In this document: one piece after another, positions 1 to 64,000 of the stretch
Position numbering within the stretch: position 1 is the stretch's first letter
Layout: each line of letters starts with the position of its first letter
Source: Candidatus Borrarchaeum yapensis
GTDB taxonomy: Archaea; Asgardarchaeota; Sifarchaeia; Borrarchaeales; Borrarchaeaceae
Direction of reading: 5' to 3'
DNA length: 64,000 nt
Assembly: GCA_016840515.1 (NCBI GenBank)
Contig: JAEOSF010000002.1
Coordinates: 47,918 to 111,917, forward strand
The notes under the pieces: model-generated
What the model was told of the DNA's origin: nothing
Databases searched by the model: none
Seen by the model: the letters and a program-made list of their open reading frames with translations, nothing else
Made by a program: the position numbers and the translations under genes

Positions 1-940
1 TAAAGCCAACTCGATCAAGAAGAGAAGTTAGAAAATCATTTTGTTCGTCAATATATCCAATCTGGCAGGTATTTACACCTTTTTCACTCATTGTGAGTAC
101 TGTTTTATGAAGCAGTCCCTTAAAGAGATCAATATCTTCGATTTTTAGGCCAAACCTAAAGATTTTCCCTGTTGTGAACTGGTGTGTCTGTATCAAATCT
201 GGATAAAGGAAGGGTATTGGTAACGTGATTTTTGGCAATTCAAAAAGATTAGGCGTCCATTGAAGGAAACCAACAAATTCTTTGCCATAGAAACTAATAA
301 TATTATAATCTCCAACTTCAAATGTGTATTGTGGAGAAATAAAGGAAAGCTGGTCTGCAAATGAATAGTTTTTCACAATCATATCAGAAGGAGTGACATC
401 TTCAACTGAAATGGATAGGTTTTTGCCCTTTATTTCCTTTAATATTTCATAAGGCAACATTTGGTCAGAGACATGTAATTTCTTCAACAAAGTTTCGATT
501 TCACATTCATAACATAGCAATCGACTAAATTCCTTGAACCCCGCTTCTTGTAGTTGAGTATGATATTCCTTCAAGGGGAAGGTAAAATCAGATAATTTTT
601 TGGCATCATAAGAAAAATGTGTAAGTGAAGTTGGATAAGAAGGAGACGATGTGGAAGGCAAAATTACCTGAAGTTCTAAATGAAGTGTTACTTCCCCGAT
701 TTCACTAAAATAATTGTTAAGTTCATCAAGCATAGTATGAATAATAGAAAAATCACTTTTTTCAAGCCAAACTGGATGGGTAAGATATATAGCTAAACGA
801 CCATCTGCATCGATAAAGGGAAAACTGAATACAAATAATAAATCGGTAATAGAGTTCCCTTCCTTATGATAGAGCGTTAAAGGCAAAAAAACAGGAATAT
901 TCTCATTCATAAAGGTTAGATAATCAAATGGAGTACCCAT
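1..940 (-). CDS. Hypothetical protein; 3' end lies beyond the window edge (>=313 aa, starts MGTPFDYLTFMNEN)
   Basis: Minus-strand frame is open from ATG at 940 through position 1 with no stop. It is absent from the ORF track because it is truncated. No recognisable motifs. Confidence 0.4.
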   Translation of the reverse strand, partial: MGTPFDYLTFMNENIPVFLPLTLYHKEGNSITDLLFVFSFPFIDADGRLAIYLTHPVWLEKSDFSIIHTMLDELNNYFSEIGEVTLHLELQVILPSTSSPSYPTSLTHFSYDAKKLSDFTFPLKEYHTQLQEAGFKEFSRLLCYECEIETLLKKLHVSDQMLPYEILKEIKGKNLSISVEDVTPSDMIVKNYSFADQLSFISPQYTFEVGDYNIISFYGKEFVGFLQWTPNLFELPKITLPIPFLYPDLIQTHQFTTGKIFRFGLKIEDIDLFKGLLHKTVLTMSEKGVNTCQIGYIDEQNDFLTSLLDRVGF

Positions 941-1014
941 TGGAAAAGACTTGTAATTAAGAGCTGTGAAGAGAAATGGTACTTTTCTAAATAGAGAGAG
1001 AGGTAATCTTACAT

Positions 1015-1078
1015 CTAGCTGTATCGTCAAGTCTTGTCATCCGCTTCTAGTTGTATCGTCAAGTCTTGTCATCCGCTT
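1015..1078. repeat. Tandem direct repeat, 2 x 32 bp (tagctgtatcgtcaagtcttgtcatccgcttc / tagttgtatcgtcaagtcttgtcatccgcttc)
   Basis: Two adjacent copies read directly, with 1 mismatch. They lie in the divergent intergenic region between the hypothetical gene (start 940) and the rubredoxin gene. Confidence 0.8.
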
Positions 1079-1146
1079 CATGGACATTCCCATTAAAAAA
1101 TAGATTGGGAAAAAAAATGTGAAAGAAAACTTTGGAATTGATAATT

Positions 1147-1305
1147 TTACATTTTTTCGAACATGTCTTTGTTGGCACCACAAACTGGACAAACCCAATC
1201 ATCAGGTAGCGCCTCAAATGCAGTACCAGGTGCAGCCCATGGCTCATCTCCTACATCAGGGTCATAAATATATCCGCAAACTTTACATTGATATTTATCT
1301 GCCAA
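1147..1305 (-). CDS. rub: Rubredoxin (52 aa, TTG start, GGAGGA RBS)
   Basis: Minus-strand translation [52 protein letters not shown] shows the canonical CxxCG...CPxCG rubredoxin fold motifs. GGAGGA sits 6 nt upstream of the TTG. The ORF track missed it (<60 aa) and instead shows overlapping spurious ORFs. Confidence 0.8.
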
Positions 1306-1664
1306 TTAATTTCCTCCTTATGACTTTGAACTCCATATGAGTGAAACACTTTATGAGTAAATTCTTTATTTAACGTTTTTAGTAATGACAAGAAGGTTAA
1401 GTACCATCAAAATTAATTTCTAGTTTTGGAATGATAATTATTTTGCTTTCATAGGCTTAAATATGGCTTAATTCGATTATGTTTCGCAGTATTTCGCGAT
1501 CTCAAAGAGAAACCTTCTATTTCATAACTAAGTAATGTTTTTGCCTGTATCCTAGATTATTTATATAATTTCTTCAAATTAGAAGGTAATGTACTATATT
1601 TTAGAATATTGAAAGAATGGTATATACCCATATTGAGAAGGAATAATTACTAAACGGTGGTCTT

Positions 1665-2036
1665 ATGATTACCCAAAGGCATTTTAAAGGTACAGAACCT
1701 CCAAGTCAAATGTTTTATGATTGTTTAACCTGTCTTGAGAACATGAAAGTAGATCTTACAAAAAAAGAAGTTCTGAAAGACGAAGGGGACGATTTTGATG
1801 GCATTATCGAAGGCATGAGAATGAGTTCTTCGGGAAAAACAATGATTCAACTTAAAATACATGGTTTCCGAGAAGGTGGACATCCACTGTTTTCAGGGGA
1901 AGTTATTGAGATCAATATCGAAACGTTTGAAATATCTGAGAACAATGAACAGCTTGATACCCCGAATTCGAATGCCTTAAACGATGAATTCAACAAGCAA
2001 ATCAATGCATACGCATGGAAACATGCTGGTGGTTGA
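1665..2036 (+). CDS. Hypothetical protein (123 aa)
   Basis: ORF with balanced composition. No recognisable motif. Confidence 0.3.
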   Translation: MITQRHFKGTEPPSQMFYDCLTCLENMKVDLTKKEVLKDEGDDFDGIIEGMRMSSSGKTMIQLKIHGFREGGHPLFSGEVIEINIETFEISENNEQLDTPNSNALNDEFNKQINAYAWKHAGG

Positions 2037-2212
2037 CCGTTAGACTTTTTTCGTCCTCTGCCTGTCATTCATTACCTTCTAAGAGGCGTTAGACCTTTTG
2101 GGTTCAGTTTCATTCGCAAGAAAGTGTTCTCCGCGTAATGTCGCGGAAAATCTGAATTTTCTTGAAATACTTGAGGAACTTCTATCGTGATATTGAAGAA
2201 TTTTAATTAATA

Positions 2213-2956
2213 CTAGAGATGAAGCTGAAGGATCAGAAGAATTGTTCCAACTCCAGCAATCATTAAAAGAAATTGTCGGAGAGCATATCCGATGCCAACT
2301 TTACGATGTAATTCAGGAGTTAAATCAGATAGGGCAATATAAAGAAAACTTGCTGCTGAAATAGCCATTACATAAGGAATAGCGGTTTGAATGATATCTA
2401 AAGCGAAATAAGCGATAATTGCTCCAGGTACAGTACTTAAACTAGAAAGAAGGTTTAAGAAGAGTGCTTTTCTTTCTGAATAACCGCCATGAAGAAGTAT
2501 TCCAAAATCGCCTACTTCTTGGGGAATTTCATGCGCAATAACTGAGAGCCCCACAATAATGCCAAGTGGTATAGAAACCAAGAATCCTGCTGCAATTATA
2601 GTCCCGTCTATAAGATTATGAAATGCGTCCCCCATGAGGATCATAGGTCCTGCAGCTCCGTGCACTTCGCAGTCTATGTCATGACAGTGACGCCAAATTA
2701 CCAATTTCTCAAAAGAGAAAAAAAGAATTATCCCTACTAAGACTGCGAATAAGACTGGAAGAGGACTGATGTATGTTAGAGCATGTGGAATCAATCCTAA
2801 TAATGCGGCAGCAAGCAAAGTTCCGGTTGCATAAGAGATTAATGAAGAGAGAAAGTCTTTGTGTATTTTTTTCTGTAATAAAAGAAAGATCGCTGCTGTA
2901 AAAATAGCGCCTACACTACCTAAAAGACTGAACAATATAATCCATAATATAGGCAT
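2213..2956 (-). CDS. zupT: ZIP family zinc/iron permease (ZupT-like)
   Basis: Multi-TM protein with the HEIPQEVGDFGIL and HNLIDG motifs typical of ZIP transporters. Confidence 0.7.
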   Translation of the reverse strand: MPILWIILFSLLGSVGAIFTAAIFLLLQKKIHKDFLSSLISYATGTLLAAALLGLIPHALTYISPLPVLFAVLVGIILFFSFEKLVIWRHCHDIDCEVHGAAGPMILMGDAFHNLIDGTIIAAGFLVSIPLGIIVGLSVIAHEIPQEVGDFGILLHGGYSERKALFLNLLSSLSTVPGAIIAYFALDIIQTAIPYVMAISAASFLYIALSDLTPELHRKVGIGYALRQFLLMIAGVGTILLILQLHL

Positions 2957-3074
2957 TTAACTCCCCTTTTCCTTTTAATCGAACTTTACTAGATCGATTG
3001 TTGTAATTGATGGATGAATATTTGAAAATTTGACTTATGAATCAAGTGACAATTTAGAACTATACTTAAGAAAA

Positions 3075-4163
3075 TCATGTTTTCTCAGAAACATTGTTGT
3101 GCACTGCTTTTCTGATTTTTACGAAAGCGTCAAAGGGTGGACAACCAGGAATTTCAATACCCTCGTAATCTGTCGATTCACATGCGCAATCGCCTACAAT
3201 AAAATCTAAACTTGACTTCGAATATGGCTCGGAAGGGTTTTTACCAACAATAACTTGCATATCTTTGACTAGCGAAATGTCTCCTTTCTTGTGTAGAGAT
3301 TGTAGCGCGGTTTTGACGATTGCCTTGCAATATTGACAGGTTCCACCTTGGTATATGTCTATTCGGTCGTATACACCACTTATAGCTAAATCTGGTAAGG
3401 CAAAGTAGTGTTTTACCTTGTCTAGTGGATCGCCAACTATATTTATGTGATCGAGTCTTCCTTCTCCTAATCCTTGTGCGTTTGCTAAACGAACATGTGC
3501 AATACCAAATGGATCAACGCCCATAATGTCACAACCGACTGCATCACAGGCAACAATATCCGGAGACGCAACAAGCGTGTTCAGATATACGGGTGTTCCA
3601 AGTCCAGGACCATGACCTTCCATCGCTATCGTTCCATCTATAATGTTCAGGGTAAATTTGTCTTTAACGCATCTGTAAATGTCAACTAACTTCTGGTGGA
3701 GGTTATCAAGATGAGCGTATGTTTTTTGAGAGTCATGTATGATACCTTGCAAATTTTTGAGGCAAAGCGTCACGGTTGTCATATGGTGAGTTTTCATAAC
3801 AGGAATATTGATGACGTGATCTACATCAAAAATAAGTTTAGAAATTAATGGTTTTCTTAGGACTTTATTTTCTGGATTTTCAACCTCGACAAATTCGTAC
3901 TGGTCTAGATCAACCACCTCTCCCCCCGCATCACGCACTACTTCACTTAAACCAGTACCTTCAAGGATTCGTTCCCAAGATCGCTTCATGATATGCTTTG
4001 TTGGATATGAAGCGCTGTCTCCAACTAAGATCTCATCTGCGTCAGTTAAATGCGTTATAAGTTTACTAATGACATCTTTATTGGTTGTAATAGGTGCGGG
4101 CCTATTGTGAGCGATATTAGGTTTTATTAGGATCTTACCCTTTAGTGGGAGATCTGTCAGCAA
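3075..4163 (-). CDS. DUF362 domain protein with Cys-rich C-terminus
   Basis: LIKPNIAHNRPAPITT ... core typical of DUF362. A paralog is at 9350..10192. Confidence 0.55.
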   Translation of the reverse strand: MLTDLPLKGKILIKPNIAHNRPAPITTNKDVISKLITHLTDADEILVGDSASYPTKHIMKRSWERILEGTGLSEVVRDAGGEVVDLDQYEFVEVENPENKVLRKPLISKLIFDVDHVINIPVMKTHHMTTVTLCLKNLQGIIHDSQKTYAHLDNLHQKLVDIYRCVKDKFTLNIIDGTIAMEGHGPGLGTPVYLNTLVASPDIVACDAVGCDIMGVDPFGIAHVRLANAQGLGEGRLDHINIVGDPLDKVKHYFALPDLAISGVYDRIDIYQGGTCQYCKAIVKTALQSLHKKGDISLVKDMQVIVGKNPSEPYSKSSLDFIVGDCACESTDYEGIEIPGCPPFDAFVKIRKAVHNNVSEKT

Positions 4164-4686
4164 ATTAATTAGCTTCTGAACAGCATCTTCTGGGCTTGAA
4201 CCTTTTGCTACATTTACTGTTTGAATTGATTTTACCCCCTGAAGTTTCAGCGAATGGTTTAAACAACATGGGATTATAAACTTATTTAAATAAGCATAGA
4301 CTTGGCAAAATTCTTCTTTATTGATTTTGATAAGACTTTGTACAGTATAGGCAAATCAGCTTAAGAAATTATTCTCAATAGGAGAAACAATGCATGATTA
4401 GACTTTATAATAGACCTACAAAAATGTGAGGAAACTTTTTGACCTTAAAGGTAACCTTATGCGTGATCTAATCGATTTTAAGGAACATGATGGCCATATT
4501 TATTTACAAAATTCACATTTTGTACGTATTTCTATTTTTGAGAAAATATGTTGCTTAGGAGATCGACATCTTTAAATATAGCTCAGTTAATATATAGCCC
4601 AGATATCATATATTATAGCAATCACCCCTGACAAGTTAGGGGCTCATCTTGGACGTGTATAGATAAAATTTAACGGGTGTGAAAGT

Positions 4687-5853
4687 ATGGTTACCTCATT
4701 TTTTGGATTCGAAAGACCTAATGGCGAAATTGGTGTGCGAAATTATGTGGCGGTTCTCCCAACCGTAGGATGCGCCAATGAGGTGGTTCTTGAAATTACT
4801 AGGCATGTAAGTGGCACAGTAGGACTAACACATCGTCAAGGATGTCTAAAACTGCCTCCAGATCTTGAACAGGTAAGTGAAACAATTATTGGTCTAGGAA
4901 AGAATCCTAATATAGCGACTGTTTTATTGGTAAGTTTAGGTTGTGAAAGTGTGTTTCCAGATAAAATAGCAGACGAAATTGCTAAATCTGGAAAACCTGT
5001 TGATTTAGTAGAGATTCAAAAGATAGGAGGTAGTACAAATGCATGTGCAAAAGGCATTGAAATCGCCTCTGAAATGGTTCTTGAAGCATCACAAATAAGG
5101 AGAAAGGAATATGACGCTTCTGAATTAATGTTGTCTACAAAATGCGGGGCATCGGATGCAACATCAGGACTTGCTTCAAATCTTGCGGTAGGGGCAGTAG
5201 CTGATAAACTAATCGAAGATGGGGGTACATTTATACTTGGCGAGGTATGTGACATTATGGGTTCCGAAGACGTCTTGGCATCGCGTGCTGTAACTCCCGA
5301 AGTAGGTAATGGAATAATTGCCATGGTAAAAGATCTGATAGTTAGGGCGCAAGCAGTCGGTATGGATGCCGTAGGTGGGCAATTAACAGAGGGAAATAAG
5401 AGAGGTGGACTCACTACTGTCAAGGAAAAGGCTTTGGGTGCAATAGCTAAGGGTGGTTCGACTCCAGTAAAAGGAACAATAGGATACGCTGAAAAACCGC
5501 CTGGAAAGGGACTTTATGTTATGCCGACCCCAGGACGTGGATATGAGAATCTTACTGGTGTAGCTGCAGCAGGCTCTCAACTTATGTTATTCACTACAGG
5601 GCTAGGCGCACCAGAAGGGCATCCGATCATGCCAGTTATCAAGTTAACGGGAAATATCAACACATGGGAGAATTTACGATCACATATGGACTTTAACGTT
5701 AGTGGAATAATCGAAGGCACAGAAACTGTCGAGCAAGCAGGTGAGCGATTGTATGAAGAAATGCTAAACGTAGCCTCTGGTAAATTGACGAAAGCTGAGA
5801 TCCTAAAGTATAATGAGGGCATGGAAATCTTGACCTATGGTCCTACAATCTAA
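4687..5853 (+). CDS. UxaA-family (altronate/galactarate) dehydratase, large C-terminal-domain subunit
   Basis: 388 aa. Appears to correspond to the catalytic C-terminal part of altronate hydrolase. It is followed immediately by the separately encoded SAF domain. Confidence 0.55.
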   Translation: MVTSFFGFERPNGEIGVRNYVAVLPTVGCANEVVLEITRHVSGTVGLTHRQGCLKLPPDLEQVSETIIGLGKNPNIATVLLVSLGCESVFPDKIADEIAKSGKPVDLVEIQKIGGSTNACAKGIEIASEMVLEASQIRRKEYDASELMLSTKCGASDATSGLASNLAVGAVADKLIEDGGTFILGEVCDIMGSEDVLASRAVTPEVGNGIIAMVKDLIVRAQAVGMDAVGGQLTEGNKRGGLTTVKEKALGAIAKGGSTPVKGTIGYAEKPPGKGLYVMPTPGRGYENLTGVAAAGSQLMLFTTGLGAPEGHPIMPVIKLTGNINTWENLRSHMDFNVSGIIEGTETVEQAGERLYEEMLNVASGKLTKAEILKYNEGMEILTYGPTI

Positions 5854-5875
5854 TATGAAAGGAGGAGAGTTCAAT

Positions 5876-6145
5876 ATGAAACAGGTCATACTTGTTAATT
5901 CTAAGGATAATGTCGTAACAGCTGTTTCTGAGATCCTAGAAAATACCACAATTTCTGTAAACAGTCAAATAATTACAGTAAAGCAATCAATTTCCTTTGG
6001 ACATAAAATCGCTATTGATGATATCAAAAAAGGGGAAGACATCATAAAGTACGGAGAATCCATAGGCATGGCAAAGGAAGATATCGCACAAGGGAAATGG
6101 GTGCACACACATAATGTTGAAGAAACATATCGCCCACCGGAATAA
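5876..6145 (+). CDS. SAF-domain protein (UxaA N-terminal domain, small subunit)
   Basis: MKQVILVNSKDNVVTAV...GHKIAIDDIKKGEDIIKYGESIG...WVHTHN is an SAF fold signature. GGAGG RBS lies upstream of the ATG at 5876. The ORF track start at 5837 is a probable over-extension. Confidence 0.55.
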   Translation: MKQVILVNSKDNVVTAVSEILENTTISVNSQIITVKQSISFGHKIAIDDIKKGEDIIKYGESIGMAKEDIAQGKWVHTHNVEETYRPPE

Positions 6146-6176
6146 ATAAAACAAAAACATGGAATAGGAGAAAAGA

Positions 6177-7430
6177 ATGTTTTTAAGCAAAGATGAAGAG
6201 CGCATGTTTGATGGGGAGTATGGAACTGGCGTAGAAAAAGCTATAAAATTACTGGTAAAATTCGGTGAAGCTTTTAATGCAGAAAGAATGGTGAACGTCA
6301 CAAGTGTACATAACATGCCTCTTGAGCCTTACAAATTATTGCTTGAAATGACGGAAGGCACAAAACCAAATCCTAACGTTCTAACCACAATTCATGCCTT
6401 TATGTCAGCATTTGATCCGCATTGCTGGAAGAAAATGGGCATCTCTGAATCATTTGCCGAAAAGGAGTTAGACCTTTTCAATAAGCGGCTTGAGATTTAC
6501 AAGAAAATGCAGTGGTTACAAATATTCACATGTGTTCCCTTTCTTGTTGGTAATCTCCCTAAAAAGGGAGATATATGCAGTTGGATCGGCTCAGGCCTTC
6601 AAATTTTTTGTAATTCACTTCTTGGGGCAAGAACTAACAGAGAAGGTACAACTAGTACCTTAGCAAGTGCAATCACAGGTAAAACCCCTTTAACTGGATT
6701 ATTAGAAACCCAGAATAGATATGGCGAAATTTTAGTAGAACCAAAGGGTCTTGATTTCAAGGATTTCTCTAATGAAGATTTTGGTGCTTTTGGTTACCAT
6801 ATCGGTGCGCTAGCACGAAATCGGAATGTTGTTATTAATGGGATGCCTAATCTTTCAGTTGAACAATGTAAATTCCTTTTCACCCCTCAGCCAGTTTCTG
6901 GGGCAGTTGGACTATGCCATGTTGTTGGAGTCACACCTGAAGCCCCAACAGTCGATCAAGCATTTGGAGATAACATCCCTGAAGAAAGAATAACTGTTGA
7001 CAACAAGTGCATAGAAGAAGCCTGGGAATCGTACAGTACAGCGCGTAGTGATAAAGTTGATTTGGTAATTTTCGGATGTCCACATTGCTCGATCTCTGAA
7101 ATCAGAAACATTGCAGTATTATTACGAAATAAAAAAACTGCTAGAGATACACGATTATGGTTAGCGACAGCAGACCAAATAAAGTTATTAGCTACCCGTA
7201 TGGGATACACAGACATAATAGAAAATGCTGGCGGTGTTTTTTCAAGCTCCTGCATGGCATCGATTCCAGAAGCACCTTTTCCAGACGATATTGAAGTGAT
7301 TGCAACGAATTCAATAAAGGCAGCTCATTATATCACGAGACTAACTAAAGGAAAAATAGATGTGTTGTATAGAACCATGAAAGATTGTGTAACTTCAGCA
7401 ATTAGTGGAAAATGGGTGTATTCAAAATGA
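6177..7430 (+). CDS. acnX: Aconitase X family (DUF521) large subunit, as in mevalonate-5-phosphate dehydratase or hydroxyproline dehydratase
   Basis: 417 aa, of the size and composition expected for AcnX/DUF521. It pairs with the DUF126 small subunit directly downstream. Confidence 0.55.
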   Translation: MFLSKDEERMFDGEYGTGVEKAIKLLVKFGEAFNAERMVNVTSVHNMPLEPYKLLLEMTEGTKPNPNVLTTIHAFMSAFDPHCWKKMGISESFAEKELDLFNKRLEIYKKMQWLQIFTCVPFLVGNLPKKGDICSWIGSGLQIFCNSLLGARTNREGTTSTLASAITGKTPLTGLLETQNRYGEILVEPKGLDFKDFSNEDFGAFGYHIGALARNRNVVINGMPNLSVEQCKFLFTPQPVSGAVGLCHVVGVTPEAPTVDQAFGDNIPEERITVDNKCIEEAWESYSTARSDKVDLVIFGCPHCSISEIRNIAVLLRNKKTARDTRLWLATADQIKLLATRMGYTDIIENAGGVFSSSCMASIPEAPFPDDIEVIATNSIKAAHYITRLTKGKIDVLYRTMKDCVTSAISGKWVYSK

Positions 7431-7825
7431 TATTAACGGGTCATATAATCAATAAAGGAAATGCAGAAGGCTATGCAATGGTTGTAAACACACCATTTAG
7501 TTTTATCGGGGATTTTGACCCGACAACAGGAAAACTTCTAATAAGCGAAAAAATGGGTGAAGATATGAGAGGGAAGGTTCTTGTTTGTCCTACAGGAAAA
7601 GGCGGAACATTAGGTCCATATATTGCATATCATGCTATGATTCGTGGAACTGCACCCGTTGCGATAGTATGTGATAAAGCAGATCCCATTTTGGCTCTTA
7701 GTGCCATTACCATCGACATTCCAATGATTGATAACTTTGATAAGAATCTACTAAAAGAATGTTGCACAGATGACTACATTAAGGTTAACGGCAATGAAGG
7801 AATCGTTGAAATAATCAAAAAATAA
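7412..7825 (+). CDS. Aconitase X small subunit (DUF126)
   Basis: 137 aa, PTGKGGTLGPYIAYHA...GTAPVAIV motif region typical of DUF126. The start overlaps the large-subunit stop, suggesting translational coupling. Confidence 0.55.
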   Translation: MGVFKMILTGHIINKGNAEGYAMVVNTPFSFIGDFDPTTGKLLISEKMGEDMRGKVLVCPTGKGGTLGPYIAYHAMIRGTAPVAIVCDKADPILALSAITIDIPMIDNFDKNLLKECCTDDYIKVNGNEGIVEIIKK

Positions 7826-7842
7826 GACTTATGCCTAACAAT

Positions 7843-8679
7843 TCATTCTTTTTGAAGCACTTCATCCATGGCCCCAGAACGATAGCCAAGGAGATCAAGC
7901 GTCACATATTTGTAGCCTAACTTCTTTAACTGCTTCGATAAACTATCCATTTTTTCAAAATCAAAGAATTTATCTCTTTCTGCAGAGCCTACTTCTATTC
8001 TGGCAATTTTTCCGTTTTCATGCTCACGTACTCTTACCTGTTTAACCCTAAGTTCATTACGGATATAAATTTCAGCTTGTGCTATTCGTTTAAATCTTTC
8101 TTCGGTAAGTGTTTCCCCATAAGGAACGCGGCTCGCCAAACATGCCATCGCAGGTTTTTCAGCAGATGGTAAGCTTAATAATTTTGCAAGCGCTCTAATT
8201 TCCTTTTTACTTAGACAGCGTTCTGCTAATGGTGACCAAACTCGTAATTCTCTTGCGGCACGAATCCCAGGACGATGTTCATCGAAATCCTCAATATTTG
8301 TACCGTCAGCCACAGCTTTATATCCTTCTTTTTTTGCAAATTCAATCAAATCACTGAATCGCAACTTTTTACAGTGATAACAACGATCTGGAGGATTTTG
8401 TAATATTGCCGAATATTCAAGTTCATTTAGTGGGACAATAATGTGTTTTATCCCTATCTGCTGAGCGACTTCCTTAGCAGTTTGAACTTCGTCTGGAAAC
8501 ATCATCGGAGAATCGACAGTAACTGCAACAGATCTATTACCCAGCGCCTGATATGCCAGTGCCGCAACTACGCTACTGTCAACACCTCCAGAAAACGCGA
8601 CTACTACGCTATCCTTTTTCTTGAAGTCTTCTAGTAACGTTTCTAGTAATTTCTTAGGATCGTCCAATCGCGCGTTCAC
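7843..8679 (-). CDS. larE: PP-loop ATPase, LarE-like ATP-dependent sacrificial sulfur transferase
   Basis: SGGVDSS PP-loop motif is present. The conserved block ACLASRVPYGE...RVREHENGKIARIE matches the LarE family. Confidence 0.55.
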   Translation of the reverse strand: MNARLDDPKKLLETLLEDFKKKDSVVVAFSGGVDSSVVAALAYQALGNRSVAVTVDSPMMFPDEVQTAKEVAQQIGIKHIIVPLNELEYSAILQNPPDRCYHCKKLRFSDLIEFAKKEGYKAVADGTNIEDFDEHRPGIRAARELRVWSPLAERCLSKKEIRALAKLLSLPSAEKPAMACLASRVPYGETLTEERFKRIAQAEIYIRNELRVKQVRVREHENGKIARIEVGSAERDKFFDFEKMDSLSKQLKKLGYKYVTLDLLGYRSGAMDEVLQKE

Positions 8680-8692
8680 CCCATTATTCTAT

Positions 8693-9151
8693 TTATTTGC
8701 CATCATCTCTTCTAACACGAATCGCTCCCTCAGGACATGCCTCTGAGCAGATTCGGCAGTCTTTTCCCTCGCCTTCAAGGCAATTTTTGATATTAGCTTC
8801 AATCAATTGACAATTACCAACAAATCGTATAGCTCCAACAGGACAGACATTTTTACACAACTCGCAACTCCACCCAGACCCAAAGCGTTTACATGTTTCG
8901 ATTCTTTCCTCAGAAATACCACTCTTCCCATTGTGAATTCTATAGATTGGTTTCTCTCCAAAATCCTCAACAGGACAAATTGTTATGCAGTTTCCACAGC
9001 CAAGGCATTTTTCGTTATCCACTTCTATTCCTTGCAGTTCCACCAAATAAATCTCACTCGGACAAGCTTGTACACAAACCCGACATAAATTGCACTTTTT
9101 TTGATCTACGGTGATTGAAACCAATTTAAAGACTCCAATAACTATTACCAT
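8693..9151 (-). CDS. Poly-ferredoxin (multiple 4Fe-4S CxxCxxCxxxCP motifs)
   Basis: At least four Cys clusters of ferredoxin type. The start codon abuts the left end of mobile element copy A. Confidence 0.7.
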   Translation of the reverse strand: MVIVIGVFKLVSITVDQKKCNLCRVCVQACPSEIYLVELQGIEVDNEKCLGCGNCITICPVEDFGEKPIYRIHNGKSGISEERIETCKRFGSGWSCELCKNVCPVGAIRFVGNCQLIEANIKNCLEGEGKDCRICSEACPEGAIRVRRDDGK

Positions 9152-9352
9152 TAGCTAAGCAAGAAAGCACCACTATTTTAGCATGGTGATGAATGGCGTT
9201 GTGTGTATATAGTGTGTTGGTGATGCTCTTTATGAGCACCTACGGGGCGTAGAGATGTTAAGCCTGCGGAGATAAGACCTCCGTAACCCGTCAAGGGGAT
9301 CGAGTCTGTCGTTGAAGCAGGAAGCCTCAAAGCTTTCGTACGAGGTAGCTCA
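9152..9352 (+). mobile_element. Non-autonomous IS200/IS605-family derivative (MITE-like; left end plus right end, no ORF), copy A
   Basis: Shares ~70 nt of left end (tagctaagcaagaaagcacca...tggtgatgaatggcgttg) and ~110 nt of right end (cctacggggcgtag...gaagcaggaagcctca...gaggtagctcac) with copies at 27782..27984 and 29497..30065. Subterminal hairpins rather than terminal inverted repeats. TTAC lies 5' of the left end. Confidence 0.6.
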
Positions 9353-10192
9353 CCATGTAGCTTCTTTGAATTTACGAAGAACCTTTTGAATAGGTTCGCC
9401 TAAGACTTCAATCTTTTGAAGGTCTGTTGTTCCAAAGCCATTTTGTACCGCATATTTAATGTGTTTTATCTTATCTGCATCGAATCCCATAATCGTGGAA
9501 GCGACAGTGTCTACGGATGCTAAATCTTTTCCTGCGATTATCATATTCATGCGTACGGGATCTCCAGCAGTGGGTCCAAGTCCCTCCATACCAACAATTC
9601 CATCAATTACCGCAAAATCGGGTTTGATGAGCGTATTAAGATCGACAATTGCTTTATGGACACCTACTCGGTGAGATTTATATTTTTCATTTTGATACAT
9701 ACAACCTTTAAGGTTTTTTAGGCTTAATGTAACAGTGCATGCGTCATGAGTTTTCATTACTGGGACGCTAATAAACTTATCACACTCTAAAGCAGATTTT
9801 GCAATTTTTACTTCTTCTTTAAAGGCTAATGCTCCTTTTATTGAAACTTTGACAGGCATATCAGCATTGAAATCAACAATATCGATACCTTGCCCCTTCA
9901 AAAGAAGTCTATATTTTGTCCTATAGAAGACCTCTTCTGTATCGTAACCAACAATCGGGCTTTCTCCAACGAAGGGTACGCCACCTGCACTCTTCACTAA
10001 ATCGATTAGTTTTATTACTACTCGTGGATTTGTCGTAGCACCCGTATTACTCTGTTTTGGTGCTGCAAGGTTTGGTTTGATTAAAACATGGTCACCCTTA
10101 TCGATTATACCCTCAAGACCTCCAGCAAGGTTTACTGCTCTTTCGACCATGTCTTCGATGTTTCCGTCTTTCAACACTGATACAACGTCCAA
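9350..10192 (-). CDS. DUF362 domain protein
   Basis: HVLIKPNLAAPKQSNTGATTNPRVV core. The stop codon overlaps the right terminus of element copy A. Confidence 0.55.
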   Translation of the reverse strand: MDVVSVLKDGNIEDMVERAVNLAGGLEGIIDKGDHVLIKPNLAAPKQSNTGATTNPRVVIKLIDLVKSAGGVPFVGESPIVGYDTEEVFYRTKYRLLLKGQGIDIVDFNADMPVKVSIKGALAFKEEVKIAKSALECDKFISVPVMKTHDACTVTLSLKNLKGCMYQNEKYKSHRVGVHKAIVDLNTLIKPDFAVIDGIVGMEGLGPTAGDPVRMNMIIAGKDLASVDTVASTIMGFDADKIKHIKYAVQNGFGTTDLQKIEVLGEPIQKVLRKFKEATW

Positions 10193-10537
10193 GAAAAGTC
10201 CTCCAACAAATTATATTTCAGTTTTTTAAAAAAGAATATGTTGAAGGCAACTGTAAAATTGACTAATTTAGTCTAATCGTTTGCTATTTATGAACTATAT
10301 GCATAAGTGCACAATGAAAAAGTTTAAATATGCATAATATTCTAGGTGAATAAAAATTGATAATAATAATATCTTATGGTAATAATTGACATCTATAAGG
10401 AGGTCCGAAAGCGTGGATGAACAGTGGTGGTGGTGGAAAAACGGAAAGTGACTCACTTAGAAAATAAAAAATCTAACTTAAGGCTTTTTTGCTATTGAAA
10501 TCGTTGTCTCTATAATCTTCTAATAGGAAAATTTAGA

Positions 10538-11020
10538 TTAAGATACTACTATTTGTGAATTTAATCTTAATAATAAGTTTCTAAGTTTTTGTTGTGCTTT
10601 TCCAATCTTTTCCATTTTTATGATTTCAACTGGGACGTCAATTAAAGTAGATATTCCACGAATTGCTTCAAGATAATCCCTGCCCATCATAACGAAAATT
10701 TTTCTGTAAGTATGTGCAGTTACATGTCGGCTGAGTTTTTTCAAGACGTCATCTCTAAGTTCATGTGCTTTTTTCTTTGTCATGCGTTCCTCATAATAAG
10801 AAATCTCGTCTGTTGCTCTTAAAAGACCATATTTTGCTGAGATTATGAGTACATCAACATCGTGTCCTAATCCTTCTCTAAATGCTTTTCGTAAAGTCAG
10901 AAAAATTTTGCCATCGTATGCTCCAAATGCTGGCAACCTTGCATCGTCATTATTTTTCAATAGACTATTCTTGGTTTTTGAGCAAGAAATAATCAACAGA
11001 TGTTGCCCAGATAATGCCAC
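10538..11020 (-). CDS. Hypothetical protein with N-terminal LLIISCSKTK motif
   Basis: 160 aa. Family not recognised. Divergent from the ParB-like gene. Confidence 0.3.
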   Translation of the reverse strand: MALSGQHLLIISCSKTKNSLLKNNDDARLPAFGAYDGKIFLTLRKAFREGLGHDVDVLIISAKYGLLRATDEISYYEERMTKKKAHELRDDVLKKLSRHVTAHTYRKIFVMMGRDYLEAIRGISTLIDVPVEIIKMEKIGKAQQKLRNLLLRLNSQIVVS

Positions 11021-11494
11021 AAAAATACGCCCCCTGTTCAGATGCCGATATATATCACGGTTTTCTGTATTATTTAATTTTGTCGCAATTATTTTCTAAA
11101 TATAGAATTATATCGGACTTATAAAAAGAGTTCGTCAAAATGTCGGGGTTTTTTTCAAATAAAAGTATCACTTATTTCTAATTTCCTAGACGATAGGATA
11201 CCTAGTAAGCGCTTTTACCTGATATGTTTACGCTAATTGAAAACATAATAAACAATTATAGTAAGTTAAATTACCAAAAGTCACGAATTTAGATTCTATC
11301 TGTCCGCAAAAACGAATTTGAAAAAATTAATTGTAACATCGGGATATATACAGAATGAACATCGTGAAAAATACGATTAACATACATTTGATTATAATGG
11401 CTAACAGGTTCATTATGAAAAGCAGATTTAAGGAAATAAGTGAAAATAAAGTAAAGTTTCTCATTCAAATCTTATGTAGTTTTTATAGCACAAT

Positions 11495-12388
11495 TTGCTA
11501 ACATTAACTAAAGTCTATTTGGGGAAAAACATGAGTTCTTCACAGATTCGCTATGCTGTTGAATCTGACATCAGATTAGAAAAACTTGATTACCTTCAGC
11601 CTCATGAAAAAACGGCTTTCAAAGCAGTTGATCAATTATCGCAAGAAATAGAAAAGGATGGTTTTCAGAAAGACCCTATTATAATAGAAAAGAATAGTAT
11701 GGTTGTTTTAGATGGAATGCATCGCCTTGCGGCCCTGAAAAAACTTTCGTGTAAATCTGCTCTCTGCTATTTTGTTCTGTATGAAGATGTCAAAATTGAT
11801 CGATGGTGTAGGTTGTTTATTTCTAATCAGTCTATTTCTTTAATCGAATTGATTGAAAGTATGCAGAGATTAGATAAATTCATCATTAGGTACATGAACG
11901 ATCCTCAGAAAGCCGAAAGATTTGTAAACGAAAATAAAGCTACTGGGGCATTAATCACAAAGGAAAAATCCATTCTTATTAACAGTAAGGAAGAGATCAA
12001 GGATCGTGTAGAAATTTTTAATCATCTTATTCTTATCGAGGTACTTTTCAAATTCCATTTTAATATTGACGTTAGATATAGCGCAAAAATAGAGAGCGAA
12101 AACAATGATGTTGTAGGAGTGCTCGTGCCACCTATTGTGAATAAAAAAGACGTAGTAATGGCAGCAAAAAGCGGTGTTTTGTTCCCTTTAAAAAGCACAC
12201 GACACATACCTCGGATTCGTCCATTGTCTATTAATTTACCGATTTCATTTTTGCAAGATGAAGACATACAAGAGAAAAATAGAGAATTAAAGGCCATTCT
12301 CCATCAAAAGAAAATTCAGTTATTTTCGGGAGGAATGGAGATCAACGGAAGGGCATACGAAGAAGCAGTCCTACTATATAAGCAATGA
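11495..12388 (+). CDS. ParB/Srx-fold nuclease-like domain protein
   Basis: VVLDGMHRLAAL matches the ParB N-terminal domain DGxHR signature. The real start is possibly the internal MSSSQIRY. Confidence 0.45.
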   Translation: MLTLTKVYLGKNMSSSQIRYAVESDIRLEKLDYLQPHEKTAFKAVDQLSQEIEKDGFQKDPIIIEKNSMVVLDGMHRLAALKKLSCKSALCYFVLYEDVKIDRWCRLFISNQSISLIELIESMQRLDKFIIRYMNDPQKAERFVNENKATGALITKEKSILINSKEEIKDRVEIFNHLILIEVLFKFHFNIDVRYSAKIESENNDVVGVLVPPIVNKKDVVMAAKSGVLFPLKSTRHIPRIRPLSINLPISFLQDEDIQEKNRELKAILHQKKIQLFSGGMEINGRAYEEAVLLYKQ

Positions 12389-12443
12389 GATAAGTAGTAC
12401 TTTTATATCATCACCTAGTTATACCCTTGGAGAGTAACCTGTC

Positions 12444-13181
12444 TTGTCAATAGAATTAGCTTCAAGTGGTATCAAAGAATTAGATAAACTCATGGGTGGA
12501 GGGGTGCCAAGAGGCACGCAAATCTTACTTGAGGTTGAAACAGGTACCAGTCCATTGCTATTTGTAGAAAAATGGTTGCATGAAGGATTACGCCAGCAAG
12601 ATGTCTGCTTCTTTTATTCTTATGATTACTCTGTTGACGAAATTCTTCGGAAATATAAGGAATTTGGGATTGTTCCAGAGGAGTTTCTAAAAAAAGGGAA
12701 AATTGTAGACTTTTGGACAAAAGGAGGAGAATATGTACGGGATTTTTCAAAACATATAATCACAATCGGTGAGCCCAATAATGCAAATCGCATCATGGAC
12801 GTAATGCATGGAATTTGGGTGTGGTATCGAGAGCAGTATCAAGGAAAAGAGTCAAAGAAAGCGCTTGTAAGAAGCGCAACCTATTCCCTTTCAACAATTG
12901 TGATGACTTTTGGATTTGAAAGAACTTACAAACTAGCAAAAGAAATAAGCCAAGTCTCAAAAACCGAAAATGCAATGACTTTGGATGTTATTGGAATCGG
13001 AATGCACAACTCAATGGAATTAAAGACTTTTGAGTTCCTCTATGATGCTGTTGTTCGATTAGAAACACAGGAAATAAATGGAGAACTGGCAAGATATATC
13101 CGTGTTTTTAAATCACCAATTCTTGACTATGTAACTAAAAAGACCCCCTACAGTTTTGAAAAGAATGATTTAGTGTTCTAA
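12444..13181 (+). CDS. KaiC/RadA-like RecA-superfamily protein with degenerate Walker A (predicted inactive)
   Basis: GIKELDKLMGGGVPRGTQILLEVETGTSP aligns with KaiC-like GIxxLDxxLGGGxPxGSxxLIxGxPGTGKT, but the P-loop GKT is replaced by TSP. Confidence 0.45.
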   Translation: MSIELASSGIKELDKLMGGGVPRGTQILLEVETGTSPLLFVEKWLHEGLRQQDVCFFYSYDYSVDEILRKYKEFGIVPEEFLKKGKIVDFWTKGGEYVRDFSKHIITIGEPNNANRIMDVMHGIWVWYREQYQGKESKKALVRSATYSLSTIVMTFGFERTYKLAKEISQVSKTENAMTLDVIGIGMHNSMELKTFEFLYDAVVRLETQEINGELARYIRVFKSPILDYVTKKTPYSFEKNDLVF

Positions 13182-13379
13182 TCACCTAAAAACGTGAAAT
13201 AGTCTACAATATTGAGAGGTTTTTCTTATCATTTAGATTTAAAGAATTAAATACATCAAATTCCATTCTACTATTGAGAGAGATTCTTTTTTTTACCAAA
13301 AAGATTATCATTGAAAATAGAATTTAAAAATAAAAACCAATACACAGTCCAAATGATGTTTGAGCAATGGATTCGTTAG

Positions 13380-14954
13380 GTGGCTTTAATGAGATTTGAG
13401 GCGGATGTGTTCTTTGAATTTAGTAAAAAACTGCCTGTTGATGCAGAAGAATCATTAAAAGATTTCTTCGATAAAGCAAATAAAGATTTCTTGAAGAAAG
13501 GTACTCCAGAAGGGAAAGAAAACGAAGGAACAACAATACAAGAATATCAGATAAAGCCAGAAGGAGTTTTGTTAAGTGTAAACAGTGGCAGATACGTTAG
13601 AGCGCATACAGGCATTATGCGACTTAATAAAGAATTGTCTACATTTTTAGGAAAGAAATACCAGTTAGGTGTAAGAAATATTGAGATTCAACGATTTGAA
13701 ATCACCATGGAACTGGAAGAAGCGCCATTAGAGCCAATGACTCTTCCATTTACTGATAAAATCGACTTTGAGGGTAATCAGGCTCATATTATTCTAAATC
13801 CAAAAGATATTGATGAAACAGCACTAAAAAAGAACTATATTGATAAATTGCTTAATCGAATGGAAGAAAAAATCAGAACACAGAGTATGAGAGGTAAAGC
13901 GGCATTTTCTGAAACTGTCAGACGCAGCAAAAAAAGACTAGACAAGTATAGAATTACGATGGACCCTACTGAAGAAGCGTTAGGAAGAGGATGGGTAAAA
14001 GAGTTCCCAGGTGCCGGCGTCTGGACGATTATGCCTCCACTTGCATCGCTTATGCGCGCTATTGAACAACTTGTGATCGATAAGATAATCAAACCTATGG
14101 GATTTGTCGAAACCATCTTTCCGCGATTGATCCCATTAGAAGTTGAAAGAAAAAAAGGTCATCTTGCGATTCCAAATGAACTATTTTGGGTATGTCCTCC
14201 GACAAGTAGGAATCCTAAAGACTTTGAAGAATATGTAGACTATGTTGAAATCACAGGTACTACTAATCCTGAAATGCTACAAAAAATGCTCAGACCACCT
14301 ATGTTTGGTCTCTCTTATGCCCAGTGTGAGCCTTTCTATGAAATCTTTCAAAAGGAAATAGTAGACGTAGATGACCTTGAAAATAATCCCATACTGTTCT
14401 TTGATAGAAATGGTCCGACATGGAGGTGGGAAGGAGGAGGATTAAAAGGTTTAGAACGTCTAAACGAGTTTCATCGAATAGAATTCACGTACATGTCTAC
14501 ACCAAAGAAAACCATTGAAATAAGAGACGAAATTCTAGAACGGTCGATTGAATTAATTGATGAAATCTTTGATTTAGAGTACCGGATTGATAAGACCACA
14601 GCAGTTTATCTTGAGCATGCAGGCGCTGCAGAAAAAGAAGAAACAGAGGAATTTGTGAAGACATATGACCTAACAGCAATCCTACCTTTTGAAACGACTA
14701 GCAGACCAGAAGCAGAACTAGAAATATCGTCCTATCATGTTCACACTGACTTCTACGCAGGAAGATTCAATTTTAAAGATAAAGCAGGAAAAGATGTATG
14801 GACAGGTTGCGTAGGCATAGGTCCCTCACGATGGGCATATGTCTTCGTTATAAGGCATGGTTTCGATTACGAGAATTGGCCAAATGAAATTAAAAAATAT
14901 ATTGGCGATGAACTTCCAAAAACTCCACAGCTTGTTACATGGCCAAAAAAATGA
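13380..14954 (+). CDS. Class II aminoacyl-tRNA synthetase-like protein, possibly methanogen-type seryl-tRNA synthetase
   Basis: 524 aa. The C-terminal half carries class II motif-2-like FHRIEF and motif-3-like GCVGIGPSRWAYVFV. There is no C-terminal anticodon-binding domain. Size matches the 500-527 aa atypical SerRS. Confidence 0.4.
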   Translation: MALMRFEADVFFEFSKKLPVDAEESLKDFFDKANKDFLKKGTPEGKENEGTTIQEYQIKPEGVLLSVNSGRYVRAHTGIMRLNKELSTFLGKKYQLGVRNIEIQRFEITMELEEAPLEPMTLPFTDKIDFEGNQAHIILNPKDIDETALKKNYIDKLLNRMEEKIRTQSMRGKAAFSETVRRSKKRLDKYRITMDPTEEALGRGWVKEFPGAGVWTIMPPLASLMRAIEQLVIDKIIKPMGFVETIFPRLIPLEVERKKGHLAIPNELFWVCPPTSRNPKDFEEYVDYVEITGTTNPEMLQKMLRPPMFGLSYAQCEPFYEIFQKEIVDVDDLENNPILFFDRNGPTWRWEGGGLKGLERLNEFHRIEFTYMSTPKKTIEIRDEILERSIELIDEIFDLEYRIDKTTAVYLEHAGAAEKEETEEFVKTYDLTAILPFETTSRPEAELEISSYHVHTDFYAGRFNFKDKAGKDVWTGCVGIGPSRWAYVFVIRHGFDYENWPNEIKKYIGDELPKTPQLVTWPKK

Positions 14955-15451
14955 GTATTATGATTCCAATAGATCACGGAAAAACAGGTACATATACACT
15001 GATTATGCAATTGAATCAAGCAATTGAAATCGATGTTGGAAAATTGGGAATATATAAATTCCCCAAAGGAAACTATACATATACCGGTTCTGCTCTCGGA
15101 AAAGGAGCGGTGGGTCTCAGAGGTCGATTGCTACGCCACATTTCTAAAATCAAAACCCTGCACTGGCATATTGATTACTTTCTTAATGCAAAGGAATCTC
15201 AAATAAGCCATATAATACTTTGTGAATCAAATAAAAAATATGAATGCATGATAATCAAAGAACTCTTATCATTAGGTGGAAAAACAATTGTAAGAGGATT
15301 TGGTGCATCTGACTGTAAATCTGGATGCAAAAGTCACCTTCTTTTCTTTGAAGATAATGAAAGAAGAGTTCGTAGAATTGTAAAAAAAGCATATGAGGCA
15401 ATAATCTATAGCAATAATTTTAAAGAGTATTCTCTAGAAGGGATCTTATGA
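14939..15451 (+). CDS. DUF123 (GIY-YIG-like) family protein
   Basis: GNYTYTGSALG...RLLRH...LHWHIDY matches the conserved DUF123 pattern. Confidence 0.5.
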   Translation: MAKKMSIMIPIDHGKTGTYTLIMQLNQAIEIDVGKLGIYKFPKGNYTYTGSALGKGAVGLRGRLLRHISKIKTLHWHIDYFLNAKESQISHIILCESNKKYECMIIKELLSLGGKTIVRGFGASDCKSGCKSHLLFFEDNERRVRRIVKKAYEAIIYSNNFKEYSLEGIL

Positions 15452-15840
15452 AAAATCAATTTAACGACACAATCGATAAAGGCAAATTCAAAGTCGACCT
15501 ACACGCTATTACTTCAGGTGATGATTTAACAGTTATTATTGGCGGTGGGGAAGAACCACATATTGGTTCTGTTGTCATAGCTTGCCCTAATAAGAGTAAG
15601 AACGTCAACTATACAATCTGGACGGATGAAGGGCACAAAGATAACGTTATTGCCGAGGATGTTGCAACGGAATTAATAAAGAATTTTGATTTTAACAAAA
15701 ACGTTGTCGTAATTGCAGGATTACATATAGATCACGCGACAAATGAGGATATTAATCGACTTGTCAAAAACTCAAACAGTCTTGTCGACAATTTGCTTAA
15801 GAGTGACTTTTTCAAAGCTTTTATTGCTGAGAATAAATGA
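15448..15840 (+). CDS. LpdD-like small protein (prenylated-flavin chaperone family)
   Basis: TVIIGGGEEPHIGSVVIA resembles the LpdD core. Weak call. Confidence 0.3.
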   Translation: MKNQFNDTIDKGKFKVDLHAITSGDDLTVIIGGGEEPHIGSVVIACPNKSKNVNYTIWTDEGHKDNVIAEDVATELIKNFDFNKNVVVIAGLHIDHATNEDINRLVKNSNSLVDNLLKSDFFKAFIAENK

Positions 15841-16167
15841 TATGAATGAATAATTATTTTCGTTGTACATTTCTCTTTCAAAGAGAGATACACCGTCATA
15901 GTAGATAAAGAGAAATTTTAGGTTCAAAGCTGGACATTTTCTCAAGAAATCTAAAAAATTAACCTTTGTAGAAAGATTAAATAATGAATTGATCGTTATC
16001 CGTGTCAGTGTAAAAAACTTTAAAAGTTCAAAAAATCCTGTGAAAAACGATAATAACTCATTTAGAGGACTAACATTATAGATAAAGACAAATTAGGTGA
16101 ATAGGCCTTTTCTATAAGGTCTAGACTTTTTGAATGTTTCCAAATACGTTTTAAGACCTATCGATAG

Positions 16168-17625
16168 GTGAGAATTATGGAGAGAAAGTGGATCGATAAA
16201 GAGAAATTAAAAGAATTTTTAACAGCAACTGTAGGAAAAGAAAGTTTTTCTATGGATCCAGTAATGCTACTCGCTTTTGCTACAGATGCTAGCCGCTTTG
16301 AAAGCATGCCAGATGCGGTGGTGCGACCAAACTCAACAGAACAAATCTCTAGAATCGTTAGATACTGCTATGAAAATGAAATTCCAGTGATACCTGCTGG
16401 TGCTAGAACCGGTGCGTCAGGTGGAACAATTGCTGTTTACGGAGGAATCCTCCTTGATTTAACAGGCATGAATAACGTTTTAGCCCTTGATGTGGATAAC
16501 TTGCAGGTTTGTGTAGAGCCTGGTATAGTTAATGACAAACTCAACGAGTTTTTAAAACCACATGGATTCCTAGTACCGGGGCCAGCGAGTTCCTACGCTG
16601 CCACACTAGGCGGAATGGTTGGAAATGACTCTAGCGGAAAGAAAGCAGTTAGTTATGGAACGACCGATGCTTATGTTTTAAAAATGGAAGTTGTGCTTCC
16701 AGATGGAAGAGTAACGACCTTAGGATCTAATGCATTAAAAACAGCATCTGGAATGAATCTCGTAGGACTCTTCACAGGAAGTGAAGGTGTACTAGGTGTT
16801 TATACCAAGATTTGGTTGAGACTTATTCCACTGCCAGAGGCAGAAGGCATTGCAATGGCACTATTTGACGAATTAACGAACGCAGGTAGAGCTGTCATTA
16901 ATACTTTTAAAGCAGGAATAATCCCAGGTTGCGTTGAAATATTAGATAAATCATCAATTTATGCAATCAACCAATACAAACCAGAAATGAATCTTCCAGA
17001 TGTTGAAGCAATGCTTCTCTATGAGGTGGAAGGCTCATCATTCGAAATAGAACCAAAAATCAACAGAATAGCAGAGATCTGTAAGGAAAGCGGCGCAATC
17101 GAGGTAAAAAAAGCAACAGAAAAAGCGGAAATAGATCGCTTATGGGAAGCACGATCACTTGTCGGTGCGGCGTCAGTGCGTGTTCGAAAAGGCTACGCAC
17201 GCGTGTACGCTGGTGAAGATATTAGTGTGCCAATTTCTAATATACCAGAGATGTTAACTTTCTTACGGGAACTCAGTATAAAATATGACTTTCCGATCGT
17301 TACTTTTGGACATATTGGCGACGGTAACTTGCACCCAGCCATAACAATTCGAAAAGAAGTAGCCGAAGACTGGCCAAAATTAGAGGCACTCATAGAAGAA
17401 ATCAATCTGAAGGCTCTAGAATTGGGGGGAACAGTCACTGGTGAACATGGAATAGGTATTGCAAGGGCTCGATACATGAAGCTAGAGCACGGCGAGGTCG
17501 CGCTTGACTTGATGAAATTAATTAAACGGGCAATCGACCCTAAGAATATTATGAATCCTGGTAAAATGGCATTAGACGAAGATCCAGAAGTTATATTGAG
17601 TAAAATCCCAGATAGAACTATTTAA
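16168..17625 (+). CDS. glcD: FAD-linked oxidase, glycolate oxidase GlcD / D-lactate dehydrogenase family
   Basis: N-terminal FAD-binding PCMH domain (PAGARTGASGG) plus a C-terminal FAD-oxidase domain. Confidence 0.7.
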   Translation: MRIMERKWIDKEKLKEFLTATVGKESFSMDPVMLLAFATDASRFESMPDAVVRPNSTEQISRIVRYCYENEIPVIPAGARTGASGGTIAVYGGILLDLTGMNNVLALDVDNLQVCVEPGIVNDKLNEFLKPHGFLVPGPASSYAATLGGMVGNDSSGKKAVSYGTTDAYVLKMEVVLPDGRVTTLGSNALKTASGMNLVGLFTGSEGVLGVYTKIWLRLIPLPEAEGIAMALFDELTNAGRAVINTFKAGIIPGCVEILDKSSIYAINQYKPEMNLPDVEAMLLYEVEGSSFEIEPKINRIAEICKESGAIEVKKATEKAEIDRLWEARSLVGAASVRVRKGYARVYAGEDISVPISNIPEMLTFLRELSIKYDFPIVTFGHIGDGNLHPAITIRKEVAEDWPKLEALIEEINLKALELGGTVTGEHGIGIARARYMKLEHGEVALDLMKLIKRAIDPKNIMNPGKMALDEDPEVILSKIPDRTI

Positions 17626-17643
17626 AGGCATGAGGTGGAATAA

Positions 17644-18807
17644 ATGCACGAAAAAATCGAAAATTGGTCTCAAGCAATGCTTAAATGCGTACGCTGCGCA
17701 AAATGCAATTCGATCTGCCCAACACTTGAGGAACGTGGATGGGAAGTCATTGGTCCGCGTGGAAGAATCAAAATGGCGTTAGGGATGTTTCAGGGTAAGA
17801 TTTCCCCCAACGAACTGATGACGAATGGCGAATACACTTGCTTAATTTGTAATCACTGTGTTGAGATTTGTCCCAGTGGTGTCGAATGCACTGAAATTAT
17901 TTTACATGCTCGTGAAGAGATGTTCAATCAAGGTTTTGCTCCACAAACTTCAATGATGTTAGTCGAAGCTCTTGAAGAAGAACATAACATTTTTGAAATG
18001 GATCAGGAAGATCGAACGCTTTGGTCAATGGAAGTCGAAGACATTGTTGAAGATCACCTTAATTCAGACGGAAAGATCGGCTATTTTGTTGGTTGTCTTG
18101 GTTCATTCATGGGACGTTTATCTCAGATACCTAGCTCTCTTGTAAAAGTAATGGATCACCTAGGACTTGACTTTACACTTCTAGGTGAAGAAGAATGGTG
18201 CTGCGGCAGCCCCTACTACTTAGCAGGTGGACGTGAAATGTTGAAAGAATACGCAGAACATCATTTCTCAGCCTTCAATAATCTTGGTGTCGAAAAAGTA
18301 GTAGCCACCTGTGCTGGCTGCTATAGAGTGCTTAAGGACATTTATACACAGGTTACAGGACTAAAACCTCCTTTTGAGGTTGTGCATGCAAACGAATTTC
18401 TGGCAGACTTATTAGATCAAGGAAAACTTCAATTAAATAACGGTAGCTTTAACAAAGTTATAACTTATCATGACCCCTGTGAACTTGGTCGTCACGTTGG
18501 CATGTATGCAGAACCACGCAAACTGATACAGGCAATACCTGGTGTAACATTCAAAGAACTTCCTGATACCAAAAAAGATTGTTTATGTTGCGGCGGTGGC
18601 GGCGGTGTAAAGGGTGTTGACGCCGACTTAGCAATGGCACGGGCACTAAAGAAGGTTGACCAAGCAAAATTGATAAACGCCGAAGCGATTGTAAGTGGAT
18701 GCCCAAGTTGTTACGACAACATTAACGAAGCAATCAAACAACAAGAAGCAAATATCCGTATGATGGATATAGTAGAGATTATAGCAGAAGCACTGGGACT
18801 TGAATAG
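17644..18807 (+). CDS. glcF: Fe-S subunit GlcF-like (two 4Fe-4S motifs plus two CCG domains)
   Basis: CxxCxxCxxxCP appears twice at the N-terminus. C-terminal CCG/CCGGGGG cysteine-rich domains. Confidence 0.65.
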   Translation: MHEKIENWSQAMLKCVRCAKCNSICPTLEERGWEVIGPRGRIKMALGMFQGKISPNELMTNGEYTCLICNHCVEICPSGVECTEIILHAREEMFNQGFAPQTSMMLVEALEEEHNIFEMDQEDRTLWSMEVEDIVEDHLNSDGKIGYFVGCLGSFMGRLSQIPSSLVKVMDHLGLDFTLLGEEEWCCGSPYYLAGGREMLKEYAEHHFSAFNNLGVEKVVATCAGCYRVLKDIYTQVTGLKPPFEVVHANEFLADLLDQGKLQLNNGSFNKVITYHDPCELGRHVGMYAEPRKLIQAIPGVTFKELPDTKKDCLCCGGGGGVKGVDADLAMARALKKVDQAKLINAEAIVSGCPSCYDNINEAIKQQEANIRMMDIVEIIAEALGLE

Positions 18808-18888
18808 GTATTTTCTAAAATTCTATTTTCTTTTTCTTTTCTATAAGGTTTTTTGATTTAAGACACTTTTAATAAATAATTGTATAGA

Positions 18889-19233
18889 TTATTTATCCAT
18901 ATATTCCTCCCGTGGAGGAGAGAACATATCTACCCATTCTGAATCTTCTAGCATTTCCATGGAATGAAAGTCACTACTTTTAATTACATAACTATCTCCG
19001 GATTCTAAAATTCCAATCATCTCATCATTAATCCACAGTTTAAACTTACCTTTTATTAGATAGCCAACTTGCTCAGCAGGATGTTTATGCTTTGGAACTT
19101 TGCCGTCTTTCTTGAATCTCATAATGGTACACATTATTCTATCACCAGTCGCAAGTGCCTTAAATTCGACTCCATAAGCTTTTTTCACTGGTTTGTTTTC
19201 TTGCTTGATAATCATAATCCGACCTCCGCTCAA
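18889..19233 (-). CDS. Cupin-2 domain protein
   Basis: 114 aa with a HxH...E...H style cupin core (KHKHPAEQVGYLIKG). Confidence 0.5.
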   Translation of the reverse strand: MSGGRIMIIKQENKPVKKAYGVEFKALATGDRIMCTIMRFKKDGKVPKHKHPAEQVGYLIKGKFKLWINDEMIGILESGDSYVIKSSDFHSMEMLEDSEWVDMFSPPREEYMDK

Positions 19234-19292
19234 ATATTATTAACATTAGTATTATTTAATTATAATAAAATCCCAGGTTTTCATAGGTATCA

Positions 19293-20117
19293 ATGAGCAA
19301 ATCGTTTGGTATGGTGGAAAGGGCTATGCTTGAAAACCTTAGACAAAGAATTACATGGCAGCGCATACCCGTTGATGAATTGCGGATAATTCAGCCTAGA
19401 AGAGAAATGAAGATCGCTTTAGTCTATGCTGTATTTTTTGTGTTTCTCGCTGTAATTATAGGGTACCTAATTAAAATAAAACCGCTACCGTTCTTGGGTG
19501 CAGCCAGTCTTACTGACGATGTCTGGTATGTTTTTGTCTTCAAAATTGGTTTTCTCCTTATTGTGCCGTGTGTTTGGTTCTACCGTCAGGGCTACACGAT
19601 CCACGATCTAATGCCAAGCTGGAAATTGGAGTTCAAGTCTATAATAGTTTTAGTTTTAGCGCTTTTTGCGGGATTGAGTTTAAATCTCCTTCAGGGGCAC
19701 TTAAACCTTATCGTGAGTGCTGCTGAGAATTTCTCAACATCCGAATATTTTGCTCGCATTGTGACTGGAATCGTCATTGCATTAGTACAGGCTGGTTTCC
19801 CAGAGGAATTTGTATTTCGAGGCATACTTCAGACTCGTATAGAGAAAGTATATGGACGGATCCCCGCAATAAGTATAACAGTATTGTTATTTACCGCGTG
19901 GCATATCCCAACAAGGTATTTTCTTTCTCATGGCGTAGAAGGTACTGCAGGAGATCTAATTTCGGTTGTTCTTGGCACGGGGATCCCTGTAATGATAAGT
20001 GCATTGATCTTCGGCTTGATCTGGGACAGATATCGATGTTTTCTTCCTTTAGTCGCTGCCCACTGGGGAGTCGATATGCTACCTTCAGTACTCTCGTATC
20101 TTGGCATTGTTTATTAA
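19293..20117 (+). CDS. CPBP family intramembrane metalloprotease (CAAX protease/Abi)
   Basis: Multi-TM protein with the EEFVFRG motif and a downstream FxxWH motif. Confidence 0.6.
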   Translation: MSKSFGMVERAMLENLRQRITWQRIPVDELRIIQPRREMKIALVYAVFFVFLAVIIGYLIKIKPLPFLGAASLTDDVWYVFVFKIGFLLIVPCVWFYRQGYTIHDLMPSWKLEFKSIIVLVLALFAGLSLNLLQGHLNLIVSAAENFSTSEYFARIVTGIVIALVQAGFPEEFVFRGILQTRIEKVYGRIPAISITVLLFTAWHIPTRYFLSHGVEGTAGDLISVVLGTGIPVMISALIFGLIWDRYRCFLPLVAAHWGVDMLPSVLSYLGIVY

Positions 20118-20391
20118 TAAATCGAATATTGCTTTTCCGATGAGAACTTTCCCAGCCCTAGAAAACCGTCATGCGCCTCCTCAAATCTCTCAAGACCTAA
20201 TTTTTATGGTGTTGAAATATTATCTAAAAAGATTCTACCTGAGAATGGTTTTCCAAAGAAAACTGGGAAAAGAATTTCTAACTAGATAAACTGAGGAGTA
20301 GTTCTTCCTGCCTGAAGAACAGGAGAATTGAGGATTATAATAAATGTGGAATGTTATCTAGCATTGCACATTCTTATAAATAATTGTAAGG

Positions 20392-21147
20392 TTAATCTAC
20401 GATGGCTTCAGCAATGTCGATTACCTTAATATTTTTGGCGTTTTCTTTAAGATGGAGCATACACGTCGGACAGGCTGTAACTAACACAGTAGCCCCGGTA
20501 TTTTCAGCTTCAGAGATCCTATTTTGTGCTAATGCTTGTGCTACGCTACTGAAAGAGAGACGCATTCCACTTCCTGCTCCACAGCATTTTGAAGTCTCTC
20601 TTGAATGTTTCATTTCTTCAAGTTTTAGACCTGGGATAGCGTTCAATACTCTTCTTGGCTCTTCTGTAATACCAAGACCTCTCAAAAGATGACAAGGGTC
20701 GTGATATGTGACCGTAACATCTGCTTTTTTCTTAATTTCAATTTTTTTCTCTTCAATCAGTTTAGCAAGAAATTCCGACATATGAACGACTTTATAATTC
20801 CAGTTAGGCAAATATTCTGGATAATGAACTTTAAAGATATAGGCGCACGTTGGACAGCTCGTGAGGATGGTATCAATATCATGGCTTGAGAAAAATTCTT
20901 GATTTTTCTTCATTATTTCTATCGCTGCATCATGTTGACCATTCTCATATAATATGAAACCACAACATAATTCTCTTTTAAGGCTTTGAAAATCGACATT
21001 TGCTTCTTTTAAGATCTTGACAGTCGCTCCCGAAATTTGAGAAGTCACAAATCTGTTCATGCAACCATGAAATAAAAGAATTTTACCCATCTTATTCACC
21101 ACTCTCCGGAGAAAACGCTTGTTCCTGTAATCCAAACGGATTTCCAA
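20392..21147 (-). CDS. lutA: Lactate utilization protein A (CCG-domain Fe-S oxidoreductase LutA/LldE)
   Basis: Two CCG cysteine motifs (CCGF..., CCGAG). Overlaps lutB in an operon. Confidence 0.65.
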   Translation of the reverse strand: MEIRLDYRNKRFLRRVVNKMGKILLFHGCMNRFVTSQISGATVKILKEANVDFQSLKRELCCGFILYENGQHDAAIEIMKKNQEFFSSHDIDTILTSCPTCAYIFKVHYPEYLPNWNYKVVHMSEFLAKLIEEKKIEIKKKADVTVTYHDPCHLLRGLGITEEPRRVLNAIPGLKLEEMKHSRETSKCCGAGSGMRLSFSSVAQALAQNRISEAENTGATVLVTACPTCMLHLKENAKNIKVIDIAEAIVD

Positions 21148-22387
21148 CTTCTTTTATTCTCTTTTCAATCTCTGCAAAAGGCGGAAGAAGAAATCCCTTT
21201 TCGGTTGCGAGATCACGTAGATACTTAAGCAAATCTGGGATCGGAATATCAACTGGGCACACATCGGGGTCACCGCAGCGCTTGCACATTGTGCAGAAGT
21301 TTAATCCCGATTCTATAGTTGTTTCGAGTCCATCTAAAACTGCAGTATGTACAATCCCAATAGGTCCCAGATATGTAGGTCCTCCAAACGCCCTTCCTAG
21401 CATTTCATATGCAGGACATTCATTAATGCATGATCCGCATCCAAGACAATACAAAGATTCTTTAAGCGGTCCTTTGCTTGCTTCGATTCTGTTGTTCTCG
21501 ACTAGAACAACATGGACTTCTTTGGGTCCATGCATCCCTTTTCTAACATTGAACTCAATATCTCCGGTTTTTGATGGACCACTGATCATTGACAAATATA
21601 CGGGAGTTACTTGACCGACGCCATAACTTGCCTGTAATCTAATTTGAGTGAGTGCTACATCGACATCGGGTACGATCTTATTCAAAGGACAAATAGAAAT
21701 ATGAATAGGTGGGGCATTAGATATGAATCTAATGTTTCCTTCATTCTCTATAAGAAAGATAGCGCCCTCTCGAGCTGCTAATGCATTGGCTCCTGATATT
21801 CCGACATCTGCCCTGAAAACATAATCACGAACTTCCCCTCGTGCTTTTGCAATTATTTCATCCACAGTTGCAGTTGGCGGCAGACCAAATAATTTCGCTG
21901 CGTCTTCCTTACTAACATGAACCGCAGGAGCGACAGGATGTGATCCTTTTTCATTTCTCATCTGAACTATCCTGTCACCTAAATCAGTTTCTATTACCTC
22001 ACAGTTCTTAACGTCTTCTAGATATTTCACGAGATCAATTTCGCTTCCAGCATTTGTTTTTGATTTTACAACGAGCTTATTCTCTCCAACTATCTTACCA
22101 ACATAGGTTCGTGCCTCTTGAGGAGTTTTAGCATAAAATACAGTACATCCAACTGCTTCTAAGCCCTCTTTTGCCATCTTAACAAGTTCATCAAATTTAT
22201 CTATCCATTTTTCCTTTGCAGAACGAAGTCTTTTCTTTAATTCCTCTTTAGGCATTTTTTGGAGTGCTTTATGTTTTTCTCCCTTTATTAGATCAAGACC
22301 GTATTGCCTTGCTTTGATCTCTCGTTCTTTTTCTAATGCAATGTCTGCCCTATCTATTAATTCAATAAATGCATCATCTAGGTCCAT
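21092..22387 (-). CDS. lutB: Lactate utilization protein B (LUD domain plus 4Fe-4S; LutB/LldF)
   Basis: N-terminal DUF162/LUD region with a C-terminal CLGCGSCINECP Fe-S motif. Confidence 0.6.
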   Translation of the reverse strand: MDLDDAFIELIDRADIALEKEREIKARQYGLDLIKGEKHKALQKMPKEELKKRLRSAKEKWIDKFDELVKMAKEGLEAVGCTVFYAKTPQEARTYVGKIVGENKLVVKSKTNAGSEIDLVKYLEDVKNCEVIETDLGDRIVQMRNEKGSHPVAPAVHVSKEDAAKLFGLPPTATVDEIIAKARGEVRDYVFRADVGISGANALAAREGAIFLIENEGNIRFISNAPPIHISICPLNKIVPDVDVALTQIRLQASYGVGQVTPVYLSMISGPSKTGDIEFNVRKGMHGPKEVHVVLVENNRIEASKGPLKESLYCLGCGSCINECPAYEMLGRAFGGPTYLGPIGIVHTAVLDGLETTIESGLNFCTMCKRCGDPDVCPVDIPIPDLLKYLRDLATEKGFLLPPFAEIEKRIKEVGNPFGLQEQAFSPESGE

Positions 22388-22574
22388 TTTTTTAACACCA
22401 TTTCTCTTCTCTGGATCTATATTGAGAGAATGAATTATTTAAATAACATAAGACTATATTAGTGAAGGATTAAGAAATTTTAAACTTAAGTTTATCTGCA
22501 TTCCATTAGTTGTATTAATAGTTTTTTCACATTGACTCGTTATCAAACAAATTCAAATTAACTAAGCATTCAGA

Positions 22575-23729
22575 ATGGAGGAAAAACAATTGTCTGGAGA
22601 AAAAGAAACTGTTAAACGTCGAAAAAAACTTGAGAAGGTATGGAGTGACGCTTATAATGACTCAAAAAAGACTATACCTCAACGAAGTGAACGAAGGACG
22701 AAGGCAATTCTTTATGGAGACGTTCCTACTTTCATGGAATTGCCGCATGCTAAGAAGAAAGAAGATCTCAAGGGAATCGATGTTGCTTTTGTGGGGCTTC
22801 CATGGGAGGGGATAAAGCTTCTAGATCCTTGGACTACATTACCTGATACCGCAGCACCTGCACCTCCTGATTCAATTTACTATCGAACTGGTGCAGATAA
22901 GGCGCCGGAAGCTATTCGCAAATACTCAATATTCTACTCAATCAATCACAATTGGGGCTATTTCCCAGAATTGGACAAAGATTTCATTATTTTTAATCAT
23001 ATCAAAGCGGTAGACTATGGTGATGTTGAAGTAGATGTCAGAAATCCTGAAATGTCAATAGAAAACTCGATTCGCAAAATTTCAGAGATTTGCGAAGCAG
23101 GTGCAATTCCTTTAGTATCAGGCGGTGACCATACCATTCCTTATTCTTGTATCCGTGGTCTTATGAACAATACTGATGGAAATATTGGTATGATTTGTTT
23201 TGATTCTCATTTTGACCTTTATTTCGAAGAAGAAATCTCAGCTGCGTCTCAATGGGGACCACTTTTTAAGTTTTCTCAAGTCAATCCAGAGAATTTCTGC
23301 TCTATTGGTATTCGGGGTTTGCGTAACCAACTTCACGAGCGCTATGTAGCTGAAAAATTGGGGGTACAATACTTTACTATGGATGATATATGGCAAGAGG
23401 GGATACAAAAAATCATTAAGAAAGCCCTTAAGGTCGTGGAAAATACAGATGCACTCTATGTTTCACTTGATATCGATGTTGTGGACCCTGCATTCTGTCC
23501 CGCTCAAAAATATCCTGAACCAGGTGGTTTAACTTCCAGGGAAATCATATCCGCACTTCGACAGATCGGCAAGCATAAATTGATAAATGGATTTGACATT
23601 TGTTGTCTAGGGCCACAATACGATACGCAGACAGGGCTATCTGCTCAATTATGCGCACGCCTCTTTATGGAGGTGATGGCGACCATAGCTTGGCAAAAGG
23701 CAAAACACAATATTAGCGAAAGAGATTAA
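22575..23729 (+). CDS. speB: Ureohydrolase, agmatinase/arginase family
   Basis: GGDHTI, DSHFD and SLDIDVVDPAF motifs of the binuclear Mn ureohydrolases. Carries an ~100 aa N-terminal extension. Confidence 0.6.
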   Translation: MEEKQLSGEKETVKRRKKLEKVWSDAYNDSKKTIPQRSERRTKAILYGDVPTFMELPHAKKKEDLKGIDVAFVGLPWEGIKLLDPWTTLPDTAAPAPPDSIYYRTGADKAPEAIRKYSIFYSINHNWGYFPELDKDFIIFNHIKAVDYGDVEVDVRNPEMSIENSIRKISEICEAGAIPLVSGGDHTIPYSCIRGLMNNTDGNIGMICFDSHFDLYFEEEISAASQWGPLFKFSQVNPENFCSIGIRGLRNQLHERYVAEKLGVQYFTMDDIWQEGIQKIIKKALKVVENTDALYVSLDIDVVDPAFCPAQKYPEPGGLTSREIISALRQIGKHKLINGFDICCLGPQYDTQTGLSAQLCARLFMEVMATIAWQKAKHNISERD

Positions 23730-23773
23730 TAAAATAACAGAGACGATAGCAAAAAAAAGAAAGAGTGTTAGGT

Positions 23774-24040
23774 TTATTCCTTCAGTTCGTTTATTGTTAT
23801 TGCTCCTTGCGGGCAGACCTCAGGACATAATCCGCAACTCCAGCATAAAACATCATGTGCTACTACGTCCCAATCATAGGTTATTTTCCCTTTTTCTCGC
23901 TGCTTTGGATAGGTGGCGAAAACCGTTGCAGGGCACTTTTTCAAACAATCATTGCATTCAAAGGGACCTACACATTTTGAATTATCTACCTGAACTTCCA
24001 TTGTGCGCTCAGGCAATGTAAGTGTTCTTAAATGTTCCAT
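23774..24040 (-). CDS. 2x[4Fe-4S] ferredoxin
   Basis: Two CxxCxxCxxxCP motifs. Confidence 0.65.
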   Translation of the reverse strand: MEHLRTLTLPERTMEVQVDNSKCVGPFECNDCLKKCPATVFATYPKQREKGKITYDWDVVAHDVLCWSCGLCPEVCPQGAITINELKE

Positions 24041-24041
24041 G

Positions 24042-24392
24042 TTACCACATCTCCTTCACAGCTGGCACTTCAGCGCGTGGCACCAGTTTTATGGCATCAT
24101 TCTCGCAAGTAACGCGGCAGATGCCGCATCCAAAGCATTTCTTCATATCTATAATGGCTTTTCCCCAATAAGGTGAATAGGTTATAGCATTGAATTGACA
24201 TCGCTTGATGCAATTACCGCACCCATCACATTCATCGAAATCTTGCACCGCCACATACTCTGCTTTCCTATAGAAAAAGTTGTACCAGTCACCCATAATT
24301 TTCCTAATGCGTATAGCACCACAAGATCTGCAGTCATCAATACACATACCAAGTACCGCAGGAGTCTCCAACCCCCTCCAAAAAGATAGCAC
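24042..24392 (-). CDS. Ferredoxin-domain protein, C-terminal part of an interrupted frame
   Basis: CDGCGNCIKRCQFNAI and CFGCGICRVTCENDAI. In the same frame as 24477..24884, separated by a single TAG. The intervening 28 codons have no stop. Confidence 0.45.
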   Translation of the reverse strand: MLSFWRGLETPAVLGMCIDDCRSCGAIRIRKIMGDWYNFFYRKAEYVAVQDFDECDGCGNCIKRCQFNAITYSPYWGKAIIDMKKCFGCGICRVTCENDAIKLVPRAEVPAVKEMW

Positions 24393-24476
24393 ATATCCTT
24401 TCTTATGAACCTTCTCTACATATTCTATGGCTTCCTCTTTGGAAATAAAATCAATACCACCCCTGGTATAGTCAGG

Positions 24477-24884
24477 CTAATCCTTAGCGTATTCTAGACC
24501 AATGTGACCAACGCCTATACATGTCTTATCCTCAAAGTCAGCACCAAAAACCCGTCGACAGATACACTGTACTTTAGTTAGCGGTCCTGACAATTTGAAG
24601 ATCTCTATCGCGTCCTCCAGTGGAACAACCTGCCCTACATGAGGTGCATAGTCAACCCAAGCCTTTTTTGTGCCTTCAACAGCTTGTGTAAAGATTTCAT
24701 CATTCGGAATTTTCAGCATATCAGCAAATTGAAGCCCTCCCATGCCGGCAAAAGTATCTATATTTTGCATGTATTTGTTGTATTCTTCAACTGCCGCCTC
24801 GTCATGAATCCATTCCTTCTCGTAATTCTTTTGATTCAAATACCACTTCTTTCCGTCACCATGTTTTGTACACCAATCGCACAA
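24477..24884 (-). CDS. Cys-containing N-terminal part of the interrupted frame (MCDWCTKHGDGKKWY...)
   Basis: Ends at TAG 24477..24479, and the frame continues into 24042..24392. Either read-through or a pseudogene. Confidence 0.4.
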   Translation of the reverse strand: MCDWCTKHGDGKKWYLNQKNYEKEWIHDEAAVEEYNKYMQNIDTFAGMGGLQFADMLKIPNDEIFTQAVEGTKKAWVDYAPHVGQVVPLEDAIEIFKLSGPLTKVQCICRRVFGADFEDKTCIGVGHIGLEYAKD

Positions 24885-25264
24885 GACTATCTCCCCCTAC
24901 TTACAATTTGTAATTTAATGCATTAAAAATGTTTTTATATACTATTCATACTTTTATACTTTTCATTTGTGTGCCAATTTTCTGATCAGACGAATATGAA
25001 CTAAAATTCGTTAAACTACGGATTTAAATAAGAATAAATACACATTTTTTAATTTCTAAAAAAATCCAAGATCAAGAGATCTTTAAATCATATATCCATT
25101 AAGCAAAAGAAAAGTTCGAAATGTGAAACCAATTGATATGGAATCTTCTCAGGAAATTAACGGAATTCCTAAGTTAGCAGATCAAGGTTGTAGGTTTTCT
25201 TTTCTGATATATTACCAATATGTAGAATTCTTTTTTATATAAGAACGAATTTTATAATCTAACT

Positions 25265-25696
25265 TTGAAAAATATGAAAGGAACGATAAGAATGATCGGA
25301 AAATTACCTGAAAATATATTAGAAGCCATTCTTGAAGCATTGCCGATTGAATTCTCAGTTGTTGATGAGAATAGTGATGTTTTGGCATGGAATAAACACG
25401 AAACACGAATTTTCAAGAGACCTAAAGGCGTTATTGGAAGAAATGTTCGTGACTGTCATCCAAAAAAGAGCCTTGAGAAGGTAGAAAGAATCATAAATGA
25501 AATGAAGGAAGGAACAAGAGATAAAGCCCGCTTCTGGATCGATCTTACGATTGACCCAGAAGGTGAGAAACAGAAAGTTATGATAGAGTATTACGCGTTA
25601 AGGGACGCTAGTGGAAAATACCTTGGTTGTCTCGAAGCATCACAAAATATAACAGAAATACAAAAGCTCAGTGGTGAGAAAAGATTACTTGATTAA
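25265..25696 (+). CDS. PAS-domain protein (small sensor)
   Basis: 143 aa. PAS-like core EFSVVDENSDVLAWN...GRNVRDCHP. Confidence 0.4.
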   Translation: MKNMKGTIRMIGKLPENILEAILEALPIEFSVVDENSDVLAWNKHETRIFKRPKGVIGRNVRDCHPKKSLEKVERIINEMKEGTRDKARFWIDLTIDPEGEKQKVMIEYYALRDASGKYLGCLEASQNITEIQKLSGEKRLLD

Positions 25697-26029
25697 GATG
25701 CAATTAATCTTATTATAGCATTTCTAATCAGAGTTAGTCCAGAAGTTACCAAAGAGCAATATTTATATAGCGCTTTTCTTACACACACCTCAATTAATTC
25801 TCGGAGAGGTTGGGATGCCCTACCAAGGACTTTAGCTGAAGACAGAAATTCCATAGTAAACTGTGGAATGAGAGACTTCTTTTTGTATGTACCAAAGAAA
25901 CAAGTAAATAATCATTCGTTCATCATCCCATACCATAGTGTTTTCAATCTAATGCAAAAGGATCCAGTAGTGCATCTATTTAAAGAAAGCAAAAAGGAGC
26001 TAAAAGAACAAGAATAGGAGGAAGAACAT

Positions 26030-26350
26030 GTGAATACAACTCTGAATAATGATACTTCAGAAGAAATAGACAAAGTTGTGATTACCGTAATCGGTGGCGA
26101 CCGAACTGGTATCGTTGCTGGCGTATCTCAGGTCCTAGCGGAATGTGAGGTTAATATTGAGGATATGAGCAGCACAATCCTACACTATAAGAATAGAAAT
26201 CTTTTCAGCATGATCTTGCTAGGCGATATGTCCAATGCTACTGTGCCGCTAAAAGCACTAAAAGAAAGACTTCGAACAAAGGGCGAAGAATTAGGAGTTC
26301 ATATTTTTACTCTTCACGAAGAGGTTTTCAATTTTATGAATCGCGTTTAG
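26030..26350 (+). CDS. ACT-domain protein (UPF0237)
   Basis: VITVIGGDRTGIVAGVSQVLAE ACT motif. Classic partner of UPF0210. Confidence 0.6.
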   Translation: MNTTLNNDTSEEIDKVVITVIGGDRTGIVAGVSQVLAECEVNIEDMSSTILHYKNRNLFSMILLGDMSNATVPLKALKERLRTKGEELGVHIFTLHEEVFNFMNRV

Positions 26351-26353
26351 GAA

Positions 26354-27751
26354 GTGTATAAAGATATGCCATTACTTTTATCTCCAAGTGAAATTTTAGA
26401 TACCGTTCGTATGTTTTGGCTTGAAAACTTGAACATACGTGCAACCACTTTAGCAATGAACATCCAAAAATATGCTCGCGATGATCCTGATCTTACAATA
26501 TCGCTTTTGGAAACACATTTGCCCCCTTTTATAAAACGCTTTATTGCTGAAATTACTCAAATTGAAGAACGGTTTGGTGTACCTATCGTGAACAAAAGAT
26601 TAGCTGTTACACCTATCGCACAGTTATTAGGACCTATGGTTGAAGATTTAGAAATAAATGAGGGTATCAATGTTGCCTTTAAGATAGCATCCTCATTAGA
26701 TAGAATTGCAAAGGAATCTGGTGTTGATTATGTAGGAGGCTATTCTACTTTTGTTCACAGAGGTTTCACGAAGGCAGATAATATACTTATCGAGTCTCTG
26801 CCAGAAGTGATGAGTAAGACTGATACGGTTTGTGGTTTTGTTAACGTTGCGACAACTCATGCCGGCATCAATTTTGATGCAATTGCTAAAATGGGTGAAA
26901 TTATTCTCAAAGTCGCTCACGAAACACCTAACGGAATAGGCTGTGCAAAATTTACAGTCTTTGCAAACGCTATGGAAGACACACCTTTTATGCCTGGTGC
27001 TTTTGCAAGTCCAGGTGGTCCTGATGCTACAGTGGTCATCGGAATTAGCGGACCTGGTGTGATCAAAGCAGCAATACAAGAAATTGGCGAAAATGCAGAT
27101 ATTGGGAAACTGGCTGACGAGATCAAAGCGGCTACCTTTAAAGTCACCCGAGCAGGAGAATTGATTGGAAGACAAATCGCAAAGGCATTAGGTATTGAAT
27201 TTGGTGCAGTAGACATCAGCTTGGCTCCTGATCCAAATGGAGGCTCGGTTGCCGAGATTATACAGGCAATAGGGCTAGAAGAATGCGGAGGACACGGAAC
27301 TATAGCGGCGCTAGCTATCCTTGCTGACGCCTTGAAGAAAGGCGGCGCGATGGCCAGTAGTTATGTAGGAGGACTCTCTGGTGTCTTTATTCCAATTATG
27401 GAAGATGCTGGAATGTGCGAGGCAGTAAAGAGAGGTGCGATCGACATTACAACACTTCACGCCATGAGTAGTGTATGTGCATTGGGGATCGATATGGTGC
27501 CGATACCAGGAGACACAAGCAAAGAAACGATCTCAGCCATTATCGCGGATCAGATAGCTATTGCCATTGCAAATGATAAGCCAGCTGGAGTGCGAATTAT
27601 TCCAGTACCAAAAAGTTATGGTGGCGAAATGATAGAGTTTGGTGGTTTGATGGGAAAAGCTCCAGTTCTCAATACAAAACCTTATCGATCAGATACCTTT
27701 ATTAAAAGAAAAGGACGTACACCCGCCCCATTTCACAGTTTACGCGGATAG
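26354..27751 (+). CDS. UPF0210 (DUF711/PFL-like) family protein
   Basis: 465 aa with Gly-rich conserved blocks. Conserved gene pair with the upstream ACT protein. Confidence 0.55.
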   Translation: MYKDMPLLLSPSEILDTVRMFWLENLNIRATTLAMNIQKYARDDPDLTISLLETHLPPFIKRFIAEITQIEERFGVPIVNKRLAVTPIAQLLGPMVEDLEINEGINVAFKIASSLDRIAKESGVDYVGGYSTFVHRGFTKADNILIESLPEVMSKTDTVCGFVNVATTHAGINFDAIAKMGEIILKVAHETPNGIGCAKFTVFANAMEDTPFMPGAFASPGGPDATVVIGISGPGVIKAAIQEIGENADIGKLADEIKAATFKVTRAGELIGRQIAKALGIEFGAVDISLAPDPNGGSVAEIIQAIGLEECGGHGTIAALAILADALKKGGAMASSYVGGLSGVFIPIMEDAGMCEAVKRGAIDITTLHAMSSVCALGIDMVPIPGDTSKETISAIIADQIAIAIANDKPAGVRIIPVPKSYGGEMIEFGGLMGKAPVLNTKPYRSDTFIKRKGRTPAPFHSLRG

Positions 27752-27781
27752 CAGGATATTATCCCTTTATTTTCATCTATA

Positions 27782-27984
27782 TGAGCTACCTCACGCTAAA
27801 GCAATGAGGCTTCCTGCTTCAACCATCAGACTCGATCCCCTTGCGGGTTACGGAGGTCTCGATGTTCACAGGCGTGAATTTCCTACGCCCCATAGGTACT
27901 CAGTTACTCTCATATCAATAAAGTATATAAACCCAACGCCATTCATCACCACGCTCAAGCGTTGGTGCTTTCTTGCTTAGTTAC
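27782..27984 (-). mobile_element. IS200/IS605-derived MITE-like element, copy B (inverted relative to A and C)
   Basis: The reverse complement matches copy A along its whole length (left-end hairpin, cctatggggcgtag, gaagcaggaagcctca...gaggtagctca). TTAC adjoins the left end. Confidence 0.6.
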
Positions 27985-28031
27985 CTGTAATCGACAAAAG
28001 GGATAAATACTCAGCAAGGCTGTTTTTCATA

Positions 28032-29447
28032 TTGGAGAATGTCATGAAACTATGTTATGTGATTATTGATGGATTAGCTATTAACTGCTGGGAAACCGCC
28101 GTTAGCTCTCTTAATGGAGGATTTATAAACTATATTAATGATAATGCGTTTAAAGTCCCCACACTTGTAGATATTTTTTCAGTTTCAAGACCAGGTCACG
28201 TTGCCTTTAGTTATAGGTTGTCGCCGTTTGAAACGAATTTAGTAGGCAACAGATTTGTCGACATCGAACAAATGAAGGTGATTAACCCTCCTTTAGATAT
28301 TTTTAAGAAATATAGATCAGTTTTTGATGATTTAAAGGACGCTGGCCACACTTTGCTCGGATTCGGAAATAAGGGATGCGGAATTTCAGAAGGAGGGATT
28401 TCAAAAGAAACGGTAGATCCTGGCGATGAGGGAGGTCAACGTACCCTTCAGCTATACATGCGAATGACTAAGGAAAACGGGTCTTTGTCTACATCTTATT
28501 CACCCTTCCATCAGATTGCAATTCCTTCTGGTATCTATCACAATGGAAAGAGAGAGCCGTTTGACGAACTAAATGAAAGACGTAAGAAAATCAGGGAGCG
28601 TATCTTCGGAGGCGAACACGTAGGAGTAGATAAATTCGGTGAGATGGATGATGTGCTCACGGCAAAGGTCGCAGAATTGATTAATGTATATAATCCAAGC
28701 GTTATCACAGGGACGATCGGTGGACCAGACAAGGCCATCCATACTGATGGAACAAAATCATTAACGGCTGCAGAAGTGTTAAGAAATGCAATTGAAATGA
28801 TACGTAAGTTATTGTTCGCGATGGGAGACGATACTTTGTTTATCTTGACGACTGATCATGGTAACTCCGATACACCAGAAATTTTCCCAATTACTGCAAC
28901 TATCCAACAACTTGCCAGCATGAATGGATTCTCTGAAAACGATTATGCGATCGCAACTGATGGGAGAAGAGGGTTTAGAATATGGTTTACCGAAGACCTA
29001 ATACATTCACGAAGTAAACAGATTCATGAGCTTGTTGATCGGCTGAAAAGGATGCCGGCTAATCGCTGGGTTCATTTCACGCCGGAATATGAAGAAATAG
29101 AAAACATCTTTGGCAAGGACGTTGGTTATAGTCGAGATAAATTTGGACATGTAATCGGAACAGCTAATGAAGGATATGGTTATGACATCATCTATAGAAA
29201 AGCAAATCATGGGGGAATCACGCCAGGGTGCACCCAAATATATACATTCTTCGCATATTTTGACGGGCACAAACTCACAAAGCCTCACTGGATCAAGGAA
29301 AGGTTCCAAAAGTACTTGCAAAATAAGAAGTTGAATATATGGGATATTAGTGCAGTGGCTGTTGAAACTATAGGTGCAGAATTATTTGATTACGAAACAC
29401 CAACTATCAGTGTTGCTGACTTTTTTGAAAGCAAGCTATCCGCTTGA
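28032..29447 (+). CDS. Alkaline-phosphatase-superfamily metalloenzyme (phosphoglycerate-mutase/phosphodiesterase-like)
   Basis: N-terminal VIIDGLA and the LFILTTDHGNSD metal-site motifs of the AlkP core. Flanked by element copies B and C. Confidence 0.45.
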   Translation: MENVMKLCYVIIDGLAINCWETAVSSLNGGFINYINDNAFKVPTLVDIFSVSRPGHVAFSYRLSPFETNLVGNRFVDIEQMKVINPPLDIFKKYRSVFDDLKDAGHTLLGFGNKGCGISEGGISKETVDPGDEGGQRTLQLYMRMTKENGSLSTSYSPFHQIAIPSGIYHNGKREPFDELNERRKKIRERIFGGEHVGVDKFGEMDDVLTAKVAELINVYNPSVITGTIGGPDKAIHTDGTKSLTAAEVLRNAIEMIRKLLFAMGDDTLFILTTDHGNSDTPEIFPITATIQQLASMNGFSENDYAIATDGRRGFRIWFTEDLIHSRSKQIHELVDRLKRMPANRWVHFTPEYEEIENIFGKDVGYSRDKFGHVIGTANEGYGYDIIYRKANHGGITPGCTQIYTFFAYFDGHKLTKPHWIKERFQKYLQNKKLNIWDISAVAVETIGAELFDYETPTISVADFFESKLSA

Positions 29448-29496
29448 ACTACCCCCAGCATGAATTCAATTTATGAGTTAAAAGTTCATTTACAAG

Positions 29497-30065
29497 TAGC
29501 TAAGCAAGAAAGCACCACAGCTTCAGCGTGGTGATGAATTGCGGTAGTGTGTGTGTTCACTTTCATCATGGGGTCTCCTTAATACTTAAATAGTGGTGTG
29601 CCTCTCATACAGTGATGACTATCACGAGGACGGCAGGCAGGGATCGATACAAAACTATGGCTCTTGGTAGCATCACAGCTCATACCATGTTATCCGCTGC
29701 ATTCGGAGGGATCATACGCACACTTGCAGATAAGGTGCATACTCCGATTAAAGTCGAGAGGTGGTTTGCTTCCACCAAAACCTGTTCGCGTTGCGGGAAT
29801 ATCCGGAAAATAGGATTGGATGAACGAGTCTATATCTGTCCGGTCTGTGGTTTGGTGATGGACAGAGATCATAATTCAAGTATTAACTTAGAACACGAAG
29901 GGTTAACACAACAAGTGGTACCTACGGGACGTAGGGATGTTAAGCCTGTGGAGACTGAATCCTCTACTGTGATATCGCTGGAATACCTAAACCGTATTCC
30001 TTATGTGACAGCAAGTTCGGTCATCGAAGCAGGAAGCCTCACTGCTTGAGCGTGAGGTAGTTCAC
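29497..30065 (+). mobile_element. IS200/IS605-family element remnant with truncated tnpB (copy C)
   Basis: Same left and right ends as copies A and B. The internal ORF is a TnpB C-terminal fragment only. Confidence 0.65.
29612..30049 (+). pseudogene. tnpB: TnpB (IS605 OrfB) C-terminal fragment: RuvC-III plus zinc finger
   Basis: WFASTKTCSRCG...YICPVCGLVMDRDHNSSINL is the canonical TnpB C-terminus. The N-terminal ~250 aa are missing. Confidence 0.65.
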
Positions 30066-31597
30066 TTTAGGACAGGAATCATAAAACGTCCGGTCGTTCT
30101 TCGCATATCTTCGTCAAGGGATACTTCATCAATTTGAACATATCCGTTCTCGTATACGTCGAGGATATTGAACACATTCCCCGCAAGCGAGAGCACTTTA
30201 GCGCTTGATAAACTGCCACAGTTGCTAATAATGGCGTCCTCAACTTGTACACTCCACGTTATGTGCTTATGACCTGTTAACACTAAATCCACTCCGCTTT
30301 TTCCAAGAGCAGATAATACCTCACCTGCATCAGTTAGGGAAGCAACGTGTTTGGTATTAGGAGCCGGAACGAGATGATGATGCATCGCTACAACGACAAT
30401 TTTTTGTTCTTTTGTGGCGTGAATTTCATCTAGAACTTTTTGCAGTGCGAATCTTCCAACAGAACCGACCTCTTCCTCAAGTAAACTGGTATTTATCCCG
30501 ATGATTTTCAGGTTCAGTGACTCCCATATTGGATCCATAGGACCTATCATCTCTGGGAACAGCTCCCACCCAATGGCGTAGCAATCTCGATGTCCGGGTA
30601 CAATTACTTTCGGTAACTGAATTTTACTTAATTTCTCAGCTGCTATCTTATAGCTCAATCGGTAGGCTTCATTCGTTACATCTCCAGTATGGACTATAAC
30701 GTCCGCCCCAGACTTATTGATTAATTCTACAGCTTTATCATACTTTGCTTCTTGAAATTCGCGTCCTTGGGTAAAATGAGTGTCAGAGACATGGACTATC
30801 CGACACAGTTTCTCGCCGCCAAAACGCAAAGCGGGATGATGACGATACTTTTTGGTAACTTTCTTTTCTTTATTCGTGTAGATTTGAATTCTGTTTGTTG
30901 TTACTTCCTCAGGAATGACGTTTATAATCGAGAAGGAATGAAGTTCACGATATCGTGTTTTATTAGCAGAAAAGGTTCCATTGTTGATTACAATCAGTTC
31001 ATGGCTACCGTCAGTTATTTTATAAACGTTAGAAATGTGGCGATGACCATTTATCACTATGTCCACATCGTAATCCAGCAAAACTTTTAACATATCTCCT
31101 GCATCATCGATAGTAGAACGCTCCCTTCCAGTATTGGGAATTGGGAGTAGATGATGATGAAACACAACTACTTTGATTAAATCGTCATCTAGTTGATCCA
31201 GTCTTTTAGAAAGAGTATGCCGAGATCGACGCCCAACACGTCCACTATTCTGATCTGGGATTGAACTGTCTAGTCCAGTGATATAAAACTTTGTCCCATC
31301 GATTTTTGTTTCCATCTCAAATTCCCTGTCTCCATAAAATTCCCCGTATAAGCGATCTCCTACATTTCTGGCATCATGATTTCCAGGAATGAAAATAAGT
31401 CTGTTTTTTATCGGTAGGAGGAGTTCTTCAGCTAATTTATAGTCTGCAAGTGTTCCTGATTCGACTATATCTCCTAAATGAAAATAAAAATCGGCTTTAA
31501 TAGAACCGATTAAGTCTATCCCCATTTTGAAAATATCTTTGTTAAACTCTTGACCTTCTGTGATGTGGGAGTCAGACATAATGACAAATCTTGCCAA
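30062..31597 (-). CDS. Tandem calcineurin-like metallophosphoesterase
   Basis: Two MPE repeats (FVIMSDSHI...GDIVESG...GNHD and IVHVSDTHF...GDVTNE...GHRD). The stop codon overlaps the element C right end. Confidence 0.6.
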   Translation of the reverse strand: MARFVIMSDSHITEGQEFNKDIFKMGIDLIGSIKADFYFHLGDIVESGTLADYKLAEELLLPIKNRLIFIPGNHDARNVGDRLYGEFYGDREFEMETKIDGTKFYITGLDSSIPDQNSGRVGRRSRHTLSKRLDQLDDDLIKVVVFHHHLLPIPNTGRERSTIDDAGDMLKVLLDYDVDIVINGHRHISNVYKITDGSHELIVINNGTFSANKTRYRELHSFSIINVIPEEVTTNRIQIYTNKEKKVTKKYRHHPALRFGGEKLCRIVHVSDTHFTQGREFQEAKYDKAVELINKSGADVIVHTGDVTNEAYRLSYKIAAEKLSKIQLPKVIVPGHRDCYAIGWELFPEMIGPMDPIWESLNLKIIGINTSLLEEEVGSVGRFALQKVLDEIHATKEQKIVVVAMHHHLVPAPNTKHVASLTDAGEVLSALGKSGVDLVLTGHKHITWSVQVEDAIISNCGSLSSAKVLSLAGNVFNILDVYENGYVQIDEVSLDEDMRRTTGRFMIPVLK

Positions 31598-31628
31598 AGT
31601 TGTTCCCTCTTTGCGTTTGAGGTGTTCT

Positions 31629-32546
31629 TCAGGTTGTTAATGGTGTTTTTATAAGCATTTCAATGCGTTCAAAAACTATATCCAAAATCTTTCTAATGGT
31701 AGTTTCGATTAGCATGTTTTCGATAAACGGGATACCATGTAATCTTGCCTGCTCTAAAAGATGGTCCTGTATTATTCGGATGCCATCAAAATGTTCTAAA
31801 TAATCCTCAAGTGGTTTTCTCATTACCTTCGTTTTCGCGCGCTCGTGGAATCTCATCATATGATCCTCCGCGTTTGAAAGATGAAGAAACACTGGTATAA
31901 TATTTGGTGATTTGAGTAGTTTTTGATCCATTATAGAAGGTAAGATGTGGACTCCATCAATAATAATACTTATACCTTCTGTTAATGCACGAGCAATCAC
32001 AGCTTCAATTCCTGAAACGACCAGTCGAGCTTGTTCCTCAAAACCAATGATGGTTTTATTGTAAATTGGACTTACATATTCTTTCATGGATTTGTGAGCA
32101 GCATATGAGGACGAGTGTAATGAAGGAATCAATTCTGAAGATAATACTTTTCGCATGACTTCTCGAATAGTATCAGTTCCAACTATATGGCTAATAGCTA
32201 GTCGTGATGCTAAATTCAATGCAATAGTAGACTTGCCAATTCCAGTAGCACCACCAATCAGAATGATCAGAGGTTCATACCTAATCTTAAATTTGAGAAA
32301 ATTACGAAATCGAGTAGCATAAAGTAGTTTGCCCTCTTTTTCGAGAATCTCGCCAACGAGTTCATTAAGTTCGACTTCTGTAAGTTCCCAGATATCCTGC
32401 AGTTCCAGTTCTAAAGCTATTGCTTCAGCGGTCTTATAAGCATCAACTAAGTCGAGACCAGTTACCATCATGCGTGTTGCTAACAAACCCCTACTGTAGG
32501 GATAATCATAAGTCTCTGTTTTGATCATTATGTGCTTTGCACCCAT
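31629..32546 (-). CDS. pgk2: 2-phosphoglycerate kinase
   Basis: P-loop IGGATGIGKST with the 2PGK family context. Adjacent to cDPG synthetase, as in thermophilic methanogens. Confidence 0.55.
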   Translation of the reverse strand: MGAKHIMIKTETYDYPYSRGLLATRMMVTGLDLVDAYKTAEAIALELELQDIWELTEVELNELVGEILEKEGKLLYATRFRNFLKFKIRYEPLIILIGGATGIGKSTIALNLASRLAISHIVGTDTIREVMRKVLSSELIPSLHSSSYAAHKSMKEYVSPIYNKTIIGFEEQARLVVSGIEAVIARALTEGISIIIDGVHILPSIMDQKLLKSPNIIPVFLHLSNAEDHMMRFHERAKTKVMRKPLEDYLEHFDGIRIIQDHLLEQARLHGIPFIENMLIETTIRKILDIVFERIEMLIKTPLTT

Positions 32547-32583
32547 TACTTCACCTCTCTTGTCTCTGGAAGCCCCCTACTCT

Positions 32584-33963
32584 TCAGGGTGGGGTAGTTG
32601 ACCCTCCTTTTACAATCCGGTTCGTGATCTCAATAAGATACGAATCAAGCTCTTGAATTGAATTTATTTCTCCGTCAGCATACTCCACTATCTGGAGTTC
32701 ATTATCACAATAGATAGTTGGCTTTCCCATCTGGAACGCAGTCTTAGTCGCTACATCAACAGCCGAAGCCTTTAATTCAGTCACAAGGACATCCGCTTGA
32801 GTTAATTTCTTAAGATCTTCCTTCAATTTAGCGCGATCTGAGAGATGCACACTTGTTCCTAATATATTACAATTGTAATTTTGCTCTAAATAGTTAACTA
32901 CAATTTTCATAACTTCAATAGGCATTGTTGTAGCATAAAACACAGTTTTATTCTTTATATTACCTAAAACTTTAGGACGAAAAGTTGTACAACATATCTT
33001 AATCTTTGGATTTATCTCTTTTATAGTGGTGCAGATTTCTTGAATCTTATCATCAGTCGCAAGGGGAGTTTCGCAATTTGTTATAATCGCAAGTTCGGAA
33101 AGTTTTATCCTATAGGGATTCAAAACATCTTTAACGTTAGAAAGAGGTTGTTGTGCACCGATTACAATAATAAAGGACTGCGCCATCACTGGAGGAATAC
33201 TTGGTCCGCTACCTTCGGCAATGATTAAATCGATAGTTAATTTTTCAGCGGTTCTGACTCCTTCTTCTACATTATCCAGGAAGGGTGCCCCTGCTAACCC
33301 TCCTGCACATCTTCTGCAACCTATCGTTATAACTCTACTAGTTAGAGCATCTTCCCAATAATCACTGGCTGCGTGTTTGCCCTGTCGCGCAACTTTAAGA
33401 AGAGATTCCGCGTTGACAATTAATTGGTCGCCTCGGATCAATTCAGGAGTTTCTGGACCTCCTCTGCCCATAGTAAGTATGCAAGGTGTCCATTTCGTTT
33501 CTTTGATAACACGTGCAATGTAACCTGCAACAGCTGTTTTCCCAACTCGTTTTCCTGTACCAATAACACTTATTACAGGTTTTCTAGCTTCTATAAAGTC
33601 AATGGGGATGAACTGAAAGTCTGCGCCTTTATAACTACATCCTTCAAATAAAGCGGCGCACGCAAAATCCATTCGATCTAGAGAAGTCACTACGGGTTCA
33701 CCACTAAGATCGAAGACAGAATTGATCTTGCGCTGCTTTATTATTTTGTGTAAAACTGCCTCGAAATTACTCTTTTTGTCAAGAAAATAAATGGGTAAGT
33801 TCAGATATTGCTCAATTTCATTAAGATCTCCAATTTTTTCGGTGCCGCCTAGAAATAACGCAGCAACAACTTCTTGATCTGGCAAATTATTTAACTTTTC
33901 TATCGCTGCTTTCGTGACAGGCAAGTAGTGTTCCCCATCAATGCAGGCAAGTATTTTTTCCAT
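32584..33963 (-). CDS. cpgS: Cyclic 2,3-diphosphoglycerate synthetase
   Basis: 459 aa. N-terminal CIDGEHY motif and P-loop GTGKRVGKT. Size and pairing with 2PGK are both consistent. Confidence 0.5.
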   Translation of the reverse strand: MEKILACIDGEHYLPVTKAAIEKLNNLPDQEVVAALFLGGTEKIGDLNEIEQYLNLPIYFLDKKSNFEAVLHKIIKQRKINSVFDLSGEPVVTSLDRMDFACAALFEGCSYKGADFQFIPIDFIEARKPVISVIGTGKRVGKTAVAGYIARVIKETKWTPCILTMGRGGPETPELIRGDQLIVNAESLLKVARQGKHAASDYWEDALTSRVITIGCRRCAGGLAGAPFLDNVEEGVRTAEKLTIDLIIAEGSGPSIPPVMAQSFIIVIGAQQPLSNVKDVLNPYRIKLSELAIITNCETPLATDDKIQEICTTIKEINPKIKICCTTFRPKVLGNIKNKTVFYATTMPIEVMKIVVNYLEQNYNCNILGTSVHLSDRAKLKEDLKKLTQADVLVTELKASAVDVATKTAFQMGKPTIYCDNELQIVEYADGEINSIQELDSYLIEITNRIVKGGSTTPP

Positions 33964-34087
33964 AATTTAATTGTGTTCATATTCATCTTAAAGATTTTTA
34001 GATTTTCTAATTAATGACTAATTGAGCTTATGATCTCAAAGCTTAAAATGATGAATTAATCAGAAGGGATTATAAAGAAGTATAACA

Positions 34088-34858
34088 CTAAGAGAAATCT
34101 TTGTATTTTGTAAGGGGCAAGCCAAGTTCTTGGAACACTTGCACTGCCTTGCCTGGGTAATTCGTTAGAATTCCGTCAATTTTAAGATCTTTCAAAAGAT
34201 GTTTCATTTCCTCTGGGTCATCTGAGTAAAAGAAATTAACTCTGATTCCCTGTTCATGAAATCGATCAATCCATTCACTAGTTAACGCTGTTCTTCTAAT
34301 TTGAACAAATGGAAGGTCCCACTTACAACAAAGATCAAATGTTTCTTTTGGGGTTCTTCCTTTCTGTAATAGGCCCAAAGGACAGTCAGGTGCCCGTTTT
34401 TTCACGAACGAAATGATTTCAACATGTTTGATAGCGAGATATCCTCTACTGGGAAGATCATATTGCAAGGCAACTTCAAGAACTGATCCTTCAAACCAAT
34501 CATCCTTCGGAGAATAATATTTAAGCTCTAAATTCAATTTCATTGATCGCGGAAGTTGTTCCAAGACGTCCCTAAGAAGCGGAATCTTTGTTCCCTCCCA
34601 CTTAGGGGCTTTCCAACGACCTACATCATATTGGATAACTTCTTGCCATGATAAGTCAGTGATCTTTTTTGGAACACCAAGAATACGTTCCATAGTATTA
34701 TCGTGGAATAAGACCAATTTTTTATCCGCTGTTGGTTGAATGTCCATTTCAACACAAGTTGCACCCAATTCAACTGCTCCTAAGAAAGAAGGAAGAGTAT
34801 TTTCTGGATAATAACCTGACGCTCCTCGGTGAGCTATAATCCAAGGCAATTGAGTCAT
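34088..34858 (-). CDS. ugpQ: Glycerophosphodiester phosphodiesterase
   Basis: IAHRGASGYYPENT... HR motif and E/D ligands of the GDPD family. Confidence 0.65.
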   Translation of the reverse strand: MTQLPWIIAHRGASGYYPENTLPSFLGAVELGATCVEMDIQPTADKKLVLFHDNTMERILGVPKKITDLSWQEVIQYDVGRWKAPKWEGTKIPLLRDVLEQLPRSMKLNLELKYYSPKDDWFEGSVLEVALQYDLPSRGYLAIKHVEIISFVKKRAPDCPLGLLQKGRTPKETFDLCCKWDLPFVQIRRTALTSEWIDRFHEQGIRVNFFYSDDPEEMKHLLKDLKIDGILTNYPGKAVQVFQELGLPLTKYKDFS

Positions 34859-34915
34859 TTCTTAACCTTCATCTTTTCTTTTAAAATAAAAAAAAGAGTA
34901 GACAAAAAAAGTCTT

Positions 34916-37879
34916 TTACTCGATTGGCATTCTATACGCCGCTTCATTGTTTGCGCCACAAGCCGGGCAAATTACAGTTTCCATGACATTATACGGTTCA
35001 CCACAATCCATACACAATTGTGGGGCTGTTTCGTCTACTGAGATCTTGTAACCAAGTCCATCCTTTTTCTCTGCTTTTAGGTTAAATCCCGTCCCAGGTT
35101 CTTTTATTGGTGGAACGAAATCTTTTTCCCTATAAAAGTATTTAATATCAATTGCACTGCCGGTTCCAACATTCTTAGTACTTGCACATCCGTAAGGATA
35201 TCTAAAGAAGTTAAAGTCTGTTGCTGCCATTTGTTTTCCACAGATCCCTTTAGCTGGACCTCCAACATCGACAAAATATTTCCCAAGCACTTTTGTACGA
35301 GCCTTCATTCCATCAGTGGTTTTTGCTTCTCTCTCCTTTGCGCCCTTAGTCTTTAATCCTAAAGAAGAGCCAATTGAGTCAAACGCTCGACCGATACCTG
35401 ATTTCGCTGCACCAATTGCATATTTAATTACCGCACTCGCTGCTCCCGCACCCTCGAATTGAGCTACAAATGCGTCATATGTAGCCTTACGGAGAACCGA
35501 AGGTATGGGTGTGTGGAAGTTCGTTGCAAACGTGACCTTAATCATTATTTCTTCATCCAGTTCTGGTACCCTGTACCAAAGTTCGCGCCAATGATAATCT
35601 GAGATGATCCACTCTGGCTTCCCCGTATTCGCATTGACCCACAACTCGATCCTTTCCCAGTCCTCGTGCTCCAATCCTTTACTGCCAACGGTAAGCTCAA
35701 AGGGCCACCAAAAGAGGTTTCTAAAGACCCAATACTGGTCCCCCTTAAGCCAGACAGGCGCATCTTCCTGAGATTGCATTGGAAAAGCTTCGGGTCTCTT
35801 ATCATACCAATAGAGGTTCATGTTTTCTGAGCCAAGCACTTGAACAGATCCTATGCCTAAGATGAAGTTTATGAGAAGCATTATATATAGGCCGTTAGTT
35901 TCGAATCGGATCAGATCTTCGTTAGCTCCTGTAACAATGAACGTCCCCAGACTGTTAACCGTGTAGGTTATGTACAGCATGATTACGACAATGATTAAAG
36001 CTACGATTAAGAAGCTAGATGAAGCTTCTGGTCGCTCGTTTACTGTTTGTTCGAATAAGCCGTACCACTTGAACATAAAGAAGAACAAGAAGATAAGAAC
36101 AACTATCTGGGTAACTGCAAGTCCTAGAAATTCGATTCCACCGCCAATTACTGTGAAATTAACGTAGATACTATAGCCTACAAGTACCAATGTGACAGCC
36201 AACAGCACATAAATGATTGGACGCATCGCGGTAACTAACGTACGCTGAAATACTAGATTCATTGGACTCCATACTGGGGAATATTTGTCAGCTAGTACCT
36301 TTGGATCATAAAAGTCTCCGATGTGCTTATTATTGTATTCAACTCTTGCTTTTTCTGAACCCTTAATCGGCTGGACGCCTATCGATTTCAAAGGCTTTGG
36401 AACCGTCTCCCAGTGCTTACTTCTGTCCATGTAGCGAAAAGAAACGTATTCACCGAATCTTGGTAAGTCAGTCTGTTTTAGATCAAGGTCTAAAATTTGA
36501 TCCAAATCTAACTTGAATTGTTCAGCGTTCTCAAATTCGTTTTCTTTGTTCTTTCCGTGAATGAAGTAGTTTGACCATAAGTCGCGGAACAGATATGCCG
36601 TTCTGAATCTCTTTGCTAAATCTCCTTCCTCAGGAATCTCTGTATATGCCATTGTAAAGTAGTTTCCAACTGAACCCCATAGACCACCCCATAGAGCTGC
36701 TAATACAAGTAGCAAACCATTGACCACATAGATGGATATCTCTGGAGGTGAATAGCGAATCAATGGAACAAATGGAAAGCCAATAAGCCCGATGATCTCA
36801 AGAGATGGATCGCCTTGAATGATTGCACTGAAATATGAAAGGCTAGTAGTGATACCAATGAGCAGTCCTTGCCAGAAATGGGCACTACGAAAAGCTATGG
36901 GTGTTACAATGAGTGACGGAACGAGAAATATCAGCACCTGACGTAAAACAATGTTTTGAACACCGCTTGGGAAATATATGGCGATGGCAAAATACGATAC
37001 GAGTGCTCCAAGTAACGCAACGATCCATAGAGCTAACACTAGTTTCATCTTGATAAAGTCTTGAAACGAATTCATGATATATTTTGTGAAGTTAAACTGG
37101 TTGAAAAATCCTCCAGCAAAGCCAGAAATTATGAATAGAACTAAGATTTGAATGTACCATCCGTCAGGGGGTATAACTTCCGTATCCCAGAAAAATAGCC
37201 ACAAACCGACAAGCGTACCAATCGCACCGAACACACCAACAATTATTCCTTCGACAAGCCCAGTTTCTACAGGCATAATTGTTCCAAGGATTATTGCAAG
37301 TAGCCCTGCAACAGCGAAAACCACTGCCCAGACATAAGGACCTATAAGTACTGGATACTCAAGTGACCCAGTAAATACAGCAGGAGGTAGCAGAAGACCT
37401 ATTAATACAAAGATGACTCCACATGCAAAGAAATCAATTGCCCATTGCCACATTTCATAGCCGCCGATGACTTTATCTTTAAGTGGAGAATTGAGGAGTG
37501 CAAATACCCCTGCAATAACAACTAATACAACTGCTGTGATAAAAGGTCTGTAGAGGACAAATTCAAGGGTGCTAACTACCATTAACCCCGCTGTAATTAG
37601 TACAATGACGCCCAAGGTACGCAAAATGTTTTTCCATTTTTCGGCTTCTGGCAAAAGCGTCATTACGAAGACGATGAGCGGTAGTGCAAGCGTGACATTA
37701 TATGCGAAATCGGGGAAAGTAAATATATCGTAGTAGGGCCAATTTTCTGCGTAAAGACCAATGAAGAATAGGTAATCAATTATGTTGTCTAGCCATGCAA
37801 ACCATGCGACAAACGCTACTATAATGTATACAATTATTTTTCTTCCTGAAAAGTACGATGAAACTCCCATTTTCGTCAA
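34916..37879 (-). CDS. Large polytopic membrane protein (987 aa) with C-terminal cytoplasmic domain and zinc ribbon
   Basis: About 20 predicted TM helices in the first ~650 aa. C-terminal CMDCGEPYNVMETVICPACG zinc ribbon. Oligo-T terminator downstream. Confidence 0.5.
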   Translation of the reverse strand: MTKMGVSSYFSGRKIIVYIIVAFVAWFAWLDNIIDYLFFIGLYAENWPYYDIFTFPDFAYNVTLALPLIVFVMTLLPEAEKWKNILRTLGVIVLITAGLMVVSTLEFVLYRPFITAVVLVVIAGVFALLNSPLKDKVIGGYEMWQWAIDFFACGVIFVLIGLLLPPAVFTGSLEYPVLIGPYVWAVVFAVAGLLAIILGTIMPVETGLVEGIIVGVFGAIGTLVGLWLFFWDTEVIPPDGWYIQILVLFIISGFAGGFFNQFNFTKYIMNSFQDFIKMKLVLALWIVALLGALVSYFAIAIYFPSGVQNIVLRQVLIFLVPSLIVTPIAFRSAHFWQGLLIGITTSLSYFSAIIQGDPSLEIIGLIGFPFVPLIRYSPPEISIYVVNGLLLVLAALWGGLWGSVGNYFTMAYTEIPEEGDLAKRFRTAYLFRDLWSNYFIHGKNKENEFENAEQFKLDLDQILDLDLKQTDLPRFGEYVSFRYMDRSKHWETVPKPLKSIGVQPIKGSEKARVEYNNKHIGDFYDPKVLADKYSPVWSPMNLVFQRTLVTAMRPIIYVLLAVTLVLVGYSIYVNFTVIGGGIEFLGLAVTQIVVLIFLFFFMFKWYGLFEQTVNERPEASSSFLIVALIIVVIMLYITYTVNSLGTFIVTGANEDLIRFETNGLYIMLLINFILGIGSVQVLGSENMNLYWYDKRPEAFPMQSQEDAPVWLKGDQYWVFRNLFWWPFELTVGSKGLEHEDWERIELWVNANTGKPEWIISDYHWRELWYRVPELDEEIMIKVTFATNFHTPIPSVLRKATYDAFVAQFEGAGAASAVIKYAIGAAKSGIGRAFDSIGSSLGLKTKGAKEREAKTTDGMKARTKVLGKYFVDVGGPAKGICGKQMAATDFNFFRYPYGCASTKNVGTGSAIDIKYFYREKDFVPPIKEPGTGFNLKAEKKDGLGYKISVDETAPQLCMDCGEPYNVMETVICPACGANNEAAYRMPIE

Positions 37880-38302
37880 CCTTCTCCTAAATTTCTTTTA
37901 TGTTTAATTTTATAGAAGTTCTAATTTCTAACGTGGAAAAACTCCTATATATTCATGTCGAAATGTTGCGTCTGACATGAAAATCAAAAACCCTTGAAAA
38001 AACTATGTCAAATTAGTTGATCCGGTTGTTGGAAGAATGAATACGTTATCTTCCAATAAATCGGTTTTTTTTTTTCGACATTTAAACAATTCAACATTGA
38101 TATATTTGTCGTAAATTAGTTGATGTAAAATAATAACTTTTATGATTGATGCAGTATTCGGTATATCGACCAGGGCATGTTTTTCGCGAGATTGAAACAA
38201 TTATAATTGAAGTGCGGAGACTTTTCTCAAAAATTTTAAATACTACCAGAACGTCAGTTTAAATAGAGTACCACTAATGTGGTACTAAAACGAAAATAAC
38301 AA

Positions 38303-39814
38303 TTGGCAAAAAACTGGAGGACTAAAACATTGCCGGCATGTCCTAGTTGCAGAAGAACACTAAGAGAAGGTCTAAGATTCTGTACTTATTGTGGCTCACC
38401 ACTTGTTCCACGCTTTAGAAAAACTCCAATAAAGCTGACATCAACGAAATTTATTGAAGAAGGTAAGAAAAAAGAAAAATTGGCTAATTACATTTGTGTA
38501 CACTGCGGAAAATTCGCTAACTTTTACTGTCCTGAACATGGCATGTTTTGCAAGAATTGTGCATCTAAAAAAATTTCATTCTGTCCATCTTGTGGGATAG
38601 GATTTCAATCAGCGCCACCTAATGCTAAATGCCAGACTATATTAAATTCATTGTGCCCTCAATGTGGTAAGCAACTGGTTCTTGCGCAATTTCAAAAAGG
38701 AGGCGTCTTTGACTCATCTGCTCCTGATTATAAAGTTATGTGTGTAGCTTGTGGGTGGGAGTCTTCAAAATCAAAGCCAAAAATCATTGAAGATAGCATG
38801 GCTGACATATTTAATCAACTAAATAAGAAAAAGTTGGTTAAAGCTGGAGCCCATCCTGTTTTATGCAGCAGAAATCTAGTGAATACCGGTTGTCCTGTTT
38901 GTAATCGTATGGGAATCCCTATTCTTAGGGTATTGCCGGGTATAAATGTTGAAACTGTTGAGGCAATTAAAGTTGGAAATAAGATCCCACTTGTTTTGAC
39001 TATAACAGCAAAATTACCAACTGAGTTGAAATTACACTTCCCTATTTTGAATAAAGACATTTCAGCTGCATTAAAGAAAGATGAAAGTAAAGAAATAGAA
39101 TTAGAACTGCCAGCAGGTGAAGTTGGTATATTTTCGATACGTGCCCAAGCTACTATAACTGCAGGGAATTTTCAACTAACATCTACAGATGTCAATCTCA
39201 CGCCAATATTCGTTCTACCTAACATTGAGATAGAAAGAGAAGCTAAGGCGTTATATATTGACCATGAAGGGCTTATTTCGGTAGATATCCGTAATAAATC
39301 AGATTTCGAAGTTACTAATATTCAGGTCAAAACAGATTTTCCGTCTGAATTTAAAGAAGGAAAAGGTAATGGGAAGCAAATAGAGAGAATTCGTCCTGGT
39401 ACATATAGAGCCATTGACTTCAAGGTTACACCAACAGTTGGTGGATTGTATTCCTTAAATCCCACTAAGGTTCTTTTTAATGCCCCTAAAATCTTTAAAT
39501 CTCAAAAATTTGTTATTTACAGCGAGCGACTTACTATTGAGATCGGTAGAGCATATATGGATATCGTAGATCCAGTTACGGCTGCTGCGGCTTCAGCAGG
39601 GACTAATTCCAAACCAACTGGAATGATCATTAAGGAGAGAATTATCGAGAAGAAAGAAGAAGTCGTATTAATAAAGACCGTTCCCACAAGCTGTTCAGAA
39701 TGTGGTGCGCCTTTGAGCGAGGAAAGCGTGGATTGGGTAGGACCCGAGAAATTCAAGTGTCCAACTTGTGGAAGCACATTAAGTATGAAACTTGAAAGAC
39801 AAAAGTCGGTTTAA
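38303..39814 (+). CDS. Multi-zinc-ribbon protein with predicted beta-sandwich domains
   Basis: At least six CxxC...CxxC pairs in the first 200 aa and another at the C-terminus. The middle region shows an alternating beta pattern. Confidence 0.5.
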   Translation: MAKNWRTKTLPACPSCRRTLREGLRFCTYCGSPLVPRFRKTPIKLTSTKFIEEGKKKEKLANYICVHCGKFANFYCPEHGMFCKNCASKKISFCPSCGIGFQSAPPNAKCQTILNSLCPQCGKQLVLAQFQKGGVFDSSAPDYKVMCVACGWESSKSKPKIIEDSMADIFNQLNKKKLVKAGAHPVLCSRNLVNTGCPVCNRMGIPILRVLPGINVETVEAIKVGNKIPLVLTITAKLPTELKLHFPILNKDISAALKKDESKEIELELPAGEVGIFSIRAQATITAGNFQLTSTDVNLTPIFVLPNIEIEREAKALYIDHEGLISVDIRNKSDFEVTNIQVKTDFPSEFKEGKGNGKQIERIRPGTYRAIDFKVTPTVGGLYSLNPTKVLFNAPKIFKSQKFVIYSERLTIEIGRAYMDIVDPVTAAAASAGTNSKPTGMIIKERIIEKKEEVVLIKTVPTSCSECGAPLSEESVDWVGPEKFKCPTCGSTLSMKLERQKSV

Positions 39815-39848
39815 ATAGAAAAAGAATTGAAAAAAAGGAGTGTGACCC

Positions 39849-41009
39849 ATGGAAAGGCTTAGAAAAATTAAGAATTATTTCAAATGGATTAAGCCTGGCT
39901 GGAGGAAGGAGATGCGAGAAAATTATGATCGTGTCTTAAAAGAAAAGATGTTAAATAGTTTGAAAAACTCAGATGAGCTATTAGGAGAGATCCAGAAAGC
40001 TTCGGTAGACTTAGGCAATGATGATGTATTAAAGTTAGGCGAAAGATTAAGAAAGAAATTGAACAGATTTCAACAAGACGTTGAGTTGATGGCCCCAATT
40101 TTTGAGGTCGAAAAACTCCATAAACAAAGCAAGACTGCTGATGGCCCAACAAAGTTTGATGTTACGTTAGAATCAGAGACATTCAAAAACCTTGTTGGAA
40201 TAGATATGCTTACTTTATTTGAAGTAGATTCAATAACTGAAATTTTTCGAGAAACTTTACTTCCTAAGGTAGAAGATGGTAATGCTGAAGACGCAAAGAA
40301 AGCTCTAAGAGAAATAAAGAGTGAGATGGATGATGTAGTGAGTCTTTTCAAAAAGAGGAATGATTTATTGTTAGGTGTGACCCCAGCAGATCACATTTAC
40401 CAAGCAATACCTGGTAGATGGCATGATGTATACAAAAATATCGAAGAAATCCTTGACGAAAAATTATGGCAAATGAAACATCGAGAAAAGGACAAAGTCA
40501 GAGAAGTTAGAAAAGCAATGGAAGACGAAAAAGCAAAAAAACCAAGACTTTTTGGCAAAGGCGACTATTATGAGAAACTTGGTGAAGAAATTCTTAAACT
40601 CAAAGATATGATCAAAAATGAAACAGGAGGCATCTGTTCGCTAGCAGATCTTTACATGAAAATGCGTGAGCGTAGATTAGACATAGAATTCAATGTAAAT
40701 GATATTGAAAAAGCAGTTAAAAAATTAGATAAAGCAGGAATGATAGCTAATATGCATGTATTACCTTCAGGCTTAAAACTAATAGAATTTGTGCCAGTTG
40801 GCATGACAGAAGATTCACGAACAGTACTTGAGATTGCTTCAACCTCTAATGGCTATATTTCCCTTGAAGATCTGATGATAAAAACACAATGGGACAATGA
40901 ACGCGTAATGCGTGCTTTACAAACCCTTGAGCAAGAAGGAGTTACCCGACGTGATTCAAGTTATGCTGGAGGCACAGCTTGGTATGTACCAAGCCTATAT
41001 AAAGGATAA
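39849..41009 (+). CDS. Coiled-coil protein with C-terminal tandem winged-helix, EAP30 (ESCRT-II Vps22/Vps36)-like
   Basis: C-terminal GGICSLADLYMKMRER...DIEKAVKKLDKAGMIANMHVLPSGLKLIEF (WH1) then ISLEDLMIKTQWDNERVMRALQTLEQEGVTRRDSSYAGGTAWYVPSLY (WH2), with an ending reminiscent of the ...YWFPSLF motif of Vps22/36. Confidence 0.45.
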   Translation: MERLRKIKNYFKWIKPGWRKEMRENYDRVLKEKMLNSLKNSDELLGEIQKASVDLGNDDVLKLGERLRKKLNRFQQDVELMAPIFEVEKLHKQSKTADGPTKFDVTLESETFKNLVGIDMLTLFEVDSITEIFRETLLPKVEDGNAEDAKKALREIKSEMDDVVSLFKKRNDLLLGVTPADHIYQAIPGRWHDVYKNIEEILDEKLWQMKHREKDKVREVRKAMEDEKAKKPRLFGKGDYYEKLGEEILKLKDMIKNETGGICSLADLYMKMRERRLDIEFNVNDIEKAVKKLDKAGMIANMHVLPSGLKLIEFVPVGMTEDSRTVLEIASTSNGYISLEDLMIKTQWDNERVMRALQTLEQEGVTRRDSSYAGGTAWYVPSLYKG

Positions 41010-41026
41010 GGAGAGGATGGAGAGAA

Positions 41027-42598
41027 ATGTCATCGATTAAAGAATGGTTTAGAACTAGGAAAGTAGACAAGGATGTTAAAAGAGTAGCAGACAAAGGATT
41101 GGACGCTGATGAGGTAATTGAGAAGGAATGGGGTAGAGATCGATATACATACATTTGGAACCACCAAGTATATCCTGGAATAATACATCGACTTACGTAT
41201 GAAGATATTATGAATGCTCCTCCAATTTATGATATGCATTGTCCGGGATGTAGAAAACTAGCAGAAGCAAGGAAATGTCCAAAATGTGGAACACTTGCAA
41301 ATAAAGGACAACAATTCTGTAGAAAATGTGGAGCAGATATACCTACCGAACGAGTTTCTACAATAAAAGCAGGTCAGCCTTTCTGTAAGAAGTGTGGATA
41401 TGATGCGAGACTTCAGGAACCCATTCGAGGATTCGTTGTACGATCGTATGAAAAAGCATTGTTTTATAAACAGGGAGCTTTGGTAGGAGAATTAAGTGCA
41501 GGAGTATATGATTTAATACCAGAAGAAGAGAGAAAAATTGAAGAAAAAGCGAGAGAGCGTGCACAAGAATTAGAAGCGTCAGGGAGACTGGACAAAGCAT
41601 GGAGGAAAGAGGATTCTAAAGGACTACTTCACAAAATCTTTAGCGGAATGGATGTACGAAAGCTCTACAGTGCACTAGTTGGCACTGAAATCATATGGGT
41701 AAATACACGGGAATATAAACTTTCCTGGGGAGTTCCAAAACGTATCTATACACAAGATAAGGTGAAGATTGGAGCCTCAGGCACGGCGTACGTCAAAATT
41801 AGTGAGCCTAAACGCCTCGTTCAAAACTTTATTGGTGGTAAGGAGAAATTAGCGCCTGATGAGTTTGATAACTGGGCAAAGGACTCCATGAGAGGAATTG
41901 TAACTCAAACATTATCCACCTATCCATTAGAAGATGTGTTTTCAAATCGCGAAGGTATTTCCACTAAAGCAAAAGTAATCGCTGAGAATACATTTGGTGA
42001 TTGGGGAGTCCAGTTAGCGCGACTTGAAATAGCAACCATCGCTGGAGCTGAAGAGTACGAAGAATTAGTTATACAAAAAACTGCCAAGGCGAAAATGATA
42101 AGTTCCGAAACAGAACTTGCGATGCTTGAAAAAGAAAAGGAGTTAAAACTAGCAGAATTAGAAGCTATGAAAGCAAAATATGAAGCACTCTCATCAACTG
42201 CTGAAGATGAAGCACTTGCAAGAATAGAAGCCGAAAAGTACGCTACAATGAAAGGTATTGACGCAGAGTTGTATTTAAGAGCCAAAGAAGCGGGTATAAG
42301 CGTTGAGGAACTTGTAAAAGCTGAAGGATATCGAGAACTAGGTAAGAAAGGTGTCTCAATTGATGCATCCCCAACAATAGTCACCGGAGCTGGTGTTGTT
42401 CCAGTCGCAGGTCCATCAACGATTCCAACCAAGTCTACTGATGCAGATAAAATTAAAAAAGAGATAGGTGAGCGCCAACAGAGAATAGAAAAAGCAGATG
42501 ATCTCCTCCTTGATGGAAAGATTTCCGAGGAGAAGCACTCAGATTTAGTTATACGCCTGAAGAAGGAGATTGCAGAGCTCAAAGCACAGTTAGGTTAA
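41027..42598 (+). CDS. Zinc-ribbon plus SPFH/band-7 (flotillin/stomatin-like) protein with C-terminal coiled coil
   Basis: N-terminal CPGCRK...CPKCG...CRKCG...CKKCG ribbons. Central SPFH-like block (GFVVRSYEKALFYKQGALVGELSAGVYDLIP...) followed by an EA-rich heptad coiled coil. Confidence 0.5.
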   Translation: MSSIKEWFRTRKVDKDVKRVADKGLDADEVIEKEWGRDRYTYIWNHQVYPGIIHRLTYEDIMNAPPIYDMHCPGCRKLAEARKCPKCGTLANKGQQFCRKCGADIPTERVSTIKAGQPFCKKCGYDARLQEPIRGFVVRSYEKALFYKQGALVGELSAGVYDLIPEEERKIEEKARERAQELEASGRLDKAWRKEDSKGLLHKIFSGMDVRKLYSALVGTEIIWVNTREYKLSWGVPKRIYTQDKVKIGASGTAYVKISEPKRLVQNFIGGKEKLAPDEFDNWAKDSMRGIVTQTLSTYPLEDVFSNREGISTKAKVIAENTFGDWGVQLARLEIATIAGAEEYEELVIQKTAKAKMISSETELAMLEKEKELKLAELEAMKAKYEALSSTAEDEALARIEAEKYATMKGIDAELYLRAKEAGISVEELVKAEGYRELGKKGVSIDASPTIVTGAGVVPVAGPSTIPTKSTDADKIKKEIGERQQRIEKADDLLLDGKISEEKHSDLVIRLKKEIAELKAQLG

Positions 42599-42971
42599 AT
42601 AATAGTGTTTCAACCCCATAAAAGAGCAATCTATGTAAAAAATCTCAAAATATCAAATCTTTCACTTTTTTTATCCCTTTTTTGAATTTTTTGATTCTAA
42701 GCAAAAAAAATAGTCTATACAGATATTAAAGCATCAATTCTTTTTTTTTGCAAAAATTTCGCAGTTTTATTCACAGTCTTGGTCTTGTTGTATAACGAAA
42801 AGGATAGTTTATTTAAATTGGGAATTTAAGAAAAGAGATATTGGTTTCCTTTTTCTTCTCTTTAGAGATAAAGAGAAAAAATAAGGCTCAAATTGACAAA
42901 TGCCAAATGTTTATAAATGAATTAAATCTAGTATCGAAAATACTAGAATAGAGGAACAAAATCTCGTATCG

Positions 42972-43415
42972 GTGAGAAGTTTCATGGTTACCATTTATGA
43001 AGTGCCAGCGGCTATACTAAATAAAGAAGTTGCGAGTGAACTTAAGAACATAGATGAACTTAAACCTCCAGCATGGGCGTCCTTTGTTAAAACTGGCGTC
43101 TTTCGGGAGAAGGCACCGACCAATCCTGATTGGTGGTATGTTAGATTAGCATCATTACTAAGGAAAGTTTATATTAATGGTCCAATTGGAGTCAATCGTC
43201 TTCGAATAAAGTATGGAGGAAGGCTACGCAAAGGAAATAGAAGAGAACATTTTAGAAAAGGCGCTGGAAAGATAATTAGATTCGGTTTACAACAGTTAGA
43301 GGTATTAGGTTTTATTGAGAAGCCAAATGATACTTCTGGACGAATATTATCGGCTAAAGGTCGTTCTTTTATGGATCGTGCTGCTAACAAGATTTTAAAG
43401 CAAATAAAAAAGTAA
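42972..43415 (+). CDS. rps19e: 30S ribosomal protein S19e
   Basis: PDWWYVRLASLLRKVY and GGRLRKGNRREHFRKGAGKIIR are S19e signatures. Confidence 0.8.
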   Translation: MRSFMVTIYEVPAAILNKEVASELKNIDELKPPAWASFVKTGVFREKAPTNPDWWYVRLASLLRKVYINGPIGVNRLRIKYGGRLRKGNRREHFRKGAGKIIRFGLQQLEVLGFIEKPNDTSGRILSAKGRSFMDRAANKILKQIKK

Positions 43416-43445
43416 GAATGATTTTTTAACTTTGAGGGAAAAACT

Positions 43446-43775
43446 TTGTCGGATGAAGAACTTGAAGAATTAAAGAAAAGACGCATGCTTGAGTTACAAC
43501 AGCAACAAGTAGAAAAAGAGCGACAAGCACAAATGCAACAGGAACTAGAAGCCCAGAAACAAGCAATACTCCGACAGATATTGACCCCTGAAGCAAGAGA
43601 ACGATTGAATCGAATAAAAATTGTGAAACCCGAATTAGCTGAAGCTGTTGAACTTCAATTAATTCAACTTGCACAAGCCGGACGACTTGGCAATGTATTA
43701 ACTGATGACCAATTAAAAACCATATTAAGAAGATTGACTGATAAACAAAGAGACATTAAAATCACACGAAAATAG
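43446..43775 (+). CDS. PDCD5/TFAR19-family dsDNA-binding protein
   Basis: Conserved archaeal partner downstream of S19e. Gln/Glu-rich helical protein with an ...[14 protein letters not shown]... core. Confidence 0.6.
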
Positions 43776-43788
43776 GAGATTCTTGTCA

Positions 43789-43944
43789 TTGGCACGATAT
43801 AAACCTTTAGGAAAAAAATTGCGACTAGGAAAAGCACTGAAACAATCAAGAAGCGTTCCTGCATGGATAGTTGTTAGAACTCGAAGAAGAGTGCGTACAC
43901 ATCCTAAAAGGAGACATTGGCGACGTACACGCTTAAAGAAATAG
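43789..43944 (+). CDS. rpl39e: 50S ribosomal protein L39e (51 aa, TTG start)
   Basis: Translation (M)[50 protein letters not shown] matches the L39e consensus. AGGAG RBS lies 10 nt upstream. Not in the ORF track. Confidence 0.8.
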
Positions 43945-43965
43945 TAGAAAGGATGCGTAAACGAG

Positions 43966-44253
43966 ATGTCAGAAGAAGAAATATTAGATGAAGAAATTGA
44001 AAAAGAAGAGTTATATACTATTCCATTTCGTGACGTAAAGCACGCCCCACGGAATAAACGGACAGTTCGTGCGATAAAGATTCTGAAACATTACATAGAA
44101 CGTCATATGAAAGTAAATCCTATTGACATTCGAATTGATCCAGAACTCAATGAAGAACTTTGGAAGCGTGGCATCGAAAAACCTCCGAGAAAAATAAGAG
44201 TTAGGGCAGTGAAGGACACCGAAGGGATATGTGAAGTTTACTTAGCAAAATGA
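43966..44253 (+). CDS. rpl31e: 50S ribosomal protein L31e
   Basis: 95 aa, of the size and position expected for L31e. Confidence 0.75.
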   Translation: MSEEEILDEEIEKEELYTIPFRDVKHAPRNKRTVRAIKILKHYIERHMKVNPIDIRIDPELNEELWKRGIEKPPRKIRVRAVKDTEGICEVYLAK

Positions 44254-44319
44254 AATTCTTATTTCAGTAGATATTTGCTCTTTTTGTTTTTTCAAAAATT
44301 AATTTAATTACTATACTCA

Positions 44320-44991
44320 CTAAAGTGCGAAAGTTTGTGAGATTCTAACTAATTCAGGACCTGTAGTCTCTTCGCCTGTAATGCACCCCTGTGAATTAAC
44401 TAAGATTCCTGTTGAGACATATGGAACACCTCTGTTAACAGTCCCAATATCAGAATGTACTTTTAAGCCTTCGCTAATCCATTCTAATTCCTTTTCGGTA
44501 GCTAATGGATGTACCATAGCGCCTTCATTACTTGCCGCCCCAATTGATCCGACTAAAGATGAACTGACGATCTTTCCTTGAAGAACTTCTACATTGAGAA
44601 TATCGGTAATTTGTTTAATGTCATTTTGATCAAAATCATCCGCAACAATTGCGCCTTTGTCATTAGCAAGAATGCAATTTCCGACAGTTAGTTTACTTTT
44701 CAATCTTTCAACAGGGATACCAATTTCCTTCTTAAGATATTTGAGTTCATCATCAGAAGAAAGGAAATGGGTCAATATACCATTTCTGTTGCCTGCAGCT
44801 AATATTCCAATTAGATATGATTGATAAATTGACGTTTTAATAATTGGCGCTTTAAAAACCTCGTATAGCTTATTGACTACTCGTTTAGGGAGATTTCTTG
44901 GAACAAGCACATAACTATCCGTAGCCAGTGAAATTATACCTATTGATGAAATACCGTTAAAGTTGCTTTGAATAATAACCACATAGTTCAC
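44320..44991 (-). CDS. eif6: Translation initiation factor 6 (aIF6)
   Basis: 223 aa with a pentameric repeat architecture (SIGIISLATDSYVLVP... repeats). Opposite strand to the neighbouring ribosomal genes. Confidence 0.7.
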   Translation of the reverse strand: MNYVVIIQSNFNGISSIGIISLATDSYVLVPRNLPKRVVNKLYEVFKAPIIKTSIYQSYLIGILAAGNRNGILTHFLSSDDELKYLKKEIGIPVERLKSKLTVGNCILANDKGAIVADDFDQNDIKQITDILNVEVLQGKIVSSSLVGSIGAASNEGAMVHPLATEKELEWISEGLKVHSDIGTVNRGVPYVSTGILVNSQGCITGEETTGPELVRISQTFAL

Positions 44992-45202
44992 CAGTATGTT
45001 GTTAATCTATTTTAATCTCAGAAAGAACTCTCGCCAGATAAATATCACTTAAAAACGAAGTCTTTGAAAGATGAATGACCTTGTTATAATAAAAGATATT
45101 AATTTTTTGATTATGCTATTGAAAAACTAATTTTCACAGTAAGAAGTATTATTTTCACAAAGCGAAAACTCGAAACCCCAATGTAAAAGGTTAAAAGATA
45201 AT

Positions 45203-45487
45203 ATGTTAAGATGTGCACAAAAGGTTTCACAGAAAATAGAGGTGTTTTTGTTGTCAGTATATCGGATTAAGGGTTGTTATAGGGCGAAGAATAAAAAGAT
45301 CCCATTCGCTAAAGAGGTTAAAGCCCTAAAAGAAACTCATGCAATTGAAAATGTTTTATCTCTCATAGGAAGTAAACACAAAGTTCCAAGAAAATTCATA
45401 AAAATAACAGAAATTAAACAAATTCAAGATGAAGAAATTACCGATCCTGTATTGAAGAGTATTACTTCTGAATTATCACGAATATAA
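45203..45487 (+). CDS. rplX: 50S ribosomal protein LX (L18Ae)
   Basis: YRIKGCYRAK...LIGSKHKVPRKFIKITEI matches the LX motif. The true start is probably downstream of the annotated ATG. Confidence 0.55.
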   Translation: MLRCAQKVSQKIEVFLLSVYRIKGCYRAKNKKIPFAKEVKALKETHAIENVLSLIGSKHKVPRKFIKITEIKQIQDEEITDPVLKSITSELSRI

Positions 45488-45513
45488 ATAATTTGCCAAG
45501 GGAGGCATAAAGA

Positions 45514-45939
45514 ATGGCTGAAGAACAAAAAAAGATTGAACAGATGGTTCTCGAACTCAATCAACAACAAGCTAATGCAGATGTATTAAGAACTAATGTC
45601 GAAGCTGTTGAAGCTCAAATTAATCAGGTTACAATAACAGGTGTTACACTTGATGGAATCACTAAAGCAGAAGAAGGTCAAGATATCCTTTTACCTATTG
45701 GATCGAATTCATTTGTTTTTGCAACACTTCAAAACGTACAAAAGGTTATTCTAGGGATAGGTAGTGATGTAGCTATTGAAACTAGTATAGAGAAAGCTCA
45801 AGAAAAACTTGCTGAACGGTTACAAGAACTAAGAGGGATTTCCACAACGCTCCAAAACCAGTTGAGAACCACTCTCCAGAGAATAGAAGAACTTCGGGCG
45901 ACTGTACAAGAAGTTTACAATAAGATGCAACAAAGATAG
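45514..45939 (+). CDS. pfdA: Prefoldin alpha subunit
   Basis: 141 aa coiled-coil, beta-hairpin, coiled-coil. Conserved position before ftsY. Confidence 0.75.
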   Translation: MAEEQKKIEQMVLELNQQQANADVLRTNVEAVEAQINQVTITGVTLDGITKAEEGQDILLPIGSNSFVFATLQNVQKVILGIGSDVAIETSIEKAQEKLAERLQELRGISTTLQNQLRTTLQRIEELRATVQEVYNKMQQR

Positions 45940-45994
45940 CATCAATATTACTTTTTCTGAACAATTACTGTTTAAGTGACCTTCACAGAGAGAA

Positions 45995-46930
45995 ATGAAG
46001 ATGTTTGAAAAGCTAAAAAAGAGTCTCACGGGATTTGCTGACAAGGTATCCAGTAAGACTTTAAGCGAAGATCAAATTGAAGATGTTCTCTGGGAACTTC
46101 AATTAATCCTTCTTGAAAACGATGTAGCCCTTACCGTGGCAGCTGAGATTGGTGAATTGATGAAACAACAGTTGACTGGTGAAAAGGTAGGGCGTCTTAA
46201 GAGCACAAAGAAATTCGTCTATAGTGCATTAAGAAATACAATTCTAGAAATCCTTACAGTAGAGGGTATAGATCTTCTTGAATTAGCAAAAAAAGGCAAG
46301 GAACAGGGTCAGCCCTTAGCGATTGTGTTTTTAGGAGTTAATGGTACTGGAAAGACAACCACTCTAGCCAAGCTAACAAATCTATTTCAAAAAAAGGGTT
46401 TTTCTGTAGTCCTTGCAGCCTCAGATACCTTCCGCGCAGGAAGTATAGAGCAAATAGAAATACATGCCAAGAGACTAGGAGTTAGAGTAATCAAACACAA
46501 ATATGGCTCAGATTCTGCTGCTGTTGCCTTTGATGCGGTTAGTCATGCAATTGCTAAAAACATAGATATTGTTCTAATTGACACTGCTGGGAGAATGCAA
46601 ACCAATAAAAACCTTATGGGAGAGATGGAAAAGATTGTTCGTGTTCTTAAACGAATCGAAGATGCGAATGTAGTTACAGTATTTGTAGGAGATAGTCTTG
46701 CTGGTAATGATGCCGTAGAACAAGCTCGTGAATTTAATGAGGCAGTAGGAATTGATGCATCAATTCTTACGAAAGTAGACGCTGACAGTAAAGGAGGTGC
46801 CGCTATTTCTATTGCCCATGTTACAAATAAACCGATTGTATTTATTGGGGTAGGACAGGAATACGCCGATTTAGACGCATTTTACCCTCAAAAGTTTGCT
46901 GAAAAGATCGTACCAGAAAGTGCTATATAA
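45995..46930 (+). CDS. ftsY: Signal recognition particle receptor FtsY
   Basis: GVNGTGKTTTLAKL P-loop, DTAGRMQ, TKVDADSKGGAA motifs. Confidence 0.85.
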   Translation: MKMFEKLKKSLTGFADKVSSKTLSEDQIEDVLWELQLILLENDVALTVAAEIGELMKQQLTGEKVGRLKSTKKFVYSALRNTILEILTVEGIDLLELAKKGKEQGQPLAIVFLGVNGTGKTTTLAKLTNLFQKKGFSVVLAASDTFRAGSIEQIEIHAKRLGVRVIKHKYGSDSAAVAFDAVSHAIAKNIDIVLIDTAGRMQTNKNLMGEMEKIVRVLKRIEDANVVTVFVGDSLAGNDAVEQAREFNEAVGIDASILTKVDADSKGGAAISIAHVTNKPIVFIGVGQEYADLDAFYPQKFAEKIVPESAI

Positions 46931-46993
46931 TACAATCATTATTAAATCTTAATAGAGTTAGTAAATCTTATTTAGAAAAAGGAGGAAATCCTT

Positions 46994-47920
46994 ATGGATA
47001 TCCGAGGACAGGATTTCTTAACATTGCAAGATTTTTCATTTGAAGAAATTCATTATATGTTGGATATAGCAAGCGATCTTAAGAGGATGTATCTTCGTGG
47101 AGAGTCATCTGAGATACTAAATGGGAAAACATTAGCTATGATTTTTGAAAAATCAAGTACTAGAACTCGCGTATCCTTTGAAGTGGCTATGCACCAACTG
47201 GGAGGTTATGCACTATTTTTAGGCGCAAAAGATTTACAACTTGGTAGAGGAGAAACTATCCCTGATACTGCGCGTACACTTGCCAGATATGTAGATGGGA
47301 TTATGGCACGTGTTTACTCACATGAAGACTTACTAGATCTTGCAGATTTCTCACAAGTCCCAGTTATAAACGGTCTAAGTGATTTATTCCATCCCTGTCA
47401 AATATTGGCTGACCTTTTGACTATCAAGGAGAAGAGAAAAAATTTTGAGAATTTGAAGTTAAGCTATGTTGGAGATGGAAATAACGTCTGTAATTCTTTA
47501 CTTATAGGATGCTCAAAACTAGGCATCAATGTGGCGTGTGCATGCCCGGAAAACTACGAGCCACTTGAAGATGTTATTGATTTAGCAAAAAACAACGCAA
47601 AAATATTTGATTCTGAAGTTCAGATAGTTCATGACCCTCTTGATGCAGTTCTTGATGCAGATGTTGTCTATACTGATACCTTTATTTCAATGGGGCAAGA
47701 GGCTGAAGCAGAGGAAAGAATGGAAGTTTTTCCACCATTTCAAGTAAATCAAGAATTACTAAACAATGCACTGATAAATGTCATGGTTATGCACTGCCTT
47801 CCAGCGCATCGTGGACAAGAAATCACTAATGAGGTGATTGATGGACCACATTCAGTAGTGTGGGATCAAGCAGAAAATAGATTGCACGCACAAAAGGCAA
47901 TTCTAGCGTTGCTTCTTTAA
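46994..47920 (+). CDS. argF: Ornithine carbamoyltransferase
   Basis: STRTRVSFE, HPCQ, DTFISMG, HCLPAHRGQE motifs. Confidence 0.7.
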   Translation: MDIRGQDFLTLQDFSFEEIHYMLDIASDLKRMYLRGESSEILNGKTLAMIFEKSSTRTRVSFEVAMHQLGGYALFLGAKDLQLGRGETIPDTARTLARYVDGIMARVYSHEDLLDLADFSQVPVINGLSDLFHPCQILADLLTIKEKRKNFENLKLSYVGDGNNVCNSLLIGCSKLGINVACACPENYEPLEDVIDLAKNNAKIFDSEVQIVHDPLDAVLDADVVYTDTFISMGQEAEAEERMEVFPPFQVNQELLNNALINVMVMHCLPAHRGQEITNEVIDGPHSVVWDQAENRLHAQKAILALLL

Positions 47921-47940
47921 TTAAACCATTTAAATCTAGT

Positions 47941-48636
47941 TTACTGAAGCCTAAGACGAAGTTTTAATAACCAGATCAGAGATCTTACACCATCAAGTTT
48001 ACTGATTTTTGCGTGTCCTTTTTTTCGTTTATGATATTCGATAGGCAGTTCGACTAATCGATATCTATTCAATAATATTCTTCCTGTAATATCAGGTTCA
48101 ACCTCAAATCGTTCTGCCTTTATATTGATGTTTTCAAGTACATATTTTCGAAAAAGCTTGTATCCTGTCATCATATCAGTTACCCTTGTACCAAAAAGTA
48201 AAGATGTTGCTAAAGTCAGTCCTAAGTTGCCTAAAGCATGAGAAAAAGTCATACCATAAAGTTTTCCTTTGAATCTTGATCCATAAACTACATCAGCTTT
48301 GCCTTCAATCAAAGGTCTAATTAAACTCGGGATGTCTTTCGGTAAGTATTCCATATCAGCATCTTGGATAACAACAATATCACCATTTGCGGCGTTAAAA
48401 CCAGTTTTTAATGCGGCACCTTTACCTTTATTCATTTTATGCGTAATTAGTCTTACGTTATTCATTTTTTTAACTACTTCTGATGTTTCATCAGTTGATC
48501 CATCATCAACAACAAGAATTTCGTATTCATAACCAAGATCGAGGGCTTTTACTCTTTGAATTACTTCTTTGATCGAATTTGCTTCGTTATATGCAGGAAT
48601 AAGAATTGTAATCTTCAATTCAAGCCCTCTTGACAT
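47941..48636 (-). CDS. GT2 family glycosyltransferase (dolichyl-phosphate sugar transferase-like)
   Basis: ILIPAYNEANSI...VDDGSTDET...QDADMEY motifs. Confidence 0.7.
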   Translation of the reverse strand: MSRGLELKITILIPAYNEANSIKEVIQRVKALDLGYEYEILVVDDGSTDETSEVVKKMNNVRLITHKMNKGKGAALKTGFNAANGDIVVIQDADMEYLPKDIPSLIRPLIEGKADVVYGSRFKGKLYGMTFSHALGNLGLTLATSLLFGTRVTDMMTGYKLFRKYVLENINIKAERFEVEPDITGRILLNRYRLVELPIEYHKRKKGHAKISKLDGVRSLIWLLKLRLRLQ

Positions 48637-48719
48637 ACGATTAATTGAAGACCTAATACTATAACTAGTTTTTAAAACATTGCTCCCATGATAATTTCAT
48701 TTCACACGAGAAAGTGATA

Positions 48720-49055
48720 CTAACGTTGTTTTTTCACTTTATAGGGATATCTGCTGTAACTTTTGCATTTATAGCATGTTATAACCATGTGTGGCTCACG
48801 TCCGTTACGTAATCTTATTTGACAGGTTACACCCGGAATTAATAATGAATGACAATGTTTGCAAATTTGCCAACGTTGAGATCGTGGAATCCTAATCTTA
48901 TGTCGCATACCAATCCGTAAGGCAAGTTGTACATATCTTTGTGCCAGATTATTATCTGTACGAAATACTGCCTTAGCTAATTCCAGAAGATATTCGATCC
49001 TTTCGCGTGCGATTTTTTTTATGGAGCGATTATTTTTTCTTTTACGACGTTTCAT
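48720..49055 (-). CDS. rnp4: RNase P protein component 4 (Rpp21)
   Basis: Zinc ribbon CKHCHSLLIPGVTCQIRL...ITCYKC and a basic N-terminal helix IARERIEYLLELA. The start is chosen at the internal Met (MKRRKRK). The track ORF extends to 49130. Confidence 0.65.
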   Translation of the reverse strand: MKRRKRKNNRSIKKIARERIEYLLELAKAVFRTDNNLAQRYVQLALRIGMRHKIRIPRSQRWQICKHCHSLLIPGVTCQIRLRNGREPHMVITCYKCKSYSRYPYKVKKQR

Positions 49056-49193
49056 CACGATCTCACAAAGACTTTTGTAAAAGGAGATATGAATCCTAAA
49101 TTCTATAAAATTATTCCCTTGTGTGGTCAAGCTGCAATAAAGACCGAAAATCTGTTGTATCTTAAAGATTTCCTTATTATTCGAGGATAAAAA

Positions 49194-49898
49194 ATGAAAG
49201 AACCTATTATATACTTCATTTTAGCAGAATCCGCACTAGAATCAATCCCTATTGAATTTAGAAATCATGCTAAATTTCGAAGATATGCTAAAAAACAAAA
49301 AAAGTCCCCAGCAACCATTGTTTTTGATAAATCAATTCACTCATTTTTTATAGATAATCCAAAAGCATATGAAAAAAGAGGTCGTCCTGATATTGTGCAT
49401 GTCTCACTTCTATCAATTTTAGGCACACCTCTATGTAAATTAGGATACCTAAAGATCTTTATACATACTTTGAATAACAATGTTATCCAGGTAGATCCCA
49501 ATGTAAGACTTCCGCGCAATTATGTCCGCTTTTCGGGGTTAATTAGTCAATTGTTCATAATGGGAAAAGTACCTCCACAAGGACCCAGTTTACTTACTAT
49601 TAATGAAATGACTCTAAAAGAACTTCACGATGAAATAAAGCCAAAACATACAATTTTATTCTCTGAAACAGGCAAAGAGGTTGAATTAAACAAATTAATG
49701 AGAAAGGTGGTTGAAATCAAACCACTGGCAATTATTGTAGGTGGATTCCCACATGGTCAATTTGAAAAGAAAACATTGGAAATTGCAGATGAAGTAGTTT
49801 CTATAAGCAAAATATCACTGGATGCTCATATTGCTATATCTAGAGTACTCTATAGTTACGAAATAGCATCAAAAATAGATTTTAACAATGATTTTTAG
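49194..49898 (+). CDS. nep1: Ribosomal RNA small-subunit methyltransferase Nep1 (SPOUT)
   Basis: GRPDIVHVSLL is the Nep1 signature. Confidence 0.75.
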   Translation: MKEPIIYFILAESALESIPIEFRNHAKFRRYAKKQKKSPATIVFDKSIHSFFIDNPKAYEKRGRPDIVHVSLLSILGTPLCKLGYLKIFIHTLNNNVIQVDPNVRLPRNYVRFSGLISQLFIMGKVPPQGPSLLTINEMTLKELHDEIKPKHTILFSETGKEVELNKLMRKVVEIKPLAIIVGGFPHGQFEKKTLEIADEVVSISKISLDAHIAISRVLYSYEIASKIDFNNDF

Positions 49899-50101
49899 AT
49901 TGAATCATTATGTGCTGATCTCGAATAATTTTACGATATTAAGAAGTTCTTTTTTCAAAACACCTTTTGCTAGAAATGTGTTATGAGTAGAAATCGCATT
50001 TTCAGTTTGTCATAACATTTTTAAACAGCTTTTTCTCTATATAGGAATTGAATTGAATAAAAGTTAAACGTTTCAATTCCTTAGAATACAGTTTACATTG
50101 T

Positions 50102-50208
50102 GCGGCTGTAGTCCAGCCTGGCTAAGACTTCGGCCTGCCACGTCGATGACCCGGGTTCAAAAAAATTGAGGTATATGACCCATTTTGAGATTCCCGGCAG
50201 CCGCACCA
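50102..50208 (+). tRNA. tRNA-Gly(GCC) with ~30-nt intron in the T-loop (59/60); CCA encoded
   Basis: Acceptor GCGGCTG/CAGCCGC, anticodon arm TCGGC-CTGCCAC-GTCGA. T-stem CCGGG/CCCGG encloses 37 nt instead of 7. Confidence 0.65.
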
Positions 50209-50267
50209 TTTTAGATCGGCATATATCTTGGAATAAAATTGGGTTTTATAGCTTTACAAATTAATGC

Positions 50268-50404
50268 GCGGCCGTAGTCTAGCGCGGTTTAGGACTCTGC
50301 CGTATATTCAAGAGGAAATGCGGAGGACGCCTTCCAAGTCAGTAACCCGGGTTCAAAAAGTAGGAACATATCGTTTCTATTGGGAGTTCCCGGCGGCCGC
50401 ACCA
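50268..50404 (+). tRNA. tRNA-Gly(UCC)-like with two insertions (anticodon-stem region and T-loop); CCA encoded
   Basis: Acceptor GCGGCCG/CGGCCGC, D-arm GTCT...GGAC, loop CTTCCAA (anticodon TCC). A 29-nt insert precedes the loop and the T-loop is 37 nt. One C-U mismatch in the anticodon stem. Confidence 0.45.
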
Positions 50405-50461
50405 ATCTCCTTTTATTAATTATTTATAGCATTATTCTAAGCTTAGAAGGGGAAATAAAAA

Positions 50462-50860
50462 ATGATAGAAAAACTTGAAATTAAAACCCATAAAAAAGTT
50501 GATCTAATTGATATTACGAGTCAAATCAAGAAAGTAATTGTAAAATCAGGAGTTCAAGAAGGCATTTGTATTATTTTTGTACCACATACAACGGCAGGCG
50601 TTACCATTAATGAAAATGCAGATCCAGATGTTATTCGCGATATAATCGAATCAATAAATAAAATCGTTCCATTTGACGCCACATATAAACATAGTGAAGG
50701 CAATTCTCCAGCTCATATTAAGTCATCACTTTTTAGTCCAGATCGTACAGTAATCATAGAAAATGGTGCTCTTTCTCTAGGAATTTGGCAGGGAATATAT
50801 TTCTGCGAATTTGATGGACCGCGAAATAGAAAATTATTTGTAAAAGTACTGGGAGGATAA
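50462..50860 (+). CDS. yjbQ: YjbQ/UPF0047 family protein
   Basis: GICIIFVPHTTAGVTINENADPDV...HIKSSL matches the UPF0047 signature. Confidence 0.7.
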   Translation: MIEKLEIKTHKKVDLIDITSQIKKVIVKSGVQEGICIIFVPHTTAGVTINENADPDVIRDIIESINKIVPFDATYKHSEGNSPAHIKSSLFSPDRTVIIENGALSLGIWQGIYFCEFDGPRNRKLFVKVLGG

Positions 50861-50904
50861 TATTTCAAGCGATAAATATCATATGGCATTTTTAAAAAGA
50901 AATA

Positions 50905-51007
50905 TGGTGCGGCTGGCAGGATTTGAACCTGCGACAACCGGATCTTCAGTCCGGCGCTATAGGTATTTAAAAGATTGTTTAATTCTCCCTGTCTAAGCTA
51001 CAGCCGC
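50905..51007 (-). tRNA. tRNA-Phe(GAA) with 25-nt intron in the D-arm; CCA encoded
   Basis: Reverse complement GCGGCTG TA GCTT AGACAGGGAG A[25 nt]AGC G CCGGA CTGAAGA TCCGG TTGTC GCAGG TTCAAAT CCTGC CAGCCGC ACCA. Confidence 0.65.
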
Positions 51008-51127
51008 CTGTTTAGTCCATTACTTTTTCGACTTAGACAGAAAAGTCTGGTGTTGTATATAAATTTTTGCACCTAAAACTCAGTTTCTTAATAAAGTCCT
51101 GTATCATAATAAAATTAGATCGTTGAC

Positions 51128-51580
51128 TCAGCGGGTTCTCTCTTCAAATTGTGCTGCACTAAATAGAAGCACTAAAGCTGCAACAACCACTAAAAACAAA
51201 AACTGGAAAACAGGATCAATAAAGGAAAGGTACGGGATTTTGCGAATATAAAGAATCACCGCAAAAAGCATATAGATTCCTAGATAGATTGTGATGGAGA
51301 TAAAAGATCCACCTAACGTTGGATAAAGTATTTGACTTTCGCTAAGGTTACTTCTACGGGCAATTCCTTCGGTGAACAGAATTCCTGCTCCAGTAACTGC
51401 TAGACCGCCTCCAATAAGACTTGGAATAAGTATAGATACGCTTTGAATTGCTAAAATTTGGCTAGCGTGATACAGAGTCGGAAGTTGAGCTACTAGAGAA
51501 AGCCCAAAAATAGTAAATACTACACCTACAAGCCTATAATGCTTCCATGGATAGATTCGTGACATAACTTCAAACACCAC
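51128..51580 (-). CDS. Small integral membrane protein (4 TM)
   Basis: Hydrophobic, 150 aa, no motif. Confidence 0.35.
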   Translation of the reverse strand: MVFEVMSRIYPWKHYRLVGVVFTIFGLSLVAQLPTLYHASQILAIQSVSILIPSLIGGGLAVTGAGILFTEGIARRSNLSESQILYPTLGGSFISITIYLGIYMLFAVILYIRKIPYLSFIDPVFQFLFLVVVAALVLLFSAAQFEERTR

Positions 51581-51622
51581 TATAAAAAAGTGGAAATGGA
51601 AATTGAAATAAAGAAATGCATC

Positions 51623-52075
51623 TTACTCCAATTTGTCAGCATATTTTTGCTGTTCTTCTTCGATCCATTTTGTAATCGCGTCTTGGTCTGAGCCTTTTAT
51701 GAGGGGTGCCAGATCGGCATCTAGAGATGCGGGCTCAACGAGAAGAAGCCATCCTTCGCCGTAAGGATCATCATTAACTAAGGAAGGATTGTCTTTAACT
51801 GCAGGATTCGCTTCGGCGATAGTCCCAGCGACTGGTGATTTCAAAGGACCCACCCATTTCCCCGTCTCCAGTGTTCCAAATGTTTTTCCAACATTTGTAG
51901 CTTTGCCTGCGGGGCGGAGTCTCACAAAAAGGATCTTACCTGCTATCTTCTGCCCAAAGGCATCCATACCAACTTTAACTTTATCTTCTTCTTGTTTCAA
52001 CCAAATATGATGCTCTGGATAATAATATAGATCTTCAGGAAATTCAAGATCGCCAATTTTCAAAAAGATCACCAA
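51623..52075 (-). CDS. gcvH: Glycine cleavage system H-like lipoyl-domain protein
   Basis: HIWLK...VKVGMDAFG...LETGKWVGPL...GEGWLLLVE architecture of GcvH. Confidence 0.55.
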   Translation of the reverse strand: MVIFLKIGDLEFPEDLYYYPEHHIWLKQEEDKVKVGMDAFGQKIAGKILFVRLRPAGKATNVGKTFGTLETGKWVGPLKSPVAGTIAEANPAVKDNPSLVNDDPYGEGWLLLVEPASLDADLAPLIKGSDQDAITKWIEEEQQKYADKLE

Positions 52076-52215
52076 CTTAAAATTTTATTTACCTTGTCCC
52101 CTTATTGTTTTTCGACTATTTAAAAATCTAGTGGATTTTAGTGTGGTCTATATTCATCTAACGATTAATAATTCTCATTTCCTGAATTATTCGATCAAAA
52201 ACAGTTAGGATAAGA

Positions 52216-52353
52216 TGGTGGGCGGGGAGAGACTTTCAGAAAGAGAGGTTTTCATCCATTTCCTTTGAACTCTCGACCTACGAACCCATACATCACGTGT
52301 ATGAATACTCCGCGACGTCAACGCGGCGTCATAACCAACTAGACCACCCGCCC
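52216..52353 (-). tRNA. tRNA-Val(GAC) with two ~30-nt introns (variable region 45/46 and T-loop 59/60); CCA encoded
   Basis: Reverse complement GGGCGGG TG GTCT...GAC G CCGCG TTGACGT CGCGG AG[30 nt]GTC GAGAG TTCAAA[31 nt]T CTCTC CCCGCCC ACCA. Confidence 0.55.
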
Positions 52354-52387
52354 GTATACATTAATTACACGAGGGTGTTTTTATTAA

Positions 52388-52525
52388 TGGTGGACCGGGA
52401 GGGATTTTCACGAATTGGCAGTCACCCCAATTCCTTTTGAACCCTCGGGTCGGCGAAGAATAGAAAATCTATTCTGCTCCTCCGCGATGCCAACGCGGCG
52501 ATCTTCCAGGCTGAGCTACCGGCCC
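52388..52525 (-). tRNA. tRNA-Ala(GGC) with two ~30-nt introns (variable region and T-loop); CCA encoded
   Basis: Reverse complement GGGCCGG TA GCTC AGCCTGGAA GATC G CCGCG TTGGCAT CGCGG AGG[30 nt]CC GAGGG TTCAAA[31 nt]T CCCTC CCGGTCC ACCA. Confidence 0.55.
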
Positions 52526-52549
52526 ATAAAATTGACATAATAATAAAGG

Positions 52550-52735
52550 CTAAACCACTCTTACTTTGTTTACCTTCTTATTTGTCCATGAATAACGTCT
52601 AATTCTTTTCGATCGACCGAAACCACATGCGGCGCACTGTTTTTTGCGAACGTGATAACTACGACGACCACATCTTCTACACATGATGTGAACCTTTCTA
52701 TTTTTCTTTCCAAGTGAGGGAGTTCCTTTACCCAT
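52550..52735 (-). CDS. rpl37e: 50S ribosomal protein L37e
   Basis: [39 protein letters not shown] matches the L37e zinc ribbon. The start is set at the internal Met. Confidence 0.75.
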
Positions 52736-52782
52736 AGTATTCACCTTCATAGTTAAGTTAGTTTAGCCGTATAGCATAGTAA

Positions 52783-53022
52783 CTAACGAGGAGGTGGTGA
52801 GATAAGTATAACATTATCGCCTCTAACGATGATTTTTCCAAGAGCCTTTATATCATCGGCCCTAAATTCCTCGGCCTCTTCTAGCACAAGGTTCATATGT
52901 TGATCATAGGAACGGAGTTTTCCACGAATTTCACGTCCTCCTTTGAGTTTTATCAGGACGATTGCATTTAAAGATCGTTGTAAGAGTTCTATTGGCTTAT
53001 CTGCAGCTGACATTGTATCCAA
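52783..53022 (-). CDS. Sm-like archaeal protein (SmAP/LSm)
   Basis: LIKLKGGREIRGKLRSYDQHMNLVLEEAEE Sm1/Sm2 motifs. Conserved pairing with L37e. Confidence 0.75.
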   Translation of the reverse strand: MDTMSAADKPIELLQRSLNAIVLIKLKGGREIRGKLRSYDQHMNLVLEEAEEFRADDIKALGKIIVRGDNVILISPPPR

Positions 53023-53199
53023 CCTCTTCAGTAATTTAACGGAGGGAAAAGTTGTATTATTTACTTAAAAAGTTTTGTTTTTTGCTTGGGTTGTTCATTC
53101 CAGTATTTCAAAAACAAGATATCTTTAAATCTGTTTTTCAACTTCAGAAATAATAGGAATTTGATCAAACAAGCCTTATGGAATAAAAAACGCAAAAGA

Positions 53200-53703
53200 A
53201 TGGTCGATAGTTTGAAATTGAAACGTCATTTCATGAAATCCTCTGACATTAAACGACTGAGAAACGAGGTCTTAATGAGATTTGGAGACCTTGGGGCGAA
53301 ACTTTTCCCAAAAAAGAGTCGAGTTGAAAGAATTCAAATATCTAATGATGAAACTGCATACTTGGTAGACGAAAACCTACAACTGCTTAAAATTAACGAT
53401 GAGTTTATTCCTTCTCTTTTCTCGATTTATGAGAGGAAAATTGAACTTCCATCAGTTTATGTCGATCAAGGAGCCGTCAAATCGTTTTTGAATGGGGCAG
53501 ATATGATGGTTCCAGGAATAACGAAAAGTGACCAATTCACCGAAGGCGATGTGATAACGGTTAATGAGGAGATTAAAAATAAGCCCATTGGAATAGGAAT
53601 AGCGCTCATGAGCAGTGATGAAATTAAAAACGCAACTCATGGAAAAGCGATTAAAAATCTACATTACATAAAAGATAAGTATTTTGAGTTAGCTGGAATT
53701 TGA
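53200..53703 (+). CDS. PUA-domain RNA-binding protein
   Basis: VDQGAVKSFLNGADMMVPGI...GDVITV PUA core. Start at the internal Met, because the upstream extension is low-complexity. Confidence 0.5.
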   Translation: MVDSLKLKRHFMKSSDIKRLRNEVLMRFGDLGAKLFPKKSRVERIQISNDETAYLVDENLQLLKINDEFIPSLFSIYERKIELPSVYVDQGAVKSFLNGADMMVPGITKSDQFTEGDVITVNEEIKNKPIGIGIALMSSDEIKNATHGKAIKNLHYIKDKYFELAGI

Positions 53704-53873
53704 ATAACTTAACGATTTGTTTCCGACATAATACGTTTTTTTGCAGGAACAATAATATCTAGAGAGATACGGGTATAATATTATCTTTCATAAAAGAATC
53801 TGCCACAACTCTGTTATAGAATAATGAATCTTCAATAAAAAATAGTCTACCTTCGTATAAAAAACCATAAGGG

Positions 53874-54266
53874 GTGAGACTTACGTCAATATTCAAAAAC
53901 TTTTTTAGAGGAAAAGCGGTCGAGGAAATTCCATTAGACGAAGAAATCGGTGAATACTTAGACAAATTTGAGATGTTTGATGAGGAAGGAGAAAACATTG
54001 CAGAATTAATGGGAAACACTGAAATTTATGTTAAATCAATACATCCTACTTGTTTGGAAGATATCTCACGGATAGAAAAGGAGCTTAAACGAGGACATAT
54101 TTTGATAGTTCATCTAACTGGGCTTTATGAAAGACCACGTGAATGTATGAGGGCGATTGAGCAAATACGTGGCATTTTAAACTTCGTCGGTGGAGATATG
54201 GGTCACATCGTCGGTGGTGAAACTTTGATAGTAACCCCATCGTTTATCCGTATCTGGAGAGAGTGA
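53874..54266 (+). CDS. sepF: Cell division protein SepF
   Basis: HILIVHLTGLYERPRECMRAIEQIRGILNFVGGDMGHIVGGETLIVTP matches the SepF C-terminal domain. Confidence 0.65.
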   Translation: MRLTSIFKNFFRGKAVEEIPLDEEIGEYLDKFEMFDEEGENIAELMGNTEIYVKSIHPTCLEDISRIEKELKRGHILIVHLTGLYERPRECMRAIEQIRGILNFVGGDMGHIVGGETLIVTPSFIRIWRE

Positions 54267-54401
54267 ATGAGCGCCTTTAGTTTTTTAATTATCCTCATAT
54301 TTTACACTAGAACAGAAATAAGACAGAGAAATAGAGTTCATCGGAAAAATAATTCAAAACAGATTAGATCTCTGAGCTAATGTAAATAACGAAAGATACC
54401 C

Positions 54402-56321
54402 TTAAACAAGGCGAAGTGTTTCAAGATTAGTTGGGGAGTAAGTTTCAGTCCTTAATATCTTTTTAAGTGACTTTGCTAGACCTATACACTTTGATTTTTC
54501 GCCGTGACATGTTATAACTTTCTCAGGTCTTGGCGTAACTTGTTTTGTATAGTTTATTAATTGTCTTCTGTCAGAATGGCCTGAAAAGCCCTCTACAGTT
54601 TCAATATTGAGGTCAACTTTAACTATCTGTGGTTTAGAATTCCTTCCTCCAGTCATGGGAATTTCTTTTTGACCCTTCTGTATCCTTCTTCCTAAAGTTC
54701 CTTCGATTTGGTATGATACAAAAATGACCGTGTTTTTTGGGTCATGTGCCAGATATCTGAAATAGTCGACCGAAGGACCACCTGTAAGCATTCCAGAGGT
54801 TGCCAGTATAACACATGGTTCACCCTCTACTATATCAGGACGCGCATTTGAAGAGTCTACTTGGGTGAAACAATCTGCTAGGAATGGGTTTAGACCATAA
54901 TGGAAAATTTTATCACGTAAATCATGGGCAAGATATTCTGGATGTGTTGTATGGATGGCTGTGGCTTCAGAAATCATACCTTCAATGAAGATCGGAACTT
55001 CTTCCATGATTTTGTGCCTTATTGCCTCTTCTAATAAAACAATTATTTCTTGAGCCCTACCTACTGCTAGAACAGGTATTAGAACCTTTCCTTTTTGTTG
55101 AATGGTTCTATTAATCGCATTAATCAATCGTCTTTCAGATTCACGTCGAGAAGGCAAGTTGTCATCAACATTTCCATAAGTACTTTCTAAAATAAGAGTT
55201 TCAAGCCTAGGAAAATGTGATGTGGCAGCTTCTAGTAATCTTGATTTAGAAAATTTAAAATCGCCCGTATAAGCGACATTGTATAAGCCGTCTCCTATGT
55301 GGAGATGTGATATAGAACTTCCAAGTATATGTCCTGCATTATGGAGCGTTAATCTTACGTCAGGGCTGATATCTGTCACTTCCCCATAATCAAGAGGGAT
55401 AGTATTGAGCACAACGTTTTTCACATCTTTTTGCTTGTATGGAGAGAGTTTTCCCTCGCGTTCAGCAACATCTAGGTAATCGAGTTGCAACAAGGTCATT
55501 AAATTACGAGTAGCCTTGGTACAATAAACGGGACCTCGATAGCCATATTTATATAGAAAAGGAACAAATCCACAATGATCTAAGTGAGCATGAGTAATGA
55601 TAACGGCATCTAATTCGTCAAGATCAAATTCTGGCATGTCTAATCGAGGAAAAGAATTACCTTGGCTAGATGTCCCAACATTGATACCGCAATCAATTAG
55701 AACATTGCTTTCTGCAGTTTGTACAAAGATACATGTTCTACCAACTTCTCTAAAGCCTCCCAATGCTGTAAAACGCAACCAGCCGTTTTGCATTAGAACA
55801 GATCTATGAATTCGTTGACCAATTGTTTTTAAAATCCCTCTTCGTTTATCGCTGTCTTTTTGCAGAGCGTGTCTTAGTTGTAAAACAATACGGGATTGGA
55901 TAGGAGGGGTTCGTATAACAGAAGGACGCCAAAATATTTTACGTGTGATTTCCTTGAGTGTAGTTCCATTGCGGCCAATAACTAATCCTGGCTTTTTTGC
56001 TTCAATAATAACTTCTCCAACATTGTCATCGAAATTGATGGAACTGATATCGGCTTCTTCTGGAACTATCTTTTTGATTTCTGCTTCAGCCTGTTGCGGA
56101 GGCATTCGTAATGCAGGGTCAGATCGAATAACCAACCGTTTTCGTAAACGTTTAGCAAGTCCCTTTATGATATCGCCATTATTTAACAAAACTTTTGGAT
56201 TTCGTGAATAAATAGCAATCTCAGGACCCTCAAATTCAATATCAGAAACACTTGCGTCTTTAGGAATACTTTCTAGAATTGTTTGTTTTATCTTGTTAAA
56301 TTCATCGTTCAAAAACATCAA
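54402..56321 (-). CDS. KH-domain beta-CASP ribonuclease aCPSF1 (FttA)
   Basis: N-terminal KH repeats with HAHLDHCG metallo-beta-lactamase motifs. 639 aa. Confidence 0.8.
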   Translation of the reverse strand: MMFLNDEFNKIKQTILESIPKDASVSDIEFEGPEIAIYSRNPKVLLNNGDIIKGLAKRLRKRLVIRSDPALRMPPQQAEAEIKKIVPEEADISSINFDDNVGEVIIEAKKPGLVIGRNGTTLKEITRKIFWRPSVIRTPPIQSRIVLQLRHALQKDSDKRRGILKTIGQRIHRSVLMQNGWLRFTALGGFREVGRTCIFVQTAESNVLIDCGINVGTSSQGNSFPRLDMPEFDLDELDAVIITHAHLDHCGFVPFLYKYGYRGPVYCTKATRNLMTLLQLDYLDVAEREGKLSPYKQKDVKNVVLNTIPLDYGEVTDISPDVRLTLHNAGHILGSSISHLHIGDGLYNVAYTGDFKFSKSRLLEAATSHFPRLETLILESTYGNVDDNLPSRRESERRLINAINRTIQQKGKVLIPVLAVGRAQEIIVLLEEAIRHKIMEEVPIFIEGMISEATAIHTTHPEYLAHDLRDKIFHYGLNPFLADCFTQVDSSNARPDIVEGEPCVILATSGMLTGGPSVDYFRYLAHDPKNTVIFVSYQIEGTLGRRIQKGQKEIPMTGGRNSKPQIVKVDLNIETVEGFSGHSDRRQLINYTKQVTPRPEKVITCHGEKSKCIGLAKSLKKILRTETYSPTNLETLRLV

Positions 56322-56436
56322 ATCACCAATAATGCTAAACTATGTTATCTACTGTTTACTATAACTTAAGTAAGACTAGGAAGTCGTTAACAATGAAAAG
56401 AGCGAAATATAGAAAGAAAACATCCATATACGGGTT

Positions 56437-57048
56437 CTATCGCTTCGATCCATTCAAAATCTTCTTAATTTCATCTTCAGATAATGGCGTAAAACCTTTT
56501 TCCGCAGAAATGACAGCAACTGCAATGCCATCACCAGATGCTGCATCTCGTTCTATCGCGGAATTTACAGCTCTGACTGCCAAAGACTTTCCCTCTTCAA
56601 CAGTCATTCCTTCATCGTATTGATCCTCTAATAGTCCAAAAACGAACGGGGATCCGCTACCCGTCGAAATACTTTTCTCCTCTACAAGATTTCCAAGAAG
56701 ATCCAGTATGAATAAGTGAGAACCTGTAGAATCAACTCCAGCGATCAGGCTTTGGAGATAATAGGGCATGTATCTTGATTGAAAAAGAATATTCGCAATC
56801 AGACGAGCTGCGGACCTAACTGGCATTGGAACTCCGCGCTGCAGTTTATAGAGTGAGGCTTCAACTTGAGCCCAATCAACGATCGTCTGAGCATCTGCTA
56901 CCCTGCCTGCAATCGTGGCACCTATGTGATCGTCAATTTTAAATAGTTTTTGTGCATGTTTATGTGAAATGAAATAGCCTGATGTGGCCCGCATATCAGT
57001 TGCTAAAATCACTCCATCGCGTAGGACTAAACCAAGAGTCGTGGTCAT
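56437..57048 (-). CDS. psmB: Proteasome subunit beta
   Basis: Propeptide followed by TTTLGLVLRDGVILATD with the catalytic Thr. Confidence 0.8.
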   Translation of the reverse strand: MTTTLGLVLRDGVILATDMRATSGYFISHKHAQKLFKIDDHIGATIAGRVADAQTIVDWAQVEASLYKLQRGVPMPVRSAARLIANILFQSRYMPYYLQSLIAGVDSTGSHLFILDLLGNLVEEKSISTGSGSPFVFGLLEDQYDEGMTVEEGKSLAVRAVNSAIERDAASGDGIAVAVISAEKGFTPLSEDEIKKILNGSKR

Positions 57049-57361
57049 CCAAACACCTTAGCATAATGAATTAAATTAAAAATATAAATCTAAATTAACT
57101 TTATGAGGAAAAAGAGTAAGCCTCGACTCTATTCTATCCCCAGTCTTTAAATAAATTTCGATTTTTACCTTGGAGGATCAAGACGTAGCTCTACTTTTTA
57201 AAGCCTTTTCTTCGTGCATTTCTTGTATAGATTCTTTTATACCGTAAAATTATAAATGGTTTCTTAACGTACCGATTGCTACAAAATAAATCCTTAAATA
57301 TACGAAGAGATTATCTTTATTTACCTTTTGAAGAGAAGAATAATAAACTGAGGAGATTTCT

Positions 57362-57598
57362 ATGTCAGAAGAAAAGGCGGATTACAAGCTAGACTGCAGC
57401 GGGCTCTACTGCCCAGAACCTATATTTCGTACTCGCGAAGAAATTAATAAATTATCATCTGGTCAGGTTTTGAAGATTATTGCTGATGATCCAGCATTTT
57501 CAGAAGATATTAAAAGATGGGCAAAAAACACTGGAAATGAATTGCTAGAAATTCACAAAGAAGGATATGAGATCGTTGCCCTGATCAAGAAAAAATAA
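57362..57598 (+). CDS. TusA-family sulfurtransferase
   Basis: LDCSGLYCPEP motif (the CPxP of TusA). Confidence 0.65.
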   Translation: MSEEKADYKLDCSGLYCPEPIFRTREEINKLSSGQVLKIIADDPAFSEDIKRWAKNTGNELLEIHKEGYEIVALIKKK

Positions 57599-57626
57599 CC
57601 TAATTTCTTCTTTTTTCTACAATATA

Positions 57627-58469
57627 CTATTTTTGGCATACCGAGCAAAAAAAGGTACTTCTTCCGTTTTGGACAATACGCGTTATTTCTGTTTTACAGT
57701 TTTGGCATATTTCACCATGTTTCCCATAGACTTTATGCCAGTTTTGCGCAGATCCTTCTTGACCTGTTGGAATTTGAAATGTGCTAAAGGTACTTCCATT
57801 GCAATCAACTGCCTTCCAGAGCGTTTTTGATATTGCTAAACCAAGTTCTTTTCTTTCTTTTTTGGTGAGGGTTTTTACAAGTCGAGTTGGATTTATTTTT
57901 GCCAAAGCTAATGATTCTGACTTATAGATGTTGCCTACCCCCGCTACTAATTTCTGATCCACTAATACCGCGCCAATTTCCCTATTTGCGTAGTTTGGCT
58001 TGTTGATTTTGGCGAGAAATTCTTTCATCGGGAATGGTTTTGCTAATCCATCTATACCCATTTTTCTTATTGGGTCGTGCTGCATCACTTTTTCATAACT
58101 TTCAAAGACTTTAAACTGTCCAAAATTTCTAATATCATCAAAAACAGCATATTGAGGGTTTTTTTCGAAGTACATCAGAGCCTTAGAATGTGAAGGCAAC
58201 TTTTGACTACCTTTTTTTAAGAGAATCCACTTGCCTGACATGCCTAGGTGATTTAAAATAATCTTTCCATTAAAATGCCAAACTAAGAATTTACCTATCC
58301 TCTCAATATCAGTTACTCGTTGTCCCTTGAACCAATCAAAGTCTGATTGCCTATTTTGGTATTTGGGATATTTTTGTGAAAGCTCTGTTAATTGAATTTT
58401 CTTCACTGTTTTCCCAATTAATGACTGCAGATATTGCCTAGTACATTCGACTTCAGGTCCTTCAGGCAT
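57627..58469 (-). CDS. Fpg/Nei-family DNA glycosylase / AP lyase
   Basis: N-terminal MPEGPEVE (catalytic Pro2, Glu3) with a C-terminal zinc finger CQNCKTEI...CSVCQK. Confidence 0.65.
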   Translation of the reverse strand: MPEGPEVECTRQYLQSLIGKTVKKIQLTELSQKYPKYQNRQSDFDWFKGQRVTDIERIGKFLVWHFNGKIILNHLGMSGKWILLKKGSQKLPSHSKALMYFEKNPQYAVFDDIRNFGQFKVFESYEKVMQHDPIRKMGIDGLAKPFPMKEFLAKINKPNYANREIGAVLVDQKLVAGVGNIYKSESLALAKINPTRLVKTLTKKERKELGLAISKTLWKAVDCNGSTFSTFQIPTGQEGSAQNWHKVYGKHGEICQNCKTEITRIVQNGRSTFFCSVCQK

Positions 58470-58725
58470 TAGTTTGAATCTCCTTAAATTGATTTTGAAA
58501 TCATTTTGATTTTTTGATGAGCAAGAAAGCAGATGTTTGCGTGTCTTCTATTTTTGAAATGTATCACTTTTAAAAACATTAATGTTATACGCAAATAGAA
58601 TGTGACTTTTATGGTAAATGCACGAATTATTACAAACATAAAATGAACTTAGTTAAATTCAACAAATGATAAATGAAATAATAACAATTATTATTATTAT
58701 TGTCAAAGCGAGGATAGTGCATTAA

Positions 58726-59808
58726 ATGGAAGCATCTGAAGCAAAACATCGATTTCAACTTCCGAGAGAAGTACTTATTGGAGGAGGTGTAATTACCCAA
58801 GTGGGAAAAGTATGCTCCGAATTGGATTGTGGAAAAGTTCCATTGGTCCTTGCCGACGAAATAACAATTAATATCGCGGGAAATACAGTTCTTGCTTCTC
58901 TGGAAGATGAGGGATTTAAACCATTTAATTTAATCATTACAGATTCTAATTTAGAACAAGTAAAATCAGTTGAGAAAAAAATTCTCGATTCAAATATTAG
59001 CATTATTTTAGGAGTGGGTGGAGGAAAAGTCATAGATGTGGCAAAAGTCTCGGCTATGAATTCAAACATTCCATTCTTCAGTGTACCTACAGCGGGATCA
59101 CATGACGGAATTGTCTCGCCCAGAGCATCAATCAAAAAACCCACAATTCCTCATTCAATTCCCGCCAAACCACCAATAGCCATTATTGCAGATATAGAAA
59201 TAATAGCAAAAGCTCCTTATCGATTACTTGCTTCGGGATGTGGAGATCTCATTAGCAACTCGACTGCTGTACTGGACTGGGAACTTGCACATAAACTCCG
59301 AAACGAATATTACGGAGAGTATGCCGCATCTCTTGCATGTATGTGCTCAAAACTGATCATTGAACGAGCTAATCAAATAAGTTTGGGCATGCCAGGAAGT
59401 GTGCGAATCGTAATGGAAGCATTAATTAGTAGCGGCGTTTCCATGTGTATTGCAGGAAGCAGTCGTCCAGCAAGCGGTGCCGAACATATGTTTTCACATG
59501 CCTTAGATAAAATTCACATTAAACAAGGAACAATGTCTCCTGCATTACATGGAGAACAAGCAGGTGTAGGATCTATTATGACGATGTATCTCCATGGCGG
59601 TGATTGGAAGCGCATAAAAGATGCGCTGCACAAGATAGGTGCACCAACAACTGCCGATGAGTTAGGAATTGAAACAAAATATATTATTGAGGCACTAACC
59701 ACGTGCCATAAGATTCGACCTGAAAGATATACAATTCTAGGCGAAAAAGGTTTAACAAAAGAGGCTGCCTTGCGATTAGCGAACATTACAGGCGTAATAA
59801 ACGGATAA
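58726..59808 (+). CDS. egsA: Glycerol-1-phosphate dehydrogenase [NAD(P)+]
   Basis: DHQS-like fold with GVGGGKVIDVAK. Size 360 aa, typical of archaeal EgsA. Confidence 0.6.
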   Translation: MEASEAKHRFQLPREVLIGGGVITQVGKVCSELDCGKVPLVLADEITINIAGNTVLASLEDEGFKPFNLIITDSNLEQVKSVEKKILDSNISIILGVGGGKVIDVAKVSAMNSNIPFFSVPTAGSHDGIVSPRASIKKPTIPHSIPAKPPIAIIADIEIIAKAPYRLLASGCGDLISNSTAVLDWELAHKLRNEYYGEYAASLACMCSKLIIERANQISLGMPGSVRIVMEALISSGVSMCIAGSSRPASGAEHMFSHALDKIHIKQGTMSPALHGEQAGVGSIMTMYLHGGDWKRIKDALHKIGAPTTADELGIETKYIIEALTTCHKIRPERYTILGEKGLTKEAALRLANITGVING

Positions 59809-59820
59809 GAGTGGAATTAT

Positions 59821-60279
59821 ATGGACGATACAGAACCAGTGATAACATTCATCGCAAAAAACCTGGCAAAATCTGGTTATAAGTTTCAACATATAGGAGA
59901 CTCAGAACAATGCAAGACCTGCAAAATGTATCAAGTTTGCATTCAATCATTAGAAGCAGAACGCATTTATGAAGTTATAGAGGTATTAGAAAACGAGTTT
60001 GAGTGCCCTCTACACGAAGAACAGATTAAAGTGGTTCGCGTAAAAGAAACGGAAAAAGAAGTTGGTATTCCAACCAATATAACCTTCTCAGGAGCAACTA
60101 TATCTTTTCAACCACAGGATTGTATTGAAATTTGTGAGTTCAGAAAGTATTGTGTTCCTGTGGGACTTAAAGAGGGAGATAAGGTTCGTATCCTGGATAT
60201 TATACAAAAAGTAGAATGCAGCGAAGGAAACGAAATATCAATTGCTTTGGTTGCTAGAATTTCTCAAGAACGTTCGTAG
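59821..60279 (+). CDS. UPF0179 family archaeal protein
   Basis: IGDSEQCKTCKMYQVC...YEVIEV pattern of UPF0179. Confidence 0.45.
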   Translation: MDDTEPVITFIAKNLAKSGYKFQHIGDSEQCKTCKMYQVCIQSLEAERIYEVIEVLENEFECPLHEEQIKVVRVKETEKEVGIPTNITFSGATISFQPQDCIEICEFRKYCVPVGLKEGDKVRILDIIQKVECSEGNEISIALVARISQERS

Positions 60280-60977
60280 ACTTCTAGGAATTCCACTGAA
60301 GTTATATCTTCAAAAAATTTGTGAATATCGCCAGCTATACCGCTTTTGGCAAATTGAAGACCCTCTGTGAAGAAGAATTCTTTTGGTATTTTAATTGATA
60401 CTTTATCTTCTTGTACATCAATTTCAATAGCCTCAGAGAGAGTTGAAATTCTACGTTTCATCAGTTCCTTTATTTTTTCAGTCATATCCTCTATCTTTTT
60501 AAGAACCGTTACCTCATAGCTGAGAACTTTACCAGCTAATGGATGATTTAAATCTAGGCGAACTCGTCCGCCTGAAGCACTTTGAACAGTTGCCAATGAA
60601 CCTTTATATCGGAATGTCATCCCTGCTTGAGGCTTGAGGTCTCTTTTTCTAAACTCACGTATAGGAATGGTCTTTACACGTGAGGGATCTCGTCCTCCAA
60701 ACGCCTTTTCTGGAGGAATTTCTACGATAGCATCCTGCTCACCAATTTTAAGAGTCAGTAAAGCATCATCAAGGCCCTCTACGACCCAACGTTCCCCAAC
60801 TACAACTAATTCTGGGCCGTAAACCCCGTCGTCGCGGTGCATTTTCTCCTCTTTAGCAACTTCTTCATTGGTCAAGACAAATATTTGTCCCGTATCTTTT
60901 ATCCTTCCGATATAATCGATCAATAAAAAATCGCCTTTGCTTATTGACTTTTCTTCTGTTTCGCTCATTGTAAACAC
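60264..60977 (-). CDS. FKBP-type peptidyl-prolyl cis-trans isomerase (long archaeal type)
   Basis: KGDFLLIDYIGRIKDTGQIF...FDS FKBP core plus a C-terminal domain. Confidence 0.6.
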   Translation of the reverse strand: MFTMSETEEKSISKGDFLLIDYIGRIKDTGQIFVLTNEEVAKEEKMHRDDGVYGPELVVVGERWVVEGLDDALLTLKIGEQDAIVEIPPEKAFGGRDPSRVKTIPIREFRKRDLKPQAGMTFRYKGSLATVQSASGGRVRLDLNHPLAGKVLSYEVTVLKKIEDMTEKIKELMKRRISTLSEAIEIDVQEDKVSIKIPKEFFFTEGLQFAKSGIAGDIHKFFEDITSVEFLEVYERS

Positions 60978-60986
60978 CCTTATTGT

Positions 60987-61529
60987 TTATTCTCCTTTTC
61001 TGAGATACCATCCAAGATCTATTATGTTTTTTATACATATTTTAAATTGATTTTGTTGCATTTTCGCAAAATCGTGGAGGATCTTGCCAAGGCCTATTGG
61101 AAAGCCATTTTCATCAAGAAGGATGGCATAATCGCCTTTTTTAGCTTTATAATATATTTTATCAACTGCAGAAAAGGATATATTTCTTCCATAGAGAATT
61201 GTTTGTGCTCCTTTTGCGGATAGTTGAATTTTATGCGAAGTATATTTAACTATCTCAAAAACGGCTTCGAGACTCAATTTAAATTTTTTGTTTTTGTCTA
61301 ACTCTCCTATCTGCATCCCTAAAGAGTAAGGTTGTTTTTTATCAGCTATCGCTTTTAAAATCGTAATCATTTTATCAGATACTACAAAGATTTCTTTCCA
61401 TTTCCCTTCTCCGATGATGAGATGTTTATTCTGAATAAACTTCTCTGCAATTTTTTCGCCAAATAGGTTATCAATAGCATTTTGAACAAACTTGAGTTCT
61501 TTGTGAGTTGAAAGTCGAAACATAATCAT
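60987..61529 (-). CDS. NIP7-like pre-PUA/PUA protein (partner of Nop2)
   Basis: 180 aa. C-terminal KKGDYAILLDENGFPIGLGK PUA-like block. Immediately downstream of the Nop2/Sun methyltransferase. Confidence 0.4.
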   Translation of the reverse strand: MIMFRLSTHKELKFVQNAIDNLFGEKIAEKFIQNKHLIIGEGKWKEIFVVSDKMITILKAIADKKQPYSLGMQIGELDKNKKFKLSLEAVFEIVKYTSHKIQLSAKGAQTILYGRNISFSAVDKIYYKAKKGDYAILLDENGFPIGLGKILHDFAKMQQNQFKICIKNIIDLGWYLRKGE

Positions 61530-61532
61530 TTT

Positions 61533-62498
61533 TCAGTTATCCTTTTGAAGTTTGCAAATAAAAAACCCTTCAGTTCCATCTTTATGAGGATACATTCTTC
61601 GCGCTTCTTTGATTGAAGGATGAAGCGTTTCTCCGAACATTAAATCAGTAAAAGCCGGGGATCCTCTAATAAAATCCATCTTTTTAACATTAATACCTTC
61701 ATTCTTAAGAGCATGGTTTATTACAAATTCATTTTCTTCTGGTGCAATAGCACATGTAGAATATACGAGACTCCCACCTGGCTTTAAACATGTCAATGCA
61801 GCATCTATCAAACTTTTTTGTAATCCAGAGAGATACAATATATCTTTTAATTCACGACTTGTCTTTCGAGTTGGGTCACGATTAATAAGCCCTTCACCAC
61901 TACAGGGTGCATCTAATAATACCTTATCCGCTTGTATGTCAAGATCTGATATCTGCCGACCATCCATCCGAATAATCAATGCATTTCTTACGCCACATCG
62001 AGATAAATTTGAGCGAAGACTTTTAATTCGTTTCCTATTAATATCAATAGCAATAATAGCGCCTCTATTTTTCATAAATTGCGCAATCTGAGAGGTTTTT
62101 CCACCCGGCGCCGCAGCTAAATCTATTATAATTTCACCTGGCTTTGGGTTAAGTTCTTGAACCGGTATCATTGAGGCTTCAGATTGCAAGAAATAAAAAC
62201 CTAGTAGATATTCATTTGTAGCCCCTAAAGGAAAGGGGGTTTTGAAAACTCTATAACCATATGCGATACGAGGAATTTTTTCAAGAATAAAGCCTTTCTT
62301 AGTAAATAAGTTAACAAAATACTCTTCATCAATACGTAGCGTATTGCAGCGCAAGGTAGGCATTAAGCGTTGTTCATTTGCTTCAAGAAACTGAACGGTT
62401 TCTTCTTTCCCAAACATTTCCAAATAACGCTTTATCATATAGTTAAGATATCTATACTTTTCTGCAAGTTCTTTTACTAATCCATCGTCAACAGACAA
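61533..62498 (-). CDS. NOL1/NOP2/Sun family RNA cytosine-C5 methyltransferase
   Basis: DLAAAPGGKT SAM motif, DAPCSGEG, and the catalytic TC of the RsmB/Nop2 family. Confidence 0.75.
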   Translation of the reverse strand: MSVDDGLVKELAEKYRYLNYMIKRYLEMFGKEETVQFLEANEQRLMPTLRCNTLRIDEEYFVNLFTKKGFILEKIPRIAYGYRVFKTPFPLGATNEYLLGFYFLQSEASMIPVQELNPKPGEIIIDLAAAPGGKTSQIAQFMKNRGAIIAIDINRKRIKSLRSNLSRCGVRNALIIRMDGRQISDLDIQADKVLLDAPCSGEGLINRDPTRKTSRELKDILYLSGLQKSLIDAALTCLKPGGSLVYSTCAIAPEENEFVINHALKNEGINVKKMDFIRGSPAFTDLMFGETLHPSIKEARRMYPHKDGTEGFFICKLQKDN

Positions 62499-62622
62499 GT
62501 ACCTCTACATCCTTGCATAGAATTAACAAAGCAATAACTTAAGAAAATATCTTGCGGACATATTGAAAAAAGAAAATAAAAGGATATGGAACGTTCCACA
62601 AAATAGTCGAGTTTTTGCTAGT

Positions 62623-63585
62623 TCATGGCGTTGCTTCTAGAATTGCTGAGACAGTTCGTTTCTTAGCCTGGCGAAGAATTACTATTTCCACTTTATCCCC
62701 AGGATTTATTTTCTCGGTTTCAGCTACTAATTCTTCAGCCGTATTTATTTCTTTTCCATTAAATTCGAGAACAATGTCGCCAGGAATTATTCCAGCCTTT
62801 TCTGCAGGACTTCCTCTGCCAACTTGTGCGAGAAAAACGCCCTGTTCTGTTGGGAAACCATAATAAGCTGCTGCTTCTTTTGTTAAAGTTAATCCACTGA
62901 TACCTAGAAAGGCTTTTGTATGAGCTCCATTGGCAACAATTTCGGTGCCACATTGTTTAGCTATATTCATGGGGATTGCGAAGCCGATGCCCTGGGCAAA
63001 GGGAATAATTGCGGTGTTGACACCGATGATATTTCCTTGCATGTCAATCAATGCGCCACCGCTGTTACCTGGGTTAATAGCCGCATCGGTCTGGAGGAGA
63101 CCTTCAATCATGCCTTTTTGTGTTTTAATAGTTCGGTTCAGCGCACTTACAACTCCAAAAGTGACAGAGGGTCCTCCTACAAGCCCTAATGGATTACCAA
63201 TTGCATAAACTCTTTGACCCACACGCACTTTTTCTGAATCTCCCAATTCAGCAACAGGGAGATCTTTTTTCTCAACTTGGATCACAGCAATATCATGGGT
63301 TGTGCAACCGCCAATGATTATGCCCTTTACTACACTTCCATCTGTAAATGCTATCGCGATCTCCTTAGCACCTTCAATAACGTGTCTATTTGTTAAAATC
63401 AGTCCGTCTTCTTCTATTATGATGCCTGATCCCGCTCCTCGAACGGGTACCGCTTGATAGAAATTGCGTTGCATAAGTTTTAGGGTACCTATATTCACCA
63501 CACTAAGGCTTACTTTTTCTAACATCTCTACAACTTCAAGCTCATCATAATTTGACAAATCGTTCACCGCTAAATGCTTTCGCAA
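62623..63585 (-). CDS. HtrA/DegP-family serine protease with PDZ domain
   Basis: GNSGGAL catalytic Ser motif, TNRHV His, and a C-terminal PDZ. Confidence 0.75.
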   Translation of the reverse strand: MRKHLAVNDLSNYDELEVVEMLEKVSLSVVNIGTLKLMQRNFYQAVPVRGAGSGIIIEEDGLILTNRHVIEGAKEIAIAFTDGSVVKGIIIGGCTTHDIAVIQVEKKDLPVAELGDSEKVRVGQRVYAIGNPLGLVGGPSVTFGVVSALNRTIKTQKGMIEGLLQTDAAINPGNSGGALIDMQGNIIGVNTAIIPFAQGIGFAIPMNIAKQCGTEIVANGAHTKAFLGISGLTLTKEAAAYYGFPTEQGVFLAQVGRGSPAEKAGIIPGDIVLEFNGKEINTAEELVAETEKINPGDKVEIVILRQAKKRTVSAILEATP

Positions 63586-63602
63586 TTATAAATTACCGAT
63601 CT

Positions 63603-63716
63603 TTACTGAAGAACCATATCTTCTCCACAACAAACTAACGTTCCAACTCCCGATTCTAGTACCTTTACTCTATTTCCGCAGATTTCACAAAGATATTGCT
63701 CGCCCACTTTCGTCAT
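63603..63716 (-). CDS. Desulforedoxin-like protein (37 aa)
   Basis: [37 protein letters not shown] has the CxxC...CC desulforedoxin pattern. GGAGGT RBS upstream. Not in the ORF track. Confidence 0.65.
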
Positions 63717-64000
63717 ATGTTTACCTCCTTCAAGAATATTTCAATTAATAAGCAAATGATTTCTGGGCACAACATTCTGAATAAAACTCTTTTTTTTGTA
63801 CTCTCTGCTTATATTTTTTGAGAATGAGGAACATGCTATCTAGTTCGCTAAAAAAGGAAAAGTTTTTAGAATGCAAAGCTTAAAGAGAAGCATACGGGAG
63901 TGATGCGCGTGTTTGATCGTTATCAGGCCATCAAAAGAACACTCATAATTATTCTAATTGTAAATCTTTCAGTAGCGCTTTCAAAGGGCATCTACGGAAG

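Follow-up and report, generated by a model that had tools for sequence, protein, structure and literature searches.

Three related loci in a 64,000-nt stretch of Candidatus Borrarchaeum yapensis DNA (hereafter the window; GCA_016840515.1, contig JAEOSF010000002.1, positions 47,918-111,917, forward strand) are confirmed as genuine copies, here A, B and C, of a small non-autonomous, IS608-like transposon family of the IS200/IS605 type. Overall, they are best explained as members of this family resident in Borrarchaeum-like Asgard archaea, a reading given a probability of about 0.85. An earlier note on the window had described an IS200/IS605-derived family with subterminal hairpins and two ORF-less, MITE-like copies, and this core reading is supported by the comparative evidence below.

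Borders, target sites and hairpin ends

Pairwise alignment of the three loci bore out their common termini, with a left end of ~66 nt and a right end of ~117 nt in common. The left-end 18-mer CTAAGCAAGAAAGCACCA occurs exactly three times in the window (0.06 expected) and the right-end 16-mer GAAGCAGGAAGCCTCA three times (0.4 expected), and nhmmer profiles of both ends found only copies A, B and C (E 4e-18 to 2e-33). The borders of all three were shifted slightly on the basis of a family alignment and an empty site for copy B (Table 1). TTAC had been named as the target, as in IS608, and does abut the left end of each copy; the 3 nt earlier placed between TTAC and the element proved, from the same alignment and empty site, to be element sequence. 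Nearly all family copies have the abutting TTAC, the exceptions being one TAAC and one TTGC.

Table 1. Coordinates of copies A, B and C and their features in the window
Feature	Position	Strand	Remarks
Copy A	9149..9353	+	205 nt, ORF-less, type-1 (PATE/MITE)
TTAC target/left cleavage site (TAM) of A	9145..9148	+	directly abuts element
Left subterminal hairpin of A (CACCA...TGGTG)	9168..9188	+	guide AAAG just before
TATA-like octamer TGTATATA of A	9204..9211	+	25 nt upstream of first RNA helix
Omega-RNA-like scaffold of A	9237..9353	+	predicted guide, flank from 9354 (CATGTAGCTTCTTTGA...)
Right hairpin of A	9325-9345	+	inside scaffold; A terminates in TCAC
Copy B	27781..27986	-	206 nt, ORF-less, type-1
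TTAC target of B (GTAA on plus strand)	27987..27990	-	empty-site comparison
Left hairpin of B (CACCAACGCTTGAGCGTGGTG)	27947..27967	-	guide AAAG
TATA box TTTATATA of B	27924..27931	-	25 nt upstream of scaffold
Omega-RNA-like scaffold of B	27781..27898	-	predicted guide, flank ATAGATGAAAATAAAG...
Right hairpin of B	27789-27809	-	inside scaffold; B terminates in TCAT
Copy C	29494..30065	+	572 nt, deletion derivative of ~1.7-kb tnpB-only element
TTAC target of C	29490..29493	+	abuts left end
Left hairpin of C (CACCACAGCTTCAGCGTGGTG)	29513..29533	+	guide AAAG; best formed of the three copies, z -2.0
TnpB remnant ORF, 145 aa	29612..30049	+	zinc ribbon and RuvC-III; RuvC-I Asp and RuvC-II Glu missing
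Long-form omega-RNA scaffold of C	29919..30065	+	predicted guide, flank TTTAGGACAGGAATCA...
Right hairpin of C	30037-30057	+	inside scaffold; C terminates in TCAC

The ends are asymmetric, carrying subterminal hairpins that are imperfect palindromes, with neither terminal inverted repeats nor target duplication. Structures of IS608 have provided a rule by which guide and cleavage sequences pair; under this rule the right guide of the family, GAAG, predicts TCAC, which is the end observed. At the left end the guide AAAG marks the hairpin foot 19 nt beyond TTAC, and the same spacing and guide have been reported for IS608 (PMC3201880). The two guides thus fit the IS608 guide/cleavage code for TTAC and TCAC. 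Left (CACCAC/GTGGTG) and right (CCTCAC/GTGAGG) stems are two compensating base pairs apart, and further compensating changes lie inside the stems across family copies. When individual sequences are folded as single-stranded DNA, the hairpins come out weak (z +1.0 to -2.0, not significant), those of copy A being degenerate and its right hairpin absent from the minimum-energy fold, and the structural case therefore rests on the comparative data. Loops had also been thought to co-vary between the two ends of a copy, which did not hold: over 66 copies, the mean distance was 3.83 within a copy and 3.88 +/- 0.07 when ends were shuffled within size classes.

The family and its full-length, tnpB-bearing members

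About 115 related copies were found in Asgard MAGs and sediment metagenomes. A census counted 89 elements with both ends, which fall into five size classes (48 nt, ~205, ~315, ~575 nt and 1.43-1.71 kb), all of them too small to hold tnpA. Some 29 copies of ~205 nt and ~34 of 310-340 nt have distinct flanks in several Asgard MAGs or metagenomes, and ORF-less copies exceed tnpB copies by ~6 to 1. The 48-nt copies were considered, and rejected, as REP/RAYT repeats or the att scar of a site-specific integrase; they are regarded as deletions joining left end to right end, because the outer sequences of both ends and the TTAC flank are kept. Two loci (L006, L070) are truncated solo left ends lacking a right end, and two more (L077, L117) are full-length copies interrupted by contig ends. 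Viral contigs gave no match to either element end.

The largest copies (1.43-1.71 kb) carry an intact tnpB of 427 aa and no tnpA; they supply, in related genomes (L008, L042, L043, L044 and others), the coding copies with the same ends that the earlier note called for. The L008 TnpB has domains PF01385 and PF07282, the RuvC D-E-D motifs GIDFG, QDENL and DRDFN and a CxxC..CxxC zinc ribbon, and it matches the ISDra2 TnpB structures 8BF8 and 8H1J (E 4e-18). Metagenomes of the same kind commonly contain intact TnpB genes that are 77-90% identical to this protein.

The remnant ORF of copy C matches Pfam PF07282 (Cas12f1-like TNB; E 2.4e-14) and shares 84% identity with residues 306-425 of the intact 427-aa TnpB; because the match has this span, only the zinc-finger and RuvC-III tail is retained, and Pfam and the TnpB alignment agree in this with the earlier description. 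Positions 7-261 of copy C match 7-258 of L042, and 194-572 match 1318-1696; the two matches overlap in a 68-nt direct repeat that is internal to the full-length element. Judged from this alignment, copy C is a full-length element minus ~1.1 kb, the deletion lying between two such 68-nt repeats. The L008/L042 sub-group has a ~400-nt leader in which the tnpB tail and scaffold start recur in degenerate form, and this leader repeat is what gives rise to C-type deletions. A 577-nt copy, 87% identical to C, is present at another site (L049/L066).

The right end as an omega-RNA-like scaffold

The final 117-147 nt of the elements share a multi-helix fold that is conserved among copies and shows compensating changes, some of them within coding sequence. 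In a helix test on the alignment, 94.9% of cells were paired, as against 32-43% with partners slid, and cells with double changes numbered 45 against 16 +/- 4.6 in shuffles, a count matched by 0/500 shuffles. RNAalifold recovered the scaffold helices independently. Run on just the short copies, it paired the 5' block globally with the right hairpin arm; this odd solution was set aside, since support from the joint alignment goes to the helices common with the long form. The right-end fold is as expected of an omega-RNA scaffold, and at this structural level the compensating changes support the earlier suggestion that one is encoded there. In Rfam searches the window had no match at gathering score except one tRNA, and nothing at E<=1 over 27700-30120. 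In the short form a GC mini-hairpin of 3-4 bp takes the place of the central stem-loop; this central stem is unlike that of every tnpB-linked scaffold seen, and compatibility of the short scaffold with an available TnpB is therefore an assumption.

A TATA-like octamer lies at element position 54-56 in 25/27 type-1 copies, and tnpB elements of 1433-1442 nt have it at position 56, with full-length L043 and L044 likewise supporting the geometry; its spacing to the scaffold is 24-26 nt in 25/25 type-1 copies having both landmarks. The direction in which the box would fire is judged solely from its position upstream of tnpB. Short copies A and B consist only of left end, tnpB TATA box, shortened scaffold and right end.

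Insertion history and the source of transposase

Copy B is precisely absent from contig L137, which is 98.8-99.3% identical to the window in the flanks. The empty site (...CTAT/GTAA..., the slash marking the junction) keeps TTAC once, with no extra bases and no scar, and near-identical strains thus differ in having or lacking copy B. Copy A has a different history: it occupies the junction between a DUF362 stop and a ferredoxin start, and an orthologous 316-nt copy stands at the same site in B. weybense, with flanks 87-93% identical. By this comparison copy A is an old, fixed insertion common to B. weybense.

The searches for tnpA used tblastn, with approximate IS608 and IS200 TnpA sequences and then the L125 TnpA as queries. 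None was found in the 64-kb window, among 20 loci of B. weybense or across ~0.98 Mb of related sequence, matches being confined to the L124-L129 relatives; a weak match in L084 was rejected as a methyltransferase-like ORF. An intact tnpB was likewise not found in the window. These absences would agree with a reading in which the window copies are inert fossils of a once-mobile family, the short copies idling in a genome that has neither TnpA nor a matching TnpB, as would the age and degenerate hairpins of copy A and the dead TnpB tail that is all copy C encodes. However, the scarless presence/absence of copy B between such similar flanks, the helices kept by compensating changes, the constant TATA spacing and the common occurrence of intact TnpB genes in the same kind of metagenome all count against it, and fossil status is considered unlikely.

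A relative with a 58%-identical TnpB is a tnpA-plus-tnpB element having a TTAC target and guide AAAG; its right hairpin, guide and TCAC are identical to those of the family, and its left-hairpin stem differs (CCCCAT/ATGGGG). The best match of its TnpA is IS608 TnpA (E 3e-41). The element is probably from another archaeal lineage. Among the top 120 homologues of this TnpA the names were of Methanosarcinales and Methanoperedens, with no Asgard names, and are uninformative on lineage because most entries carry none. The end architecture, together with this relative, suggests that TnpA is supplied to the family in trans.

That no Y1 tnpA adjoins any of the ~115 copies also raises the question of another mover, such as an IS607-type serine recombinase or an Asgard Cas1-like transposase, and PMC10691335 reports linkage of Asgard TnpB groups to homologues of Cas1. 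Such a mover is very improbable given the full IS608 code in the ends (TTAC, AAAG at 19 nt, GAAG to TCAC, two similar hairpins), an empty site with no duplication or scar, a nearest transposase-linked relative that carries Y1 tnpA, and the lack of any called recombinase or Cas1 gene next to those full-length copies that were examined. Little credence, too, is given to the short copies being host-domesticated small-RNA genes that guide a nuclease-dead or regulatory (TldR-like) TnpB relative: their promoter-plus-scaffold architecture, their excess over tnpB copies and the long retention of copy A at one site would suit it, but every copy keeps both transposon ends and the TTAC flank, the guide under the usual rule would be the flank of the copy itself, the observed TnpBs retain the D-E-D catalytic residues, and no link with host regulons was observed.

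Proposed mechanism and significance

For a non-autonomous IS608-like family, movement would be of the single-strand "peel and paste" kind, now or formerly. A Y1 TnpA encoded elsewhere would quite probably bind both hairpins and cleave 3' of TTAC and TCAC. With a joint likelihood put only somewhat above even, the TATA box would drive an omega-RNA from the short copies whose guide is 16-20 nt of the right flank, the TnpB of a full-length copy would cut the TTAC-flanked empty site in trans, and repair from the sister chromosome would restore the copy. It is a rather doubtful extension that the ORF-less copies might be selected, self-promoted guide-RNA genes, forming a dispersed guide library for Asgard TnpB nucleases; if true, the naturally shortened central stem would mark dispensable parts of the scaffold.

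The present analysis documents an IS608-type family of Asgard archaea that is active or was so recently, and its borders, target, cleavage code and natural empty site, now defined, are useful for annotating these MAGs. The 427-aa TnpB, predicted TTAC TAM and scaffolds of 147 and 117 nt make up a test set for RNA-guided nucleases from hosts that are the closest prokaryotic relatives of eukaryotes. The short copies illustrate a route from transposon to promoter-plus-guide-RNA unit via internal-repeat deletion. Current understanding of IS200/IS605 or OMEGA systems is unchanged by these findings.

Comparison with known systems

IS608 of Helicobacter pylori is the type element for single-strand transposition in the IS200/IS605 group. 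The Borrarchaeum family is like it in having TTAC directly 5' of the left end, AAAG at the left-hairpin foot at a distance of 19 nt from it, a right cleavage site that lies within the element and is predicted by the four nucleotides preceding the right hairpin, and no terminal inverted repeats or target duplication. It differs in that its copies were found without tnpA and in Asgard hosts, in its right site (TCAC, with guide GAAG, where IS608 has TCAA), and in the distance from the end of that site to the hairpin foot (8 nt, as against 10 nt).

The full-length copies are, like IS1341-type elements such as the non-autonomous ISGst of Geobacillus stearothermophilus, tnpB-only between IS605-type ends, with an omega-RNA scaffold overlapping the tnpB 3' end; the repeat-bearing ~400-nt leader of the L008/L042 sub-group sets them apart. 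The short copies are a known kind of element, PATEs with stand-alone omega-RNAs, in a new host lineage. PATEs and such RNAs have been described from Haloquadratum (PMC3119063) and Geobacillus (PMC10055086), and stand-alone omega-RNAs by Altae-Tran et al. as cited in PMC10691335. The likeness includes the lack of ORFs, the ends of tnpB elements, dispersal at many sites, and a scaffold-encoding sequence with TnpB needed in trans. The short form differs from them in keeping the tnpB TATA box 24-26 nt from the scaffold and in its GC mini-hairpin, features that were not found in the passages of the PATE and omega-RNA literature that were compared.

With respect to ISDra2 of Deinococcus radiodurans, the predicted TAM is TTAC as opposed to TTGAT, and the scaffold sequence is unrelated at an Rfam-detectable level. 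The L008 TnpB matches its TnpB in structure, and the expectations, as in ISDra2, are of a guide taken from flanking sequence 3' of the right end and of a TAM that is the transposon target itself.

Element ends and borders

The three loci A, B and C, described earlier as copies of one hairpin-ended element, are true repeats, alignable along a left end of ~66 nt and a right end of ~117 nt. A left-end 18-mer occurs exactly three times in the window (0.06 expected), as does a right-end 16-mer (0.4 expected), and profile searches with both ends found no further copies in the 64 kb. The earlier note had placed TTAC 3 nt upstream of the left end; this was not borne out by the family alignment, in which TTAC abuts the element, directly 5' of almost all copies (TAAC and TTGC, once each, are the exceptions on the left). 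The first 5-6 nt 3' of TTAC differ among sub-families but are inherited inside each, and are thus part of the element. The 3' terminus is TCAC, or rarely TCAT.

Corrected borders of the three copies (window coordinates)
Copy	Position	Strand
A	9149-9353	+
B	27781-27986	-
C	29494-30065	+

In all three copies the left hairpin, CACCA-N11-TGGTG, begins 19 nt 3' of TTAC and is preceded by AAAG; the right hairpin, CCTC-N13-GAGG, has GAAG on its 5' side and TAG(C/T)TCA(C/T) on its 3' side. Left and right stems differ at two positions per arm, with compensation in each case (A-T to C-G; C-G to T-A). IS608 is cleaved 3' of a TTAC placed 19 nt 5' of the left hairpin foot, where the guide AAAG lies, and its right cleavage site, TCAA, is 10 nt 3' of the right hairpin (PMC3201880). 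The window copies share TTAC, the 19-nt spacing and the AAAG guide, and differ from IS608 in having TCAC/TCAT as right terminus. The rule for pairing guide and cleavage tetranucleotides reportedly comes from the IS608 structures of Barabas et al. 2008; applied here by analogy, it predicts TCAC from a right guide GAAG, matching the terminus seen. We consider the family to be IS608-like and non-autonomous, with a probability of roughly 0.85.

Distribution and coding capacity of the family

When one genome of each species was scanned for the left-end 18-mer, 41 loci were found, ~20 of them in the Candidatus Borrarchaeum weybense MAG; the remaining true loci were in Borrarchaeota, Sifarchaeum and Hermodarchaeota MAGs. 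Where the 18-mer matched bacterial, Thorarchaeota or Bathyarchaeia records, it did so by chance. Proteins of the window also occur on GCA_029856345.1 contigs and in sediment metagenomes. The 90% clusters to which they belong are named Promethearchaeota and Candidatus Borrarchaeum sp., and the window is therefore assigned to a Borrarchaeum-like Asgard archaeon. A census combining the genome scan with a metagenome scan by left-hairpin pattern yielded 89 two-ended elements and 27 left ends that are truncated or cut by contig ends.

Size classes in the census
Length	Copies	Description
48 nt	11	left-end 5' arm fused to right-end 3' arm; solo copies L001, L003, L020, L025, L028, L029, L035 (B. weybense) and 4 metagenome loci
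~205 nt (type 1)	~29	A and B among them
310-340 nt (type 2)	~34	
572-577 nt	3	C, and a copy 87% identical at another site
1433-1714 nt	10	full length, tnpB only

No size class is roomy enough for tnpA; the full-length copies have one gene each, tnpB, which in four chromosomal contexts stands alone amid ordinary housekeeping genes. The TnpB of contig L008 has 427 aa, the motifs GIDFG, QDENL and DRDFN, a CxxC..CxxC zinc ribbon, domains PF01385 and PF07282, and a structure match to ISDra2 TnpB; its homologues number >2000, the named ones mostly Asgard. The ORF of copy C matches the zinc-ribbon domain PF07282 and shares 84% identity with residues 306-425 of an intact relative, so that it is a C-terminal tail only, as the earlier note had proposed. 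This ORF (29612-30049) is open in two C-type copies, C and the L049 element, that differ at 13% of nucleotides; such open frames may result from recent, separate deletions in different full-length elements and not from selection for a mini-protein.

By tblastn with IS608 and IS200 TnpA, and then with a relative, no tnpA was found in the window or in ~0.98 Mb of loci. On six contigs a 137-aa Y1_Tnp gene immediately precedes the gene of a TnpB homologue, P0111 (58% identical). Its element has a TTAC target, AAAG 5' of the left hairpin, an ATGAAT motif 3' of the hairpin as in the window family, a deviating left stem (CCCCAT/ATGGGG), and a right end identical to that of the window family (GAAG, CCTCAC..GTGAGG, TAGTTCAC). 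The best match of the linked TnpA is IS608 TnpA (2A6M, 2VHG; E ~3e-41), and this tnpA-bearing relative places the lineage in a true Y1-linked IS605 branch. Mobilisation of the Asgard copies in trans by a Y1 TnpA is judged quite likely.

Proposed right-end scaffold and promoter

The right end had been proposed as the site of an omega-RNA, and an alignment of the last 117-147 nt of 34 diverse copies is consistent with this. A six-helix structure is 94.9% paired, compared with 32-43% after sliding 3' partners by 1-3 columns, and cells changed on both sides number 45, whereas shuffles give 16.1 +/- 4.6 (45 attained by 0/500). Among the compensating changes, CC..GG gives way to GG..CC in the first hairpin, columns 35/107 go from G-C to C-G and columns 39/103 from A-U to G-C, and columns 51/94 show four pair types. 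Independently, RNAalifold recovered both the first and the terminal hairpin, as well as the long-range CCUGU/GCAGG helix and the one after it. The scaffold centre of the long form also encodes the C-terminus of TnpB, and folds into a 7-bp GGAAUAC/GUAUUCC hairpin; ORF-less copies have a 3-4-bp CCC/GGG mini-hairpin instead, with the enclosing helices retained. No Rfam family matched the scaffold. Judged from sequence, the right-end structure fits an omega-RNA scaffold.

Of 27 type-1 copies, 25 have at element position 54-56 an octamer at most one mismatch from TTTATATA (TGTATATA in A, TTTATATA in B). In the full-length elements of 1433-1442 nt the octamer is at position 56, ~70 nt before the tnpB ATG. 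From its end to the first scaffold helix there are 24-26 nt in all 25 type-1 copies that have it. An archaeal TATA box is normally ~25 nt upstream of the transcription start, and given this spacing the short copies look like the tnpB promoter fused directly to the scaffold; the direction of firing, and transcription itself, we infer. That short-copy guide RNAs would be expressed and used in trans is put at even odds or slightly better.

In full-length elements GGAGCAGCAAG stands just 5' of the tnpB start codon (L043 ~3955-3975; L044 ~3975-3990; L016 minus strand, element position ~143). It is akin to the right-end motif GAAGCAGGAAG, one side of the long-range scaffold helix, and may be a ribosome-binding region alone or a regulatory mimic.

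Origin of the short forms

Positions 7-261 of C match 7-258 of the full-length element of L042, and 194-572 of C match 1318-1696; the overlap, 68 nt long, occurs in the full-length element as two direct repeats, making C a deletion between internal repeats. Type-1 copies follow the 1433-1442-nt elements from the left end to ~24 nt past the TATA octamer, and then resume at the scaffold. In the 48-nt copies, none of which is in the window, the left-hairpin 5' arm is joined to the right-hairpin 3' arm via the shared loop GCTTnAGCG, and the GTTCAC tail typical of long forms is present in 7/7 of the listed B. weybense copies. By analogy with solo LTRs, these would be solo scars of left-end by right-end deletion between hairpin loops. 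Their layout is TTAC, left end to the 5' arm, shared loop, right 3' arm and TAGTTCAC, with two mismatches in the hybrid stem.

The ~1.7-kb full-length elements carry a ~400-nt leader (L008 5115-5530; L042 3602-4000) in which the tnpB tail (GGAGGGAT..AAGGTGCATACTCC) and the scaffold start (CTACGGCAGGCTGGAAATTGACGCCTGT) recur in degenerate form, and which is also found in type-2 (~315-nt) copies. It may be the remnant of an older tandem or nested element.

Mobility and age

Contig L137 (GCA_029856345.1), with flanks 98.8-99.3% identical to the window, lacks exactly 27781-27986. The empty site reads ...CTAT|GTAA..., that is, TTAC and the right flank with no base gained or lost, and B is present on three other contigs. 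The insertion of B is recent, and its scarless absence is the pattern expected of IS200/IS605 insertion or excision. The insertion of A is old: at the same DUF362 stop/ferredoxin start junction, B. weybense has a type-2 copy of 316 nt in the same orientation, with 87-93% homology from both flanks into both ends, and the hairpins of A are the most degenerate of the three.

At the A site (window 9145-9356; L146 1180-1510) the DUF362 stop formerly overlapped the ferredoxin start (empty site ...ACATGGTAATAG...). The last bases of A supply a new TGA stop for the DUF362 gene, and its first three, CAT, the ferredoxin ATG on the opposite strand; the B. weybense orthologue opens with CAC, giving a GTG start. 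Since other family copies begin with AAG, GAG, TAG or TGA, the end bases at the A site look selected to keep the host gene translatable. Contigs L143, L145 and L144, from other samples, match the window across the ferredoxin gene and ~125 nt of A from its left end, and then go on into the right half of another copy and different flanking DNA; these junctions are either recombination of dispersed copies rearranging the genome or assembly chimeras at the repeat.

Other features of the window

Contig L133 lacks 62 nt of the DUF711 gene (window 26479-26540), and L135 ends exactly there; the segment has the appearance of ordinary coding DNA, and either a strain deletion or a break in the assembly accounts for the difference. 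The sole Rfam match in the window is a tRNA (50908-51007, minus strand), whose full 71-position model is spread over 100 nt, which suggests that this archaeal tRNA gene contains an intron. Downstream of an arginase-family gene, an 88-aa ferredoxin-like gene (window 23730-24045; L133 11200-11466) is called on only some near-identical contigs with equal spacing; the discrepancy may stem from gene calling or from an in-frame stop variant.

Comparison with known elements

Palindrome-associated transposable elements (PATEs) are described in PMC10055086 as ORF-less, with IS605 ends, and often encoding omega-RNAs that need TnpB in trans; the same paper gives tnpB-only elements as the majority form of the family, and PMC10691335 describes mobilised stand-alone omega-RNAs that work in trans. 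Copies A and B resemble PATEs in being ORF-less, with the ends of tnpB elements and a guide-RNA-like scaffold. The window family therefore belongs to a kind of element already known, in a lineage for which the papers we found give no prior characterisation of it. To the first reading are added the fixed promoter-scaffold spacing, the naturally shortened scaffold and the 48-nt left-end/right-end scars.

Follow-up and report, generated by a model that had tools for sequence, protein, structure and literature searches.

The gene for an SPFH protein without a transmembrane anchor is paired with a Vps22-like gene in Asgard archaea

The gene at 41027..42598 (+ strand) of the 64-kb window, the whole stretch of DNA analysed here, encodes an SPFH/Band 7 protein (523 aa plus stop). 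The protein is TM-less, is best read as cytoplasmic and belongs to a subfamily of Asgard-archaeal SPFH proteins that is related to the Band_7_1/YdjI class. As judged from gene neighbourhoods, its pairing with a gene for a Vps22/EAP30-like winged-helix protein is conserved across the whole of this subfamily, and this context is the main new result.

Results and discussion

The Pfam profile PF01145 matched residues 137-371 (E=1.2e-16, 61.7 bits against a cutoff of 23.6 bits) over profile positions 2-176 of 176, which bears out the SPFH assignment of an earlier note on this DNA by the HMM check proposed there. The Band_7_1 profile PF13421 also passed its threshold (E=7.3e-12, 45.8 bits against 24 bits), the match covering profile positions 68-209 only, and stomatin was among the PDB sequence matches. 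Comparison with five orthologues gave dN/dS values of 0.05-0.14 with synonymous sites near saturation, indicating purifying selection. As dN/dS is this low so close to saturation, and all eight cysteines of the zinc-binding region are invariant, the ORF is a real, conserved gene. Word-indexed searches with the SPFH protein, a 60-sequence profile or the EAP30 protein were uninformative for the family, all matches being either close orthologues or generic stomatins of 255 aa. The loci holding SPFH homologues come, where the source genome is named, from Asgard MAGs in every case (Promethearchaeota, Borrarchaeota, Promethearchaeia and Hermodarchaeota). T-rich runs read from the sequence downstream of the stop (42660..42700, + strand) fit a transcription unit that ends there, and the next gene, encoding S19e, starts 374 nt downstream.

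The absence of a TM segment, also claimed earlier, held up: the highest 19-residue Kyte-Doolittle mean was 1.31, at residues 443-461 in a Gly/Pro/Val-rich linker, and no hydrophobic hairpin was detected in the hydropathy scan. The N-terminal TM or hydrophobic-hairpin anchor that is typical of SPFH proteins, if not universal among them, is lacking by this measure, and a TM helix is likewise absent from almost all of the 150 top-ranking relatives. The premise that a TM-less SPFH protein with zinc ribbons is unusual did not survive comparison. The Band_7_1/YdjI class is cytosolic and zinc finger-bearing (PMC8581546), many distant relatives of the query are TM-less with C-terminal ribbons, and an archaeal protein with SPFH, coiled-coil and zinc-ribbon regions is found in ESCRT loci (PMC10936438).

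An AF2 model of the monomer (pLDDT 80.3), together with Foldseek, showed an extended helix after an alpha/beta fold of the SPFH type. Foldseek matched the model to stomatin 9oh9 with E=1.4e-11, and further to HflK/C, prohibitin, flotillin, erlin and QmcA; against the chains of basket-forming SPFH proteins, a stomatin 16-mer among them, the E values were 1e-11 to 1e-7, at probability 1.00 over 280-400 columns. Sequence identity to these basket-forming proteins is 11-17% at full length and up to 22% for matches of the SPFH domain only.

The N-terminal segment (aa 1-65, 41027..41221, + strand) carries a family-conserved beta-hairpin motif, YIWNHQVYPGIIHRL (pattern WNHxxxxGIIHRL), modelled as strands at 41-43 and 53-56 with pLDDT 85-92 and present in relatives as, for example, LEWDHTRHEGLVRRLPD and VEWNHSLNPGVVWRFPD. 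The SPFH core, identified by the Band_7 match (aa 135-341, 41429..42049, + strand), opens with strand beta-1 at about residue 135 and has pLDDT >90 for most of 220-340. Within it is a lineage-specific helical insertion (aa 166-218, 41522-41680, + strand; pLDDT ~50) that is missing from relatives P0004-P0013. EA-rich long helices follow the domain (aa 342-440, 42050..42346, + strand), modelled at 342-388, 394-421 and 426-440, and, on the AF2 model and the Foldseek matches to full-length chains, correspond to CC1/CC2 in SPFH proteins that form baskets. Next comes a disordered Gly/Pro/Val-rich linker (aa 441-469, 42347..42433, + strand; pLDDT 36-41), the most hydrophobic stretch of the protein but not a TM helix, and then a C-terminal helical hairpin (aa 470-523, 42434..42595, + strand; pLDDT 91-98). 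The hairpin is Cys-free and bears a family-wide motif, DDLLLDGKISEEKH, found in many relatives including short 280-aa forms; in two family members (L010 and P0031) a TIR domain takes its place. A SHOCT label for the hairpin was dropped, as no Pfam family, SHOCT included, matched it at E<=1. The ~150-aa EA-rich coiled coil described in the earlier note was right in that an EA-rich helical region does follow the SPFH domain, but this consists of ~100 aa of helix, the linker and the separate hairpin.

The modelled combination of SPFH domain and long helices thus supports a match to the architecture of ring- and basket-forming SPFH proteins, with which the query shares the SPFH1/2 fold and the long helices after it (AF2, Foldseek). 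Unlike them it has no TM, hairpin or lipidation anchor, and it has in addition the N-terminal hairpin, zinc ribbons, the helical insertion and the C-terminal helical hairpin. As short members of the family (~280 aa) are without the long helices, basket formation may not be universal in it.

The gene before that of the SPFH protein, on the same strand (39849..41009, +), encodes a 386-aa EAP30/Vps22-like protein (PF04157, SNF8) comprising an N-terminal helical region and two winged helices; its stop lies 17 nt before the SPFH start. The tandem winged helices are evident from the PF04157 match (E=7.1e-17, 62.3 bits against a cutoff of 26.8 bits) and from that to human SNF8/VPS22, which covers both of them (E=3.9e-16); yeast Vps22 matched with E=3e-6. 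The AF2 model of this protein, built on a shallow alignment, is of low confidence (pLDDT 56). A hydrophobic-moment calculation indicated a basic, amphipathic N-terminus and, as the AF2 model is poor, it is from this calculation alone that a putative N-terminal membrane helix derives.

A same-strand EAP30-family gene adjoins the SPFH homologue in 47 of the 50 testable loci (45 by jackhmmer and two by eye), all of which were fetched by the SPFH motif only. The locus search used a 13-sequence SPFH alignment, that of 60 sequences being too divergent. The paired loci fall into 19 SPFH clusters when grouped at 70% identity and cover all four of those formed at 40% identity, and their most distant SPFH homologues share 21% identity with the query. 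The EAP30-like gene is upstream, with a gap of 1-81 nt, except in L022 and L023, where it is 70 nt downstream. The EAP30 proteins linked to SPFH genes measure 344-606 aa and are larger than canonical Asgard Vps22 of ~245 aa (Makarova Table S2, PMC10936438), and they may be a paralogue with another role; Asgard Vps22 proteins are described as carrying extra N-terminal helical modules (PMC10936438). Unlike the Vps22 of ESCRT-II, the partner is not beside Vps25, Vps28 or ESCRT-III; in the loci fetched by the SPFH motif it is beside the SPFH gene and often a cassette with a UFC1-like E2.

In the window the two genes are preceded by one for a 503-aa multi-zinc-ribbon protein (38303..39814, + strand; Pfam DZR E=4.5e-9) whose middle part is beta-rich and whose C-terminus carries a ribbon. 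The gap to the EAP30-like gene is 34 nt, and the three genes form an apparent operon with this one first. Orthologues of the 503-aa protein are encoded upstream of EAP30 in L001, L002, L005, L007, L008 and L011, close relatives only. Its Pfam matches to beta-sandwich families are weak (NPCBM_assoc 0.0025, TRAPPC13_C 0.078) and it has no PDB sequence match. Homology to a conserved 360-aa family, c3, was considered and rejected, since only 35 columns of the C-terminal ribbon align, with 48% probability. Divergent from the operon is a gene for a polytopic membrane protein of 987 aa whose C-terminal part holds a zinc ribbon (34916..37879, - strand; DUF7577 ribbon match 0.002). It is kept at the same position in L007 and one further contig, all close relatives, and the 987-aa protein is a possible but unproven membrane partner of the SPFH protein.

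The four CxxC motifs reported earlier (CPGC, CPKC, CRKC and CKKC) are indeed present in the SPFH protein, at residues 72, 84, 98 and 120. They had been counted as four N-terminal zinc ribbons; four knuckles with eight cysteines, however, suffice for no more than two Zn(Cys)4 ribbons, a so-called 'double zinc ribbon', and these lie in a basic, lineage-specific insertion at aa 72-123 (41240..41395, + strand; Pfam, Cys conservation), not at the N-terminus. Pfam matches at aa 71-104 were to Zn_Ribbon_1 (E=1.5e-7) and DZR (E=2.8e-5). The insertion sits after the conserved segment 1-65 and before strand beta-1 of the SPFH core, its eight cysteines are invariant in six orthologues, and the net charge of aa 66-130 is +8. 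A few distant matches carry other N-terminal CxxC motifs.

The possibility that these ribbons stand in for a TM anchor and bring an SPFH cage to the place where it acts appears unlikely. It is in keeping with the lack of a TM segment, with the strict conservation of the strongly basic (+8) ribbons despite saturated synonymous divergence and with the ribbons borne by YdjI and many relatives (PMC8581546). The operon and its divergent neighbour also encode zinc-ribbon proteins, so ribbon-mediated contacts are plausible within the lineage. In the representative search, however, the 4xCxxC insertion was found only in the query's own cluster, P0002 (orthologues P0001-P0003). SPFH relatives at 21-31% identity have no such insertion but are equally TM-less and have the same partner gene, and in other family members the loop in question holds unrelated helical inserts. 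With ribbonless relatives also TM-less and the loop variable, the ribbons cannot be the general anchoring solution of the family. On these sequence comparisons they are limited to a Borrarchaeota-like lineage, in a variable loop behind the conserved N-terminal hairpin.

Recruitment through the ribbons, as the earlier note had suggested, is therefore disfavoured: the insertion is confined to one cluster, and the lack of a TM segment, both hairpins and the pairing with a Vps22-like neighbour are family-wide. On balance the distribution points to the ribbons being a lineage-specific accessory and not a general recruitment device, and it makes the conserved Vps22-like partner the better candidate for that role.

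Many SPFH loci also hold a cassette of E1, JAB, an 88-aa protein and the UFC1-like E2. Neighbour counts among 146 were 11 for the ThiF E1, eight for the UFC1-like E2, six for PCI and five for JAB. The significant PDB matches of the E2 profile (E<=1e-4) were to UFC1 only; the 88-aa protein, the c3 family and the PCI-like neighbour family had no PDB sequence match. LRR proteins recur near SPFH loci.

This cassette raises the possibility that the SPFH/Vps22-like pair is the sensor/effector scaffold of a Bil/CBASS-like E1-E2-JAB module for conflict or stress signalling, which is judged improbable. In its favour are the cassette's presence beside many loci, a match of the E1 to CBASS E1-E2 models at 1e-14, the TIR domain in place of the C-terminal hairpin in two members and the recurrent LRR proteins. 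The E1 match is generic, however, that to Pfam ThiF being far stronger (E=5e-50), and the E2 is specifically UFC1-like. PADLOC gave no match for the SPFH, EAP30 or zinc-ribbon protein, no relatives were found on viral contigs, and the window locus has a housekeeping neighbourhood of ribosomal-protein genes, the synteny of which all close relatives share.

It is very unlikely that the protein forms a soluble, vault-like or otherwise non-membrane cage and that the adjacent winged-helix protein is the operon's transcription factor. The SPFH protein does lack a TM segment and hydrophobic hairpin, MVP shoulder/cap matches occur lower in the Foldseek list (E ~1e-6), and the EAP30-like protein of L009 has weak TrmB/wH regulator matches. 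Against this, it has no MVP repeat domains and its best structural matches are membrane baskets; the partner matches SNF8 over both winged helices (E=4e-16), far better than any regulator family, and the 1-81 nt gaps in nearly all loci suggest a stoichiometric partner, not a regulator.

Least probable of all is a classical stomatin/HflK/C-type regulator of a membrane protease or a partner of NfeD, for although the orthologues carry the JGI label 'regulator of protease activity HflC' and the fold matches HflK/C and QmcA, neither NfeD, FtsH nor another protease is recurrent in the loci or beside the window gene (an HtrA-like protease at 62623-63585 is 20 kb off), there is no TM segment to set the protein beside a membrane protease, and the NCBIfam equivalog FloT (NF058507) scored 20.5 bits against a cutoff of 700, on which a flotillin assignment was also rejected.

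Two known systems resemble the pair. In B. subtilis the soluble SPFH protein YdjI (SamI), which has a zinc finger and is a product of the pspA-ydjGHI operon, requires YdjG/H to localise to the membrane and recruits PspA, of the ESCRT-III superfamily (PMC8581546; bioRxiv 10.64898/2026.02.06.704340). The query is likewise an anchorless SPFH protein with a zinc-binding module, and it passes the PF13421 threshold. The zinc finger of YdjI is C-terminal, whereas every CxxC motif of the query precedes the SPFH core; the partners of YdjI are YdjG, YdjH and PspA, whereas that of the query is the Vps22/EAP30-like winged-helix protein; and the host of YdjI is a bacterium and that of the query an Asgard archaeon. 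PspA_IM30 gave no match in the scanned ORFs of the window or among the recurrent neighbours.

The second system is that of the Meth_adaptin ESCRT loci, which encode a protein with SPFH, coiled-coil and Zn-ribbon regions (Methanosalsum zhilinae WP_013898576; Makarova et al. 2024, PMC10936438). These loci also contain Vps4, ESCRT-III, adaptin-appendage (Ig plus TBP; one with a zinc ribbon) and GOLD proteins, ESCRT-II-like winged-helix proteins and a protein that combines a zinc ribbon with beta-sandwich domains (PMC10936438). By its description the methanogen protein shares SPFH domain, coiled coil and zinc ribbon with the query. Vps4, ESCRT-III and GOLD proteins, however, were not found in the SPFH loci or the window, where the one possible counterpart of an adaptin-appendage protein is the 503-aa zinc-ribbon protein with its weak beta-sandwich matches. 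In contrast to the Meth_adaptin loci, the pairing described here joins the SPFH gene to one for an EAP30-domain protein and extends across the Asgard archaea.

The Vps4-type AAA motif GPPGxGK[ST] was absent from the ORFs of 54 loci, and neither Snf7/ESCRT-III nor Vps4 was in the top 25 neighbour families of the SPFH loci, among which Vps25, NfeD and PspA were not recurrent. Snf7 and Vps4 had no match among the scanned window ORFs of at least 110 aa, and Vps25 was not found in the window. With no Vps4-type motif in the loci, no recurrent Snf7/ESCRT-III or Vps25 there and none of the three found in the window, a link of the pair to the ESCRT machinery proper is unproven.

By analogy with YdjI-PspA and the SPFH protein of the Meth_adaptin loci, we modestly favour a cytoplasmic SPFH scaffold that works with a Vps22-like adaptor. 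The helices and hairpin of the SPFH protein would mediate its oligomerisation, giving a ring or basket on the cytoplasmic side of a membrane, and the two proteins would act as an obligate pair. The basic amphipathic N-terminus and two winged helices of the Vps22-like protein could provide membrane docking and links to other factors, candidates for which are cargo modified with a ubiquitin-like protein or ESCRT components encoded elsewhere. In the Borrarchaeota-like lineage a variable surface loop would have gained the two zinc ribbons, which are strongly basic and would add a further binding surface; its ligands could be acidic lipids, a ubiquitin-like protein or the zinc-ribbon protein encoded next to the pair. 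The functional logic would be that of YdjI/SamI, a soluble SPFH protein taken to the membrane by its partners, where it organises a protein of the ESCRT-III superfamily.

A more tentative extension of the scaffold-adaptor reading, possible but less probable, is that the TM-less SPFH scaffold and its Vps22-like winged-helix adaptor form an undescribed Asgard module that is physically and functionally coupled to UFM1-type conjugation. The UFM1-type system in question consists of the UFC1-like E2, a minimal E1, JAB and the 88-aa protein, which ends in VG.

Conclusions

Membrane organisation in eukaryotes, whose closest known relatives are the Asgard archaea, depends centrally on both SPFH baskets and ESCRT/ubiquitin-like sorting. 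Erlin and flotillin have ties to ubiquitin and sorting pathways. Vps27 has been cited for a ubiquitin/sorting connection (PMC10936438). If the coupling to UFM1-type conjugation is true, the module would be a prokaryotic forerunner of the connections that eukaryotes have between SPFH microdomains (erlin, flotillin), tagging with ubiquitin-like proteins and sorting of the ESCRT type, and the window copy would be a derived one in which the conjugation cassette has been swapped for zinc-ribbon modules. If the pair proves ordinary, what remains is an SPFH paralogue that is now correctly annotated and whose zinc-ribbon insertion is specific to its lineage.

The conserved SPFH-Vps22-like pair, often near a UFM1-type cassette, offers concrete small soluble proteins for study. 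It opens the question of how anchorless SPFH scaffolds reach membranes, and that of whether the SPFH-ESCRT link of bacteria (YdjI-PspA) and methanogens extended to ESCRT-II and a ubiquitin-like layer before eukaryogenesis. Baskets on the cytoplasmic face of the membrane have been seen by cryo-ET in a Heimdallarchaeon (bioRxiv 10.1101/2025.11.06.686947), and this SPFH family may help to assign the basket-like structures on the inner membrane face of that cultured organism.

Results and discussion

The SPFH protein (523 aa) is encoded at 41027-42598 (+), and its ATG start, with GGAGAGG immediately 5', lies 17 nt past the stop codon of an EAP30/Vps22-like gene. Orthologues with 83-97% protein identity are carried by several metagenome and MAG contigs and pairwise dN/dS is 0.05-0.14 (synonymous sites are near saturation in the remoter pairs); on these comparisons the ORF is a genuine gene. 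The window is archaeal, and among genomes with a name the nearest are two Asgard MAGs, one from Promethearchaeota (95% identity) and one from Candidatus Borrarchaeota (87%). The genes 3' of SPFH encode S19e, a PDCD5-like dsDNA-binding protein, L31e, eIF6, LX, prefoldin and FtsY, and T-runs behind the SPFH stop suggest that the transcription unit ends there.

The upstream partner (39849-41009, +) belongs to the EAP30/Vps22 family (PF04157, E=7e-17) and matches human SNF8 (E=3.9e-16) and yeast Vps22 (E=3e-6). It follows by 34 nt a gene for a 503-aa multi-zinc-ribbon protein (38303-39814, +). Divergent from this three-gene operon is a gene for a 987-aa polytopic membrane protein (34916-37879, -), whose cytoplasmic C-terminal region ends in a zinc ribbon, with a weak DUF7577 ribbon match as the only Pfam hit. 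Both of these genes are kept in close relatives only, so any role of theirs in the SPFH unit is conjectural.

Two features elsewhere in the window were also recorded. A 145-aa ORF at 29612-30049 (+), whose sole match is a Cas12f1-like TNB domain (E=2.4e-14), is probably a TnpB/Cas12f-family remnant and is seemingly missing from a syntenic contig. At 50908-51007 (-) Rfam gave a tRNA match of 61.7 bits, covering 100 nt over a 71-position model, and ARAGORN called none anywhere in the window; an archaeal tRNA with an intron is the simplest reading.

The constancy of the pairing was assessed in 54 loci retrieved by an SPFH peptide motif alone and then checked for an EAP30 relative. Jackhmmer found one in 45 loci. 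In 43 of these the two genes share a strand and EAP30 comes first, 1-81 nt before the SPFH start; in L022 and L023 it is directly downstream. In two further loci (L020, L025) a recognisable EAP30 C-terminus is present in fragments below the ORF length cutoff. Four loci without upstream DNA were left out. No EAP30 was found in the ~415 nt of upstream sequence of L015 and L038, nor in L053, which shares its upstream gene with L022/L023 and stops short of the expected EAP30 position. Read from SPFH to EAP30, adjacency to a Vps22-like gene is thus near-constant across the Asgard archaea sampled (47 of 50 testable loci), and these loci represent 19 of the SPFH clusters drawn at 70% identity and every one of the four drawn at 40%, with 21-31% identity to the query.

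L022 (7194-10811), L023 and L053 form a divergent branch, in which a 717-aa SPFH protein is extended at its N-terminus by a long helical region, SPFH comes before EAP30 instead of after it, and a 516-672-aa protein without a Pfam match precedes the pair.

Neighbour clustering and Pfam scans of the other loci revealed a recurrent cassette flanking the pair on either side. Its gene order begins with a 360-aa protein that is unmatched in Pfam and the PDB and bears a zinc ribbon at its C-terminus, followed by a minimal ThiF E1, a JAB protein (~406 aa), an 88-aa protein ending in DRGIVG, and an E2 with a Pfam UFC1 match. Every PDB match of the E2 profile to E=1e-4 was UFC1 (best E 1e-5). Copies lie in L029 (315-4374), L034 (41-4073), L009 (4542-8621), L018, L032, L037, L041, L045, L046 and L054. 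By sequence, a UFC1-type conjugation cassette often adjoins the pair, and it looks like a UFM1-type system. UFC1 and UFM1 were earlier regarded as confined to eukaryotes (PMC10183829); Asgard Ufm1 homologues were reported in 2026 (PMC12962969). In the lineage of the window the cassette is not nearby and the 503-aa protein gene precedes the pair instead.

Other repeated neighbours of the pair are proteins with PCI domains, LRRs or WD40 repeats. Runs of paralogous PCI-domain proteins (~200-240 aa) occur in L019 (2888-5646) and among the neighbours in L045, L046 and L047, some of the PCI-domain proteins carry a fused WD40 propeller, and LRR proteins are found repeatedly beside the pair; the PCI profile had no sequence match in the PDB. 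No ORF with the Vps4 motif GPPGxGK[ST] was present in any of the 54 loci, and Snf7, Vps25, NfeD and PspA were not among the recurrent neighbour families. Genes for ESCRT-III, Vps4 or Vps25 may lie in other parts of the genome.

An earlier note had described the query as an SPFH protein with four N-terminal zinc ribbons and no obvious transmembrane (TM) segment. The central region is indeed SPFH by profile (Band_7, PF01145, aa 137-371, E=1.2e-16; Band_7_1, PF13421, E=7.3e-12). Zinc-ribbon families match aa 71-105, and the count of ribbons must be lowered: there are exactly four CxxC motifs (residues 72, 84, 98 and 120) and no other cysteine, giving capacity for at most two Zn(Cys)4 ribbons. All eight cysteines are invariant in the six orthologues compared, and the net charge of aa 66-130 is +8. 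The highest 19-residue Kyte-Doolittle mean is only 1.31, reached within a linker (443-461) that is rich in Gly, Pro and Val and disordered in the AF2 prediction, which argues that there is no TM helix.

The AF2 model, built from 60 family sequences (mean pLDDT 80.3), has a short beta-hairpin near the N-terminus (strands 41-43 and 53-56), a poorly ordered ribbon region, an SPFH core (aa 135-341) broken by a helical insertion (aa 166-218), long helices (aa 342-388, 394-421 and 426-440) preceding the linker, and a very confident C-terminal helical hairpin (aa 470-522). A first impression that the hairpin was a SHOCT domain was unsupported by Pfam. The top Foldseek matches in the PDB were all SPFH assemblies (human stomatin, E=1.4e-11; also HflK/C, prohibitin, flotillin, erlin and QmcA), with alignments of 280-400 columns covering the SPFH domain and helix. 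The predicted fold is that of an SPFH domain continued by a long helix.

Of 1.84 billion representatives screened exhaustively by profile, 593 proteins scored E<=1e-3, and 97 of these reached E<=1e-10. TM-like segments are missing from nearly all of the top 150 relatives. Closer relatives share an N-terminal motif, (I/V)xW(D/N)Hxxxx G(L/I/V)(V/I)xR(F/L), and the C-terminal hairpin with the motif LLxxGKISExxY; remoter ones carry zinc ribbons at the C-terminus, in YdjI-class fashion. Among these representatives, it is in the query's own cluster only that four CxxC motifs separate the N-terminal motif from the SPFH core, and a few distant matches have different N-terminal CxxC motifs. The loop that holds the ribbons is short, or has long helical inserts, in other members. 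On this comparison both the double zinc ribbon and the insertion at 166-218 were added, in the query's lineage only, to a family that, like the query, is TM-less as a whole.

In L010 (81-1373, from a Hermodarchaeota MAG) and in P0031, a protein from the representative search, a TIR domain replaces the hairpin, a hint that part of the family works in signalling or in conflict systems. PADLOC matches for the TIR-bearing members were ThsB/TIR-like (~1e-3) and PDC-S66 (5e-7).

Zinc-ribbon SPFH proteins without TM segments, and a contextual link between SPFH and ESCRT, are already published. The nearest experimentally characterised analogue of the query is B. subtilis YdjI/SamI, a soluble zinc-finger SPFH protein that requires its operon partners for membrane localisation and there organises PspA, an ESCRT-III homologue (PMC8581546; bioRxiv 10.64898/2026.02.06.704340). 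The nearest described archaeal case is an SPFH, coiled-coil and Zn-ribbon protein in the 'Meth_adaptin' ESCRT loci of methanogens (PMC10936438). Among the entries listed in the accessible part of the Makarova neighbourhood table, stomatin/HflC occurs in Thermococci only. Neither an Asgard-wide SPFH-Vps22-like pairing nor its association with a UFC1-like cassette was found in the openly searchable literature, that part of the table included, an absence that is not proof of novelty.

The protein may form a soluble cage, with the neighbouring wH protein as a regulator; an SNF8-like partner fits this reading poorly. A defence or stress role for the pair is hinted at by the two TIR fusions and by the E1/E2/JAB composition of the neighbouring cassette, but PADLOC support is absent, no relatives were found on viral contigs and the housekeeping neighbourhood of the window is a poor fit. 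Recruitment through the ribbons, as the earlier note proposed, is disfavoured by the family comparison, since among the representatives the four-CxxC insertion is confined to one cluster of a family almost entirely without TM segments. A protease-regulator role is without any partner among the recurrent neighbour families.

The reading preferred here is that the SPFH protein would form an oligomeric ring or basket on the cytoplasmic face of the membrane. The Vps22-like partner has a basic, amphipathic N-terminus (IKNYFKWIKPGWRK) and a structure model of low confidence; it would recruit or bridge the SPFH protein, and the zinc ribbons would have an accessory binding role. Adjacency retained across such divergent SPFH clusters is strong evidence, from gene order, that the SPFH and Vps22-like proteins are a functional pair, and the pair is probably a physical one.

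Follow-up and report, generated by a model that had tools for sequence, protein, structure and literature searches.

Eight short inserts in five Borrarchaeia tRNA genes are very probably bulge-helix-bulge introns at known non-canonical sites

Non-canonical and multiple tRNA introns were reportedly described by Sugahara and colleagues in 2008, in Thermoproteales and other Crenarchaeota. In these archaea, non-canonical introns have been associated with the (alpha-beta)2 form of the splicing endonuclease EndA (PMC4090602). An Asgard-wide (alpha-beta)2 EndA with a broad-specificity L1 loop was reported by Kaneta et al. 2018 (PMC5829648), together with incomplete tRNA sets in Asgard genomes, hinting at disrupted genes that had escaped detection. 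In Atabeyarchaeia and Freyarchaeia, 92-95% of tRNA genes contain introns, often at non-canonical sites, and more than half are multi-intron (Valentin-Alvarado et al. 2024, Nat Commun; PMC11291895). Examples from that study include an annotated 30-nt intron at gene positions 47-76 of Atabeyarchaeia-2 tRNA-Ala(GGC) and a 29-nt intron at gene positions 62-90 of Freyarchaeia tRNA-Gly(TCC) (Supplementary Data 4), the latter corresponding to site 59/60, as seen in locus L024 of our genome scan. The 59/60 intron of ARMAN-2 tRNA-Cys is cut in vitro by that organism's own epsilon2 EndA, and a mini-helix modelled on it has been used to assay the (alpha-beta)2 enzyme of Aeropyrum (PMC3239211, PMC5829648). 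In the searchable literature we found no mention of Borrarchaeia together with tRNA introns. The genes described here are thus a new example of an architecture already published for other Asgard archaea, and the view of an earlier note on this DNA, that such genes are unexpected alongside Asgard features, is outdated by the reports of 2018 (PMC5829648) and 2024 (PMC11291895).

Reading and parsing of positions 50102-52525 of the window, by which we mean the whole 64,000-nt stretch of DNA analyzed, gave five tRNA genes (Gly-GCC, Gly-UCC, Phe-GAA, Val-GAC and Ala-GGC). All five encode CCA, and eight inserts of 26-31 nt each are spread among them. We consider it very probable that these inserts are archaeal bulge-helix-bulge (BHB) introns at known non-canonical sites of five functional Borrarchaeia tRNA genes, because their removal restores cloverleaves, their junctions have the appropriate geometry, one of them is exactly absent from an orthologue, and they evolve faster than the surrounding exons, all of which can be read directly from the sequences compared. 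We therefore call them introns below. The genes are as follows:

50102..50208, plus strand: tRNA-Gly(GCC) gene, CCA encoded, one intron (parsing; ARAGORN Gly(gcc) once spliced; whole-gene scan)
50268..50404, plus strand: tRNA-Gly(UCC) gene, CCA encoded, two introns (parsing; ARAGORN once spliced; whole-gene scan)
50905..51007, minus strand: tRNA-Phe(GAA) gene, CCA encoded, one intron (Rfam; ARAGORN Phe(gaa) once spliced)
52216..52353, minus strand: tRNA-Val(GAC) gene, CCA encoded, two introns (parsing; ARAGORN once spliced; whole-gene scan)
52388..52525, minus strand: tRNA-Ala(GGC) gene, CCA encoded, two introns, G3:U70 pair (parsing; ARAGORN; whole-gene scan)

Four of the introns lie in the T-loop at 59/60, and the others at 29/30 (Gly-UCC), 22/23 (Phe), 45/46 (Val) and about 46/47 (Ala), so that three genes carry two introns each while Gly-GCC and Phe carry one. 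The canonical 37/38 site is unused and all five anticodon loops are uninterrupted, in agreement with the earlier note, whose central claim of five genes with short non-canonical introns is borne out by parsing and by the restored cloverleaves. Its T-loop placement (after TTCAAA, before a single T, with 37-38 nt between the T-stem halves) and its second insert of about 30 nt in the variable regions of Val and Ala (30 nt in each) likewise hold. It had given insert sizes of 25-31 nt, of which the upper bound stands and the lower does not: the smallest insert, correctly placed in the D-arm of Phe, is 26 rather than 25 nt long. Similarly, the Gly-UCC insert is present, but interrupts the anticodon stem in its 5' strand, at 29/30, rather than lying next to the stem. 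The genome is of low G+C (38%) and derives from estuarine-sediment metagenomes, with SMTZ1_10031544 and ERZ27275891 among the sequences obtained from such samples. An assembly artefact is excluded: 10 independent contigs from ENA, JGI and Logan match this locus at 98.7-100% identity.

Standard tRNA finders largely overlook these genes. ARAGORN with default settings finds no tRNA in the raw window; after in silico deletion of the eight inserts it recovers every one of the five, each with canonical arms and the anticodon expected. The restored tRNAs carry G18 G19 and a TTCAAAT loop, and Ala retains G3:U70. Above the Rfam threshold only Phe is recovered, at 61.7 bits and with a 33-nt D-arm insertion. 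The T-loop pattern alone (a 5-bp stem, TTCRAN, 15-60 nt, and the stem again) occurs 110 times, compared with 103 in shuffled sequence, which is not above chance, and significance thus rests on whole-gene architecture. When the whole window was scanned for NCCA combined with a 7-bp acceptor stem and a neighboring T-arm, the TTCAAA loop turned up only in these five genes, and shuffles indicate that about 13 matches without tRNA-like sequence are expected from such a scan. That default finders miss four of five genes here bears on how the completeness of Asgard MAGs, and their coverage of codons, is estimated.

The T-loop introns share a simple logic. In Gly-GCC, Gly-UCC, Val and Ala, 37-38 nt separate complementary 5-bp T-stem halves (CCGGG/CCCGG twice, GAGAG/CTCTC and GAGGG/CCCTC), and the insert always falls 3' of TTCAAA and 5' of one T. 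The T-loop bases TTCA pair with a conserved TGAA or TGAG just upstream of the 3' splice site (GGGA in Gly-UCC). The four introns are:

50162..50191, plus strand: 30-nt intron at 59/60 of tRNA-Gly(GCC), AAAATTGAGGTATATGACCCATTTTGAGAT (BHB geometry, orthologues)
50358..50387, plus strand: 30-nt intron at 59/60 of tRNA-Gly(UCC), AAGTAGGAACATATCGTTTCTATTGGGAGT (BHB geometry, folding)
52233..52263, minus strand: 31-nt intron at 59/60 of tRNA-Val, GGAAATGGATGAAAACCTCTCTTTCTGAAAG (BHB geometry, presence/absence)
52405..52435, minus strand: 31-nt intron at 59/60 of tRNA-Ala, AGGAATTGGGGTGACTGCCAATTCGTGAAAA (BHB geometry, orthologues, folding)

The Gly-GCC intron forms a full hBHBh' motif, with the T-stem as a 5-bp outer helix, a 4/4 central helix (TTCA:TGAG) and a 4-bp inner helix; it is conserved in three orthologues, where substitutions are confined to the hairpin. 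Val is likewise hBHBh' (outer helix 5, central 4/4, inner 4). In Gly-UCC the outer helix is 5 bp, the central helix 3/4 (TTCA:GGGA) and the inner helix 9 bp, and the T-arm with its intron folds at z = -3.7. The Ala intron (fold z = -3.2) combines an outer helix of 5 bp with a 4/4 central helix (TTCA:TGAA), invariant in six orthologues, and a 7-bp hairpin in which two pairs have changed on both sides. The pairing shows why 59/60 is a favored site, one half of the splice-site helix being provided by the conserved T-loop itself. Our genome scan found tRNA-Gly inserts at 59/60 in 35 loci from archaea (Asgard, Micrarchaeota, Thermoproteota and others), and at most of these loci the insert ends in TGAA, TGAG or GGAA plus 2 nt. 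The sole bacterial-MAG match of the scan (L019) was rejected as a chance match with no tRNA around it.

The remaining four introns interrupt other parts of the cloverleaf:

50300..50328, plus strand: 29-nt intron at 29/30 (5' strand of the anticodon stem) of tRNA-Gly(UCC), CCGTATATTCAAGAGGAAATGCGGAGGAC (stem pairing)
50959..50984, minus strand: 26-nt intron at 22/23 (3' strand of the D-stem) of tRNA-Phe, AATTAAACAATCTTTTAAATACCTAT (D-arm restoration)
52278..52307, minus strand: 30-nt intron at 45/46 (variable region) of tRNA-Val, TATTCATACACGTGATGTATGGGTTCGTAG (BHB geometry, orthologues)
52449..52478, minus strand: 30-nt intron in the variable region of tRNA-Ala, AGCAGAATAGATTTTCTATTCTTCGCCGAC (variable-loop length, BHB geometry)

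In Gly-UCC, 29/30 is the sole boundary that yields a pairing stem. The spliced anticodon stem reads CTGGC/GTCAG and has the same 5' strand as the uninterrupted tRNA-Gly(UCC) of Sifarchaeum (CTGGC/GCCAG), and a 27-nt strict BHB excision was rejected because 2 extra nt remain. The junction is a relaxed BHB (central helix 3/4, outer 3, inner 5), and 28 of the 29 intron positions are identical in MAG Yap75, compared with only 69% identity in the flanks. Removal of the Phe intron (central helix 3/4, inner helix 3) restores a canonical D-arm, GCTTAGACAGGGAGAGC, with G18 G19, which the alternative excisions of 24 or 26 nt at gene positions 17/18 would delete; those alternatives were therefore rejected. 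In Yap75, two inner-helix pairs of this intron, A-T and T-A, are replaced by G-C and G-C. The Val 45/46 intron is of the HBh' type, with a 4/4 central helix and a 9-bp inner helix, and across six orthologues 91% of its cells are paired, compared with 17-46% in slid controls. The Ala variable-region intron lies at 46/47 or 45/46, most likely the former (outer helix 3, central 3/4, inner helix 9/10 pairs), and its boundary is less certain than those of the other seven. Removal of 30 nt is demanded by a 5-nt variable loop; a 22-nt strict BHB excision, leaving a 13-nt variable arm, is less likely.

Taken across all eight introns, the central helix has at least three of four pairs (four of four in four introns, one mismatch in the other four), six introns have an inner helix of 3 bp or more, and the outer helix is 5 bp in every T-loop intron. 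Because junctions were set by the cloverleaf alone, this fit is independent of their placement. At random window positions, a central helix of at least 3/4 with an inner helix of at least 3 bp has a chance of 0.009 per site. The published 37/38 geometry places the first two anticodon bases in the central helix, with which the geometry applied here agrees, and the insertion sites already catalogued include 22/23, 29/30, 45/46 and 59/60 (PMC4090602). All eight junctions fit either the strict 3-4-3 motif or a relaxed HBh' or hBH variant. Minimum-free-energy folds show the T-stem and the intron hairpin and lack the two 3-nt bulges, and junction z-scores range from +1.1 to -3.7, modest at half of the junctions, so thermodynamic folding is insufficient as sole evidence.

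Comparison with Candidatus Borrarchaeum weybense (assembly JAHQJS01; 94% identical DNA) and the MAGs DZ3M.366 and Yap75, all other Borrarchaeia, separates exons from introns clearly. Exons are 98-99% identical across orthologues, introns 79-90% and flanks 69-98%, and introns evolve approximately 10 times faster than exons. The Val T-loop intron is precisely absent from Yap75 and from a metagenome contig (L051), which read GAGAG TTCAAAT CTCTT at this position, a clean case of intron gain or loss between species. A few changes are compensatory: in Val, a T-stem pair that spans the intron has gone from A-U to U-A in two orthologues, and the hairpins within the Phe, Val and Ala introns show others. 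Over six orthologues, the Val and Ala structures are 88-96% paired, compared with 17-61% in slid controls. With only six close sequences, covariation was too rare to reach significance: 38-78 of 500 shuffles reach the observed score in three of four tests, and the fourth showed zero covariation.

A splicing pathway consistent with these observations can be proposed. Each gene would be transcribed as a precursor of 103-138 nt, in which exon and intron would fold into a 4-bp helix between two 3-nt bulges, or into a relaxed form minus one outer helix. At T-loop introns, the T-stem would serve as the outer helix and T54 T55 C56 A57 as one strand of the central helix, with TGAA, TGAG or GGGA, 2 nt upstream of the 3' splice site, as its partner. 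EndA would then cleave both bulges and an RtcB-type ligase would join the exons into canonical tRNAs of 75-77 nt. Exon-exon junctions predicted after splicing include GGGTTCAAATCCCGG, with CCGGGTTCAAATCCCGG for Gly and GAGAGTTCAAATCTCTC for Val. The relaxed-specificity endonuclease that the earlier note postulated would accord with the reports of 2018 and 2024. We infer cleavage, ligation and the type of enzyme in the present genome from the literature or established knowledge, as the window and the related loci examined contain no EndA or RtcB gene: a Pfam scan of 55 window ORFs (all non-nested, at least 120 aa) gave no EndA domain, and tblastn of 418 kb of locus sequence gave no match to an M. 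jannaschii EndA query.

Alternatively, the inserts may be kept in mature RNAs as enlarged T-loops, variable arms and D-arms, a possibility to which their partial conservation (79-90%) and stable hairpins lend some appeal. We regard this as highly improbable because tertiary contacts between T-loop and D-loop would be lost with a T-loop of 37 nt, one orthologue has a plain 7-nt loop exactly at the predicted junction, the inserts evolve about ten times faster than the tRNA body, splice-site geometry is found at every junction, and other archaea splice out inserts located at these positions. It is just as improbable that the genes are decaying pseudogenes disrupted by insertions, with functional copies elsewhere in the genome. 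That standard tRNA finders miss four of the five could be taken in this sense, yet their exons are 98-99% identical between genomes whose flanks are only about 69-75% identical, stem changes are compensatory, identity elements are intact, all Borrarchaeia orthologues found have the same architecture, and intron-bearing genes are the only copies for most isoacceptors in published complete Asgard genomes (PMC11291895).

The notion that the inserts stem from mobile elements, as their footprints or ends, or that they are self-splicing ribozymes, is the least probable of all, even though a TnpB fragment lies at 29612-30049 of the window and a 225-bp insertion adjoins tRNA-Phe in a related MAG. At 26-31 nt the inserts fall far below the size of group I or II introns, whose ribozyme cores span hundreds of nucleotides; Rfam matches only tRNA and assigns the inserts to no family; terminal repeats and target duplications are not evident by eye in the junction sequences; and all inserts occupy established BHB intron positions. 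The inserts resemble one another only weakly (about z = 3), chiefly at the BHB ends, and homology among the introns through transposition is at this level no more than possible. Split or permuted tRNA genes were rejected since each gene has its exons side by side and in order within 103-138 nt. Introns of the tRNA-Trp type can contain a box C/D guide RNA, with a C box (RUGAUGA), a D box (CUGA) and a guide of about 12 nt. The Val T-loop intron of the window contains AUGGAUGA followed by CUGA; the CUGA belongs to the BHB central helix, and a box C/D reading was rejected because the C-like box is not conserved in the B. weybense, DZ3M, L047 and L049 orthologues.

A broader idea may be entertained, although we think it rather unlikely: that the tRNA intron load of Borrarchaeia is among the heaviest known, that the T-loop TTCA lets introns spread, and that gain and loss continue. 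All six Borrarchaeia tRNA genes examined are interrupted, and tRNA-Gly(CCC) of B. weybense has five predicted excisions, compared with the maximum of four that we found tabulated. Because the near-universal TTCA forms half of the 59/60 splice helix, almost any tRNA gene could become host to an intron with TGAA plus 2 nt at its end. Were this so, the presence or absence of the Val T-loop intron among species would represent gain or loss still under way, and Borrarchaeia would offer a natural system for studying the spread of archaeal BHB introns.

Our findings leave the current picture of archaeal tRNA splicing unchanged and have no direct bearing on eukaryotic intron origins; they make Borrarchaeia a further Asgard class with tRNA genes heavily interrupted at non-canonical sites. 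A close likeness is to Atabeyarchaeia and Freyarchaeia, of the same superphylum, in which genes carry one to four short introns, often non-canonical. Freyarchaeia share the 59/60 intron of tRNA-Gly(TCC), 29 nt long there, and Atabeyarchaeia-2 share an adjacent Gly-GCC/Gly-TCC pair and an Ala-GGC, Val-GAC and Phe-GAA cluster, all intron-bearing. Unlike them, the window belongs to a different class with unrelated intron sequences, and it has a T-loop intron in four of five genes and a 37/38 intron in none. Thermoproteales and other Crenarchaeota (Yoshihisa 2014, PMC4090602) use the same sites (22/23, 29/30, 45/46 and 59/60) and the same mixture of strict hBHBh' and relaxed HBh' or hBH motifs, whereas the present genome is from another phylum, is a 38% G+C estuarine-sediment genome rather than that of a hyperthermophile, and has introns of a uniform 26-31 nt. 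ARMAN-2 (Fujishima et al. 2011, PMC3239211) differs in its epsilon2 enzyme, compared with the (alpha-beta)2 enzyme with L1 loop reported for Asgard archaea, and in its tRNA-Cys intron of 13 nt and hBH type, compared with the full hBHBh' introns of 30-31 nt in Gly-GCC and Val; here, too, Gly-UCC has a 3/4 central helix and the Ala inner helix starts with a mismatch. ARMAN-2 and other Micrarchaeota nevertheless resemble the Borrarchaeia genes in the 59/60 site itself and in the use of the T-stem as outer helix, and our genome scan found 59/60 inserts ending in TGAA plus 2 nt in many Micrarchaeota tRNA-Gly genes.

The eight inserts that interrupt the five tRNA genes of the window are very probably archaeal introns of the bulge-helix-bulge (BHB) type, and their architecture, splice-site geometry and evolutionary behaviour are as expected of spliced sequence.

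tRNA genes, each with a genome-encoded CCA, and their inserts
50102-50208, plus strand: tRNA-Gly(GCC)
50162-50191, plus strand: Gly-GCC insert, 30 nt, 59/60
50268-50404, plus strand: tRNA-Gly(UCC)
50300-50328, plus strand: first Gly-UCC insert, 29 nt, 29/30
50358-50387, plus strand: second Gly-UCC insert, 30 nt, 59/60
50905-51007, minus strand: tRNA-Phe(GAA)
50959-50984, minus strand: Phe insert, 26 nt, 22/23
52216-52353, minus strand: tRNA-Val(GAC)
52278-52307, minus strand: Val insert, 30 nt, 45/46
52233-52263, minus strand: Val insert, 31 nt, 59/60
52388-52525, minus strand: tRNA-Ala(GGC)
52449-52478, minus strand: Ala insert, 30 nt, about 46/47
52405-52435, minus strand: Ala insert, 31 nt, 59/60

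ARAGORN with default settings calls no tRNA in the raw 64-kb window, and Rfam places only Phe above threshold, with a 33-nt D-arm insertion, while Val and Ala appear as partial, sub-threshold matches. Each gene is 26-61 nt too long, has a 7-bp acceptor stem (perfect except for G3:U70 in Ala) and keeps an uninterrupted 7-nt anticodon loop. When the eight excisions set by the cloverleaf are made, all five genes are recognised by ARAGORN (default) as canonical tRNAs; they have the anticodons expected, G18 G19, a TTCAAAT T-loop and variable loops of 4-5 nt. The five genes with non-canonical inserts described in the earlier note are thereby recovered, including its four T-loop inserts at 59/60 in Gly-GCC, Gly-UCC, Val and Ala. 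Its Phe D-arm insert is present at 26 rather than 25 nt, and the additional Gly-UCC insert is within the anticodon stem, not beside it. The tRNA-Ala gene (52388-52525, minus strand) also has a C11-U24 mismatch in its D-stem (GCTC...GATC) that is shared by four of five orthologues, with canonical GAGC only in the related Borrarchaeota MAG Yap75.

The BHB motif was tested at junctions fixed beforehand by the cloverleaf. The published geometry was used, a 4-bp helix with a 3-nt bulge on either side and cleavage 3' of the second bulge nucleotide; it agrees with a review by which, in 37/38 introns, the first two anticodon bases are part of the central helix (PMC4090602). At least three of four central-helix pairs form at all eight junctions, and all four form in four introns; the inner helix reaches at least 3 bp in six of eight. 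At random window positions, a central helix of 3/4 pairs or better coincides with an inner helix of 3 bp or more with a probability of 0.009. In all four T-loop introns the 5-bp T-stem serves as outer helix and T54 T55 C56 A57 as the exon strand of the central helix, paired with an intron strand (TGAG, GGGA, TGAA, TGAA) that ends 2 nt before the 3' splice site. Minimum-free-energy folds of the junctions show the T-stem and intron hairpins without the bulges, and with z-scores from +1.1 to -3.7 folding energy lends weak support to BHB junctions.

The Gly-UCC boundary at 29/30 is settled because an uninterrupted Sifarchaeum tRNA-Gly(UCC) carries CTGGC as its 5' anticodon-stem strand, as predicted for the spliced molecule. 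The sole uncertain boundary of the eight is in the Ala variable region, where a strict BHB takes out only 22 nt and leaves a 13-nt variable arm. With 30 nt removed at 46/47, the variable loop is a normal AGGCC and the junction forms a good relaxed motif (outer helix 3, central helix 3/4, inner helix 9/10 pairs); in published tRNAscan-SE output, Atabeyarchaeia-2 tRNA-Ala(GGC) likewise has a 30-nt intron, at gene positions 47-76 (PMC11291895). The 30-nt intron is favoured over the 22-nt one.

Taken by itself, the T-loop pattern does not reach significance in the window. A whole-gene scan (acceptor stem, NCCA and adjacent T-arm, insert optional) finds a TTCAAA loop with G+C-rich stems only in the five tRNA genes; from shuffles, about 13 matches without tRNA-like sequence are expected. 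Nor is the locus an assembly artefact, because it is 98.7-100% identical across ten independent public contigs.

The tRNA region is 93.8% identical to that of Candidatus Borrarchaeum weybense over 4.5 kb, about 91% to the MAG DZ3M.366 and about 75% to Yap75. Alignment of the five genes across these three and two more metagenome contigs gives identities of 98-99% for exons, 79-90% for introns and 69-98% for 10-nt flanks. The Val T-loop insert is absent, exactly, in Yap75 and the metagenome contig L051 (GAGAG TTCAAAT CTCTT). Compensatory changes occur in the Val T-stem across the intron (A-U to U-A), at two pairs of the Phe intron hairpin and in the Val and Ala intron hairpins. Pairing in the predicted helices stands at 88-96%, compared with 17-61% in slid controls; covariation among the six close sequences is no better than in shuffles. 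The Gly-UCC 29/30 intron (50300-50328) is identical to that of Yap75 at 28 of 29 positions, with flanks at 69% and neighbouring genes at about 75%, and seems conserved beyond the apparent need of its helices alone.

The splicing endonuclease would cut the precursors in both bulges and an RtcB-type ligase would join the exons, as is established for archaeal BHB introns. Judging by the (alpha-beta)2 EndA with a broad-specificity L1 loop reported across Asgard archaea (Kaneta et al. 2018, PMC5829648), the enzyme here would be of that type; no EndA gene was found in the window (Pfam scan, 55 ORFs) or in 418 kb of locus sequence. A 59/60 intron substrate is cleaved in vitro by an epsilon2 enzyme, and the Aeropyrum (alpha-beta)2 enzyme has been assayed on a mini-helix that mimics such a substrate (PMC3239211, PMC5829648).

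RNA-processing genes surround the cluster (48720-49898, 54402-56321): the RNase P subunit Rpr2/Rpp21, the Nep1/EMG1 methyltransferase and aCPSF1/FttA, whose protein has its best matches in Asgard archaea. Contigs identical to the window have LSm and ribosomal protein L37e gene calls immediately downstream. Elsewhere in the window, an ESCRT-II-like EAP30/Vps36 family gene (39849-41009, plus strand) lies between genes for a zinc-ribbon protein and a zinc-ribbon SPFH/Band-7 protein (38303-39814, 41027-42598), an Asgard eukaryotic-signature gene neighbourhood. A 145-aa ORF (29612-30049, plus strand) whose sole match is a Cas12f1-like/TnpB TNB domain is probably a truncated TnpB remnant, and two large minus-strand ORFs (34916-37879, 987 aa; 32584-33963, 459 aa) matched nothing in Pfam at E <= 0.001. 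In DZ3M.366, about 225 bp of G+C-rich sequence (L025:2150-2374) are inserted directly upstream of tRNA-Phe; this insertion, absent in the window and in B. weybense and without an Rfam family at gathering threshold, may be a small mobile or structured-RNA element.

In B. weybense (JAHQJS010000003.1), tRNA-Gly(CCC) spans 222 nt (L035:2184-2405, plus strand), and ARAGORN calls it only after five excisions.

Excisions in B. weybense tRNA-Gly(CCC)
1: 20 nt, D-loop
2: 30 nt, 25/26 or 26/27
3: 24 nt, canonical 37/38
4: 42-43 nt, variable region
5: 28 nt, 59/60

Given the third excision, 37/38 is used in other Borrarchaeia genes. Orthologues occur in two further comparison loci (L013 and L045); in Yap75 a HEARO RNA, a class associated with IscB/HNH elements, lies about 1 kb from the gene (L045:3249-3487, minus strand, 131 bits). 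Five predicted introns exceed the maxima we found in the literature, three per tRNA gene in PMC3239211 and four in a table of PMC11291895.

A search through one genome per prokaryotic species for tRNA-Gly T-arms in which 20-45 nt are inserted after TTCAAA gave 36 loci, one of them a chance match in a bacterial MAG. Asgard loci came from Borrarchaeia, Sifarchaeum, Odinarchaeia, Freyarchaeia-1 and other Promethearchaeota; the other archaea included many Micrarchaeota as well as Thermoproteota, Nitrososphaerota, Altiarchaeales, Woesearchaeota and Thermoplasmatota. In most of the inserts the last 2 nt are preceded by TGAA, TGAG or GGAA.

The earlier note has the mechanism right, and its view of the novelty is outdated: multi-intron, mostly non-canonical tRNA genes, which it considered unexpected in Asgard archaea, are already published (PMC11291895), as has been the EndA type since 2018, and a specialist would be unsurprised by them after the 2018 and 2024 papers. 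The additions here are modest: a clean intron gain or loss, an explanation for the preference for 59/60, and a related genome's five-intron tRNA-Gly(CCC). We found no link between Borrarchaeia and tRNA introns in the searchable literature. All four sites (22/23, 29/30, 45/46 and 59/60) are published archaeal non-canonical positions (PMC4090602). In Atabeyarchaeia and Freyarchaeia, 92-95% of tRNA genes bear introns, and more than half of these carry several (Valentin-Alvarado et al. 2024, PMC11291895). According to Supplementary Data 4 of that study, Freyarchaeia tRNA-Gly(TCC) has an intron at gene positions 62-90, which is 59/60, as in our comparison locus L024, and Atabeyarchaeia-2 mirrors the window with both an intron-bearing Gly-GCC/Gly-TCC pair and a cluster of Ala-GGC, Val-GAC and Phe-GAA genes with introns.
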